From Phycisphaera mikurensis NBRC 102666 (lineage in GTDB: Bacteria > Planctomycetota > Phycisphaerae > Phycisphaerales > Phycisphaeraceae), in contig NC_017080.1 in assembly GCF_000284115.1 (NCBI RefSeq), forward strand, positions 3,120,001-3,152,000: 32,000 nt of DNA, written 5' to 3'. How positions within the stretch are numbered: position 1 is the first letter of the stretch; the number at the start of each line of letters is the position of its first letter. This document shows positions 1 to 32,000 of the stretch, one piece after another. Position numbers and translations under genes: made by a program. A model generated the notes under the pieces. The model did not search any database and was not told where the DNA came from. It worked only from the letters and a program-made list of their open reading frames with translations.

Positions 1-1167
1 GAGGCCGCCGCCAGCGGCGGGATCGCCGCCGCCGGCGGCTGGCTCTACGCCTACGGCGGCCACGTCACGCCGACGCACGCGTACCACCGCGAGGCCGTGT
101 CGGGCGCCTTCCACCGCGCCCGCCTCGACCGGCTCGCCGGCGGCGACGCGTCCGCCTGGGAGGCGTTGCCCGCCGGGGAGCCGCTCCAAGGCATGAACCT
201 CGCCGCGCTCGGCGGCAAGCTCTACCTCGCCGGCGGCATGCAGCCGCAGAACCGCGAGGGCCACGAAGAAGACAACCGCTCCGTCGCCGACGCCCGCGTC
301 TTCGATCCCGCCGCCGGCGCCTGGGGCGACCTGCCGCTGCTGCCCGAGCCCCGCTCCTCCCACGACCTGGTCGCCCTCGGCGGGAAGCTCTGGGTCGTCG
401 GCGGCTGGCACATGCACGGCCGGGCGCAGACGTGGTCCGACACGATCCTCTGCCTCGACCCCGCGGCCGAGTCGCCCCGCTGGGAGGCACGCCCGCAGCC
501 GTTCCGACGCCGCGCCCTGATCGCCGCCGCGTTCGAAGACCGCCTCTGGGTCATCGGCGGCATGAACGACGCGCAGAAGATCCCCGCCGCCGTCTCCATC
601 TACGACCCCGCCTCCAACGCCTGGGCCGACGGCCCGCCCCTGCCCGCCGGCCGCTTCAATGGCTTCTCGCCCGCGGCCTGCGTCGCCGGCGGCCGGCTCT
701 ACGTGAGCGTCGCCGACGGCACGCTGCTCCGCCTGTCCGCGGCAAAGGACGCGTGGGAGGAGGTCGCCCGCGCCGCCCCGCGGGTGGTCCACCGCATGGT
801 CGCCGACGAAGCCCGCGGCCGGCTGCTGCTCGCCGGCGGTGCCTGGGACGGCGACAACCTCGACCGCATCGACGCGGTGGAGATCCCCGGACTCGCCGGA
901 GCGACACCCGGCACGCCCGAGGCCGACGCCGACGCCCCGCCCGACGCAGCCGCCGCGGCCGCGTCCGCCGCCGCGGCCGCGGCGCAGACCCACTGCCCCG
1001 TGATGCCGAAGGTCGGGGTGAGCGAGGCGAGCCGCACCGTCTTCCACCGCGGCCACACGGTCCGCCTCTGCTGCCGCCTCTGTGTGAAGCACTGGAACGC
1101 AGACCCGCTGGCCTTCGCCGACCCCGACCTGCTCCCGCAGCTGCGGGCGGCGCCGAGCGACTCCTGA
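1..1167 (+). CDS. Kelch-repeat protein with C-terminal Cys/His (YHS/TRASH-like) motif; 5' partial
   Basis: Frame 1 is open from base 1 (EAAASGGIAAAGGWLYAYGG...), so the N-terminus lies outside the window. Reiterated Kelch-type blades are visible (GGKLYLAGGM, GGKLWVVGGW, EDRLWVIGGM, GGRLYVSV, LLLAGGAW). An Ala/Pro-rich linker is followed by HCPVM...RLCCRLCVKHWNADP. Stop is at 1165-1167. Confidence 0.8.
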   Translation, partial: EAAASGGIAAAGGWLYAYGGHVTPTHAYHREAVSGAFHRARLDRLAGGDASAWEALPAGEPLQGMNLAALGGKLYLAGGMQPQNREGHEEDNRSVADARVFDPAAGAWGDLPLLPEPRSSHDLVALGGKLWVVGGWHMHGRAQTWSDTILCLDPAAESPRWEARPQPFRRRALIAAAFEDRLWVIGGMNDAQKIPAAVSIYDPASNAWADGPPLPAGRFNGFSPAACVAGGRLYVSVADGTLLRLSAAKDAWEEVARAAPRVVHRMVADEARGRLLLAGGAWDGDNLDRIDAVEIPGLAGATPGTPEADADAPPDAAAAAASAAAAAAQTHCPVMPKVGVSEASRTVFHRGHTVRLCCRLCVKHWNADPLAFADPDLLPQLRAAPSDS

Positions 1168-1241
1168 AGCGGCGGGCCGCCGCCGCCGTCACGCGCCGCC
1201 GGTTGCGGGTGCTGCCGGATCGGGGTGCCGGGCCTCGCGGG

Positions 1242-1448
1242 TCAGGCCGCCGCGGCGGCGAAGCCCGCGCAGCCGCTGATCGGCGTGACCTTCAGGCGCA
1301 GGCTCTCGTTGCGGGGATGGCCGCAGGGCTCGGTCATCCCGGCCGGGGCCGAGCGGGAGGTGCGGATCTGCACGAGCGGGGGCCGGTTCGGCTCGCCCTC
1401 GCCGAAGTGCCGACAGAGACCGCACTGACCGTCTTGGAGCGTGAGCAT
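1242..1448 (-). CDS. Small conserved-looking Cys-containing hypothetical protein (68 aa)
   Basis: ATG at 1448-1446 gives MLTLQDGQCGLCRHFGEGEPNRPPLVQIRTSR...CGHPRNESLRLKVTPISGCAGF. Nearly every codon ends in G/C, matching the GC3 bias of the confident genes. The longer 220-aa ORF call upstream of this Met is Arg/Gly/Pro junk. No family recognised. Confidence 0.5.
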   Translation of the reverse strand: MLTLQDGQCGLCRHFGEGEPNRPPLVQIRTSRSAPAGMTEPCGHPRNESLRLKVTPISGCAGFAAAAA

Positions 1449-1603
1449 GGTGGAAGATCGTCCGCTTCGGAGGGCGACTGAAGCGCTGCGGCGGCCGCCG
1501 GGGCACCTCACGCCGGCCCCGCTTGGCGCTCCCGCCGCGTCCCCGCCGCGGACCGCGGCCGCTTCCGCCCGCTTGGGACCGCGGTCCGCGGATCCGGGCC
1601 GCT

Positions 1604-2098
1604 TCAGGCCCCGCGGTCCTCCGGCCGCGCCAACTCCACCTTGAAGACGACCTTGCGGACGCGCTCGCCGGCGGCCCCCAGGCACGGCGCGTGGACGTCT
1701 TCGGGGAGGAACAGCGCGAACTGGCCCGGGTTCAGGCCGAACCAGACCGCCGATCCCGCCGCCGGCCCCTCGTAGAACGCGACGTCGCGCTCGGGATCGT
1801 GCGGCACCGAGAGGGTGAGGTCGTCCCGGAGCGGGCACCAGCCGAAGCCCTCGCGATCGCCCAGGACCACCTGGATGTCGGCGTAGCGCCGGTGCGCCTC
1901 CCACCGCGCCTCCTCCCGCGGCTTGAGGGGCTGGGTCTGCGGCATCACCAGCAGACGCTCGCCCACGAGGGGGATCGTCCGGTCGCCCTCCGCGACCAGC
2001 GCGTCCAGGTCGCGACCGTCCAGCCAGGCGGCCGCTTGAGCGACCCCCGGCATCAGCCCCGCGTACCGGCCGAGGCGTGCGATGTCGTCGACGATCAT
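1604..2098 (-). CDS. YhcH/YjgK/YiaL family protein (DUF386, cupin-like)
   Basis: ATG at 2098-2096 gives MIVDDIARLGRYAG... (164 aa). The C-terminal half (EAHRRYADIQVVLGDREGFGW...LNPGQFALFLPEDVHAPC...VRKVVFKVE) matches my recollection of E. coli YhcH (ELHEQYIDIQLLL...PGMFAVFMPGEPHKPGC...KKVVVKV). The upstream part of the 319-aa ORF runs across the tRNA and is not coding. Confidence 0.75.
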   Translation of the reverse strand: MIVDDIARLGRYAGLMPGVAQAAAWLDGRDLDALVAEGDRTIPLVGERLLVMPQTQPLKPREEARWEAHRRYADIQVVLGDREGFGWCPLRDDLTLSVPHDPERDVAFYEGPAAGSAVWFGLNPGQFALFLPEDVHAPCLGAAGERVRKVVFKVELARPEDRGA

Positions 2099-2133
2099 CC
2101 GCGGAAGGTACTTGCTATGATCTCCGCCGCATC

Positions 2134-2207
2134 GCACCGATAGCTCAATTGGATAGAGCAGCGGTTTACGGAGCCGCAGGTTGCAGGTTCGAGTCCTGCT
2201 CGGTGCA
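2134..2207 (+). tRNA. tRNA-Arg (anticodon ACG)
   Basis: Manual cloverleaf: acceptor GCACCGA/TCGGTGC, D arm GCTC-AATTGGATA-GAGC, anticodon stem GCGGT/GCCGC with loop TT-ACG-GA, variable AGGTT, T arm GCAGG-TTCGAGT-CCTGC, discriminator A. CCA is not encoded. Confidence 0.92.
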
Positions 2208-2426
2208 AGAATCTTCGTACTCGATCCTCCCGGCGGTGCGGATCGAAGCTCGCAGGCCACGCGGCTCCGCGGGCGAGGCTCGCCGGCCTGACGCCCCGCC
2301 GGGTTCGGGCCGCGCCGCCGCGACCGGCGGTGGTGGTCGAACCGGCCGTGGCTCCGCCGGCATCCTCCCGTTGGGAGCACCCGGGGCGGCGGCTCGGGGG
2401 AAGCGGCCGCGGCTAGATTTCGTCCC

Positions 2427-3284
2427 GTGCCGCCCCGCTCCCCCGAACGCCTGCTCGCCGACCTGGAGGAGGTGATCCGCCCCCGGCAGCGGCTGCTGAC
2501 GGCGTTCTCCGGCGGGGTCGACTCGACGGTGGTCGCCGCCGCGGCCCGGCGCGTCCTCGGCAAGGCGGACGCTCCCGTCGCCGTCGGCGACAGCGCCTCG
2601 CTGCCGCGGCGGGAGCTGGCGGAGGCGCTGAAGCTGGCGGCCGCGCTCGACCTGGAGGTTCACGTCGTCCGCCCCGACGAGCAGAGCGACCCTGGCTACG
2701 TCGCCAACGCCGGCGACCGCTGCTACTTCTGCAAGACGCACCTCTACCGGACGCTGCACGGGCTCGCCGGGCGGCTGGGCATCGGCCACCTCGCCAACGG
2801 CACCAACGCCGACGATCCCGGCGATCACCGCCCCGGCCTCCGCGCCGCCGACGAGGCCGAGGTCGTCAGCCCCCTGCTCGAGGCCGGCCTCGACAAGGCG
2901 GGCGTCCGCGCCGTCGCCCACCGGCTGGGCCTGCCCAACGCGGACAAACCCGCGGCCGCCTGCCTCGCCAGCCGCATCGCCCACCACACGCCGGTGACGG
3001 CCGCGGCGTTGAATCGTGTCGAGGCCGCCGAGGACGCGCTCCTCGCCGCCGGCTTCAAGCAGCTCCGCGTGCGTGACCACGGCGAGGTCGCCCGGCTGGA
3101 GGTGCCGCTGCGGGCCATGCCGCTCCTGCTCGACGACGGCGTGCGCGAGCGGGTCGTTGAGGCCTGCAGAGCCGCCGGCTACGCCTACGTTTCCCTCGAT
3201 CTGGAGGGCTTCCGCAGCGGAAGCGGGAACGTGACGCTGACGAGCTCGGCGGGCCGGAAGCAAGCCCGGTCCACGGGCGGCTGA
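2427..3284 (+). CDS. larE: LarE-type ATP-dependent sulfur transferase / PP-loop ATP pyrophosphatase (TIGR00268-like)
   Basis: PP-loop SGGVDS lies about 28 aa from the GTG start. Also present are DRCYFCK and the ACLASR cysteine motif typical of LarE, then a C-terminal LRVRDHGEVARLEV segment. 285 aa. Confidence 0.78.
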   Translation: MPPRSPERLLADLEEVIRPRQRLLTAFSGGVDSTVVAAAARRVLGKADAPVAVGDSASLPRRELAEALKLAAALDLEVHVVRPDEQSDPGYVANAGDRCYFCKTHLYRTLHGLAGRLGIGHLANGTNADDPGDHRPGLRAADEAEVVSPLLEAGLDKAGVRAVAHRLGLPNADKPAAACLASRIAHHTPVTAAALNRVEAAEDALLAAGFKQLRVRDHGEVARLEVPLRAMPLLLDDGVRERVVEACRAAGYAYVSLDLEGFRSGSGNVTLTSSAGRKQARSTGG

Positions 3285-3286
3285 CC

Positions 3287-3617
3287 GGAGAGAGCCGAAG
3301 CGACGTGTGGTCGACGCGCTGGAGGAGGGCTGCACGGCTCGCGAAGCCCGACGCGCTGCGCTCGCGGCCGCACCGCGGAGAGACGAAGAGCCGAAGACGG
3401 CCGCGCATCGCCGCAGGCAACAACGCCCCTGCTCCTCCCCGCCTCCCCGCCTCTCCGCCTCTTCGTCTCTTCGTCTCTCCGCCTCCCCGTCTCTTCGTCT
3501 CTTCGTCTCTTCGTCTCTTCGTCTCTTTGGCTCTTCGTCTCTTCGTCTCTTCGTCTCTTCGTCTCTTCGTCTCTCCGTCTCTCCGTCTCTCCGTCTCTCC
3601 ACCTCTCCGCCTCCCCG
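3287..3617. repeat. Composite octamer-repeat element, copy A (variant unit GTCTCTTC)
   Basis: Short purine arms are GGAGAGAGCCGAAGCGACG (3287-3305) and GGAGAGACGAAGAGCCGAAGACGG (3377-3400). They are followed by 22 head-to-tail 8-nt pyrimidine units from 3441 to 3616 (GCCTCCCC, GCCTCTTC, GTCTCTTC x many, GTCTCTCC x4, ...). It lies in the larE-mcsA spacer. Confidence 0.9.
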
Positions 3618-3694
3618 CCGCCAGCCCACCGACTCCCCGCCCTACCGTCCAAGGCCGCATCGCTCTCCCGGTTCGATCCGCAAGGCGCTCTCTC

Positions 3695-4282
3695 ATGAAA
3701 CGAAAATGCGACCAGTGCGGACGCCCCGCCACGCACCACGCGGTGGACATCGTCAAGGGCGTGAAGACTGAGACCCACCTCTGCGACGTCCACGCCGCGG
3801 AGGCGGGGCTGGACCAGACGCCCGCCGCGCACACGCCGATCGACGAGCTGCTGACCAGCTTCGTGAAGGTGCACTCCACGGGCGAGACGGCGACCATCGG
3901 CAAGGCGCCGACCCGCGTCTGCAGCAGCTGCGGGCTGACCTTCTCGGAGTTCCGCGAGAAGTCGCTGCTGGGCTGCCCCACCTGCTACGCCGACTTCGAG
4001 GCGCAGCTCGGGCCGCTCCTGGAGCGGGCCCACGAGGGCGGCACGCACCACGTCGGCAAGACCCCGCGGCGGGCGGGCGGCGCCGAGCAGCGGCAGCTGC
4101 GGCTGGCCCGGCTCCAGCGACGCCTCGACGAGGCCCTGGAGGCGGAGGACTACGAGTCGGCGGCGGAGATCCGGGACGAGCTCGAGGGCGTGGCTTCGGC
4201 CTCCGACAGCACGGGGTCCTCGGGGGCGACCGGCCCGAAGCCGCAAGCCGCGTCCGATCCCTCGTCCGGGAGCGGCGAATGA
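3695..4282 (+). CDS. mcsA: McsA-like activator of protein arginine kinase (zinc-finger + UVR-domain protein)
   Basis: ATG at 3695 gives MKRKCDQCGRPATHHAV...HLCDVH. A second Cys pair is CSSCG...GCPTCY. The C-terminal UVR-type helix is LRLARLQRRLDEALEAEDYESAAEIRDELE. The stop overlaps the mcsB ATG (ATGA). Confidence 0.8.
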   Translation: MKRKCDQCGRPATHHAVDIVKGVKTETHLCDVHAAEAGLDQTPAAHTPIDELLTSFVKVHSTGETATIGKAPTRVCSSCGLTFSEFREKSLLGCPTCYADFEAQLGPLLERAHEGGTHHVGKTPRRAGGAEQRQLRLARLQRRLDEALEAEDYESAAEIRDELEGVASASDSTGSSGATGPKPQAASDPSSGSGE

Positions 4283-5340
4283 CCCCCGGACGCATGATCG
4301 ATCACGCCGGCGAGTGGCTCCGGGGCGAGGGTCCCGAGAGCGACGTGGTCATCTCCTCGCGAATCCGCCTCGCGCGGAACCTCGCCGGCTTCCCCTTCGT
4401 CAACCGCACCAACACCCGGCAGAAGCACGCGATCCTCGCGGCCTGCCGCGAGCGGGTCACGCAGCGGCGGATCGCCGAGAACGCGGTCTGGATCGGCATC
4501 GACGACGCCGACGCGCTGGACCGGCAGCTGCTCGTCGAGCGGCACCTCATCAGCCGGCCGTTCGCGAACCCCAAGAACAGCCTGCCGCGCGGCGTCGCCC
4601 TGGGAGCCGACGAGACCTTCGCGATCATGGTGAACGAGGAGGACCACCTCCGCGTGCAGGTGCTCCGCTCGGGCATGCAGCTCTCCGAGGCCTTCGACCA
4701 GATCGGCCGCATCGACGACGTGCTCGAAGAGGATCTGGATTTCGCCTACTCGCGTCGCTTCGGCTACCTCACCGCCTGCCCCACCAACGCGGGCACCGGC
4801 ATCCGCGTGAGCGTGATGCTGCACCTGCCGGCGCTCAAGCTCACCGGCGAGATCGACAAGGTCAAGCGGGCCGCCCGCGAGCTGCACCTGGCCGTCCGCG
4901 GCATGTTCGGCGAGGGCAGCGACGCCCACGGCGACCTGTACCAGGTGAGCAACCAGACGACGCTGGGCAAGACCGAGGAGGAGATCCTCGGCGACTTCCA
5001 GAAGACGGTCGTCCCGCAGATCATCGCCTACGAGAACCAGGCCCGGCAGCTGCTGGTCAAGCAGCGAGAAGCCCAGCTCGACGACCGCATCTGGCGGGCC
5101 TGGGGCCTGCTCACCTCGGCCCGCGTCATGGGCACCGAGGAGGTCCTCCAGCTCCTGAGCCACGTCCGCCTGGGGGTGAACCTCGGCCGCCTGGCCACCG
5201 TCGACATCCGCACCGTCAACGAGCTCTTCCTCCTGACTCAGCCCGCCCACCTGCAGAAGCTCACCGGCGAGCCCATGGAACCCGCCGAGCGACGCGTCGC
5301 GCGGGCGAAGATGCTGCGTCAGCGGCTCAAGGCTTCGTGA
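4279..5340 (+). CDS. mcsB: Protein arginine kinase McsB (ATP:guanido phosphotransferase family)
   Basis: The guanido kinase active-site signature CPTNAGTGIRVSVMLHLPAL is present, along with EEDHLRVQV and NQTTLGKTEEEI. 353 aa, translationally coupled to mcsA. Confidence 0.9.
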   Translation: MTPGRMIDHAGEWLRGEGPESDVVISSRIRLARNLAGFPFVNRTNTRQKHAILAACRERVTQRRIAENAVWIGIDDADALDRQLLVERHLISRPFANPKNSLPRGVALGADETFAIMVNEEDHLRVQVLRSGMQLSEAFDQIGRIDDVLEEDLDFAYSRRFGYLTACPTNAGTGIRVSVMLHLPALKLTGEIDKVKRAARELHLAVRGMFGEGSDAHGDLYQVSNQTTLGKTEEEILGDFQKTVVPQIIAYENQARQLLVKQREAQLDDRIWRAWGLLTSARVMGTEEVLQLLSHVRLGVNLGRLATVDIRTVNELFLLTQPAHLQKLTGEPMEPAERRVARAKMLRQRLKAS

Positions 5341-5567
5341 GTCTCGGCGTGTACGGGCAGGGAGGCGAGCCGCGGATGAGCACAGATGAACACGGATGAG
5401 AACGAAGCCCGCGTATCACCACCGCATTCCAGCGGACACGCGGCATCGCGCGCTGCTTGGTGCGTGTTGAAGCGGAAGCAGGACGGGTCCGGCAAGCTGC
5501 GCCGCTCCCCCTGCTCGGTGCTTCTCTGCTCCCATCGGTGGATCGTCTTCGCCCGGGTCCGCAGGGC

Positions 5568-6224
5568 ATGAGCACGCGCGCCCCCGCCGCCTACCAGGCG
5601 CTCCTGGAGCAGCTCGCGAAGCTGCCCGGGGTGGGTCGCCGCTCCGCGGAGCGGATCGCGCTGCACCTGCTCAAGAAGCCCGACGCGGAGAGCTTCGCGC
5701 TCGCCGCGGCGTTGCGGGCCTTCCGCGAGGAGCTGGTGGTCTGCTCGGTCACCGGCATGGTCGCCGACGCCGATCCGTGCTGGATCGTGACCGATCCCAA
5801 GCGGGATCACACCAGGATCCTGGTCGTCGAGCAGCCCGCCGACGTGCTCGCCTTCGAGCAGAGCAACGCCTGGAACGGCAGCTACCACGTGCTGCTCGGC
5901 CGGCTGTCGCCGATGGAGGCCGTCAGCCCCGGCGATCTGAACATCGGCCTGCTGCTGGACCGCGTGCGGGCGGGCGGCCGCGGACCGTCGGGCGGAACGG
6001 CCGGAAACGACGACGGTCCGCGGATCCGCATCGAGGAGGTCGTGCTCGCGACCAGCCCGAGCCTCGAGGGCGACGGCACCGCGCTGTACCTCGAGCAGGA
6101 GCTCGCCGGCCTCGGCGTCTCCGTCACCCGCGTCGCCCGCGGCCTCTCCGCCGGGCAAGCGCTGGACACCGCGAGCAAGGCGGTGCTCGGCGACGCGCTC
6201 CACCACCGCGTCCCGACGCGCTGA
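5568..6224 (+). CDS. recR: Recombination protein RecR
   Basis: ATG at 5568 gives MSTRAPAAYQALLEQLAKLPGVGRRSAERIALHLL (HhH). The Toprim segment is ILVVEQPADVLAFEQS...YHVLLGRLSP, followed by VVLATSPSLEGDGTALYL and VTRVARGLSAG. The zinc-finger region is degenerate (see findings). Confidence 0.9.
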   Translation: MSTRAPAAYQALLEQLAKLPGVGRRSAERIALHLLKKPDAESFALAAALRAFREELVVCSVTGMVADADPCWIVTDPKRDHTRILVVEQPADVLAFEQSNAWNGSYHVLLGRLSPMEAVSPGDLNIGLLLDRVRAGGRGPSGGTAGNDDGPRIRIEEVVLATSPSLEGDGTALYLEQELAGLGVSVTRVARGLSAGQALDTASKAVLGDALHHRVPTR

Positions 6225-6423
6225 GACGCATCCCACGTGAACGCGCGGGCGCCCGCTGATCCACCGGCTCGGTCGCCACGCTCTTCAGGGCTGGGCCTTC
6301 GACGCGTTCTTCGGGAAGACCGGGATGCTCGGCTCCGCGAGGATGCGCAGAAGGTCGGGCCCTCCGGCGGGTGGGGGGACCCGCGTGGCGGAGGCGGAAC
6401 CGCATCGAACCGATACCCGGTGC

Positions 6424-7410
6424 ATGACCGCCCCGACTTCCTTCCTCTTCGGCTCGGGACGCTCGGGCACGGTGGTGCTGCTGCGGCTGATCAACCTCGA
6501 TCCCGGCGTGGTGGTCCGCAACGAACCCGACGAGCTCAGCGACTCGCCGCTGGGCCGCGCACTGGGGCAGAGCGGCGTGCGCGACGACGCCAACGACGGC
6601 ACCGCGATCGACGTCGCGCTCGACACCTCCGGCGGCTTCGGCCGCCGCTTCGACGAAGCGCTCGCGGCGATCCGCACCCGCCGGGGGACGCGGGACCACC
6701 CCTGGGCGACACGCAAGGCCTGGCACCGCCCGATCCCGCTCAAGCTGCTCAACGCGGGGCTCAAGGCCGGCCTCCGGCAGCGGCTGCAACGCGGCCGCGA
6801 GGCCTGGGAGGTGCCGGGCTGGGCCGCGGATCGGGCGGCGCTCGCCGCGGCGCCGCTGAGCGTGAAGATCAACAACGGGCCCGCCCTGGCGCGGTGGCTC
6901 GCCGCGGAGCGGCCGGACCTCCGAGCGATGGAGATCGTCCGCCACCCCGGGGGCTTCCTCGCCTCGTGGCGGGCCCGCTGGCTCAACCGGCCCGGGGTCG
7001 ACCCCGCGGCCGTCCTCGCGAAGAACCGGGCACGCCTCGCCGCCGTCGCGGCGGCCGAGCCCGCGTGGGGCGAGCGCTGGGGAGACCCCGCCGCGCTCGA
7101 CGTCGACGCCAGCGAGCTCTGGTACTGGCGCTACAGCAATGAGGCGGTGCTGGCGGCCTACGCGGGCGACACCCGGCTGCTCCCCATCGGCTTCGAACGC
7201 TTCTGCCGCGAGCCGCAGGCGCACGCGGAGGCGGTCTACCGCCACCTCGGGCTTCCGTACACCGACCGCGTCCGAGCCGGCGTGGCGGCCGAGATGCAAG
7301 GATCCACGGAGATCGCTTCGGCCTGGAAGCAGAAGCTCGGCCCCGAGCGGGTGGCGCTTGTCGAGGCCGTGCTCGCGGGCAGCCCGCTCGCCGACCTCGT
7401 CGAGGCCTGA
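6424..7410 (+). CDS. Sulfotransferase family protein
   Basis: ATG at 6424 gives MTAPTSFLFGSGRSGTVVLLRL, a PAPS 5'-phosphosulfate-binding loop (xGxxRSGT). The later IVRHPGGFLAS resembles the 3'-phosphate-binding motif. High GC3. The start choice is uncertain (the ORF opens at 6325). Confidence 0.68.
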   Translation: MTAPTSFLFGSGRSGTVVLLRLINLDPGVVVRNEPDELSDSPLGRALGQSGVRDDANDGTAIDVALDTSGGFGRRFDEALAAIRTRRGTRDHPWATRKAWHRPIPLKLLNAGLKAGLRQRLQRGREAWEVPGWAADRAALAAAPLSVKINNGPALARWLAAERPDLRAMEIVRHPGGFLASWRARWLNRPGVDPAAVLAKNRARLAAVAAAEPAWGERWGDPAALDVDASELWYWRYSNEAVLAAYAGDTRLLPIGFERFCREPQAHAEAVYRHLGLPYTDRVRAGVAAEMQGSTEIASAWKQKLGPERVALVEAVLAGSPLADLVEA

Positions 7411-7583
7411 CCCCGGCGGCGGAAGCTTCATCTGAAACGAATCCCGAGGGTTCAGAAGAAGTTGTCCACCGCCGCGTCCGGAGGCTTCGCTGCCGCGGAG
7501 CCGGGCGCCGGTCGACCCCGATCGGGTGCGCCGCTCGGGCGGCGCCGGGCGAGCGGCCTTCTGCGTTCCCGCGCAGCGAAACG

Positions 7584-7610
7584 CGGAGGGCGCCGGATGG
7601 CGCTCCTCCG
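7584..7610. terminator. GC-rich hairpin between convergent genes (candidate bidirectional terminator)
   Basis: CGGAGGGCGCC-ggat-GGCGC(T)CCTCCG forms an 11-bp stem with one bulge and a 4-nt loop. It sits between the sulfotransferase (+, ends 7410) and the PEP-CTERM gene (-, ends 7644). No convincing U-tract on either strand. Confidence 0.25.
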
Positions 7611-7643
7611 CGGCTTGGCGGGATCCGGCGTCGGACCAGCCGC

Positions 7644-8393
7644 TTAGGCGCGGCGTCGGCGGGTGGCCAGCAGCGCCAGGCCCGCGGCGGCGAGCGTCGC
7701 GGAGGCGGGCTCGGGGATGAAGAGCGTGGAGATCGTGTCGATGGCGAGGTCGGTCGCGCCGACCGTGAAGCCGTTGACCACCTTCGTGTTCCGGTTGTCG
7801 AACCCGACGATGATGCGGGAGACGTCGGTGAAATCGACGTTGGCGTAGTTCGCCGCGCTGAAGGCGAAGTACAGCGCCTGGTCGTCGCGGAGGCTGTCCG
7901 GCGCGTTGTCGCTGTCGAAGGCGAACGCGAGCTGGGGCAACGTCCCGCTGCCCGTGCCGGAATCGACCCGCACGAAGACGCGGCTCACGCCCTGGATTCC
8001 GCGGAAGTCGATGGCGAAGGCGTTGGAGGCGCCGCCGTCGGTGAGGTCGATTCCGCCGAGGTTGGCGTAATCCAGGTTCAGGTTGGCGAGGCCGTTGAAG
8101 CTGTCCGACAGCAGCAGCACGCCGCCGGGCGTGGAGCCGACGCCCAGGGCGGCACCGAAGGTCGCGGCGCTGACGGTGCCGCCGCCTTGACGGATCCGCA
8201 GGCTCGTCTTGCGGTCACCGCCGACGATCCCGGCGCCGCTCGACGTGGAGGAGACGGGCGCGGTGGAGGTGTCGCCGCGGAGGTTCAGCTCGAAGTCACC
8301 GGTCTCGAAGTCGTCGATGAGGACGGCGGAAGCGGCGGGAGCGAGAGCGACGGTGAGAGCGGAAAGGGCCGCGAGGCGAGGGAGTGAGAGCAC
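7644..8393 (-). CDS. PEP-CTERM sorting-domain surface/secreted protein
   Basis: The C-terminus is IPEPASATLAAAGLALLATRRRRA (PEP motif + TM helix + Arg cluster). A GTG at 8393-8391 is preceded by AGGAGA 9 nt upstream and gives signal peptide (M)LSLPRLAALSALTVALAPAASA. The Gly/Ser/Asp-rich body has no enzymatic motif. Confidence 0.85.
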   Translation of the reverse strand: MLSLPRLAALSALTVALAPAASAVLIDDFETGDFELNLRGDTSTAPVSSTSSGAGIVGGDRKTSLRIRQGGGTVSAATFGAALGVGSTPGGVLLLSDSFNGLANLNLDYANLGGIDLTDGGASNAFAIDFRGIQGVSRVFVRVDSGTGSGTLPQLAFAFDSDNAPDSLRDDQALYFAFSAANYANVDFTDVSRIIVGFDNRNTKVVNGFTVGATDLAIDTISTLFIPEPASATLAAAGLALLATRRRRA

Positions 8394-8504
8394 GGAAAAG
8401 ATCTCCTGAGGAGCTGCGTCGGACCGGAAGGATGCAGCGAACCGCGCCGGGTCGGCCGGCGGTGGGCTGCTCAGGGACCCCATGAGGTGGCCCCCTCCGG
8501 CCGG

Positions 8505-8533
8505 ACTTTAAGCCTCGGCTGAATGCATCGCAA
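8505..8533 (-). promoter_or_regulatory. Candidate sigma70-type promoter for the PEP-CTERM gene
   Basis: On the minus strand, TTGCGA-N17-TAAAGT lies in the only AT-richer patch of the spacer, about 110 nt upstream of the GTG start. This is pattern match only, and promoter consensus in this lineage is not known to me. Confidence 0.25.
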
Positions 8534-8668
8534 GAGGCAGCCGCCGGATTGGCGATGGTTTTTTTCGCTGGTTTTCGCTTGACAAAACGAATCCGAACCG
8601 TCACGGGCCCCATCTTGCCCAGCTTGCCAGGCCCGCGCCGCCGCGGCCGAATCCGCGTGGCCGGCGGC

Positions 8669-10219
8669 TCAAGCGAGCACGGCGGCCAGCTGGCCCTCGA
8701 CACCCGGTGCCGGCAGCGAACTCTCCCCCATCAGCCGCGTGTCGATCGCCCGCGCGGCGCCGCGACCCTCGGCGATGGCCCAGACGATCAGGCTCGCGCC
8801 GCGCCGGACGTCGCCGGCGGCGTAGACCTTCTCCACGCCCGTGCGGTAGCCGTCCTCCTCGGTGGCGATGCTGCCGTCGGCCGCGGTCTGCAGGCCGAAT
8901 CCATCCAGCAGCGCCGGCGTGTCGTGACCGGTGAAGCCGATCGAGAGCAGCACGAGGTCGGCCCGGAGCCGCTCGATCTCGCCGGTCGGGGTCGACTTCC
9001 AGCGGCCGTCGACTCTCTCCCAACGCAGCTTCTCGACCTCGACGAAGCCGACCCGCGAGGGGTCGTCGTCGCGGGCGACGAAGCCCTTGGGCAGCAAGCC
9101 GTAGCGCCGCGGATCCTGCTCGAACTGCGCCGAGCCTTCGGCGTGGCCGTAGTCGACGTAGAAGGTGCCGGTGGGTCCGGGCCAGGGGTGGTCCTCGTCG
9201 CGCTCGTCGGGCTCGCGTTCGCGACGCGTGATGTTCGTCACGCTCGCGGCGCCGTGCCGGATGGCGGTGCCGATGCAGTCGGTGCCGGTGTCGCCGCCGC
9301 CGATGACCACGACGTGCTTGCCTTCGGCGGAGAGGTAGTCGCCGTCGGCGAGGCCCGAGTCCAGCAGCGACTTGGTGTTGCGCCAGAGGAACGTCATCGC
9401 CTTCTCGACGCCCCCGAGTGAGCGACCGGGCAGGCCCGCGAGGTCGCGGCCCTTGAGCGCCCCGCAGGCGAGCAGCACGGCGTCGTAGTCGTCGATGAGG
9501 CGCTGCGGGTCGACGTTGCGGATCTCCGGGCCCGCCCCCGTGCCGAAGTCGCTCTGCGAGCCGCCGACGTTCGCGTGGGTGATGAAGGTGATGCCCGCCT
9601 GCCGCAGGAGGTCGACCCGCCGCTCGACGATCTTCTTCTCGAGCTTCATGTTGGGCACGCCGTACATGAGCAGCCCGCCGATGCGGTCGTCCCGCTCGTA
9701 CACCGTGACGTGGTGGCCGGCCTTGTTGAGCTGGTCGGCGGCGGCGAGGCCCGCCGGGCCCGAGCCGACGATGGCCACCGTCTTGCCGGTCCGTGCTTCG
9801 GGGGTGTTCGGGGTGACCCACCCCTCATCGAAGGCCCGGTCGATGATGGAGCACTCGATGCTCTTGATCGTCACCGGGCTCGCGTTGATGCCCAGGACGC
9901 AGGCCGACTCGCACGGTGCCGGGCAGATCCGCCCGGTGAACTCCGGGAAGTTGTTGGTCATCGTCAGACGCAGGTACGCCTCGTGCCACCGCTCGCGGTA
10001 GACCAGGTCGTTCCACTCGGGGATCTGGTTGTCGATCGGGCAGCCCGACTCGCTCTGGCAGAAGGGCACGCCGCAGTCCATGCAGCGGGCCCCCTGGTCC
10101 ATGAGCGTCTGGTCGTCGTGCCGCGCGTAGATCTCGTGGAAATCGCCGATGCGCAGCAGCGGATCCCTCGCGGGCATCGGCTGGCGCTCGTACTGCATGA
10201 ATCCGTTGGGTTGGCCCAT
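8669..10219 (-). CDS. gltD: Glutamate synthase (NADPH) small subunit
   Basis: ATG at 10219 gives MGQPNGFMQYERQPMPARDP. Fe-S Cys clusters are CMDCGVPFC and CPAPCESAC, and the dinucleotide fold is VAIVGSGPAGLAAA. Also present are GGLLMYGVPNMKL and VVVIGGGDTGTDC. 516 aa. Confidence 0.93.
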   Translation of the reverse strand: MGQPNGFMQYERQPMPARDPLLRIGDFHEIYARHDDQTLMDQGARCMDCGVPFCQSESGCPIDNQIPEWNDLVYRERWHEAYLRLTMTNNFPEFTGRICPAPCESACVLGINASPVTIKSIECSIIDRAFDEGWVTPNTPEARTGKTVAIVGSGPAGLAAADQLNKAGHHVTVYERDDRIGGLLMYGVPNMKLEKKIVERRVDLLRQAGITFITHANVGGSQSDFGTGAGPEIRNVDPQRLIDDYDAVLLACGALKGRDLAGLPGRSLGGVEKAMTFLWRNTKSLLDSGLADGDYLSAEGKHVVVIGGGDTGTDCIGTAIRHGAASVTNITRREREPDERDEDHPWPGPTGTFYVDYGHAEGSAQFEQDPRRYGLLPKGFVARDDDPSRVGFVEVEKLRWERVDGRWKSTPTGEIERLRADLVLLSIGFTGHDTPALLDGFGLQTAADGSIATEEDGYRTGVEKVYAAGDVRRGASLIVWAIAEGRGAARAIDTRLMGESSLPAPGVEGQLAAVLA

Positions 10220-10224
10220 AGAGC

Positions 10225-10245
10225 GGGGGGGGGTTGGGGGGGGGG
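10225..10245. repeat. Homopolymer pair G9-TT-G10 (C10-AA-C9 on the gltD sense strand)
   Basis: Read directly: g x9 (10225-10233), tt, g x10 (10236-10245). It ends 5 nt upstream of the gltD ATG (minus strand: CCCCCCCCCCAACCCCCCCCCGCTCTATG). Confidence 0.95.
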
Positions 10246-10530
10246 CAGGAGCAAGCGAAGAAGCGAGGAAGCGAAGAAGCGGAGAAGTCAGGCAACGCAG
10301 CGGCAAAGCCGCTCGCTCCGAGAGGACCACGATCGCAAGCCTCCACCCGCAGTCTTCTCCAGATCGTCACTTCGCCGCTTCTTCACTTCTTCACTTCTTC
10401 GCTTCTTCGCTTCTTCACTTCTTCACTTCTTCACTTCTTCACTTCTTCGCTTCTTCGCTTCTTCGCTTCTCCGCTTCTTCGCTTCTTCGCTTCTCCGCTT
10501 CTCCGCTTCTCCGCTTCTCCGCTTCTCCGC
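10246..10530. repeat. Composite octamer-repeat element, copy B (gltB-gltD spacer)
   Basis: The left purine arm is GCAAGC + GAAGAAGC GAGGAAGC GAAGAAGC GGAGAAGT (10251-10288). The spacer has hairpin AGCGGC-aaa-GCCGCT (10299-10313). Then come 19 exact-period 8-nt units at 10377-10528 (7x GCTTCTTC, 6x ACTTCTTC, 6x GCTTCTCC, arranged in blocks), ending 2 nt from the gltB stop codon. Confidence 0.92.
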
Positions 10531-13500
10531 TCATCCCAGCCCCAACTCGAGCGCGCCCGGCTGATTCTCCACCGCCGTCGCCCGCTTCTGCCGCTCGAGC
10601 ACCCGGCGGTAGTCGATGGGCATCACCTTCTTGAAGAGCTTCACGCTCTTCTCCCAGTTCTGCAGCACCTTGTCGGCGACGGCGGAGCCGGTGAGGCGGG
10701 CGTGCTCGACGATGAGGTGCTGGAGCTCCTCGGCGTCGCCGAGGGCGTCGGGGCCGTCGATGCGTTCGAGCTCCACCATGCCGAGGTTGCAGTGCTGGAG
10801 CAGCGTGTCGTCGCGGTCGAGCACGTAGGCGATGCCGCCGGACATGCCGGCCGCGAAGTTGCGGCCGACCCCGCCGAGGATGACGGCCCGGCCGCCGGTC
10901 ATGTACTCGCAGCCGTGGTCCCCGACGCCCTCGACCACCGCCAAAGCCCCGGAGTTGCGGACGCAGAAGCGCTCGGCCGCCACGCCGCGGAAGTAGGCCT
11001 CGCCGGAGGTCGCCCCGTAGAGCGCCACGTTGCCGATGAGGATGTTGTCCTCGGCCTTGAAGCCCGAGGCGGCCGGCGGCTTGACCACGATGCGGCCGCC
11101 GGAGAGCCCCTTGCCGACGTAGTCGTTCGCGTCGCCGGTGACGGTGATCGACACGCCGCGGGTGAGCCACGCGCCCAGGCTCTGGCCCGCGGAGCCGCGG
11201 AGCCGCACGTCGATGGTGTGCGGCGGCAGGCCGCCGGCGCCGTGGCGCTTGCTGACCTCCCAGGAGAGCATCGTGCCCACGGTCCGGTTGAGGTTGGTCA
11301 CCGGCAGCTCGATGCTCACCGGCGTCTGGTGCTCGAGCGCCGGCATCGCCTCGGCGATGAGCCGGTTGTCGATGTGGCCCTCGACGCCGTGGTCCTGGCC
11401 CTCGCACTTGAACGCCTTCGCGTCGGCACGCGGGCCCTTCGCCGGGAGCAGCAGCGCGGAGAGGTCCAGGCCGTGGGCCTTCCACGCGTCGACGGCCGCC
11501 CGGGTGCGGAGCAGCTCAACGCGGCCGACGAGCTCCTCGATCGTCCGCACGCCCATCTTGGCCATGTAGCCGCGGGCTTCCTCGGCGACGAGGAAGAGGT
11601 AGTTGAGCACGTGCTCGGGCGTGCCGTTGAACTTCGCCCGCAGGTCGGGGTCCTGCGTGCAGACCCCGACCGGGCAGGTGTTCAGGTGGCACTTGCGCAT
11701 CATGATGCAGCCCATCGTGATCATCGGGGCGGTCGAGAAGCCGAACTCCTCGGCCCCCAAGCACGCGGCGATGACCACGTCGCGGCCGGTCTTGAAGCCG
11801 CCGTCGGTTTCGAGCGAGACGCGGGAGCGGAGCCCGTTGAGCACCAGCGTCTGGTGCGCCTCGGCCAGCCCCAGCTCCCAGGGCAACCCGGCGTGCTTGA
11901 TGCTGGTGAGCGGGCTGGCCCCCGTGCCGCCGTCGGCGCCGGAGATGAGGATGTGGTCCGCCTTGGCCTTGGCCACGCCCGCGGCCACGGTGCCCACGCC
12001 CACCTCGGCGACGAGCTTGACGCTCACGTCGGCGACGGGGTTGCTGCGCTTGAGGTCGTGGATGAGCTGCGCGAGGTCCTCGATGGAGTAGATGTCGTGG
12101 TGCGGCGGCGGGCTGATGAGGCCCACGCCCGGCGTCGAGTGCCGGATGCCCGCGATGTACGGATCGACCTTGAAGCCGGGCAGCTGCCCGCCCTCGCCGG
12201 GCTTGGCGCCTTGAGCGATCTTGATTTGCAGGCGGTCGGCGTTGGCCAGGTAATGGCTGGTGACGCCGAAGCGGCCCGAGGCGATCTGCTTGATGGCGGA
12301 CCGCTTGCTCTTGACGCTGCCGTCGGGGTACTGGGCGAGCGAGAAGCGCTTCGGGTCCTCGCCGCCCTCGCCGGAGTTGGACAGCCCGCCCACGCGGTTC
12401 ATCGCCAGCGCGAGCGTCTCGTGGGCCTCCTTGGAGAGGGCGCCCAGGGACATGGCGCCGGTGCGGAAACGCTTCACGATCTCCTTGGCGGGCTCGACCT
12501 CGTCGATCGAGATCGCGACCGTGGGCAGGCCGTCCAGCTCGCGCTCCACCACGGCGTGCGGGTCGGGCCGGGCCTCGATCTCTTCGGGCGTCAGGCGGGC
12601 CTGCCCGGGCACGCCGGGCGCGGTGAGCGCTTCGGTGAAGGCCTCGCCGTCGCCGTCGAAGGGCCCGTCTTGCAGGTCGCCGTGGGTCTTCGGCTTGGGC
12701 TCGTCGGCGTAGCGCATCTCCAGCAGGCCGCGGAGCGAGCCCTGGTGCTTCGCGTCGTCGTTGCAGAAGCGGGCGTACTGGTCGTAGGCGACCCGGCTGT
12801 TCGAGCGGCTCGCGGCCTGCAGGCTCGCGACCACCTGCGGGCTCCAGCCGTGCCGCTCGCCGCCGGGCCGCCAGGCGTACTCGCCGGGGTTGGGCAGCTG
12901 GGCGAGGCGCACGAGCTCGCGGCGCGGGAAGCCGATCGCGTGGCGCCGCAGCGACTCCGCGGCGATGACGTCCAACCCGGCTCCGGAGATCCGCGAGGCG
13001 GTGCCGACGAAGGCCCGGTCGATCGTCTCCTGCCCGAGGCCGACGGCCTCGAAGATCTGGGCCCCGTGGTAGCTGGCGAGCGTGGAGATGCCCATCTTGG
13101 ACATCACCTTCTGCAAGCCGAGGCCGATGGATTTCGCGAGGAGCCGCTCGATCTTCTCGTCGGTCAGCGTCTCGTCGAGCACGCCCTCCTCGCGGAGGCC
13201 GCGGATCGCCTGCACCGCGAGGTACGGGTTCACCGCGTCGACGCCGTACCCGAAGAGCGTGGCGAAGTGATGCACCTCGCGGGCCTCGCCCGATTCGAGC
13301 ACGAGTCCGATCCGCGTGCGGCTGTGCGTGCGGACGAGGTGGTGGTGGACGGCGCCGACGGCGAGCAGCGAGGGGATGGCGACCCGATCCGCCGAGACGC
13401 CGCGGTCGGAGAGCACGAGCACGCGCGAGCCCGCGGCGATCGCCGCGTCGGCCTCGTCGCAGAGCCGCTGGAGCGCCGCCCGCAGCGGGTCGCCCGCGGC

Positions 13501-15453
13501 CCGCAGGTCGCCGGGCTCCCCCGCGTTGCCGGCGCCGGCGCGGACGGCGGTCTCGCGGCGGTCCGGCCGCATCGCCTCCTCGTCCTGGGGGTCCGGGCGG
13601 TCGAAGGTGACGTCCAGCGTCGTCGAGGTCCAGCCGCGGGAGCCGGGCCGGCCGTCGAGCTTCTTGATCGAGGCCATCTCGGCGTCGGTGAGCACCGGCT
13701 GGGCGAGGTGCAGCCGGTGGCACTGCGCCGCGGTGGTGTCCAGCAGGTTGCCCTCGGGGCCGACCAGCGCGTCGAGCGCCATGATCAGCGTCTCGCGCAG
13801 CGGGTCGATCGGCGGGTTGGTCACCTGCGCGAAGAGCTGCTTGAAGTAGTCGTAGAGCAGGCGCGGCTGGTCGCTGAGCACGGCCAGCGCGGCGTCGTTG
13901 CCCATCGAACCCAGCGCCTCCTTGGAGTTCTTGCCGGCCGAAACCATCGGCAGCAGCAGCTGGTAGACGTGCTCGGTCGTGTAGCCGAAAGCCTGGAGCA
14001 GGCGGAGCCGCTCCTCGCCGTCGGGTGCCCGCTCGGGCAGCGCCTCGGGCAGGTCGTCCAGCCGGATCTTCTGCTCGCGCAGCCACTGGGCGTAGGGCCG
14101 CTTCTCGGCGATCCCCCGCTTGAGCTCCTCGTCGGGGATGATGCGTCCCTGCTCGAAGTCGACCAGCAGCATCCGCCCCGGCTGGAGCCGTCCCTTCCGG
14201 ACGATCGTCTCGGGCGCGACGTCCACGACGCCGACCTCGCTGGCGAGGATCACCCGGTCGTCGTCGGTCACGTAATACCGAGAGGGCCGCAACCCGTTGC
14301 GGTCGAGCGTGGCGCCGATCGTGCGGCCGTCGGAGAAGCCCACGCTCGCCGGGCCGTCCCAGGGCTCGATGAGGTTCGCGTGGTACTCGTAGAACGCGCG
14401 CTTCTTGAGCCCCATCGACTCGTGGTGCTCCCACGCCTCGGGGATCATCATCATCATCGCCTCGGGCAGCGAACGCCCCGCCATCATCAGCAGCTCGAGC
14501 ACGTTGTCGAAGGTGCCCGAGTCGCTGTTCGCGGGGTTGATGATCGGAAACAGGTCGTCCATGTCGCCGAGCAGCTCGCTGTGGAGCAGCCCCTGCCGGG
14601 CCTCCATCCAGTTGCGGTTGCCGCGGACCGTGTTGATCTCGCCGTTGTGGCACATCCAGCGGCACGGCTGCGCCCGGTCCCAGCTGGGGAAGGTGTTCGT
14701 CGAGAAACGCGAGTGCACCATCGCCAGGTGGCTCTGGTAGTCCTCGTCGCGGAGGTCGGGGAAGTACGCCGGCACCTGCGTCGAGAGCAGCTGGCCCTTG
14801 TAGACCAGCGTCCGGCTCGACAGCGAGCACACGTAGAAGAGGTGGCCGTCGACCATCTCCGAGCCTCCGGCCTCGCACGCTTCGCGGACGCTGCGGACCA
14901 CGCGGCTGCGGAGGCGGAAGAGCGAGCGGTCGAAGGCGTCGCCCCGCTCGTCGGCGTCGAGCGACGCGGGCCGCCGGACGAACAGCTGCTCCATCGCCGG
15001 CTCGGTCCGCAGCGCCGAGGGTCCGATGCCCGCCCCGGCGGCATCGGTGGGGAGCTTCCGCCAGCCCAGAAGCTCGACGCCCTCCGCCTCCGCCGCCCCG
15101 GCGACGAGCGCGCGGCACCGCTCCCGCGTCGCCTCGTCCTGCGGGAAGAAGACGTTGCCGCAGCCGTACGCGCCCGGCTCGGGCAGCTCGATGCCGGCTT
15201 CCGCCTGCGCCACGCGGCGCAGCAGCGTGTGCGGCATCGCGGTGGTGATCCCGGCGCCGTCGCCGGTGTTGTCCTCGCAGCCGCAGGCGCCGCGGTGGTC
15301 CATGCGGGAGAGCATCTCCAGCGCATCGGCAACGATCGCGTGGCTGCGCTTGCCCTTCATGTGGGCGATGAAGCCCATCCCGCAGGCGTCGTGCTCGTAC
15401 GCGGGGTCGTACAGGCCGCGGGCGTCGGGGAGGCTGGAGGGGGCGGTCGTCAT
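10531..15453 (-). CDS. gltB: Glutamate synthase (NADPH) large subunit
   Basis: ATG at 15453 gives MTTAPSSLPDARGLYDPAYEHDACGMGFIAHMKGKRSH (Ntn amidotransferase Cys). The central FMN/Fe-S domains are recognisable, and the C-terminal GXGXG domain is GNVALYGATSGEAYFRGVAAERFCVRNSGA. 1640 aa. The upstream 102 codons of the ORF call are Arg/Pro/Gly junk. Confidence 0.95.
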   Translation of the reverse strand: MTTAPSSLPDARGLYDPAYEHDACGMGFIAHMKGKRSHAIVADALEMLSRMDHRGACGCEDNTGDGAGITTAMPHTLLRRVAQAEAGIELPEPGAYGCGNVFFPQDEATRERCRALVAGAAEAEGVELLGWRKLPTDAAGAGIGPSALRTEPAMEQLFVRRPASLDADERGDAFDRSLFRLRSRVVRSVREACEAGGSEMVDGHLFYVCSLSSRTLVYKGQLLSTQVPAYFPDLRDEDYQSHLAMVHSRFSTNTFPSWDRAQPCRWMCHNGEINTVRGNRNWMEARQGLLHSELLGDMDDLFPIINPANSDSGTFDNVLELLMMAGRSLPEAMMMMIPEAWEHHESMGLKKRAFYEYHANLIEPWDGPASVGFSDGRTIGATLDRNGLRPSRYYVTDDDRVILASEVGVVDVAPETIVRKGRLQPGRMLLVDFEQGRIIPDEELKRGIAEKRPYAQWLREQKIRLDDLPEALPERAPDGEERLRLLQAFGYTTEHVYQLLLPMVSAGKNSKEALGSMGNDAALAVLSDQPRLLYDYFKQLFAQVTNPPIDPLRETLIMALDALVGPEGNLLDTTAAQCHRLHLAQPVLTDAEMASIKKLDGRPGSRGWTSTTLDVTFDRPDPQDEEAMRPDRRETAVRAGAGNAGEPGDLRAAGDPLRAALQRLCDEADAAIAAGSRVLVLSDRGVSADRVAIPSLLAVGAVHHHLVRTHSRTRIGLVLESGEAREVHHFATLFGYGVDAVNPYLAVQAIRGLREEGVLDETLTDEKIERLLAKSIGLGLQKVMSKMGISTLASYHGAQIFEAVGLGQETIDRAFVGTASRISGAGLDVIAAESLRRHAIGFPRRELVRLAQLPNPGEYAWRPGGERHGWSPQVVASLQAASRSNSRVAYDQYARFCNDDAKHQGSLRGLLEMRYADEPKPKTHGDLQDGPFDGDGEAFTEALTAPGVPGQARLTPEEIEARPDPHAVVERELDGLPTVAISIDEVEPAKEIVKRFRTGAMSLGALSKEAHETLALAMNRVGGLSNSGEGGEDPKRFSLAQYPDGSVKSKRSAIKQIASGRFGVTSHYLANADRLQIKIAQGAKPGEGGQLPGFKVDPYIAGIRHSTPGVGLISPPPHHDIYSIEDLAQLIHDLKRSNPVADVSVKLVAEVGVGTVAAGVAKAKADHILISGADGGTGASPLTSIKHAGLPWELGLAEAHQTLVLNGLRSRVSLETDGGFKTGRDVVIAACLGAEEFGFSTAPMITMGCIMMRKCHLNTCPVGVCTQDPDLRAKFNGTPEHVLNYLFLVAEEARGYMAKMGVRTIEELVGRVELLRTRAAVDAWKAHGLDLSALLLPAKGPRADAKAFKCEGQDHGVEGHIDNRLIAEAMPALEHQTPVSIELPVTNLNRTVGTMLSWEVSKRHGAGGLPPHTIDVRLRGSAGQSLGAWLTRGVSITVTGDANDYVGKGLSGGRIVVKPPAASGFKAEDNILIGNVALYGATSGEAYFRGVAAERFCVRNSGALAVVEGVGDHGCEYMTGGRAVILGGVGRNFAAGMSGGIAYVLDRDDTLLQHCNLGMVELERIDGPDALGDAEELQHLIVEHARLTGSAVADKVLQNWEKSVKLFKKVMPIDYRRVLERQKRATAVENQPGALELGLG

Positions 15454-15509
15454 GGCGTGGGGCGTCGCGGTGCCGGGCGTGCGCGTGCGGGAGAAGCTTC
15501 GGGGCGGGT

Positions 15510-16538
15510 TCAGGCCAGCGTGGTCGCCGGCCGCTTTCGCGGGAGCGGGAGCGGGAGCGGGCGGCGGCCGCGGACCGCCGCCCGCCCGGGGGACGGGGGC
15601 TCGCGGTCCGCGGCGCTCTCGGCGAGCAGCGCCTCCGCGAAAGCGGTGGCTTCGGGTCGGGCCGTCTTCCCGCGGGGGAAGAGCAAGCCGATGGGCCGGC
15701 AGAGCGGCGGGTTCAGGGCCACGGCGACCAGCGTCCCGGCCTCCAGCTCCGCGGCGCACGGCCGCAGGGGCAGGACCGCGAAGCGGCCGGTGTCGGCCAC
15801 GGCGGCCTTGAGCGTGTCGAGGTTGTCGAAGCGGTGGCCTCCCGTGAACGTCACCCCGGCGGCCTCAAAGTAGGCGTCGGTCGCCCGGCCCACCGGCAGC
15901 TCCGGATCGAAGCGCAGGATCGCGTGGCCGGCGAGGTGCCGCGCGGCCACGGACGCTTCCCGGGCGAGCGCATGCGTGGGCGGGCACACCACCGCCATGG
16001 GTTCCTCCCGCAGCGGCCAGACCCGCATGCCCGCGAAGCCGGCCGGGAACGAGACGACGCCGAAGTCGGCCTCGCCGCCGCGGACCGCGTCCGCCACCCC
16101 CTGCGGCGACGCGTAGTCGATGCGGACCCGGACGCCGCGGGCCGGACCCGACCCGGCGCCGCGGACCGCGCCGCTCCGGACCGCCTCCACGTGGCGGTCC
16201 GCGGCGCCTCCGAGCCAAGCGATCCCGGCCGAGTAGATCGCCGCCACCCGCACCACCGCCGGGCCGGCGTCGGCGTCGAGCGAAGCCGCGACGTCCTCGA
16301 CCAGCCGCTCGTGCGCGGCCAAAAGCGTGCGGCAGCCCTCCGCGTACCGCCGCCCGGGCTCCGTGAGCGCCGGCGGGCGGACGCCGCGGTCCAGCAGCTT
16401 CGCACCGAGCTTCGCCTCCAGCTGCGCCACCCGCTGGCTTGCCGCCGGCTGGGTGACGCCATGCCGCTCCGCCGCGCGCGAGAACGAACGCGTGTCCGCC
16501 ACGTCGAGGAAGAGCCGGAGGTTGGCAAAGTCGTCCAT
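15510..16538 (-). CDS. LysR-family transcriptional regulator (possible glutamate synthase regulator)
   Basis: ATG at 16538 gives MDDFANLRLFLDVADTRSFSRAAERHGVTQPAASQRVAQLEAKLGAKLLDR (wHTH), followed by a LysR substrate-binding domain. It ends 56 nt upstream of gltB on the same strand. Confidence 0.88.
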   Translation of the reverse strand: MDDFANLRLFLDVADTRSFSRAAERHGVTQPAASQRVAQLEAKLGAKLLDRGVRPPALTEPGRRYAEGCRTLLAAHERLVEDVAASLDADAGPAVVRVAAIYSAGIAWLGGAADRHVEAVRSGAVRGAGSGPARGVRVRIDYASPQGVADAVRGGEADFGVVSFPAGFAGMRVWPLREEPMAVVCPPTHALAREASVAARHLAGHAILRFDPELPVGRATDAYFEAAGVTFTGGHRFDNLDTLKAAVADTGRFAVLPLRPCAAELEAGTLVAVALNPPLCRPIGLLFPRGKTARPEATAFAEALLAESAADREPPSPGRAAVRGRRPLPLPLPRKRPATTLA

Positions 16539-16541
16539 GGG

Positions 16542-16586
16542 ATCAGCTGTACTGATGCTGCGGGAGAGTCCATCAGTGTAGCTGAT
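16542..16586. promoter_or_regulatory. Two LysR-type T-N11-A boxes (ATCAG-N5-CTGAT) in the lysR/dacB divergent spacer
   Basis: The boxes are ATCAGCTGTACTGAT (16542-16556) and ATCAGTGTAGCTGAT (16572-16586). Each is an interrupted palindrome fitting T-N11-A, spaced 30 bp start-to-start. The first lies 4 nt upstream of the LysR ATG. Confidence 0.45.
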
Positions 16587-16777
16587 GAGGCGGCGTAGCC
16601 CGCGGGGTCGGCGGACCGGCACCGCCGCGCCCATCGAAACGCCGGACGCGCTCGATGCGGGGGACGCGGGAGCCCGGCCCGCGGGCGGGCGTGTCGCCCG
16701 CCCGCTCGGATCCCGGCCTGTCCCCCCCGATCCCCCGCCGATCCGGCCCGGCGTGCGGCCGGCTTTATCCTCGCCGC

Positions 16778-18280
16778 GTGCTCAGGACTCCTGCCGCCCT
16801 TCTCGCCACCCTCTTCTGCCTGCCGGCGGCGGCCGACCTGGAGGCGGAGGTGCGGGAGGTGCTCGCGGCGGGCGGGCTCGGGGAGACGGTCGCGGCGGTG
16901 TGCGTCGCCCGGCTGACGCCGGCGGGGCCGGAGGTGATCGTCGACCTGGACGCGGACCGGCCGCTGACGCCCGCTTCGAACATGAAGCTGGTGACCACGG
17001 CGGCCGCGCTGGACCGGCTCGGCCCCGACTTCGCGTTCGAGACGACGCTGTCGGTGGTACCCGCGGCCGCGCCCGGCGGCGACCCCTCGCTGCGGGTGGT
17101 CGGCTCGGGCGACCCGGGCTTCGGCGACCCGGAGCTGCTGCGGGAGGCGGGGTTGGACCCCGAGGACCTCGTCGACCGCTGGGTCGAGGCGGTGAAGCAG
17201 ACCGGCACCCGCCGCTTCGCGTCGCTCCGCGTGGACGACTCGATCTTCGACCGGCAGTTCGTCCACCCCGACTGGCCGGAGGACCAGCTCAACCGCTGGT
17301 ACTGCGCGGAGGTGGCGGGGCTGAACTTCAACGACAACTGCATCGACGTCCTCTATGCGCCGGGGCCGCGTGCCGGCGCCCCGCCGGTGGTGAAGGTGTT
17401 CCCGCTCTACCCGGACCTGCTGGCGATGAGCACCAACCGCGCCCGCACCGGCACGGAGGACGCCTTCTGGGTGTCCCGCGCCGCGGACCGCAACGCCTTC
17501 ACCTTCCGGGGCTCCGTGAAGGACCGGCGGAAGGACCCGGTGTACGTGACCGTCCACGACCCGCCGCTGTTCTTCGCGCGGTACCTCGCTCACAAGCTCG
17601 ACGAAGCGGGCGTGAGCGTCGGCGAGGTCGTGCGCGAGCCGACGGCGCCGGGGGCGGCATCCGGGTCGGCGTCCGAGGCGATCCACCGCGTCCGCAGCAC
17701 GCTCGCGGGGGTGCTGGACCGCACGAACCGCGACTCGCAGAACCTCTTCGCCGAGACGCTGCTCAAGCGGCTGGGCCACGAGGCCTCCGGCGAGCCGGGC
17801 TCCTTCGCCAACGGCGCCGAGGCCGTCCGCGGGTTCCTCGGCCGCGCGATGCCGGGGCTGGACCTCTCGGGCGTGGTGATCGCGGACGGCTCGGGCCTGG
17901 CCAGCACGAACCGCCTGACGGCGCGGCTGCTCGTGGGCGTGCTGGCGCACGCGGCGGAGGCCGAGGCCCCGGCGGCGGAGCTGTACCGGCGGTCGCTGGC
18001 CGAGCTCGGCGAGAGCGGCACGCTCCGGCGGCGCGGGGAGGGCGTGGAGGCCTCCCGCGTCTTCGCCAAGACCGGCTACATCGCGCGGGTCTCCGCCCTG
18101 TCGGGCTACCTGGTGCTGCCCGCCGCCGGGCGTGCGGGCGAGGGCGAGGAGGTGTACGCGTTCTCGATGCTCTTCAACGGCTTCCGGCCGCCGCTGTCCA
18201 ACCGCAGCGTCAAGCGGGTGCAGGACGCCGTGCTGGCCGTGCTCGACGAGCGGCTCTCCGCGGAACCGGCCTCGCGATGA
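16778..18280 (+). CDS. dacB: D-alanyl-D-alanine carboxypeptidase/endopeptidase, PBP4 (peptidase S13)
   Basis: The SxxK motif sits in LTPASNMKLVTTAAALDRLG and KTG in FAKTGYI, with S13-type architecture. A GTG at 16778 gives signal peptide (M)LRTPAALLATLFCLPAAA. The ORF is open back to 16655, so the start is uncertain. Confidence 0.85.
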   Translation: MLRTPAALLATLFCLPAAADLEAEVREVLAAGGLGETVAAVCVARLTPAGPEVIVDLDADRPLTPASNMKLVTTAAALDRLGPDFAFETTLSVVPAAAPGGDPSLRVVGSGDPGFGDPELLREAGLDPEDLVDRWVEAVKQTGTRRFASLRVDDSIFDRQFVHPDWPEDQLNRWYCAEVAGLNFNDNCIDVLYAPGPRAGAPPVVKVFPLYPDLLAMSTNRARTGTEDAFWVSRAADRNAFTFRGSVKDRRKDPVYVTVHDPPLFFARYLAHKLDEAGVSVGEVVREPTAPGAASGSASEAIHRVRSTLAGVLDRTNRDSQNLFAETLLKRLGHEASGEPGSFANGAEAVRGFLGRAMPGLDLSGVVIADGSGLASTNRLTARLLVGVLAHAAEAEAPAAELYRRSLAELGESGTLRRRGEGVEASRVFAKTGYIARVSALSGYLVLPAAGRAGEGEEVYAFSMLFNGFRPPLSNRSVKRVQDAVLAVLDERLSAEPASR

Positions 18281-18717
18281 CATGGCCGACGCCGCGGGTG
18301 GCTTCACGCTGGGCGGCCGCCGGCTTCTTCGTCGTCGCGGGCGCGGCCCACTTCGTGCGGCCGGAGCTCTACCTCCCGCTGATCCCCGACGCTCTGGGAG
18401 CGCCGCGCTTCTGGAACGCGGCCGCGGGCGCAGCGGAGGTGGCCGGCGGCCTGGGCCTGCTCGTGCCGCGGCTGCGGGCAGCCGCCGCGGCGGGGCTGGT
18501 CGTGCTGCTGCTGGTGCTGCTGTGGGTCCACGTCGAGATGCTGATCCACCCCCACCGCCCGGTCTTCGGGCGCGTGCTGCCGGCGTGGGTGCTGTGGGCC
18601 CGCCTGCCGCTGCAGCTGGTCTTCATCGCGTGGGTGGTCCACGCCGGCGGTTCGGATCGGACGCCGCCGCCCCGGGCTCAAAGCCGCGGCGGCAACGAGC
18701 CGATGCCGCGTGCATGA
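18277..18717 (+). CDS. DoxX-like small integral membrane protein
   Basis: The ATG at 18277 overlaps the dacB stop (ATGA). The 146-aa product, MTWPTPRVASRWAAAGFFVVAGAAHFVRPELYLPLIPDALG...AEVAGGLGLLVP, has about four hydrophobic helices. The family assignment is from memory of DoxX/COG4270-type proteins. Confidence 0.6.
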   Translation: MTWPTPRVASRWAAAGFFVVAGAAHFVRPELYLPLIPDALGAPRFWNAAAGAAEVAGGLGLLVPRLRAAAAAGLVVLLLVLLWVHVEMLIHPHRPVFGRVLPAWVLWARLPLQLVFIAWVVHAGGSDRTPPPRAQSRGGNEPMPRA

Positions 18718-18893
18718 GCCCGCTCACCGCCGCCTCCGCCTCGGCCCTCACCCAAGCCCACCTCGCCGAGCGGGTGCAGACCGCCGTCCTCAAGAAGAGC
18801 CACGACGCCGCCAAGGCGGAGGGCGCCGCCGTCGTGAAGCTCATCGAGGCCGCGGCCTCGTTCGCGCCGGGCGGCGTCGACGTCAAGGCCTGA
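18714..18893 (+). CDS. YjfB-like small protein ('putative motility protein' family)
   Basis: The ATG at 18714 overlaps the preceding stop (ATGA). The 59-aa product is MSPLTAASASALTQAHLAERVQTAVLKKSHDAAKAEGAAVVKLIEAAAS...GGVDVKA. This resembles the YjfB pattern (sqaqlq..v..sVlKKa.d....qg.a.vkli...........iDvka). Confidence 0.55.
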   Translation: MSPLTAASASALTQAHLAERVQTAVLKKSHDAAKAEGAAVVKLIEAAASFAPGGVDVKA

Positions 18894-18907
18894 CCGGCCG
18901 CGGCGGC

Positions 18908-19828
18908 TCAGGCCGCCGCGGGCCGGGGCAGCGACCCCGCAGCCAACCCCGGCTTCCGCTTGCGGAACAGCATCCAGAACAGGTCGTTGCCCGGGTAGGG
19001 CAGCGTCAACCCGCAGGGCAGCCAGGCGAGCGGCTTCGCCAGCAGGCTGCGCTTGTGCGCGAGCAGGCTGCGGGCGTGGTCGACGGAGATCCGCTTCCGC
19101 GGCCGCCCCGCCGCCACCGCGTCGAACCCGTGGCCGGCGCACAGCCACCGCAGCGAGCGGCGGCTGAAGTAGTGCAGCACGCTCGGCGGGCTGTACTCGT
19201 GCCAGCGTTCGCCGGCCAGTCGGGCGGTGAGGCTGGCTCGGTCCCAGGTCTCGATGAGCCAGTATCCGCCGGGCCGCGTGGCCGCCGCCGCGCGACGCAA
19301 GGCCGCCGGCAGGTCGTAAAGGTGCGGGAGCACCTGGATCATCGTGACCGCGTCGAAGGTCGCCTCCGCGTCCGCGTAATCCTCCAGCGGGACCGCCTCC
19401 ACGGTGAGGCCGAGGCGGTCCCGCGCGTGCGCGGCCATGCGTGGGTTGGGTTCGAGGCCGCGGGCGTCGAACCCCGCCTCGGCGAAGGCCCGCAGCGTGA
19501 AGCCCGCCGCCGCGCCCACGTCGAGCACCCGGGGGGCCCGCGACTCCTGGAGCGACCCCTCCCGCTGGCGGTCCTCGCGCAAGCGGCGGGCGAGCGCCGC
19601 GGCGTAGGGCCGAGCGTGGCGGGTGACGAGGTGGCCGTCCGCGAGGTAATCGGGGTAGCCGTCGCCGCCCCCGGTGAAGTAGTCGTCGCCGTAGGTGGCG
19701 GCGACGTGCTCGGCTGGCGGGGTGAGGCCCGCGAAGCGGTGACCGCAGCGGCCGCAGCCCAGGATGGGCACCCCCCGGGCCCGGAAGCGCAGCGGCGAGA
19801 GACCCCCACAGATCGGACAAGCAAGCAT
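18908..19828 (-). CDS. Class I SAM-dependent methyltransferase with N-terminal zinc ribbon
   Basis: The N-terminal zinc ribbon is MLACPICGG...CGRCGH. SAM motif I is VLDVGAAAGF, followed by FDAVTMIQVLPHLYDL and RPGGYWLIETW. 306 aa. Confidence 0.85.
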   Translation of the reverse strand: MLACPICGGLSPLRFRARGVPILGCGRCGHRFAGLTPPAEHVAATYGDDYFTGGGDGYPDYLADGHLVTRHARPYAAALARRLREDRQREGSLQESRAPRVLDVGAAAGFTLRAFAEAGFDARGLEPNPRMAAHARDRLGLTVEAVPLEDYADAEATFDAVTMIQVLPHLYDLPAALRRAAAATRPGGYWLIETWDRASLTARLAGERWHEYSPPSVLHYFSRRSLRWLCAGHGFDAVAAGRPRKRISVDHARSLLAHKRSLLAKPLAWLPCGLTLPYPGNDLFWMLFRKRKPGLAAGSLPRPAAA

Positions 19829-19911
19829 GGAGCAAGGGTGCGGCCTCGCCCGGCGGGGGCCAGCGTGATCCTCCGCCTGCGGCGGGACCGATCGGCTCTT
19901 ATCCTCGCGAG

Positions 19912-20202
19912 ATGGCCGCTCCCGTCGACCCCGCGCTGCTCTCGCTGCTCGTGTGCCCGCTCACCCGCTCGGCCCTCCGCCAGGAGGGCGACACGCTGAT
20001 CGCGACCAAGCCCGAGGGCGCCGGCCTCCGCTACCGGGTCCGCGAGGGCATCCCGGTGATGCTGATGGACGAGGCGGAGCTGCCGGACGGCTTCGACGAC
20101 CTGGCGGCCTTCATCGCCGCCCACCGCGACGACGTGCCCGATCCTGAGCGGCTCGGGGCGGCGCTCGCGGGCGAGGACCACGGCCTCGGCGGCACCCCGT
20201 GA
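19912..20202 (+). CDS. Trm112-like protein (UPF0434/YcaR family) with C-terminal extension
   Basis: The N-terminal region LLSLLVCPLTRSALRQEGDTLI...GLRYRVREGIPVMLMDEA matches the Trm112/YcaR signature. There are about 35 extra acidic C-terminal residues. The stop overlaps the next gene's GTG (GTGA). Confidence 0.8.
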   Translation: MAAPVDPALLSLLVCPLTRSALRQEGDTLIATKPEGAGLRYRVREGIPVMLMDEAELPDGFDDLAAFIAAHRDDVPDPERLGAALAGEDHGLGGTP

Positions 20203-21971
20203 GCCCGCTCGCCGCCGCGACCGGCCTGCACGGCCTCGACGTGGCGGTGCTCGTGGGCTACCTCGCCGGCGTCAGCTGGCTGGGCGTGAAGCTCGCCGGC
20301 AAGAGCGACTCGGCCGAACGCTTCTTCCGCGGCGGCGGCATCCCATGGCCCGCGGTCGCGGCGTCGATGATCGCGACCGCGGTTTCGGCGGTCACCTTCA
20401 TCGCGGTGCCCGCCGTCGCCTTCCGCGACGGCGGGGACTTCACCTACCTGCAGCTGGGCCTGGTCGCCGGGCTGCTCTCGCGGCTGGCGGTCGCGGCCGT
20501 GCTGGTGCCGGCCTACTTCCGCGAGGGCGTGCTGAGCCCGTACGACTTCATGGCGAACCGGCTGGGCCCCGAAGCCCGCTGGGTCACCACGCTGATGTTC
20601 TCGCTGCTGGGCGTCCTCGGCCAGGCGGCCCGGGTGTACCTCACCGGCGTGGTCCTGGTGACGATGTGCGGGCCGCCGCTGGCGTCGGCGGCCGCGGCGG
20701 TGGGCGTGGCTCCGCTGACGCTGGCGATCGCCAGCGTGTCGGTCGTCGCCATCGCCTGGACGCTGCTCGGCGGCATCGCCACGGTGATCTGGACCGACGC
20801 GATGCTGCTCGCGGTCTTCGTGCTCGGCGGGCTGGTCGCGCTGCTGACCGTCGCGGCGGGCGTCGACGGCGGCCTGGCTGCGGTGGTCGCGACGGGCCTG
20901 GAGGGCGGCAAGTTCCGGCTGTTCGACCTCTCGCTCGCCCCCGAGTTCACCCGGCCCTACACGCTCTGGGCGGCGGTGATCGCGGTGACCTTCGGGAACA
21001 TCGGCTCTTACGGCACCGACCAGCTGCTCGCCCAGCGCATCTTCGCCTGCCGGAGCCCCCGCGACGCGCAGAAAGCGGTGCTGGCGTCGTACCTTGCGGA
21101 GGCGTTCGCGGCGCTGATGCTGCTCGTCGGCGTCGCCCTGTGGGCTTTCTACGAGGCGTATCCCGATGCGTTGCCCGCCGCCGCCGTCGAACGGCCCGAC
21201 GCCATCTTCCCCGCCTTCGTGCTCGCGGAGGTCCCCATCGGTCTCACCGGGCTGATCCTCGCCGGCGTGTTCGCGGCGGCGCTTTCGAGCCTCACCTCGA
21301 TCCTCGGGGCCCTCGCTCAGACGACCACCGCCCTCCTGCCCGAGCCCGCGGACGACGCTTCGGGTCTGCGGCGGGCCCGCTTCCTCGTGGCGCTGTGGGG
21401 CGTCGTGCTCGCGCTGGCCGCGGTGGGAGCCGGCGCGTACGTCGACCACCAGGAGGCCGCCGGCAACGAGGTCCCGCTGCTCGACCTCGCGCTGGGCCTC
21501 GCGAACTACGTGATCGGCGGCCTGCTGGCGGCCTTCGTGCTCGCGTGGCTGCCGCTTAGGATCAATGCCCGCGGGCTGCTCTTCTCCGCCCCGCTGTCGG
21601 TCGCGTGCGTCTGGGCCGCCCGCTTCCACGGGGAGCGTCCCGCGGAGATCTGCCTGGTCGTCGGCGTCGTCTTCCTCGCGGCGTGGACGGCCGCTTCGGC
21701 CTGCGGCAGCGCCCGCCTCCGCGGGCCGCGCCTGCGCCGCCTGCCCGTCGCGGCCGCCGCGGCCGCGGTCCCGCTGCTCCTGGAGCGCTTCCTGGTGTTC
21801 GGAGAAGACCCCAGCGGTCCGGTGAGCATCGCCTGGCCGTGGTACGCCCCGCTCGCCGGCCTGGTTGCCGGCGTCTTCGGCTACGGGCTCGCGGACCCGC
21901 GGACCGAGGACCCGCGGACGCCCGAGCGGCCGCGGTCCGCGGACTTGGCCGGGCCGACCGGCCCCGCCTGA
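20199..21971 (+). CDS. Sodium:solute symporter (SSS) family transporter
   Basis: The 590-aa product is polytopic. The N-terminal segment is FFRGGGIPWPAVAASMIATAVSAVTFIAVPAVAF, and later comes GSYGTDQLLAQRIFACRS. About 13 or more hydrophobic segments. Confidence 0.82.
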   Translation: MSPLAAATGLHGLDVAVLVGYLAGVSWLGVKLAGKSDSAERFFRGGGIPWPAVAASMIATAVSAVTFIAVPAVAFRDGGDFTYLQLGLVAGLLSRLAVAAVLVPAYFREGVLSPYDFMANRLGPEARWVTTLMFSLLGVLGQAARVYLTGVVLVTMCGPPLASAAAAVGVAPLTLAIASVSVVAIAWTLLGGIATVIWTDAMLLAVFVLGGLVALLTVAAGVDGGLAAVVATGLEGGKFRLFDLSLAPEFTRPYTLWAAVIAVTFGNIGSYGTDQLLAQRIFACRSPRDAQKAVLASYLAEAFAALMLLVGVALWAFYEAYPDALPAAAVERPDAIFPAFVLAEVPIGLTGLILAGVFAAALSSLTSILGALAQTTTALLPEPADDASGLRRARFLVALWGVVLALAAVGAGAYVDHQEAAGNEVPLLDLALGLANYVIGGLLAAFVLAWLPLRINARGLLFSAPLSVACVWAARFHGERPAEICLVVGVVFLAAWTAASACGSARLRGPRLRRLPVAAAAAAVPLLLERFLVFGEDPSGPVSIAWPWYAPLAGLVAGVFGYGLADPRTEDPRTPERPRSADLAGPTGPA

Positions 21972-22091
21972 AGCGCGGGCGCCGACCGGCGGCCGGATGG
22001 CCCCGAGGGGCAGGCCCGCTCCCGGTCCGGCCCCGCCGGGCGGGTTCCCTACGCATCCAAAGAGCTTCTTGGGCGTCCGCTCGCGGAGCGC

Positions 22092-22111
22092 CCCGCCCGC
22101 TCGGGGGCGGG
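22092..22111. terminator. GC hairpin between convergent transporter and kinase genes
   Basis: CCCGCCC-gctcgg-GGGCGGG forms a 7-bp G/C stem. It sits between the 3' ends at 21971 (+) and 22136 (-). There is no clear U-tract. Confidence 0.22.
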
Positions 22112-22135
22112 TTCCGCCTCTGCATGCGGTCCTCT

Positions 22136-23893
22136 TCACCGCCAGGAGGGCTTGGCACCTCCACCAGGGTCGGCTCGATGCCCAGGTCGATCCTGGGACG
22201 CGTCTTGCTCTTCCGCGCGGACGCGGCCTGCACGCTGGGCTTCGCCCGCCGTCTCGAAGAAGACAGCGGAGCCCGCGGGGATCAGCGCCGCCCGCGGGTC
22301 GTCGCGGCGGTAGAAGCGGCGGCCCGCCTCGTGCGAGACCCAGGCCGCGTCGGGGGTGTCGGGCCCGCCGACGAGCCAGCTGAACGGCGGCGGGTCCGCC
22401 GGCTCCAGCGCGGCGTCGGGGTCGAGCGTCTGGCCCGGTGCCCGGAGGCCGTAGCCCTCCGGGGCGTCGGGGAAGCGGGCCGCGAAAGCCTCGCGCCCCC
22501 GCGCGGTCGCGTCGCCGGGGTGGACCTCCGTCCCCCGCCAGGCGAGCACCGAAAGGCCCAGCAGCAGCAGCACGAGCACGGCGGCCGCCAAGCGGCGGCG
22601 CGGGCGGTTGGCCGGCAGCCACCACCCGCCCGCGCCGCCGGTGAGCAGGCCCGGCCCAAGCGGCGGGCCGGCCGCGGTGACGGCTCGGGCGCCCGCGGGG
22701 GCGAAGGCCGCGCCGGTGGGCAGCGGGCCCGATCCCTCGCCGGGCAGCACGAGCATCAGCTCGGTGTCCGCCGCGTCGAGGCCGATGCTCTCCACCCGCA
22801 GGAGCGCACCGACCTCCTCCATCGCCGGCCGGTCCCGCGCGTCCACCGCCATCATCCGCTCGAACAGCCCGGCGAGCGCCTCCGAGCACGCCGGAGCCGC
22901 GGCGCGGAGGTCCGGCCGCGGGGCCGCCGCGTGCTTGGCGATGACGCCCTCGAGGCTCTCCGCCTCGAAGGGGGGGCGGCCGGTGAGCACGAAGTGCATC
23001 GTCGCCCCGAGGCTGTAGACGTCGGCCGCGGCGGACACCGCCCCGCGTTGCGCCAGCTCGGGCGCGAGGTAGTGCGGCGTGCCGAGGGCCGCGGCCTCCC
23101 GCTCGTCCGGATCGGCGGGGTCGGCGAGGCGGACGAGCCCGAAGTCGACCAGCTTCGCCCGGCAGGTGCGGGTGAGCATCAGGTTCGCCGGCTTCACATC
23201 GCGGTGGATCATGCCGCGCTGGTGGGCGGCGAGCAGCGCCGCCGCCGCGTCCGCGAGCACCGGGCAGGCCCGCTCGGGCGGCAGCAGGCCCGCCGCCCGC
23301 ACCAGCTGCCGCAGCGAACCGCCCTCGAGGTACTCCGTGGCGATGTACCACCAGCCCGCGGTGCGGTCGATCTCGTGGATGCGGGCGACGTGGAGGTGCT
23401 CGAGCTTGGCCGCTGCGCGGGCCTCCCGGAGGAACTGCGCCACCCGGGCGTCGCCGTGGAGCAGCCCCCCGGGGCGCCGCATGACCTTCAGCGCCACCAC
23501 CCGCCGCAGGTGGGTGTCCTCCGCCTGGAAGACGATGCCGGCCGTGCCCTCCCCCAGCCGACGCAGCAGGCGGAACTTCCCCAGCCGCTTGCCGACCCAG
23601 GCGTCGCCCCCGGGCCCGGGCCCGCCCTCCCGCACCGGCGTGCCGTCGGCATCGGGCAACGGCCCCGCGGCGCCGCCGGCCGGCACGGCCCCGGCCGCCG
23701 GATCCGCCTCGAAGAGCACCAGCGTCTGGTCCGGGCGCGGTTCGGGATCCCCCGCCTCCGTGTCGCCCGCATCCGCCGCGCCCGCGGCGTGGTCGGCATC
23801 CGAGCCCGGAGGCGTCGGCGACCCGCCGGGCCCGCCCGCCCGCGCCGCGGCGGCCGCGTCGTGCTCCTCCGGCGGCTCGCCACCCGCCTTCAC
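22136..23893 (-). CDS. Membrane-anchored Ser/Thr protein kinase (Hanks type) with extracytoplasmic C-terminal domain
   Basis: Hanks kinase motifs are present: GEGTAGIVF, VALKV, HRDVKPANLM, DFG, GTPHYLAPE. A TM helix (RRRLAAAVLVLLLLGLSVLAW) is followed by about 150 aa outside. The proposed GTG start at 23893 overlaps the upstream gene's TGA (GTGA). There is no in-frame ATG before the kinase domain, so the start is uncertain. Confidence 0.85.
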   Translation of the reverse strand: MKAGGEPPEEHDAAAAARAGGPGGSPTPPGSDADHAAGAADAGDTEAGDPEPRPDQTLVLFEADPAAGAVPAGGAAGPLPDADGTPVREGGPGPGGDAWVGKRLGKFRLLRRLGEGTAGIVFQAEDTHLRRVVALKVMRRPGGLLHGDARVAQFLREARAAAKLEHLHVARIHEIDRTAGWWYIATEYLEGGSLRQLVRAAGLLPPERACPVLADAAAALLAAHQRGMIHRDVKPANLMLTRTCRAKLVDFGLVRLADPADPDEREAAALGTPHYLAPELAQRGAVSAAADVYSLGATMHFVLTGRPPFEAESLEGVIAKHAAAPRPDLRAAAPACSEALAGLFERMMAVDARDRPAMEEVGALLRVESIGLDAADTELMLVLPGEGSGPLPTGAAFAPAGARAVTAAGPPLGPGLLTGGAGGWWLPANRPRRRLAAAVLVLLLLGLSVLAWRGTEVHPGDATARGREAFAARFPDAPEGYGLRAPGQTLDPDAALEPADPPPFSWLVGGPDTPDAAWVSHEAGRRFYRRDDPRAALIPAGSAVFFETAGEAQRAGRVRAEEQDASQDRPGHRADPGGGAKPSWR

Positions 23894-25053
23894 GGCGTCG
23901 GCTCCGAAGCCGCCGCTTGCGCCCGCTTTGTCGCGTCGAAGTGCAGCAGCGTCAGCAGGCTCTGCCTCCCGTCGCGGTTTTCGCTGGCGTCGCCCTCGTC
24001 CGAAGCCAGGGCGATGAGGTCGCTGTCGCCCACGCGGCACACGGCGTCGATGTTCAGGTCGGCCGCCCGCAGCACCGCCACCGGCGGCTCGGCCTTGCGG
24101 CCCGACCACCAGAACAGCGCGTAGTCGAAGTCGACCAGCGGATACGCCTCCGAGCCGGGCTCGCGGGTGCCGCCGCTGAGGCCGGCGGCCACGAGGTACC
24201 CGCGGGTGACCGGGTCCCAGCAGAGATCGGCGATGCCGCGGCCGCCCAGGTCGAGCCGGAAGAGGTCGACGACGCGGAGCAGCGTGGCGTCGCCGGCGTC
24301 GAAGGCGGCGTCCACGCCGGTCACCGCGACCGCCAGGGCGTCGCGCCCCGCCAGCGGGTTCCGCATGCCCAGCAGCGCCCGCCCGCCGCCGGGCTCGAAG
24401 GCGAGCCCCTCCACGTTGCCCCACCGGTCGGTGTTGGCGCCAAGCTGGTCCGACCACGCGGCGTAGTGCCCCACCCGCAACGCGTGCAGGTGCTTGTCGA
24501 TCTCCCGCCGCAACCCGCTGACGTCGAGCACCGCCGCGGCGTTGGCGAGCGGCCGACCGCTGGACGAGACCGGGACCCGCGCGAAGCGGTGCCGCGACAG
24601 GTCCGTCGAGCCGTCGAAGTCGTGGCTCATCGAGGTCAGCGCGTAGACCCGCTGGACCCCGCCGGGCCCGGGGCGTGCGGCCAGCGCCTCGACGTCGCGG
24701 AGCAGGTTCCGCTCGTTGAGGATGATCGGCTCGGGCCGCGGCGTGCCGAGGATGGCCCGCTCCGGATCCACGGCAACGCGGAACAACGCGTGCGCGTGCC
24801 GATCGCTCGCCGCGAGCAGCGTCCCGCCCGCCCACGCGAGGCCGCTGCACTCCAGCGGCAGCGGCGTGGGATCCAGCGGGTGGTTGGAGGTGCGGGCGCG
24901 GATCGTCACGTCGCGCTGCGCCACCACCGGCGGATCCAGGACGCCGAACCAGATCCGAGGCCGCGCCCCGGCCGGGTCGGCCGCCTGCGCTCCCGCCGGC
25001 ACGGCGAGGAACGCCGCCACCAGCCACAGCCACAGGGTCCGGGTCGTCGTCAT
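23890..25053 (-). CDS. Secreted hypothetical protein (possibly DUF3616-like / propeller-like fold)
   Basis: ATG at 25053 gives signal peptide MTTTRTLWLWLVAAFLAVPAGAQA-AD. 387 aa with high GC3. The weak family impression rests on motifs such as ECSGLAWAGG, NVEGLAFEP and GIADLCWDP, reiterated at intervals. Confidence 0.72.
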   Translation of the reverse strand: MTTTRTLWLWLVAAFLAVPAGAQAADPAGARPRIWFGVLDPPVVAQRDVTIRARTSNHPLDPTPLPLECSGLAWAGGTLLAASDRHAHALFRVAVDPERAILGTPRPEPIILNERNLLRDVEALAARPGPGGVQRVYALTSMSHDFDGSTDLSRHRFARVPVSSSGRPLANAAAVLDVSGLRREIDKHLHALRVGHYAAWSDQLGANTDRWGNVEGLAFEPGGGRALLGMRNPLAGRDALAVAVTGVDAAFDAGDATLLRVVDLFRLDLGGRGIADLCWDPVTRGYLVAAGLSGGTREPGSEAYPLVDFDYALFWWSGRKAEPPVAVLRAADLNIDAVCRVGDSDLIALASDEGDASENRDGRQSLLTLLHFDATKRAQAAASEPTP

Positions 25054-25398
25054 GAAGCCAGAAACCCCGATGATCCCCGATCCGCCGCCAAGCCCCCGCG
25101 AAGGAGCCTACCGCGGCTTCCTGGGGTCGCCCCCGGGGCGGCGGCCGCTCCCCGGCGGCGTGCCCGCGGCTCCGGTCGGTCGCTCCCGCGAGACGCTCCG
25201 CCCGCATCCCGAAGGAAGCCGTCGGTCCGCTCCGGCACCCACGGTGGATGAAGCGGCTCCGCAGAGCCGTCGTGCTCGTCCCGCTGCTGTAACTCTTCAT
25301 CACCCCGGCGCTGGGCAGCCTGCTCTCGGGCTGGGCGTACGCGCGGATCGACACCGGCGACGCCGCTTCATCGCGTCGCTGCGGTCTAGCGTCGAGTC

Positions 25399-26049
25399 AT
25401 GAGCAGCACCACGCACAAGGAAACCGATCCGCCCGCGGGCGGACCCGACGAGAAGCCCACGGGCAGCCGAAAATCCCCCATCGAGCCCCGCGGCAAGCAG
25501 CAGGTCAAGCCGGGCGGCGACGCCGAAGCCGGCCGCGTCGTCCTGACCGAGGCCGACCGCCGGCGTCAGAGCGGCGCCGGGGCCGGCGCCGCCACCGGCG
25601 TGCCGCACGACGAGGACGAGCACCTCCTGGTCGACGATCCGGCCGACGACTCGGTCGACTTCCTCCACGTCCTGGGCAGCGACGACGCGAAGAAGGCGCT
25701 CCAGACGGCCGGCGTCGCGCTCGCCGCGGTCGCGACCCTCGCCGGACTGGCCGCGCTCGTCGTTGCCGCCGTCCGCGACGCGAACGATCGAGACGACCGG
25801 GACGGCCGCGCCGGCGGCGGTCGCCGCGCCGGGTTGCTCGCCGCCGGCCGCGCGGCCCGCACGCGTTTCGGGCAGACCGACCTGAACCGGGCGTCCCTGA
25901 CCGAGCTGCAGCGGGTTCCCGGCATCGGCCACCGCTCCGCCGTCCTCATCGTGCGGCACCGGCCGTACGACAGCGTCGCCGAAGTCCGCGAGATCACCGG
26001 CATCCGCGCCAGCGCCTACCGCGAGCTGCGCCCGCACGTCAAGGTCTGA
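25399..26049 (+). CDS. ComEA-like helix-hairpin-helix DNA-binding protein with TM anchor
   Basis: The C-terminus is DLNRASLTELQRVPGIGHRSAVLIVRHRPYDSVAEVREITGIRASAYRELRPHV (ComEA-type HhH). The central hydrophobic helix is GVALAAVATLAGLAALVVAAV, and the N-terminal region is charged and disordered. Confidence 0.75.
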   Translation: MSSTTHKETDPPAGGPDEKPTGSRKSPIEPRGKQQVKPGGDAEAGRVVLTEADRRRQSGAGAGAATGVPHDEDEHLLVDDPADDSVDFLHVLGSDDAKKALQTAGVALAAVATLAGLAALVVAAVRDANDRDDRDGRAGGGRRAGLLAAGRAARTRFGQTDLNRASLTELQRVPGIGHRSAVLIVRHRPYDSVAEVREITGIRASAYRELRPHVKV

Positions 26050-26428
26050 CACCAGAGCACGCGAGCGCTTGGTGTCACCCGCTTCGGGTGGTGCGTGTTC
26101 CAGTCCCGGTCTCAGCACCGAAAGGTGGTGGCACCGCGGGAGGGCGGCTCGTCCGAGGGGGCCCGGGGCACCGCGCCGCCCGGGGTCGGGCCGGGGAGAC
26201 CCCGCCGGGGAGGCGGCACCGGCCCGGCGCGCCGGCGTCCTTCCCGCTATCCTGTCCGCGCCGACGCCGCCGGAGTCTTCCGGGTCCTGACCGACCCGGG
26301 GCCTCCAGCGGGCGGCGGGCCCCCGGCGGCCCGCCGCCCAAGCGGCCCGGCGGCCGGCCTCTCCCGCCCAACGGCGGGACGCGGCCACACGCGGACGACA
26401 CCGTCGCCCGCGCCGCGTTCCCTCCCGA

Positions 26429-26499
26429 AGGCCCATGGTGTAATGGCAGCACAGCTGTTTTTGGTGCAGCTCGTCGGGGTTCGAATCCCTGTGGGCCTA
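26429..26499 (+). tRNA. tRNA-Gln (anticodon TTG)
   Basis: Manual cloverleaf: acceptor AGGCCCA/TGGGCCT, D arm GTGT-AATGGCA-GCAC, anticodon stem GCTGT/GCAGC with loop TT-TTG-GT, 4-nt variable region, T arm CGGGG-TTCGAAT-CCCTG, discriminator A. CCA is not encoded. Confidence 0.88.
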
Positions 26500-26735
26500 A
26501 AAGAACTTTGCTCCGTGGGCTTCGCCCGCTGTGCAAGGTTGCGCCCCGAGCGGGGCACGTCTCCGCCGGGGGCGACCCGCGGCTCCGCTTGGGAGCGGTC
26601 GGCTCCGTCGCGGCCGATCCGCGAACAGCGGCGGGGTGGCGTCACCGCGGACCGCGGGCGTTCCGCACGCCGCGGGCGAGCGGTCCGCGGGTCGGGTTGG
26701 AGATCCTGCCCGCCGCGGCTGCGGAGCGTGTCCTC

Positions 26736-27545
26736 ATGACAGCCTCTCCACTCTCGGCCATCGTGCTCGCGGCGGGCAAGGGTTCGCGCATGGGCAGCGA
26801 CCTGCCCAAGGTGCTCCACGAGGTGGGCGGCCGGGCCATGATCCACCACGTGCTCGACGCGGGCCGCGCGGCGGGGGTGGGCCGCTTCGTCGTCGTGGTC
26901 GGGCACGAGGCGCAGCGGGTGCGAGCGGAGCTGTCGGGCGCATCCGACGTCGACTTCGCAGAGCAGGCCGAGCAGCTGGGCACCGGCCACGCCGCGGCCG
27001 TGGCGGAACCCTTCTTCGCCGGCGCGGCATCGGGCCCGGACGTCCTCGTGCTGTGCGGCGACATGCCGTTGACGCGGCCGGAGACGCTGCGGAAGATCCT
27101 CGCGGCCCACCGCGAGGAGGGCGCGGCGGCGACGCTGGGCACGGCGGTCCTCGACGACCCCGACGGCTACGGCCGGGTGGTCCGCGACGCGGACGGCCGC
27201 TTCGATCGCATCGTCGAGCAGAAGGACGCCGACGCGGCGACGCTGGCGATCCGCGAGGTGAACCCGAGCCTCTACGCCTTCCGCGCCGGGGACCTGTTCG
27301 GCGAGCTCTCGAAGCTCTCCAGCGACAACGCCCAGGGCGAGTACTACCTCACCGACGTGCCCGGGCAGCTCAAGGCCCGCGGCGGGTCGGTCGCGCTCGT
27401 GCCCGCTCTCGCCGCCGACGAGGTCATCGGGATCAACACGAAGGCGCACCTCGCCGAGGTGGACCGGATCTTCCGCCGCCGATCCGCTGGCGGACGTGAC
27501 GTTCCCGACGCCTCCTCCACCCCCGCCCCGGGAGCCGACGAGTGA
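26736..27545 (+). CDS. glmU: GlmU-like sugar-1-phosphate nucleotidyltransferase (N-terminal uridyltransferase domain only)
   Basis: ATG at 26736 gives MTASPLSAIVLAAGKGSRMGSDLPKVLHEVGGRAMIHHV (LAAGxGxRM). Further motifs are EQLGTGHA, LVLCGDMPL, GYGRVV and NPSLYAF. It is only 269 aa and no left-handed beta-helix hexapeptide region follows. The stop overlaps the prs GTG. Confidence 0.78.
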   Translation: MTASPLSAIVLAAGKGSRMGSDLPKVLHEVGGRAMIHHVLDAGRAAGVGRFVVVVGHEAQRVRAELSGASDVDFAEQAEQLGTGHAAAVAEPFFAGAASGPDVLVLCGDMPLTRPETLRKILAAHREEGAAATLGTAVLDDPDGYGRVVRDADGRFDRIVEQKDADAATLAIREVNPSLYAFRAGDLFGELSKLSSDNAQGEYYLTDVPGQLKARGGSVALVPALAADEVIGINTKAHLAEVDRIFRRRSAGGRDVPDASSTPAPGADE

Positions 27546-28555
27546 GCCGAAGCAAGCAACGCGAGAACGCCCAGATGCCGCCCGCCGACGCCGACCGCCT
27601 GAAGGTGTTCTGCGGCCGCGCCAGCAAGCCGATGGGCGAGGCGATCTGCCGGCACCTCGGGGTTCCGGTGGGCCAGGCGGCCACCGAGCTGTTCCCCGAC
27701 GGCGAGCTGTTCGTCAAGATCGACGAGGACGTCCGCGGGCGCGACTGCTTCGTCGTGCAGAGCACCTACCACCCGGTCAACGCCCACCTGATGGAGCTGT
27801 TGATTTACATCGATTGCCTCCGCCGCGCCAGCGCCGGGCAGATCACCGCGGTCGTCCCCTACTACGGCTACGCCCGGCAGGACCGCAAGGACGAGGGCCG
27901 CGTGCCGATCACCGCGAAGCTCGTCGCGAACCTGATCACCGCCGCCGGCGCCGATCGCGTGGTGGCCCTGGACCTGCACACCGCGCAGATCCAGGGCTTC
28001 TTCGACCTGCCGGTGGACCACCTCTCCAGCAGCCCGGTGATCCTCGGGGCTCTCGACCCCGTCGCCGCCGAGGGCAACCTCGTCGTCGTCTCCCCGGACG
28101 TCGGCAACGTGAAGGTCGCCAGCAAGTACGCCGAGCAGCTCGGGGCCGAGCTGGCGATCATCGACAAGACCCGCAAGAGCGGCGACACCGTCGAGATGGG
28201 CAGCATCATCGGCGACGTCGCCGGCAAGGTCGTGCTCATGGTCGACGACATGATCTCCACCGCCGGCACGATCTGCCAGGCCGCCGAGCTGGTGATGAAG
28301 CACGGCGCGAAGGACGTCATCGCCGCCGCGACCCACGGCGTGTTCGTCGGCCTCGCCATCGAGCGGATCCGCGACAGCCCCATCAGCCGCGTGCTCGTCA
28401 CCGACTCCATCCCCTGCGCCGGCCGCTGCGAGCCAATCGCCGACAAACTCGAGGAGCTCTCCGTCGCCCCCCTGCTCGGCGAGACCATCGGCCGCATCCA
28501 CCAGAACCGCTCGGTCAGCTCGCTGTTCGCCCGGGACACGGGGCCGAAGAGGTGA
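27542..28555 (+). CDS. prs: Ribose-phosphate pyrophosphokinase (PRPP synthetase)
   Basis: Diagnostic motifs are YYGYARQDRK, DLHTAQIQGFFDLPVDHL and the PRPP loop VLMVDDMISTAGTI. The GTG at 27542 overlaps the glmU stop. An alternative in-frame ATG is at 27575. Confidence 0.93.
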   Translation: MSRSKQRENAQMPPADADRLKVFCGRASKPMGEAICRHLGVPVGQAATELFPDGELFVKIDEDVRGRDCFVVQSTYHPVNAHLMELLIYIDCLRRASAGQITAVVPYYGYARQDRKDEGRVPITAKLVANLITAAGADRVVALDLHTAQIQGFFDLPVDHLSSSPVILGALDPVAAEGNLVVVSPDVGNVKVASKYAEQLGAELAIIDKTRKSGDTVEMGSIIGDVAGKVVLMVDDMISTAGTICQAAELVMKHGAKDVIAAATHGVFVGLAIERIRDSPISRVLVTDSIPCAGRCEPIADKLEELSVAPLLGETIGRIHQNRSVSSLFARDTGPKR

Positions 28556-28564
28556 CCAGCATGG

Positions 28565-28722
28565 CAGCGGCTGTGCCGCTCCTGGCTGCGCCAGGCAAGC
28601 GCAGAAGAGCGAAAGCGAAGAAGTGAGGAAGTCGGCACCGAGCAAGAGCGGCTCTGCCGCCGCCGCAGGCGGCTCTTGCTGACTCTCTCTCTTCTCCGCT
28701 TCTTCTCTTCTTCGCTTGCTCC
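28565..28722. repeat. Composite octamer-repeat element, copy C (prs-rplY spacer)
   Basis: The conserved left end is CAGCGGCTgtGCCGCTcctGGCTGCGCCAGGCAAGCG (28565-28601). The purine arm is CAGAAGAGCGAAAGCGAAGAAGTGAGGAAGTC. The central hairpin is AGCAAGAGC (28641-28649)/GCTCTTGCT (28672-28680). The pyrimidine arm CTCTCTCTCTTCTCCGCTTCTTCTCTTCTTCGCTTGCTCC ends at 28722. Confidence 0.9.
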
Positions 28723-28778
28723 CTGATCCAACCCACCACGACCAAACGAACCGAACCCTCCCGATCCCCAAGACCGCT

Positions 28779-29429
28779 ATGTCCACCGACACCCCCACCC
28801 TCTCCACCGAAACCCGCACCAAGCTGGGCACGCGCTACAACCGCCGCCTCCGCAGCGCCGGCCGCTTGCCGGCCGTCGTCTACGGGCACGGCCACGACCC
28901 GATGCACGTCAGCGTGGACACGCGCGCGTTCCACGCGATCCTCGATCACCACTCCCACCTCGTGGAGGTGAACGTGGACGGCAAGCCCCAGCCGTGCCTG
29001 ATCAAGGACGTTCAGTACGACCACCTCGATCGCGACCCCGTCCACGCCGACTTCGCCATCGTGAACCTCGACGAGGAGATCGAGATCGAGCTGGAGATCG
29101 TCCTCAAGGGCGAGCCGGCCGGCCTCTCCGAAGACGGCGCCGCCCTCTCGCAGCCGATGAACACGATCGTCGTGAAGACCAAGGCCAACAACATCCCCGA
29201 GAGCATCACCCAAGACGTCTCGGCGATGAACGTCGGCGATCAGGTCCACGTCGGCGAGCTGACCTTCCCGGACGGTGTGAGCACCGACGTGGAGGACGAC
29301 CTGCTCGTCTGCCAGGTCGTCATCCGCCAGGAGCAGCCCGACCCCGAGCCGGTCGACGAGCTGGAAGAGCCCGGCGTGATCGGCGAGGGCGAGGAGCCCG
29401 GGCCGGAGGAAGCCGGCAGCAGCGACTGA
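28779..29429 (+). CDS. rplY: 50S ribosomal protein L25 / general stress protein Ctc (long form)
   Basis: ATG at 28779 gives MSTDTPTLSTETRTKLGTRYNRRLRSAGRLPAVVYGHG. The L25 N-domain is followed by the Ctc C-domain (IEIELEIVLKGEPAG...VHVGELTFPDGV) and an acidic tail. 216 aa. Confidence 0.9.
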   Translation: MSTDTPTLSTETRTKLGTRYNRRLRSAGRLPAVVYGHGHDPMHVSVDTRAFHAILDHHSHLVEVNVDGKPQPCLIKDVQYDHLDRDPVHADFAIVNLDEEIEIELEIVLKGEPAGLSEDGAALSQPMNTIVVKTKANNIPESITQDVSAMNVGDQVHVGELTFPDGVSTDVEDDLLVCQVVIRQEQPDPEPVDELEEPGVIGEGEEPGPEEAGSSD

Positions 29430-29436
29430 GGGTGAA

Positions 29437-29636
29437 CAGCGGCTTCGCCGCTTATGGCTGCGCCAGGCAAGCGGGGAAGCGAGCAAGCGGGGAAGCGGAG
29501 AAGTTAGGAAGCGAAGAAGTCAGAAACGGACAAGAGCGGCCCTGGTCCGACTCTCACTTTCCCGCTTCTCCACTTCTTCGCTTCCCCGCTTCTTCGCTTC
29601 CCCGCTTCTTCGCTTCCCCGCTTCTTCGCTTGCTTC
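29437..29636. repeat. Composite octamer-repeat element, copy D (rplY-pth spacer)
   Basis: The left end CAGCGGCTtcGCCGCTtatGGCTGCGCCAGGCAAGCG (29437-29473) is 33/37 identical to copy C. Six purine octamers follow (GGGGAAGC GAGCAAGC GGGGAAGC GGAGAAGT TAGGAAGC GAAGAAGT, 29473-29520). After a spacer come about 10 pyrimidine octamers at 29555-29634 (GCTTCTCC, ACTTCTTC, alternating GCTTCCCC/GCTTCTTC), ending in CGCTTGCTTC. Confidence 0.9.
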
Positions 29637-29693
29637 AAGACCCCAAGCCACCCGCGTCTTGCGGCGTCATCCACCCCGCCACCACCGCTCCCC

Positions 29694-30269
29694 ATGAAGC
29701 TGATCATCGGCCTCGGCAACCCCGGCCGCGAGTACGCGGACACCCGGCACAACGCGGGTTTCATGGTGCTCGAACGGTTCGCCACGCGCCACGGGCTCGC
29801 CGGCCCGCGGCAGCGGTTTCACGCCGGCACGATCGACGGGAGCGTGACCGTCGGGGGTGCTCCGCACAAGCTGCTGCTCGTGCAGCCGCTCACGTACATG
29901 AACCGCTCGGGCCAGAGCGTCCGGGAGGCGGTGGACTTCTACAAGGTCGCGGTCAAAGACGTGCTGATCGTCGTCGACGACATCGCCTTCGGCTGCGGCG
30001 ACCTGCGCTTGAAGGCCATGGGCTCCGCCGGCGGCCACAACGGGCTCAAAGACGTCGAGCGGGTGCTGGGCACGCGGGCGTACGCGAGGCTGAGGATCGG
30101 CATCGATGCCCCGGGCCGCATCCCGCAGGTCGACTACGTCCTCGGCAGGTTCACCGCCGATCAGCGGGAGCGGCTGGATCCGGCGCTCGACGAGGCTTGC
30201 CAGGCCGTGGAGGCTTGGCTGACTCTCGGGATCGAGAAAGCGATGAACAAGGTGAACGACCGCTCGTGA
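29694..30269 (+). CDS. pth: Peptidyl-tRNA hydrolase
   Basis: The product begins MKLIIGLGNPGREYADTRHNAGFMVLERFA and later has GGHNGLKDV. It is 191 aa with the canonical Pth signature. Confidence 0.95.
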   Translation: MKLIIGLGNPGREYADTRHNAGFMVLERFATRHGLAGPRQRFHAGTIDGSVTVGGAPHKLLLVQPLTYMNRSGQSVREAVDFYKVAVKDVLIVVDDIAFGCGDLRLKAMGSAGGHNGLKDVERVLGTRAYARLRIGIDAPGRIPQVDYVLGRFTADQRERLDPALDEACQAVEAWLTLGIEKAMNKVNDRS

Positions 30270-30281
30270 GCCGGGTGGGCT

Positions 30282-30682
30282 GCGTGGCGTCGCCACGCAG
30301 TGACCGCGGCCAGACTGGCATCGAGAGCTGAGCGGCGACGCCGCTCTGTCTGCTTGTGCGCGAAGGAGCTGCATCGCGGCTCGGACAGCGTGGCGTCGCC
30401 ACGCAGCGACCGCGGCCAGGCTGGCTGCGAGAGCTGAGCGGCGACGCCGCTCTGTCTGCTTGTGCGCGAAGGAGCTGCATCGCGACTCGGACAGCGTGGC
30501 GTCGCCACGCAGCTAGCGCGGCCAACATGGCTTCGAGAGCTGAGCGGCGACGCCGCTCTGTCTGCCTTGTGCGCGAAGAAGCTGCATCGCGGCTCGGACA
30601 GCGTGGCGTCGCCACGCAGCTAGCGCGGCCAGGCTGGCGGAGAGAGCTGAGCGGCGACGCCGCTCTGTCTGCTTGTGCGCGA
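30282..30682. repeat. Tandem array of about 106-nt units (106, 106, 107 nt + about 82-nt partial), each carrying two perfect 17-nt palindromes
   Basis: Unit starts are at 30282, 30388, 30494 and 30601. Each unit contains GCGTGGCG-T-CGCCACGC and GAGCGGCG-A-CGCCGCTC (30282-30298 and 30330-30346 in the first unit). The array fills the spacer between the pth stop (30269) and the pckA stop (30693). Confidence 0.93.
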
Positions 30683-30692
30683 CGGGGCTGGG

Positions 30693-32000
<1,308 letters not shown>

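Follow-up and report, generated by a model that had tools for sequence, protein, structure and literature searches.

What are the inverted octamer arrays that occupy four spacers in a 32,000-nucleotide stretch of the Phycisphaera mikurensis chromosome (the window; 73% GC), and what in them is conserved? The four elements, A (larE|mcsA), B (gltB|gltD), C (prs|rplY), and D (rplY|pth), share one layout, in which a 5′ arm rich in A/G and a complementary 3′ arm rich in T/C enclose a central GC-rich hairpin. The single composite, non-coding architecture between co-directional genes reported in the initial annotation was seen in all four spacers. Pfam matches agreed with the names given to the flanking genes, except for the larE ORF, which has only a marginal NAD_synthase match.

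Anatomy of the elements

The following features were delineated, all described on the plus strand.
3377–3400, plus strand: 5′ purine arm of A, GGAGAGACGAAGAGCCGAAGACGG (fold; pairs with array units)
3401–3435, plus strand: GC-rich central spacer of A with a small hairpin (sequence, fold)
3436–3620, plus strand: expanded 3′ pyrimidine array of A, about 23 units of GTCTCTTC/GCCTCTCC/GCCTCCCC (TRF, covariance model)
10249–10292, plus strand: purine arm of B, GAGCAAGCGAAGAAGCGAGGAAGCGAAGAAGCGGAGAAGTCAGG (sequence, arm pairing)
10293–10375, plus strand: central spacer of B with hairpin CAGCGGCAAAGCCGCTCG at 10298–10315 (sequence, fold)
10376–10531, plus strand: expanded array of B, 19.5 units of GCTTCTTC/ACTTCTTC/GCTTCTCC (TRF, 95% matches)
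28564–28595, plus strand: two small GC hairpins of C, AGCGGC-TGT-GCCGCT and CCTGGC-TGC-GCCAGG, right after the prs stop codon
28595–28719, plus strand: near-symmetric long hairpin of C, with purine arm 28595–28635, central GC hairpin 28640–28679, and pyrimidine arm 28680–28719 (fold, orthologues, covariance model)
29437–29465, plus strand: two small hairpins of D, AGCGGC-TTC-GCCGCT and TGGC-TGC-GCCA, after the rplY stop codon and within the conserved 5′ motif TGGCTGCGCCAGGCAAGCG
29467–29633, plus strand: long hairpin of D, with purine arm 29467–29523 (16-nt unit twice), centre 29524–29555, and pyrimidine arm 29556–29633 (16-nt unit GCTTCCCCGCTTCTTC, 4.3 copies) (fold, TRF, covariance model)

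The octamer repeats were confirmed as real and far above chance, since the two-unit pattern RCTTCYYCRCTTCYYC occurs 30 times (0.00 expected from shuffles) and the end motif GCAAGCGRRGAAG 13 times (0.2 expected). The arms contain 35–41% A and 38–47% T, against 13–14% of each in the genome. A fifth copy (E) was detected 0.5 kb outside the window; its 4.5 units are of the GTCTCTTC/GCCTCTCC type found in A, unlike those of the other window copies, and reach into the tail of the hisF ORF. In all five P. mikurensis copies, the purine arm comes first, the flanking genes are on the same strand, and the element starts 0–10 nt past the end of the upstream ORF or overlaps that end. A covariance model was trained on C/D-type elements only, i.e. 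P. mikurensis copy C, which as a training member scored 131.7 bits, and three relatives. The model matched B (10249–10425, 66.5 bits), D, which is outside the training set (65.8 bits), the fifth copy (43 bits), and A (3374–3484, 29 bits, E value of about 7e-5), with no further match in the 48 kb scanned. The notion of a dispersed family was borne out by the fifth copy, by these matches, and by orthologous copies in congeners. Copies at different loci have in common the sequence GCAAGCG...GAAGTCRG...CTGACT, and a central GC-rich stem-loop follows the stop codon in B, C, the fifth copy, and orthologues. Inverted outer ends had been attributed to all four elements; the 13-nt ends GCAAGCGAAGAAG/CTTCTTCGCTTGC were found in C and D, B has the left end only, and A lacks them.

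One arm is expanded into an 8-nt array in A (TRF: 3434–3619, period 8, 23.2 copies), B, D (TRF: 29563–29636, 9 period-8 units that are really the 16-nt unit), and the fifth copy, the long arm being the right one in 4/4 cases, too few to establish a rule. Copy C had also been described as a repeat array, a view that does not hold because TRF detected only 3.4 units (28691–28717) in what is essentially a symmetric hairpin. The array units vary block-wise, with higher-order units of 16 or 24 nt, and their sequences differ among copies within one genome and among close relatives. The dominant units, GAAGAAGC, GGAGAAGC, and GAAGAGAC, contain no GGG, and a G-tract is present only in GGGGAAGC of element D. 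The B array adjoins the gltB stop codon (10531–10533). In the gltBD transcript, which is read from the minus strand, this array forms the 5′ purine arm, and the complement of the B purine arm forms a short pyrimidine arm on the 3′ side, immediately before gltD. The second P. mikurensis assembly, the one other assembly compared, is identical across all arrays; Logan contigs stop within the A array (at 3476) and within D (at 29599).

The left purine arms are complementary to the arrays and pair with them. RNA folding was significant for D (dG −125, z −10.4), C (dG −89, z −3.8), and B (z −4.1). It was not significant for the whole 416-nt spacer A (z −0.14), although the local 24-nt purine arm of A (38% A, against 13% in the window) pairs with the array. 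No known Rfam model corresponds to the elements, as only two tRNAs reached the gathering score and the matches below it were limited to generic miRNA-precursor hairpin models.

Conservation and turnover in relatives

Three congeners (L122, L123, and L198), whose L25 proteins are 88, 82, and 79% identical, retain the core hairpin in both spacers, prs|rplY and rplY|pth. In these congeners, the hairpin is present without arrays and displays no 8-nt periodicity. The congener arms covary: pairing is held in 92.7% of the cells, versus 53–62% with slid partners, double changes occur at 7 pairs, and the covariation score exceeded that of 500/500 shuffles. Equivalents of the small post-stop hairpins of C covary as well (GGGCC-TGC-GGCCC). 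In more distant relatives, unrelated sequences in these spacers again form purine-first hairpins, as in L199 (prs|rplY) and in a relative with a 91% identical GltD (gltB|gltD). What persists is thus the structure, not the sequence. Arrays of heptamers are present in relatives L201 and L129–L131.

The arrays have been suggested to be hypervariable contingency loci (VNTRs), in which gains and losses of units would modulate polarity on the following gene or its translation. Block-wise variants and 16- or 24-nt higher-order units are typical of recent slippage, the period is not divisible by 3, and one array lies within an ORF tail. Against this, the neighbours are housekeeping genes (glutamate synthase, L25, Pth, and McsA) rather than surface or contingency genes, the two assemblies agree over all arrays, and the congeners have the hairpin but no arrays, making this explanation very improbable.

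A strong rival to any RNA-level function holds that these are DNA palindromes, selfish or neutral, that do nothing for the host, either REP/REPIN- or MITE-like or slippage-prone repeats nucleating in tolerant spacers. Arm complementarity would then be kept by hairpin-templated repair, gene conversion, or master-copy turnover. Several observations fit this possibility, which we regard as a serious one: the loci share sequence as well as structure, sequence turnover between relatives is fast, array growth is unconstrained, reaching even the tail of the hisF ORF, and the elements are partially homogenised within a genome, C and D of L122 being 0.85 identical to each other and at most 0.77 to their orthologues. 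However, C of P. mikurensis resembles its orthologue (0.85) more than it does the adjacent D (0.77), and the same spacers are kept across genus-level divergence and refilled by unrelated hairpins of the same polarity. A MITE is also disfavored because the 13-nt inverted ends of C and D, like the ends of B, are not flanked by direct duplications.

Polarity and occurrence in other phyla

Among purine/pyrimidine inverted octamer arrays in 1.4 Mb of sequence from many phyla, the purine arm came first in 16 cases and second in none. If the left arm of an inverted repeat is purine-rich, both strands read purine-first, so the left-purine rule is unavoidable geometry and carries no replication signal, contrary to the proposal of the initial annotation that orientation tracks the chromosome or replication strand. 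GC3 skew provided no replication signal against which to set the expansion of the right arm. The 16:0 ratio implies selection, at least against the opposite polarity, which counts against neutral palindromes. Octamer arrays in other phyla were located in 44 co-directional, 12 convergent, and 6 divergent spacers, and their strand relative to the flanking genes was without preference (22:22, based on crude gene calls), a neutrality to transcription that selfish DNA would accommodate and that counts against a terminator. Periods 7 and 8 dominate tandem arrays across phyla. Members elsewhere include canonical terminators with extended arms (L075 and L053); in L075, AAAACCAGCTCGGG...CCCGAGCTGGTTTT is flanked by GAAGAAGT/ACTTCTTC units.

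The elements might also act as DNA, through a non-B structure (cruciform, G-quadruplex/i-motif, or triplex) or as arrays of 7-8-bp sites for a cooperative DNA-binding protein, thereby affecting replication, supercoiling, or transcription. The complementarity is strand-symmetric, and contiguous direct and inverted units with a 7-8-bp period fit ribbon-helix-helix operators, such as the 8-bp boxes of MetJ and the 7-bp heptads of omega. The GGGGAAGC units, present in element D and in many Gemmatimonadales arrays, could form G-quadruplexes, as the GGGAATC repeat does in vitro (PMC4692102). Conversely, most units (GAAGAAGC, GAAGAGAC) lack a G-tract, the congener hairpins lack the 8-nt periodicity, and units vary within the genome and between close relatives, which would call for many different binding proteins. 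The H-DNA tracts considered initially did not stand up, as a mirror repeat of this type has about 15 nt or more of unbroken homopurine and the longest homopurine or homopyrimidine run is 7 nt in the A, B, and D arrays, with one run of 15 nt in the short right arm of C. Action as DNA is therefore improbable.

Comparison with known repeat systems

The elements constitute a new form within the 7-8-base intergenic repeat pairs, a poorly understood class known from Xanthomonas and cyanobacteria. Their closest published analogue is the inverted pairs of GGGAATC heptamers in Xanthomonas, described in a study of Xanthomonas/Nostoc G-rich heptamer repeats (GGGAATC, GGGGAYT) that left their function unresolved (Rehm et al., 2015, PMC4692102). 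These arrays are about 90% intergenic, approximately 70 'tandemly inverted' convergent pairs are present per Xanthomonas genome, and transcripts start or stop within the GGGAATC repeats more often than in controls (PMC4692102). The absence of any known layout was thus stated too strongly, since paired convergent 7-nt arrays occur at stop codons between aligned ORFs in Xanthomonas (PMC4692102). Both systems consist of tandem arrays of 7-9-nt units (2–26 units there; 23, 19.5, 3.4, 9, and 4.5 here), mostly between aligned and rarely between divergent ORFs, located at the upstream stop codon or across it, and without strand preference. In both, paired arrays are convergent, apparently without exception in Xanthomonas, with the G/purine strand first and the capacity to form a stem-loop, and related species share loci that differ in length and sequence. 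The differences are the unit (8 nt here, 7 nt there), the phylum (Planctomycetota), and a conserved non-repetitive core, comprising the central GC hairpin, the GAAGTCRG/CTGACT junctions, and the 5′ small hairpins, which survives without arrays in congeners. The GGGAATC class also has a G-tract in every unit and a preference for four units, neither of which was found here; since most units lack G-tracts, there is no requirement for a G-quadruplex and no four-unit preference.

The cyanobacterial STRR/TAACTGA-type heptamer direct repeats (MacGregor, 2015, PMC4679880; Nostoc recF/recO study, bioRxiv 10.1101/2022.06.06.494920) are likewise abundant intergenic 7-nt arrays, found in ribosomal-protein operons among others, with a suspected but unproven post-transcriptional role. 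Unlike the present elements, most of them are direct arrays that lie immediately before start codons and keep a single orientation with respect to the gene; they rarely form inverted pairs and have no purine/pyrimidine skew. REP/BIME/REPIN elements resemble those described here in being extragenic, hairpin-forming, species-specific in sequence, often intercistronic, and persistent at orthologous sites, but the arms here are tandem units with a strong purine/pyrimidine asymmetry. REP/BIME/REPIN elements stabilise upstream mRNA and attenuate transcription. A REP is an imperfect palindrome of 20–40 nt that carries a conserved GTAG-like tetranucleotide on its 5′ side, and a REPIN joins two REPs in inverted orientation; their cognate RAYT is a Y1 transposase. 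Assignment to this class was rejected because there is no GTAG head and the purine-only or pyrimidine-only arms are not self-complementary; no RAYT gene was present among the Pfam matches of the window and called flanking genes (48 kb). Mycobacterial MIRUs are also dispersed tandem repeats in intra-operon spacers of a high-GC genome, in that case intercistronic minisatellites. Their units are larger (40–100 bp), direct only, and operon-oriented, and carry small ORFs coupling stop and start codons in place of a hairpin architecture. A CRISPR array (24-47-nt direct repeats, unique spacers) was discarded, as before, because the 8-nt units are contiguous.

A possible terminator-like or processing stem-loop

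The anatomy, polarity, conservation, covariation, and expansion of the elements were observed, whereas we infer that they are transcribed, that they cause termination or processing, and that slippage made the arms grow. Our best guess, held tentatively, adopts the RNA-hairpin role proposed in the initial annotation: the elements may be terminator-like or processing RNA stem-loops, whose A-tract-like and U-tract-like arms have grown by slippage. The conserved unit would be a long stem-loop that follows a gene and is transcribed with its mRNA, in the intercistronic spacer, with one or two small GC hairpins just after the stop codon followed by an A/G-rich arm, a GC hairpin, and a U/C-rich arm. 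This anatomy matches an intrinsic terminator that works in both directions, with its A-tract, GC stem-loop, and U-tract recast for a 73% GC genome. RNA polymerase would pause or partly terminate at the element, the intrinsically weak hybrid between pyrimidine RNA and purine DNA in the 3′ arm being invaded by the upstream purine arm. The resulting structure could act as a stable 3′ end or an RNase III-type processing stem-loop, making the stability of each cistron independent of that of its neighbour. The 8-nt arrays would arise as a by-product, since an arm composed of short-period repeats can be extended by replication slippage while pairing is kept, as may have occurred on one side in P. mikurensis.

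The purine-first rule favours the terminator reading because only with that polarity is the stem followed 3′ by a U/C-rich tail whichever strand is read. Bidirectional and long-stem terminators share with the elements an A-rich 5′ flank, a GC stem-loop and a U-rich 3′ flank, combined into an unusually long stem, a position after stop codons, and a polarity valid on both strands, and very long stems do work in terminators, e.g. TerR of pLS20 (PMC10325885). In contrast to these terminators, the elements are embedded in probable operons, expansion has brought one arm to 150–185 nt, and the tail is a C/U mix without an uninterrupted U-tract. A canonical intrinsic terminator was rejected on the latter ground, the stem-loop after the stop codon being present. 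A terminator scan returned no site at the elements and no canonical 7-9-nt U-tract directly 3′ of the stem; the 3′ arms are 38–47% T, but C and G interrupt. The requirement of mycobacterial RNA polymerase for a U-tract (PMC3993855) also counts against termination, as does the read-through past the element that gltB|gltD, and probably prs-rplY-pth, requires. No promoter-like sites were found in a scan downstream of the elements. In transcripts of B and the fifth copy, it is the 5′ purine arm that has been expanded, a lengthening from which a terminator gains nothing. Finally, the predicted stability of the hairpin is about equal on both strands, as selfish DNA would have it, and sense-strand G.U outnumbers A.C only about 2:1 among non-independent sequences, so there is no clear RNA-specific signature.

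A broader version of the stem-loop reading, which we consider doubtful, is that purine-first inverted arrays of 7-8-nt units mark a widespread U-tract-independent 3′-end or termination signal, in which the purine-rich 5′ arm would displace the weak pyrimidine-RNA/purine-DNA hybrid on either strand. If so, this signal would take the place of canonical terminators in phyla that are GC-rich or otherwise non-model (Planctomycetota, Gemmatimonadota, Acidobacteriota, and Xanthomonas), and the excess of periods 7 and 8 would reflect slippage of the size of the polymerase footprint, regenerating such signals.

Architecture of the octamer-repeat elements

The initial annotation described inverted octamer-repeat elements, designated A to D, in four spacers of the window (GC content of 72.8%; chromosome of 3.80 Mb), and the features described were found in all four. 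Pfam agreed with the names given to the flanking genes, support being marginal for the ORF called larE.

Table. Period-8 arrays detected by TRF and flanking genes identified by Pfam (window coordinates).
2427-3284, + strand, ORF called larE, marginal NAD_synthase-family (PP-loop) match
3434-3619, array of element A, 23 units
3695-4282, + strand, McsA-like
8669-10222, - strand, GltD
10376-10531, array of element B, 19.5 units
10531-15759, - strand, GltB
27542-28555, + strand, Prs
28691-28717, array of element C, 3.4 units
28779-29429, + strand, L25
29563-29636, array of element D, 9 units
29694-30269, + strand, Pth

The two-unit pattern occurred 30 times (0 expected) and the end motif 13 times (0.2 expected). 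The left purine arms were 80-92% complementary to the arrays, and the 5' and 3' arms contained 35-41% A and 38-47% T, respectively, versus 13-14% of each base in the genome. RNA folds were far better than those of shuffled sequences for D (z -10.4), B (z -4.1), and C (z -3.8). Spacer A folded as a whole was not better than shuffles (z -0.14), its 24-nt arm pairing locally. The proposed common layout held for the four spacers, except that C is better described as an almost symmetric hairpin than as an array. The inverted ends GCAAGCGAAGAAG and CTTCTTCGCTTGC were present in C and D, whereas B had the left end only. The unit of element A, GTCTCTTC, differed from those of B to D.

The anatomy of the elements led us to reject CRISPRs and MITEs with target-site duplication. 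Coding capacity was also rejected, as ORFs running through the arrays were low-complexity artefacts, apart from the hisF tail of a fifth copy (see below). No Rfam family matched the elements, permissive thresholds retrieving generic miRNA-hairpin models only. A literature search with the exact octamer-array sequence returned nothing relevant, BLAST against plasmids gave no match, and a search for paralogous P. mikurensis loci with a Ser/Thr kinase protein recovered orthologues only. Homopurine and homopyrimidine runs reach at most 7 nt in the A, B, and D arrays, and the H-DNA structure suggested in the initial annotation was rejected on this anatomy. The same short runs, together with the variation of unit sequences between copies and between relatives, argue against a DNA-structure or protein-binding role, which we consider unlikely.

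Repeats of other kinds were present in the region. The gltD 5' leader (window 10224-10245) contains the homopolymers G9-TT-G10 (C10-AA-C9 on the gltD strand), unusual and slippage-prone tracts occupying the stretch between element B and the gltD start codon. The mcsB|recR spacer (window 5373-5399) harbors 2.7 copies of the purine-rich decamer CGGATGAACA with no complementary partner. Between the convergent genes pth and pckA (window 30282-30690), there are 3.8 tandem copies of a 106-nt unit, with 92% matches. Each unit is self-complementary, with arms of ca. 36 nt, and carries the motifs AGCGGCGACGCCGCT and GGCTGGCTGCG, which resemble the small hairpins located 5' of elements C and D; these repeats may form a BIME-like cluster of terminator hairpins. 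Finally, a 465-nt spacer following an hrpA-like helicase gene, ca. 2.7-2.9 kb left of the window (4639-4861 of L203, a locus of the second P. mikurensis assembly), contains an AT-richer 28-nt inverted repeat (TAGAGCATCGTGCGCAATTTTCCGATCG and its complement, 102 nt apart) and a perfect 17-nt palindrome. This inverted repeat is a different kind of element from A to D.

A fifth copy and family membership

The second assembly, GCA_014207395.1 (loci L202 and L203), was 100% identical across the window and extended the sequence to 48 kb. It contained a fifth copy, of the A type, ca. 0.46 kb past the right end of the window (L202 12765-12868), consisting of the left arm GAGAGACGAAGAGACGAAGTCGG, a central hairpin, and 4.5 copies of GTCTCTTC, and flanked by hisF and pckA, both on the - strand. 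The array of this copy (L202 12812-12900, ca. 0.5-0.6 kb past the right end of the window) falls within the hisF ORF. HisF continues beyond its usual ...GLPVRR end by 27 residues (VGRGPEPGQGQETKRRRDEETKTGSAR), with a stop codon in the central spacer of the element, and an altered unit number would frameshift the tail of the ORF.

A covariance model trained only on C/D-type elements (copy C of P. mikurensis plus those of three relatives) scored B at 66.5 bits, D at 65.8 bits, the fifth copy at 42.7 bits, and A at 29 bits (E ~7e-5), and detected no further site in the 48 kb. A scan of the 48 kb for purine and pyrimidine runs was in agreement with the model. Together, these results indicate that the family is real, with five members in the 48 kb; a figure for the whole genome would be an extrapolation. 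Logan short-read contigs (SRR12223476) terminated precisely within arrays A, B, and D (window 3476, 10488, and 29599, respectively), indicating that these arrays fragment short-read assemblies, a practical consequence of their presence.

Conservation and turnover in relatives

The prs|rplY and rplY|pth spacers both held the same element in three relatives, L122, L123, and L198 (88%, 82%, and 79% L25 identity, respectively). The elements of these relatives have in common small GC hairpins with covarying stems located 3' of the stop codon, the junctions GAAGTCRG and CTGACT, and the central GC hairpin. The rplY|pth copies share the motif TGGCTGCGCCAGGCAAGCG, from which L122 and L198 each depart at one base. 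The arms are made of other sequences (GGGAAAGAGTGAG..., GAAGAGAGAAAGAGAG...) with complementarity retained, and no 8-nt periodicity was found in them. In seven elements, 92.7% of cells were paired versus 53-62% with slid partners, double changes were present at seven pairs, and the covariation score exceeded those of all 500 shuffles. The octamer arrays are an expansion of the P. mikurensis lineage. Neighboring copies were homogenized in L122 (identity of 0.85 versus at most 0.77 to orthologues), the only genome in which this was clear; it was not clear in P. mikurensis.

At greater distances, the prs|rplY spacer of L199 (74% L25 identity) contained an unrelated purine-first hairpin, and L201 (58%) contained TACTGAC heptamers and a hairpin of TTGCCGAT units. 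The gltB|gltD spacer held an unrelated G-rich/C-rich purine-first hairpin in a relative with 91% GltD identity and no hairpin in a relative with 75% GltD identity. A metagenome scan with L25 yielded only distant loci (at most 48% identity), from which the element was absent. Comparison of the relatives' spacers thus indicates that the hairpin type persists while its sequence turns over.

Two further observations were made at these loci. Downstream of pth, L199 carries a purine-first hairpin of 430 nt (6261-6692) composed of GAGGCACA octamers and CACGGAGG units. TAACTGA-like heptamer arrays (TGACTAC, GAACTGA, CAACTGA) adjoin rplY in the planctomycete-like metagenome contigs L201 (9911-9940), L129-L131, and L167, extending the range of hosts from which repeats of this type have been reported.

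Arm geometry and orientation

The purine arm lies on the left even for genes of the - strand, and the initial annotation concluded that orientation may track the chromosome. This argument does not hold, since an inverted repeat with its purine arm on the left is purine-arm-first on both strands; the placement is unavoidable and uninformative on replication. The true asymmetry concerns arm length. In plus-strand coordinates, the right arm is expanded in A, B, D, and the fifth copy (4/4), a bias that is suggestive only. In the transcript, the expanded arm is the 3' pyrimidine arm in A and D and the 5' purine arm in B and the fifth copy. GC3 skew across the 48 kb was purely transcription-linked (+0.157/-0.152), and neither GC skew nor GC3 skew gave a signal for replication direction.

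A wider class of short-period arrays

A genome collection was scanned for three RCTTCYYC units (RCTTCYYCRCTTCYYCRCTTC). Among the matches listed, arrays were present in Gemmatimonadales, Phycisphaerales, Acidobacteriota, Bacteroidota, Microcystis, Streptomyces, and others, and many were composite, with purine units, a hairpin-bearing spacer, and complementary pyrimidine units. In 1.4 Mb of loci from many phyla (L002-L197), periods were analyzed for tandem arrays of at least four copies, and polarity for inverted pairs. Excluding seeded arrays in scan loci, periods 7 and 8 accounted for 80 of 96 arrays. Unseeded array counts were 61 for period 7, 33 for period 8, and 6, 3, 2, and 3 for periods 6, 9, 10, and 11, respectively; unseeded L25 loci contained 10 arrays of period 7, 4 of period 8, and 3 of all other periods. 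An inverted partner was located within 400 nt of 27% of the period-7/8 arrays. All 16 purine/pyrimidine-skewed octamer pairs were purine-first (16:0), in a sample carrying a CTTC seed bias, and heptamer pairs were purine-first (8), pyrimidine-first (5), or neutral (10). Pyrimidine-first hairpins from a cruder scan were short, unrelated REP-like palindromes. According to crude gene calls, arrays flanked by co-directional genes were split 22:22 in their orientation relative to these genes, the other spacers being convergent (12) or divergent (6).

Many bacteria have an excess of intergenic arrays with short periods of 7-8 nt (Rehm et al., PMC4692102; MacGregor, PMC4679880). In Xanthomonas, GGGAATC heptamer arrays are ca. 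90% intergenic, occur chiefly between aligned ORFs, at the stop codon or overlapping it, and seldom between divergent ORFs, have no strand or replichore preference, form 70-75 convergent inverted pairs per genome, and differ in length at the same loci among related species (Rehm et al., PMC4692102). Transcript starts and stops are more common in G-quadruplex-capable repeats than in control repeats, the function of GGGAATC being 'still to be elucidated'; the same authors cite an earlier report of an excess of heptamers among bacterial SSRs, with the polymerase footprint proposed as the reason (PMC4692102). Only speculative roles have been put forward for heptamer direct repeats (MacGregor, PMC4679880; Nostoc study, 10.1101/2022.06.06.494920). 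The general phenomenon is already published and unexplained, and the P. mikurensis elements are a new octamer-based planctomycete form of a known class.

Possible function

Among the roles proposed initially, that of an RNA hairpin is the one we tentatively favor: the elements may act as terminators or attenuators and as stem-loops for 3'-end or RNase III-type processing, the arrays being secondary products of slippage. This preference is based on the terminator-like anatomy, the purine-first polarity, and the weakness of pyrimidine-RNA/purine-DNA hybrids. With an A-rich arm, a GC stem-loop, and a T-rich arm, the elements have the anatomy of a bidirectional intrinsic terminator fitted to 73% GC, and only the purine-first polarity provides, whichever strand is read, a U/C tail 3' of the stem. 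Among RNA/DNA hybrids, those of pyrimidine RNA with purine DNA form the weakest class, whereas the opposite polarity would generate strong, R-loop-prone hybrids. Some class members elsewhere (L075 and L053) are clearly terminators of the canonical type whose arms are extended. Most 3' ends in cyanobacteria are not attributable to canonical terminators (PMC12642595), which are also rare in high-GC lineages (PMC3993855).

The terminator reading is opposed by the lack in the elements of a true U-tract, which the mycobacterial polymerase requires (PMC3993855), by a scan for consensus promoters and terminators that found nothing there, and by the need of downstream genes for read-through. It is also opposed by hairpin stability that is equal on both strands (sense versus antisense energies) and by an excess of G.U over A.C of only ca. 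2:1, which give no clear RNA-specific signature. Selfish or neutral DNA palindromes therefore remain a strong, if somewhat less likely, explanation. A DNA-structure or protein-binding role is less likely than such palindromes, as is the notion that the arrays are contingency VNTRs, which is highly improbable.

Transcription-unit ends and the punctuation of operon mRNAs are poorly understood beyond model bacteria. The locus contributes a planctomycete octamer example with a conserved non-repetitive core, in which orthologous copies set the conserved hairpin apart from the lineage-specific array, and the cross-phylum polarity rule is a constraint on every explanation.

What the first reader, a model, noticed from the sequence alone, without database searches (positions are those of the whole stretch)
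10246..10530. Largest element copy sits inside the gltB-gltD operon and turns the junction into (GGAGAAGC)n RNA
The 311-nt gltB-gltD spacer is almost entirely element sequence. On the gltBD sense strand the gltB stop codon is followed 2 nt later by 19 exact-period octamers: GGAGAAGC x5, then mixed GAAGAAGC/GGAGAAGC, then GAAGAAGT/GAAGAAGC blocks.

After these come a spacer hairpin, 4 complementary CTTCTTCG-type units, and then the C-tracts and the gltD ATG.

The three unit variants occur in contiguous blocks, which is the signature expected of local slippage or expansion. The GGAG-containing repeats are reiterated Shine-Dalgarno-like motifs, while gltD itself has no SD. So the element could sequester or deliver ribosomes, or set the gltB:gltD expression ratio through a long-range purine/pyrimidine stem. 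This is inference.
Basis: partly seen in the sequence, partly recalled or inferred. Interest (0 to 1): 0.65.

Follow-up and report, generated by a model that had tools for sequence, protein, structure and literature searches.

The report
Octamer-repeat hairpin element between gltB and gltD
The spacer between the two glutamate-synthase genes is filled by one copy of a scattered, self-complementary repeat element whose arms are runs of 8-base units; this kind of element is known from cyanobacteria, and nothing here shows that its GGAG motifs handle ribosomes.

Summary
Two bases after the gltB stop codon, 19 exact-period octamers run on the gltBD sense strand. An 88-nt core follows, then a short complementary arm of about 5 units, a C10AAC9 tract and the gltD ATG. 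The spacer is 311 nt.

It is one of at least five copies of a dispersed element family in 46.6 kb of this genome, very probably Phycisphaera mikurensis. The copies form two subfamilies, each with its own core and its own unit, and the arms are complementary only within a subfamily. All five lie between co-directional genes.

The unit variants sit in blocks (p=0.005), which fits slippage. The closest relative (GltD 91% identical) has no such array, so the expansion is recent.

The ribosome (Shine-Dalgarno, SD) reading is not supported:
- Only 7 of 30 genes have any SD-like 4-mer upstream.
- Three of the five copies would be transcribed as pyrimidine arrays.
- Sense-strand folds are not favoured over antisense folds.

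The long stem is real. Repeat-armed hairpins with quite different units fill the gltB-gltD spacer in four other Phycisphaerae lineages (enrichment p=0.006-0.055).

The closest precedent is the cyanobacterial STRR hairpin between hupS and hupL. I file it as a new member of a known kind, of moderate interest.

The parts
10531..10533 (-). gltB stop codon (TGA); the element starts 2 nt downstream
10377..10528 (-). long arm of copy A: 19 exact-period octamers (GGAGAAGC/GAAGAAGC/GAAGAAGT on the gltBD sense strand; CGCTTCTT-type on +)
10289..10376 (-). core of copy A, with an internal small hairpin (GCGGC-TTT-GCCGC), the arm/core junction motif GAAGTCAG (read on the + strand) and two degenerate units at the inner end of the long arm
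10248..10288 (-). short arm of copy A: 4 units plus the degenerate terminal unit CTTGCTCC. It can pair with the long arm in many registers.
10225..10245 (-). C10-AA-C9 leader just upstream of gltD (G9TTG10 on +); no Shine-Dalgarno motif and no TANNNT box
10217..10219 (-). gltD start codon (gltD = 8669-10219)
3379..3619 (+). copy D, subfamily 2 (unit CGTCTCTT): short purine arm, core, 23-unit pyrimidine array; lies between a larE-like gene and mcsA
28598..28722 (+). copy C, subfamily 1: prs-ctc spacer
29467..29636 (+). copy B, subfamily 1: ctc-pth spacer. The copy-specific GGGG/CCCC unit variant is present in both arms.

Best explanation
**Shown.** The feature is copy A of a dispersed, non-coding, self-complementary repeat family in a Phycisphaerae genome. 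Each copy has a short purine arm, a core that is conserved within its subfamily, and a long pyrimidine arm. Both arms are tandem arrays of 8-nt units. Arms match only within a copy's own subfamily, and some copy-specific unit variants appear in both arms of the same copy.

**Inferred.**
- The arrays are long simple-sequence repeats of the STRR type that grow and shrink by replication slippage, which would explain the blocks of identical variants.
- The inverted arrangement is kept at the DNA level rather than by selection on the mRNA.
- The family spreads or is homogenised by an unknown route, possibly one that recognises hairpins in single-stranded DNA.

**At gltB-gltD (inferred).** The element has recently filled what was a short spacer. 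In the bicistronic mRNA it should fold into a long imperfect stem that starts at the gltB stop codon and ends in the pyrimidine-rich leader of gltD, looping out most of the purine array.

My best guess at its effect is passive tolerance, not a purpose-built regulator. This organism rarely uses Shine-Dalgarno sites, and gltD has no promoter-like box of its own. The stem keeps stop and start close together. Ribosomes finishing gltB would melt its base and free the C/U-rich leader, so coupled translation of gltD would survive a 311-nt insertion. Modest effects on mRNA stability or on the subunit ratio are possible but unproven.
For: **A family, not a one-off.**
- Four copies lie in the window and a fifth 0.5 kb beyond it.
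- Shared junction and terminal motifs, and two core subfamilies.
- Arm 8-mers are complementary within a subfamily (0.13-0.80) and 0.00 across subfamilies.
- All five copies lie between co-directional genes (p about 0.04).

**Slippage.** Blocks of unit variants, p=0.005.

**Recent arrival at this junction.**
- No array in the relative with 91% GltD identity.
- 45-nt spacer with AGGAG in Mucisphaera calidilacus.

**Stem geometry.** -130.8 kcal/mol; the outermost helix runs from the stop codon to 1 nt before the ATG in the minimum-energy fold. Many alternative registers exist.

**Translation context.**
- SD-like 4-mers in 7 of 30 genes; C-rich leaders.
- No promoter-like or terminator-like site in 10100-10700.

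**DNA-level maintenance.** Sense strands fold better than antisense in only 4 of 13 hairpins.

**Same kind of element in relatives.**
- L131 has three copies of its own family, one of them in gltB-gltD.
- The L130, L132 and L126 spacers carry repeat-armed hairpins.

**Precedent.** Hairpin-forming STRR arrays lie between hupS and hupL in cyanobacteria (PMC2670836).
Against: - No transposase, target-site duplication or other sign of mobility was found. Copy number is known for only 46.6 kb.
- Repeat-armed hairpins at gltB-gltD in 5 of 9 lineages exceed the background of 9 of 53 other spacers (p=0.006-0.055). That could mean selection rather than tolerance.
- The coupling step is pure inference. 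The other copies sit 35-95 nt from the neighbouring stop and start codons, so tight bridging is not a family trait.
- The ensemble of folds is diffuse (minimum-energy structure frequency about 0).
- The unit count rests on one assembly.
Confidence: 0.6

Rival explanations
1. Selected intercistronic device. In Phycisphaerae that make little use of Shine-Dalgarno (SD) sites, a repeat-armed hairpin between gltB and gltD is kept by selection. It would couple translation, or set mRNA processing and stability, so that the two subunits are made in the right ratio. The arm sequence is free to drift as long as the arms stay complementary.
For: - Strongly structured spacers (z <= -4.5) occur in 5 of 9 gltB-gltD junctions against 9 of 53 other spacers.
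- The units differ completely between lineages: GAAGAAGC, CAGTGGT, TGGTGGC, GACAGGAT and a 9-mer CTTGGCGNN.
- Stems start 0-14 nt after the stop codon in four of the five. In the fifth (L126) an extra small ORF lies between gltB and the hairpin. Stems end 1-19 nt before the start in all five.
- Arms co-vary between L130 and L132.
- The same idea has been proposed for STRR hairpins between hupS and hupL (PMC2670836).
Against: - The closest relative (91%) and three other lineages lack such a hairpin.
- Any element that fills a short spacer must abut the stop and the start, so the geometry is not independent evidence.
- There is no sense-strand bias in folding energy or G-U pairs.
- The same families occupy unrelated spacers.
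- L130 and L132 are probably one event, which weakens the statistics (p=0.055).
Confidence: 0.22
2. One reading: the reiterated GGAG units act as Shine-Dalgarno (SD)-like sites that sequester ribosomes or hand them to gltD.
For: On the sense strand the array has six GGAGAAGC units, and gltD has no SD of its own.
Against: - SD-like motifs precede only 7 of 30 genes.
- Thirteen of the 19 units are GAAGAAGC or GAAGAAGT, not GGAG.
- Three of five copies present the pyrimidine strand to the ribosome.
- In the minimum-energy fold the outer GGAG units are the ones paired with the short arm.
- The array is absent from the closest relative.
- The 16S rRNA tail could not be examined.
Confidence: 0.05
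3. DNA-level function. The arrays would be binding sites for a DNA-binding protein, or would form non-B DNA (cruciform, or a triplex on the mirror-symmetric purine tract), affecting replication, recombination or transcription.
For: - The fold is strand-symmetric.
- All five copies share one chromosomal orientation.
- Every hairpin has the purine arm 5' and the pyrimidine arm 3'. In the wider scan, 16 arrays have the purine arm upstream against 2 with single weak downstream matches.
Against: - No candidate protein is known.
- Five of five copies in one orientation is only p=0.06.
- Every eighth base interrupts the purine run, which disfavours a triplex (general knowledge, not tested here).
- Unit sequences differ between subfamilies and lineages, which argues against one conserved binding protein.
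Confidence: 0.1
4. Assembly artefact: the array, or its length, is a mis-assembly of a simple repeat.
For: The short-read assembly breaks inside this array and inside copy D. A 152-nt array is hard to span with short reads.
Against: - Both ends of the array join unique sequence in the 498-kb contig.
- The inner end and short arm are reproduced independently.
- The irregular pattern of unit variants gives unique long k-mers.
- Four similar elements are assembled elsewhere.
Confidence: 0.03

Closest known systems
Cyanobacterial STRR (short tandemly repeated repetitive) sequences, in particular the hairpin-forming arrays between hupS and hupL
   Same: - Short units tandemly amplified, dispersed in intergenic regions.
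- Inverted arrays able to form a hairpin between the two subunit genes of one enzyme.
- Function unknown; transcript stability or translational coupling have been proposed (PMC2670836).
   Different: - Units are 7 nt and the hosts are filamentous cyanobacteria.
- Here the units are 8-nt purine/pyrimidine, the arms are very unequal (5 against 19-23 units), cores are conserved within subfamilies, and the host is a planctomycete.
Long simple sequence repeats with 5-11 nt units (Mrazek et al. 2007, as summarised in PMC4679880) and the TAACTGA heptamer repeats of Beggiatoaceae, Cyanobacteria and Bacteroidetes
   Same: - Intergenic arrays of short units, growth attributed to slippage.
- Often just upstream of start codons in genomes poor in Shine-Dalgarno sites.
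- S1, Csp or CsrA-type binders have been proposed.
   Different: - TAACTGA sets are mostly direct repeats of 2-6 copies lying at the ribosome-binding position, with one indirect set reported.
- Here the arrays come as inverted pairs around a core.
REP/BIME and REPIN elements with their RAYT transposases
   Same: - Dispersed extragenic hairpins, often inside operons.
- They fold in mRNA, and orientation can be tied to single-strand DNA processing (PMC3333891, PMC3116915).
   Different: - REPs are 20-40 nt conserved imperfect palindromes, not simple-repeat arrays.
- No RAYT gene was seen in the window, and the rest of the genome could not be searched.
MITEs (for example Correia elements, or the MITE carrying a minisatellite in Porphyromonas gingivalis, PMC4596501)
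   Same: - Small non-coding elements with terminal inverted repeats (GGAGCAAGCG ... CGCTTGCTCC).
- Multiple copies, and presence/absence between relatives.
   Different: - No target-site duplication and no parent insertion sequence were found.
- The inverted repeats are themselves arrays of variable length.
Foldback (FB-type) transposons of Drosophila (own knowledge; compare Tetris, PMC4079207)
   Same: Long inverted arms built from tandem short repeats, with arm lengths that differ between copies and between the two arms of one copy.
   Different: These are eukaryotic, kilobase-scale elements with known transposase partners. The resemblance is in architecture only.
Rickettsia palindromic elements (own knowledge)
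   Same: Hairpin repeats tolerated in frame inside protein genes, as seen for three repeat-armed hairpins inside gltB of relative L126.
   Different: This applies to the relative, not to the window. The source gltB insertions at the same sites show no hairpin.

Membership tests
Long simple sequence repeat / STRR-type intergenic arrays | Tandem array of a 5-11 nt unit, far longer than chance | tested here: met
   19.5 copies at 95% match; 41 matches against 0.17 expected
Long simple sequence repeat / STRR-type intergenic arrays | Same or related unit amplified at several dispersed intergenic sites in one genome | tested here: met
   Five sites in 46.6 kb, all intergenic
Long simple sequence repeat / STRR-type intergenic arrays | Inverted arrays able to pair as a hairpin (as described for hupS-hupL) | tested here: met
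   Folds; arm complementarity
STRR in the strict sense | Heptamer unit in a heterocystous or filamentous cyanobacterium | tested here: not met
   Unit is 8 nt; host is in Phycisphaerae
REP / REPIN | Conserved 20-40 nt imperfect palindrome as the repeated unit | tested here: not met
   Arms are octamer arrays of 22-184 nt. Only short junction and terminal motifs and the subfamily cores are conserved
REP / REPIN | Cognate RAYT (IS200/IS605-type Y1 transposase) in the genome | not testable with these tools
   Only 46.6 kb of the genome could be read; the Pfam labels of called genes there show no transposase
MITE | Terminal inverted repeats | tested here: met
   GGAGCAAGCG / CGCTTGCTCC ends in copies A, B and C
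MITE | Target-site duplication flanking each copy | tested here: inconclusive
   No shared direct repeat at the ends of A, B and C or of the three L131 copies, by inspection of the alignments
MITE | Empty site in a close relative | tested here: inconclusive
   The relative with 91% GltD identity has a 158-nt spacer with no array, but it has another hairpin and a short GCTTTCCT x2 tract, so it is not a clean empty site
Intrinsic terminator | GC-rich stem followed by a U-run | tested here: not met
   No terminator-like site in 10100-10700; the stem is followed by C-tracts
Shine-Dalgarno-type ribosome-binding or standby site | The organism's genes generally use SD pairing | tested here: not met
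   SD-like 4-mer at -20..-4 in 7 of 30 genes; the 16S rRNA tail was not available
Shine-Dalgarno-type ribosome-binding or standby site | Purine motif presented on the transcribed strand in all family copies | tested here: not met
   Copies B, C and D are upstream of + strand genes and carry pyrimidine arrays on +
Any curated RNA family (Rfam 15) | Match at gathering score | tested here: not met
   Only two tRNAs in the window
MIRU-type operon repeats | 40-100 bp units carrying small ORFs that overlap the flanking stop and start codons | tested here: not met
   Unit is 8 nt. The T-variant units introduce TGA stops, so no reading frame runs through the array

The most novel reading that the evidence does not exclude
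In Phycisphaerae that rarely use Shine-Dalgarno sites, repeat-armed hairpins would be a selected and repeatedly re-invented device. They would tie the stop codon of one cistron to the start codon of the next, so that two-subunit enzymes are translated in step: gltBD here, hupSL in cyanobacteria. The arms would evolve by concerted slippage, so the sequence changes completely between lineages while the structure stays. The purine-5'/pyrimidine-3' polarity would ensure a pyrimidine-rich ribosome-loading leader whichever strand the genes lie on.
Probability: 0.13. Interest if true: 0.75.

Novelty: new member of a known kind. Interest (0 to 1): 0.42.

Why it matters
**As it stands.** It adds a planctomycete octamer family to the poorly understood class of intergenic short-tandem-repeat hairpins (STRR and long simple sequence repeats). 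It also warns annotators that these arrays break short-read assemblies and spawn false ORFs.

**What deserves follow-up.** Hairpins with lineage-specific repeat arms occupy the gltB-gltD junction in several Phycisphaerae, and one relative carries three of them in frame inside gltB.

**If selection keeps them there.** They would offer a simple, testable answer to how internal cistrons are translated in bacteria that lack Shine-Dalgarno sites. They would also give a function to a repeat class that has had none for 35 years.

Tried and rejected
- **Genome-collection scan.** The degenerate five-unit pyrimidine octamer pattern was too permissive. It still showed that such arrays are widespread and that a purine arm, when present, lies upstream.
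- **Metagenome scan.** The junction motif GAAGCGRAGAAGTCRG gave only chance matches; none had an array nearby.
- **Viral scans.** Exact three-unit probes found a few unrelated arrays on contigs of 38-55% GC. There is no link to this family.
- **Rfam.** No match.
- **Promoter and terminator scan.** Nothing in the spacer.
- **Sense versus antisense folding and G-U counts.** This was meant to detect selection on RNA structure; it showed no bias.
- **Homology of the spacer with the closest relative.** No convincing alignment beyond the last few bases before the ATG.
- **Source gltB insertions.** The insertions at the sites where relative L126 carries hairpins do not fold (z +2.0 and -0.4).
- **Complete-genome copy of the locus.** The last context look-up was meant to fetch it so that array lengths could be compared. 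It failed because the GTG start was translated as V.
- **Considered and dropped.**
  - CRISPR-like array: no spacers.
  - Coding repeat: period 8, with stops.
  - CsrA sponge: GGA motifs occur on one strand only and in 6 of 19 units.

Full report
**1. The observation**

The window is 68-78% G+C. It is part of contig JACHEL010000002.1 of assembly GCA_014207395.1.

Identical proteins also sit on a 3,803,225-bp contig. From memory, that is the chromosome length of Phycisphaera mikurensis NBRC 102666. The nearest named relatives of GltD are Mucisphaera and Phycisphaeraceae. The lineage is Planctomycetota, class Phycisphaerae.

gltD is 8669-10219 on the minus strand, and gltB ends at 10531-10533. 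The spacer is 311 nt.

Tandem Repeats Finder reports 19.5 copies of an 8-nt unit at 10376-10531 with 95% matches. On the gltBD sense strand, the TGA stop is followed by GC and then by 19 in-register octamers: GGAGAAGC x5, GAAGAAGC x2, GGAGAAGC, GAAGAAGC x2, GAAGAAGT x4, GAAGAAGC x2, GAAGAAGT x2, GAAGAAGC.

A two-unit probe with up to 3 mismatches matches 41 times in the window, against 0.17 expected by chance. Identical variants are clustered: 11 of 18 neighbouring pairs are identical, permutation p=0.005.

Downstream on the sense strand lie four further parts:
- an 88-nt core with a small hairpin of its own;
- a complementary arm of four good units plus a degenerate terminal one (10248-10288);
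- a C10AAC9 tract;
- the gltD ATG.

A short-read assembly of the same strain reproduces everything up to 2.5 units into the array and then breaks. It breaks in the same way inside the array upstream of mcsA. A 553-aa GltD annotation from the 3.8-Mb contig translates the C-tracts and the short arm identically.

The exact unit count rests on one assembly.

**2. What it is: one copy of a dispersed family**

The same architecture occurs at three other places in the window and at one place just beyond it. In each case, read on the + strand, a short purine arm is followed by a core and then a long pyrimidine arm.

| Copy | Position | Flanking genes |
|---|---|---|
| D | window 3379-3619 | larE-like to mcsA; 23 units of CGTCTCTT type |
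| A | window 10248-10531 | gltB to gltD |
| C | window 28598-28722 | prs to ctc |
| B | window 29467-29636 | ctc to pth |
| E | L127 12768-12865, about 0.5 kb past the window end | a his gene to pckA |

That is five copies in 46.6 kb. All have the long arm on the same side, and all lie between co-directional genes. The preference for co-directional spacers has p of about 0.04. Five of five in one orientation has p=0.06.

Shared sequence features:
- Copies A, B, C and E share the arm/core junction GAAGTCRG.
- A, B and C share the termini GGMGCAAGCG / CGCTTGCTYC.
- B and C share the core motif CAAGAGCGGCYCTG.
- D and E share GCATCGCC..GGC.

Arm 8-mers are complementary within the subfamilies (A, B, C) and (D, E), with fractions of 0.13-0.80. 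Across subfamilies the fraction is 0.00. Some variants are copy-specific yet appear in both arms of the same copy: GGGG/CCCC units in B, and GAGCC in D.

So this is a repeat family with conserved cores and variable-length simple-repeat arms that stay complementary.

Rfam has no match. I found no description of such elements in this organism.

**3. Comparison of the gltB-gltD junction in relatives**

| Relative (GltD identity) | Spacer | What is there |
|---|---|---|
| L123/L124 (91%) | 158 nt | G+C-rich hairpin, a short GCTTTCCT x2 tract, no octamer array; fold z -0.5 to -1.4 |
| Mucisphaera calidilacus (65%) | 45 nt | AGGAG 8 nt before the ATG, no structure |
| L125 (75%) | 124 nt | no repeat-armed hairpin |
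| L254 (71%) | 154 nt | small hairpins only, no repeat arms |
| L130 (74%) | 88 nt | (CAGTGGT/CAGTGAC)x4 ... (TGACCAC-type)x4 |
| L132 (75%) | 144 nt | (TGGTGGC)x3 ... (ACTAGCC)x4 |
| L131 (71%) | 153 nt | (GACAGGAT)x2 ... (ATCCTGTC)x2 |
| L126 (72%) | 789 nt, including an extra small ORF | 9-mer arms just before the ATG |

The 3' arms of L130 and L132 share CACTAGCCACT, so these two are probably one event.

In L131 the same element occurs at two other spacers, with TTTTGACAGGATGACAGGAT ... ATCCTGTCATCCTGTCAAAA ends. Each lineage therefore has its own family.

With mononucleotide shuffles, 5 of 9 gltB-gltD spacers have z <= -4.5, against 9 of 53 other spacers in the same loci. The Fisher p-value is 0.006 to 0.055, depending on which junctions are counted as independent.

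This is suggestive, not decisive. The junction may be a tolerated landing place, or the hairpin may be kept there by selection.

In L126, three further repeat-armed hairpins lie in frame inside an intact 1641-aa gltB, at variable linker positions. The source gltB has insertions at two of those positions, but they do not fold.

**4.

*SD-like GGAG units.*
- Only 7 of 30 called genes in the region have any of GGAG, GAGG, AGGA or AAGG at -20..-4.
- The last 25 nt before start codons are 43% C.
- Many first genes instead have a TANNNT box 7-12 nt before the start, which looks leaderless.
- gltD has neither signal, and no promoter-like or terminator-like site lies in the spacer. This fits co-transcription with gltB, by inference.
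- Lack of an SD is therefore the rule here.
- Three of the five copies would be transcribed as pyrimidine arrays.
- Only 6 of the 19 units carry GGAG, and the minimum-energy fold pairs precisely those outer units with the short arm.
- I rate the ribosome-trap idea unlikely.

*Long-range stem.*
- The spacer folds to -130.8 kcal/mol (z -3.1 with dinucleotide shuffles; z -5.5 with mononucleotide shuffles).
- The outermost helix runs from the stop codon to 1 nt before the ATG.
- The short arm can pair in many registers, so the ensemble of folds is diffuse.

*Selection on the RNA.*
- If the RNA structure were under selection, sense strands should fold better than antisense strands through G-U pairs.
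- Across 13 hairpins, only 4 favour the sense strand.
- The complementarity therefore looks as if it is maintained at the DNA level.

**5. Most likely mechanism**

*Shown:* a dispersed, self-complementary family with simple-repeat arms; recent arrival or expansion at this junction; and the predicted stem.

*Inferred:*
- The arms grow by replication slippage.
- The element is tolerated in spacers between co-transcribed genes.
- At gltB-gltD the stem holds stop and start together. Ribosomes terminating on gltB would open its base and expose the C/U-rich leader, so gltD would still be translated in step despite 311 nt of insert.

One feature fits this reading. In every hairpin of the source, and in most others, the purine arm is 5' and the pyrimidine arm 3'. 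In the wider scan, 16 arrays have a purine arm upstream, against 2 with single weak downstream matches. This polarity reads the same on both strands. It therefore always places pyrimidines, the native leader composition, before the downstream start codon, whichever strand carries the genes.

The rival of a selected coupling or stability device keeps about 0.2 probability.

**6. Relation to known systems**

- **Cyanobacterial STRR arrays (closest precedent).** These are heptamer arrays dispersed in intergenic regions. They form a hairpin between hupS and hupL in several species. Their function is unknown, with transcript stability or translational coupling proposed (PMC2670836).
- **Long simple sequence repeats and TAACTGA heptamers.** Long simple sequence repeats have 5-11 nt units. 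TAACTGA heptamers lie upstream of start codons in SD-poor Beggiatoaceae, Cyanobacteria and Bacteroidetes; they are attributed to slippage, with S1/Csp/CsrA-type binders proposed (PMC4679880).
- **REP/REPIN and MITEs.** They share the dispersed-hairpin character, but their defining features were either not met or could not be tested. These features are a conserved palindrome, a RAYT gene, target-site duplications and a parent insertion sequence.
- **Drosophila foldback elements.** Architecturally the unequal tandem-repeat arms recall these (own knowledge).

The present case differs in unit length (8 nt), purine/pyrimidine composition, strong arm asymmetry, subfamily cores and host phylum. I file it as a new member of a known kind.

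**7. Limits**

- Only 46.6 kb of the source genome and 4-22 kb per relative could be read.
- The complete-genome copy of the locus could not be fetched.
- No expression data exist.
- All functional statements are inference.

Noticed in passing
window 30282-30690: A 106-bp unit is repeated 3.8 times at 92% identity in the convergent spacer between pth and pckA. Each unit contains internal palindromes (GCGTGGCGTCGCCACGC, GAGCGGCGACGCCGCTC). This is a second, unrelated repeat type.
   Followed up: no
L126 5691-5793, 6240-6315, 7120-7250 (a 3.9-Mb Phycisphaerae genome): Three repeat-armed hairpins (units GCGAGT, ATGACGAA, AGGGGCAA) lie in frame inside an intact 1641-aa gltB, at variable linker sites. 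This recalls Rickettsia palindromic elements.
   Followed up: partly
L127 and L128 (source genome, 46.6 kb around the window): About a third of the genes, mostly first genes after a spacer, have a TANNNT box 7-12 nt before the start codon and no Shine-Dalgarno site. Leaders are 43% C. This looks like widespread leaderless or SD-independent initiation.
   Followed up: partly
window 10225-10245: The gltD leader is C10-AA-C9 (G9TTG10 on +). Two long homopolymer runs are themselves slippage-prone, yet they are identical in two assemblies.
   Followed up: partly
window 10393-10448 (minus strand): Runs of GAAGAAGT units read as overlapping mini-ORFs GTG-AAG-AAG-TGA, with each stop overlapping the next GTG (GTGA). 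This is probably a by-product of the unit sequence.
   Followed up: no
L131 9857-9984, 14107-14266, 18661-18810: This relative has its own dispersed hairpin family, with ends TTTTGACAGGATGACAGGAT / ATCCTGTCATCCTGTCAAAA. One copy lies in the gltB-gltD spacer.
   Followed up: partly
L019, L041, L068 (Gemmatimonadales genomes assembled from metagenomes): (CGCTTCCC)n arrays are each preceded by a conserved hairpin, GGATYCCSGCTTGCGCSGGRATGAC, with no complementary purine arm. This is another lineage-specific pairing of an octamer array with a REP-like hairpin.
   Followed up: no
L007-L122 (genome-collection hits): Pyrimidine octamer arrays are widespread. (CATCTCCC)n in filamentous cyanobacteria dominates the hits, with up to 47 units in Trichormus sp. 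NMC-1.
   Followed up: no
L002 1-20 and L129 1-50: A 6.8-kb short-read contig of the same strain begins and ends exactly inside the octamer arrays of copies D and A. These elements therefore fragment short-read assemblies.
   Followed up: yes
window 8669-10330 (minus strand): One public annotation calls a 553-aa GltD that starts at a GTG inside the element core and translates the short arm and C-tracts (P0123). Another aa (P0122). The element confuses start-codon calling.
   Followed up: partly

Follow-up and report, generated by a model that had tools for sequence, protein, structure and literature searches.

What is the tandem array that fills the space between the convergent genes pth and pckA in Phycisphaera mikurensis NBRC 102666, and does it serve these two genes? 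The genome consists of a chromosome of 3.80 Mb (73.3% G+C) and a plasmid of 81 kb, and the window analysed here is a stretch of 32,000 nt at chromosome positions 3120001-3152000. Positions below are those of the window unless C1, for the chromosome, is given. A sequence-only reading of the window had described the array as about 106-nt units carrying eight perfect 17-nt palindromes, and had offered as roles a bidirectional terminator or RNA stabiliser, an array of sites for a dimeric protein, or a REP-like genomic repeat captured in tandem. The array and its two neighbours are as follows.

29694..30269, plus strand: pth (peptidyl-tRNA hydrolase), from the ORF list; Pept_tRNA_hydro, Pfam PF01195, E 2.4e-62.
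30282..30690, no strand assigned: tandem array of three full units and one partial unit, from Tandem Repeats Finder (TRF), unit spacings and a unit-by-unit print.
30693..32000, minus strand: 3' part of pckA (ATP-dependent PEP carboxykinase), which runs off the window; PEPCK_ATP, Pfam PF01293, E 1.2e-181.

TRF reports the array at 30282-30690 with a period of 106, 3.8 copies, 92% matches and a score of 683, and the repeat search of the window gives start-to-start unit spacings of 106, 106 and 107. The first 17-mer (palindrome 1) occurs exactly four times in the window, starting at 30282, 30388, 30494 and 30601, and the second (palindrome 2) also exactly four times, starting at 30330, 30436, 30542 and 30649; none of either is expected in shuffled sequences. 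These results bear out the period and the eight perfect palindromes, the exact positions confirm the distances of 48 and 58 nt between palindrome centres, and the ORF list and array coordinates agree with a start 12 nt past the stop codon of pth, which is the last gene of a prs-ctc-pth run. The end of the array, placed before at 30682 and short of the pckA stop codon (30693-30695), needs correction: TRF homology runs to 30690, homology to the linker consensus plausibly extends past it to 30694, and by eye the degenerate last linker is flush with pckA. The spacer is therefore repeat from end to end, and the view that the array fills it stands.

A coding reading of the array was rejected, since periods of 106-109 do not keep to multiples of three and the units differ from one another by indels. 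A CRISPR reading was also rejected. The alignment of the units upholds the earlier view that their variable segments are related to one another; every unit segment is homologous, no unique spacers are present, and the repeat of the genome's own CRISPR array (chromosome 768789-772775) is unrelated.

Each unit joins, in opposite orientation, two palindromic arms of 36 nt that have diverged from each other and that each nest a perfect 8-1-8 palindrome. Palindrome 1 lies in arm A and palindrome 2 in arm B, which is a diverged inverted copy of arm A; the arms are 78% complementary and are separated by an apex of 1-3 nt (repeat search, three inverted repeats in the window). A linker of 33-35 nt follows arm B, so that a short gap and a long linker alternate along the array, in the following order.

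30278..30313, plus strand: arm A of unit 1, with palindrome 1 at 30282-30298; its first 4 nt are not conserved.
30315..30350, plus strand: arm B of unit 1, with palindrome 2 at 30330-30346; an inverted, diverged copy of arm A.
30351..30383, plus strand: linker of unit 1 (33 nt), conserved over the 5' two-thirds and variable in the remaining 3' third.
30384..30419, plus strand: arm A of unit 2, with palindrome 1 at 30388-30404 (repeat search).
30421..30456, plus strand: arm B of unit 2, with palindrome 2 at 30436-30452; paired with arm A of the same unit in the predicted fold.
30457..30489, plus strand: linker of unit 2, part of a 105-nt hairpin with arm B and the next arm A.
30490..30562, plus strand: unit 3, arms A and B on either side of a 3-nt apex, which hold the palindromes 30494-30510 and 30542-30558 (repeat search).
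30563..30596, plus strand: linker of unit 3, 34 nt, with one extra C (unit print, alignment).
30597..30669, plus strand: unit 4, arms A and B, which hold the palindromes 30601-30617 and 30649-30665 (repeat search).
30670..30692, plus strand: terminal partial linker, which degenerates into the pckA stop codon (TRF, unit print).

In the predicted RNA folds, arms A and B of unit 2 form a 73-nt hairpin of -54.8 kcal/mol (z -6.2), and in the alternative register a 105-nt hairpin of -72.7 kcal/mol (z -6.25) is made up of arm B, the linker and the arm A that follows. The long hairpin of the two arms is predicted to be more stable than two local palindrome hairpins, both as RNA (-54.8 versus -29.6 kcal/mol) and as DNA (-29.7 versus -20.4 kcal/mol). 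The predicted fold of the whole spacer reaches -281 kcal/mol when read in the sense of pth and -246 kcal/mol when read in that of pckA. The proposed extension of palindrome 1 by CGCGG/CCGCG pairing was not retained: it is not conserved, the stretch of linker concerned is a variable block, and the folds pair the two palindromes with each other. Between 29400 and 31200 no terminator-like site with a U tract (Rho-independent) was found on either strand, and no sigma-70-like promoter was found in the spacer region. A search of Rfam at a permissive E-value matched the array only to microRNA hairpin models, at 26-32 bits as against gathering scores of 85-200. Among 45 aligned units, compensatory change was seen in none of the 28 predicted pairs, the units being too alike.

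The array is not alone in the genome. A BLAST search of the unit against its own genome and exact counts of the palindromes, which were the checks proposed from the sequence, gave 120 matches that resolve into 15-16 arrays of 2-7 units and 3-4 fragments, with nearly all palindromes inside arrays. Palindrome 1 has 63 exact copies in the genome, one of them outside the arrays, and palindrome 2 has 78, none of them outside. The sole solitary copy of palindrome 1 (C1:764699) lies about 4 kb upstream of a CRISPR-like array (C1:768789-772775), which has about 60 repeats with a period of about 66. All loci of this 106-nt family are intergenic and chromosomal, the plasmid being without any, and the family amounts to about 8.1 kb in 14 TRF arrays. 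The earlier treatment of the locus as possibly unique and functional is thus overtaken: there are about 15 such arrays, among which the pth-pckA locus has no special status, and at least three other, unrelated families of hairpin arrays occupy similar sites. What does fit is the suggestion of a REP-like repeat captured in tandem, as this is a dispersed, genome-specific family of inverted palindromic units.

Most units are 106-109 nt long, and variants of 85 and 77 nt also occur, the former five times at 1.641 Mb (C1:1640837-1641343) and the latter six times at 2.854 Mb (C1:2853841-2854387). Both variants have lost most of arm A, and their copies are nearly identical and have been amplified locally inside otherwise normal arrays. 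The edges of the arrays are ragged and degenerate, with left edges clustering near the apex and right edges near the end of the linker; no shared insertion target was seen at the edges. At the 2.524-Mb array (C1:2524620-2524657), the upstream ORF ends 38 nt inside the array, and its last codons and stop appear to be derived from the repeat.

Among 57 full units, about 80% of the columns are at least 97% invariant, and variation is gathered in about eight blocks, several of them multi-allelic. The sequence-only reading placed the divergence after the first palindrome, which is indeed variable; it is not the sole site, as the apex varies as well, and so do three bases in arm B and the linker's 3' third. 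Conservation is highest in the palindromic 8-1-8 dyads, each abutted by a conserved GACAG (TGTC on the other strand), and rare changes strike the palindromes about four times less often (P=0.001), a figure that is partly biased as the units were anchored on palindrome 2. This conservation fits some constraint, and a function for the host or for the element itself is possible. Identity is 93.0% within arrays and 91.4% between arrays, a small difference with a permutation P<0.0005. Each of the 57 units differs from every other, and their variable blocks show no linkage, so that the units are combinatorial mosaics; homogeneous copies are found only in the sub-arrays of deletion variants. Such mosaics imply that short tracts are exchanged often, or else that hypervariable blocks sit in a unit that is otherwise constrained.

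The gene context of the arrays was examined with genes called crudely by third-position G+C, which gave 1973 genes, with 19% of the gaps convergent and 19% divergent. Eight of the 16 loci of the 106-nt family lie in convergent gaps (enrichment P=0.005), seven are co-directional, and the single divergent one is a fragment. The class of the 627-kb locus is uncertain, as the 552-nt gap in which it lies received no gene call. Several of the arrays are flush with the stop codons of both neighbours, like the one between pth and pckA. The other hairpin-array families, of which TRF and clustering revealed at least three, have periods of about 103, 139 and 46/200 nt and occupy 12, 9 and 4 loci, respectively. 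Examples are C1:47461, 528061 and 1576906 for the family of about 103-128 nt, C1:128800, 456624 and 3477490 for the 139-nt family, and C1:350011, 2370910 and 3711885 for the 46/200-nt family. When the four families are pooled, 21 of 39 arrays are convergent (P=1e-6) and only one is divergent (P=0.003). Meanwhile, no more than 21 of the 373 convergent gaps (about 6%) carry any array, and the arrays are therefore not a general requirement of such gaps. The orientation of the 106-nt arrays relative to the upstream gene is not constant across loci, and its concordance with the replichore (12 of 16) is not significant (Fisher P=0.12). No recurrent or paralogous neighbour gene was found beside the arrays.

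Other repeats were seen in the window and beyond it. In the gap between ctc (L25) and pth, at 29469-29636, runs of a purine-rich 8-nt unit face runs of their complement, and the stretch 29440-29660 is a giant hairpin of facing octamer runs (-123.6 kcal/mol, z -10.1); together with the 106-nt array on its 3' side, pth thus has hairpin repeats on both sides. The facing-octamer design is repeated at 10248-10531, and about 11 loci of the octamer family occur genome-wide. A pyrimidine-rich 8-nt unit stands 23 times in tandem at 3434-3619, with a higher order of 24 nt (TRF), and a 336-nt tandem repeat forms three blocks within 4 kb at C1:1345941-1349771.

Outside this genome, the 106-nt family was not found in 263 related genomes. 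A BLAST search of 40 relatives showed it to be absent apart from one 38-nt match at chance level, and a covariance model built from 45 units gave no family match in 120 genomes of the order, representing 83 genera. A pattern scan of the GTDB species representatives returned only eight single chance matches, covering the specified bases alone, and JGI metagenome contigs, plasmids and phages yielded no family match. A congeneric genome was sought by Pth identity among 143 genomes of the taxonomic family and none was found; sister MAGs encode Pth proteins that are 84-89% identical. The ctc-pth pair is syntenic in the relatives, where pckA does not lie downstream of pth, and the orthologous spacer is therefore absent there. 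Judged by these sequence searches, the 106-nt family is private to this genome among the genomes searched.

In known REP systems, mobilisation is usually ascribed to a RAYT, that is, a REP-associated tyrosine transposase. The genome encodes two clear Y1_Tnp genes above the Pfam cut-off, which resemble REP-associated tyrosine transposases (NF047646) below the NCBIfam cut-off.

C1:3005658-3006344, plus strand: RAYT-like Y1 gene 1, lying between two inversely oriented sets of a 14-nt palindromic motif, 2-3 copies per side.
C1:3573591-3574352, minus strand: RAYT-like Y1 gene 2, flanked by a 20-nt terminal inverted repeat.

Each of the two flanking motifs has about 20 copies in the genome and neither resembles the array palindromes, of which no copy and no array was found near the Y1 matches in this genome. 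As both RAYT-like genes are flanked by other palindromes, the usual route of REP mobilisation is unsupported for the 106-nt family.

How does the family compare with palindromic repeats of other bacteria? On whether the unit belongs to a known repeat family, a point that the sequence-only reading had raised, the answer is yes in kind, as it is BIME/REPIN-like, and no in sequence, as no match exists in Rfam and public collections. Enterobacterial BIME-2 clusters are tandem pairs of y and z2 REPs, REP325 being an example; in them a REP alternates with an inverted REP over several tandem copies, and the linkers are by turns short and long (Ton-Hoang et al. 2012, PMC3333891). The 106-nt family shares with them palindromic units of 30-40 nt paired in inverse orientation (here arms of 36 nt), the alternation of short and longer linkers in tandem copies (here an apex of 1-3 nt and a linker of 33-35 nt, repeated 2-7 times at 15-16 loci), the extragenic position at gene 3' ends, and a copy number that varies by locus. 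In contrast to BIME-2, with which it has no similarity in sequence, it lacks the GTAG tetranucleotide on the 5' side of the palindrome foot, and it is confined to one genome among those searched; a possible further contrast is that units within one array are nearly as different as those of separate arrays. It also departs from BIME-2 and the REPIN-RAYT systems in that no cognate RAYT gene is flanked by its units, and single or paired copies outside arrays are almost lacking, whereas these number hundreds per genome in REP/BIME and REPIN systems.

A closer parallel in layout is offered by Pseudomonas fluorescens SBW25, which has 16 ordered tandem REPIN clusters (Bertels and Rainey 2011, PMC3116915). 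There, as here, a hairpin doublet of two inverted REPs is repeated in tandem with flanking sequence, in about 16 clusters per genome. However, most REPINs of SBW25 are solitary and each group has a cluster beside its own RAYT, both of which are missing in the 106-nt family, and the arrays of the latter are longer, with up to seven units. In Di Nocera et al. (2013, PMC3733652), the CGTC-tagged REP superfamily is described as including REP families without a dedicated transposase, and its REPs as having a stem of 8-9 bp that starts with A/T pairs, a loop of 4-5 nt and an unpaired tag of the CGTC type. By that account, the 8-bp stem, the head-to-head dimers and the want of a dedicated transposase are features in common, and the TGTC after each palindrome of the 106-nt family is among the listed degenerate forms of CGTC. 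By the same description, the stems here are unlike those of the superfamily in being all G+C, without A/T in the first two pairs, the loop has 1-3 nt rather than 4-5, and clusters are the rule here and rare in the CGTC families.

MIRUs and other dispersed bacterial minisatellites (PMC3914561) likewise consist of one homologous unit of about 50-100 bp in tandem at tens of intergenic loci of one chromosome. Locus-specific copy number and deletion variants of the unit are further points of agreement, and the description as a dispersed minisatellite fits the 106-nt family. MIRUs are not known to be built from inverted palindromic units, unlike this family. Taken in kind, the 106-nt family adds a species-private case to the clusters of intergenic palindromic repeats that other bacteria have long been known to carry.

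We therefore consider the array to be, probably, one locus of a genome-private, non-coding family of palindromic repeat clusters, a selfish or tolerated minisatellite whose effect as a transcript barrier or stabiliser would be incidental. A dedicated device for pth and pckA seems unlikely. Such a bidirectional terminator or mRNA 3'-end stabiliser, recruited for the converging transcripts in a 73% G+C genome with few U-tract terminators, would agree with an array that is flush with both stop codons, with very stable predicted folds on both strands, with a spacer that has no canonical intrinsic terminator, and with the roughly three-fold enrichment of arrays in convergent gaps; in addition, REPs have been hypothesised to act in transcription termination and mRNA stabilisation (PMC3733652). 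However, about 94 in a hundred convergent gaps do without any array, four to seven units far exceed the need of a terminator, the arrays are ragged in copy number and at their ends, they vary in how they are oriented to the upstream gene, there is neither a U tract nor covariation, and the enrichment at 3' ends would be expected equally from simple tolerance.

Binding of the arrays by a dimeric DNA-binding or nucleoid protein, or cruciform and HU-RNA contacts as for E. coli REP325, with about 140 dyads in about 15 clusters organising the chromosome, is to our mind quite improbable. The perfect 8-1-8 dyads being the best-conserved part of the unit, the spread of the clusters round the chromosome with none on the plasmid, and the weak orientation trend with the replichore (12 of 16) speak for it, and there is a precedent in REP325, six repeats of two palindromic units that act together with HU and naRNA4 when the nucleoid is condensed (Qian et al. 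2015, PMC4550694), by which such clusters can have a nucleoid role. However, that trend falls short of significance (P=0.12), no candidate protein or associated gene was found beside the arrays, the absence of the family from all relatives searched would make the system very young, and three unrelated families in the same niche favour a generic effect of tolerance or structure over a sequence-specific reader. Still further down in probability, and hardly to be expected, is a cluster of genes for small structured RNAs, or a precursor RNA of many hairpins that is processed. The stable predicted hairpins (z about -6) and the report that about 80% of E. coli REPs are transcribed (PMC4550694) are compatible with it; against it are the want of an Rfam family beyond sub-threshold microRNA-hairpin noise, of compensatory change (0 of 28 pairs) and of a promoter-like site, the nearly equal folding of both strands, and the restriction of the family to one genome.

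If the array is a tolerated minisatellite, its history may be sketched as follows. The self-complementary units can pair in two registers, and slippage and unequal or ectopic recombination between them would let arrays lengthen, shorten and swap segments. Arrays would persist where they do least harm, that is, in promoter-free gaps between convergent genes or after stop codons. A pth or pckA transcript that enters the array would, as a side effect, fold into hairpins of -55 to -73 kcal/mol per unit, which, by analogy with REP elements in other bacteria, would stand in the way of 3' exonucleases and of read-through. The array may thus act as an incidental two-way insulator rather than as a dedicated device.

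Some observations sit uneasily with the minisatellite reading. The usual route of REP mobilisation, which would account for dispersal, is unsupported; the population of singlets and doublets that is typical of REPs and REPINs is missing; the mosaic units seem at odds with the locus-wise homogeneity reported for BIME-2 (PMC3333891); and the conservation of the palindromes would agree with some constraint. It is conceivable, if distinctly unlikely, that the family is more than junk, either as (a) a transposase-independent or trans-mobilised element that inserts beside its own copies, or as (b) a set of about 15 platforms with about 140 dyads, read by a dimeric protein or an HU-RNA system. Under (a), arrays built from a genome-wide pool of variant units would explain the mosaics, the unlinked blocks and the variable junctions of 1-3 nt. 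Under (b), purifying selection would act on the palindromes and on the conserved linker portion, leaving a few blocks free to vary.

On the reading that we prefer, of a tolerated repeat-cluster family, the consequences are mainly for annotation and for the study of this organism. ORFs of 45-120 aa and longer cross the array on several frames of the ORF list; annotation should mask the pth-pckA spacer, like the sister loci, as sequence of a repeat family and predict neither ORFs nor small-RNA genes there. The arrays could also serve as VNTR markers in the strain typing of Phycisphaera mikurensis. The general picture of REP/BIME-type elements is left unchanged by the 106-nt family. Nevertheless, with at least four unrelated hairpin-array families packed in convergent gaps, and the 106-nt family without a visible transposase, the organism is a compact case for how palindromic clusters seed loci and why they settle at the 3' ends of genes.
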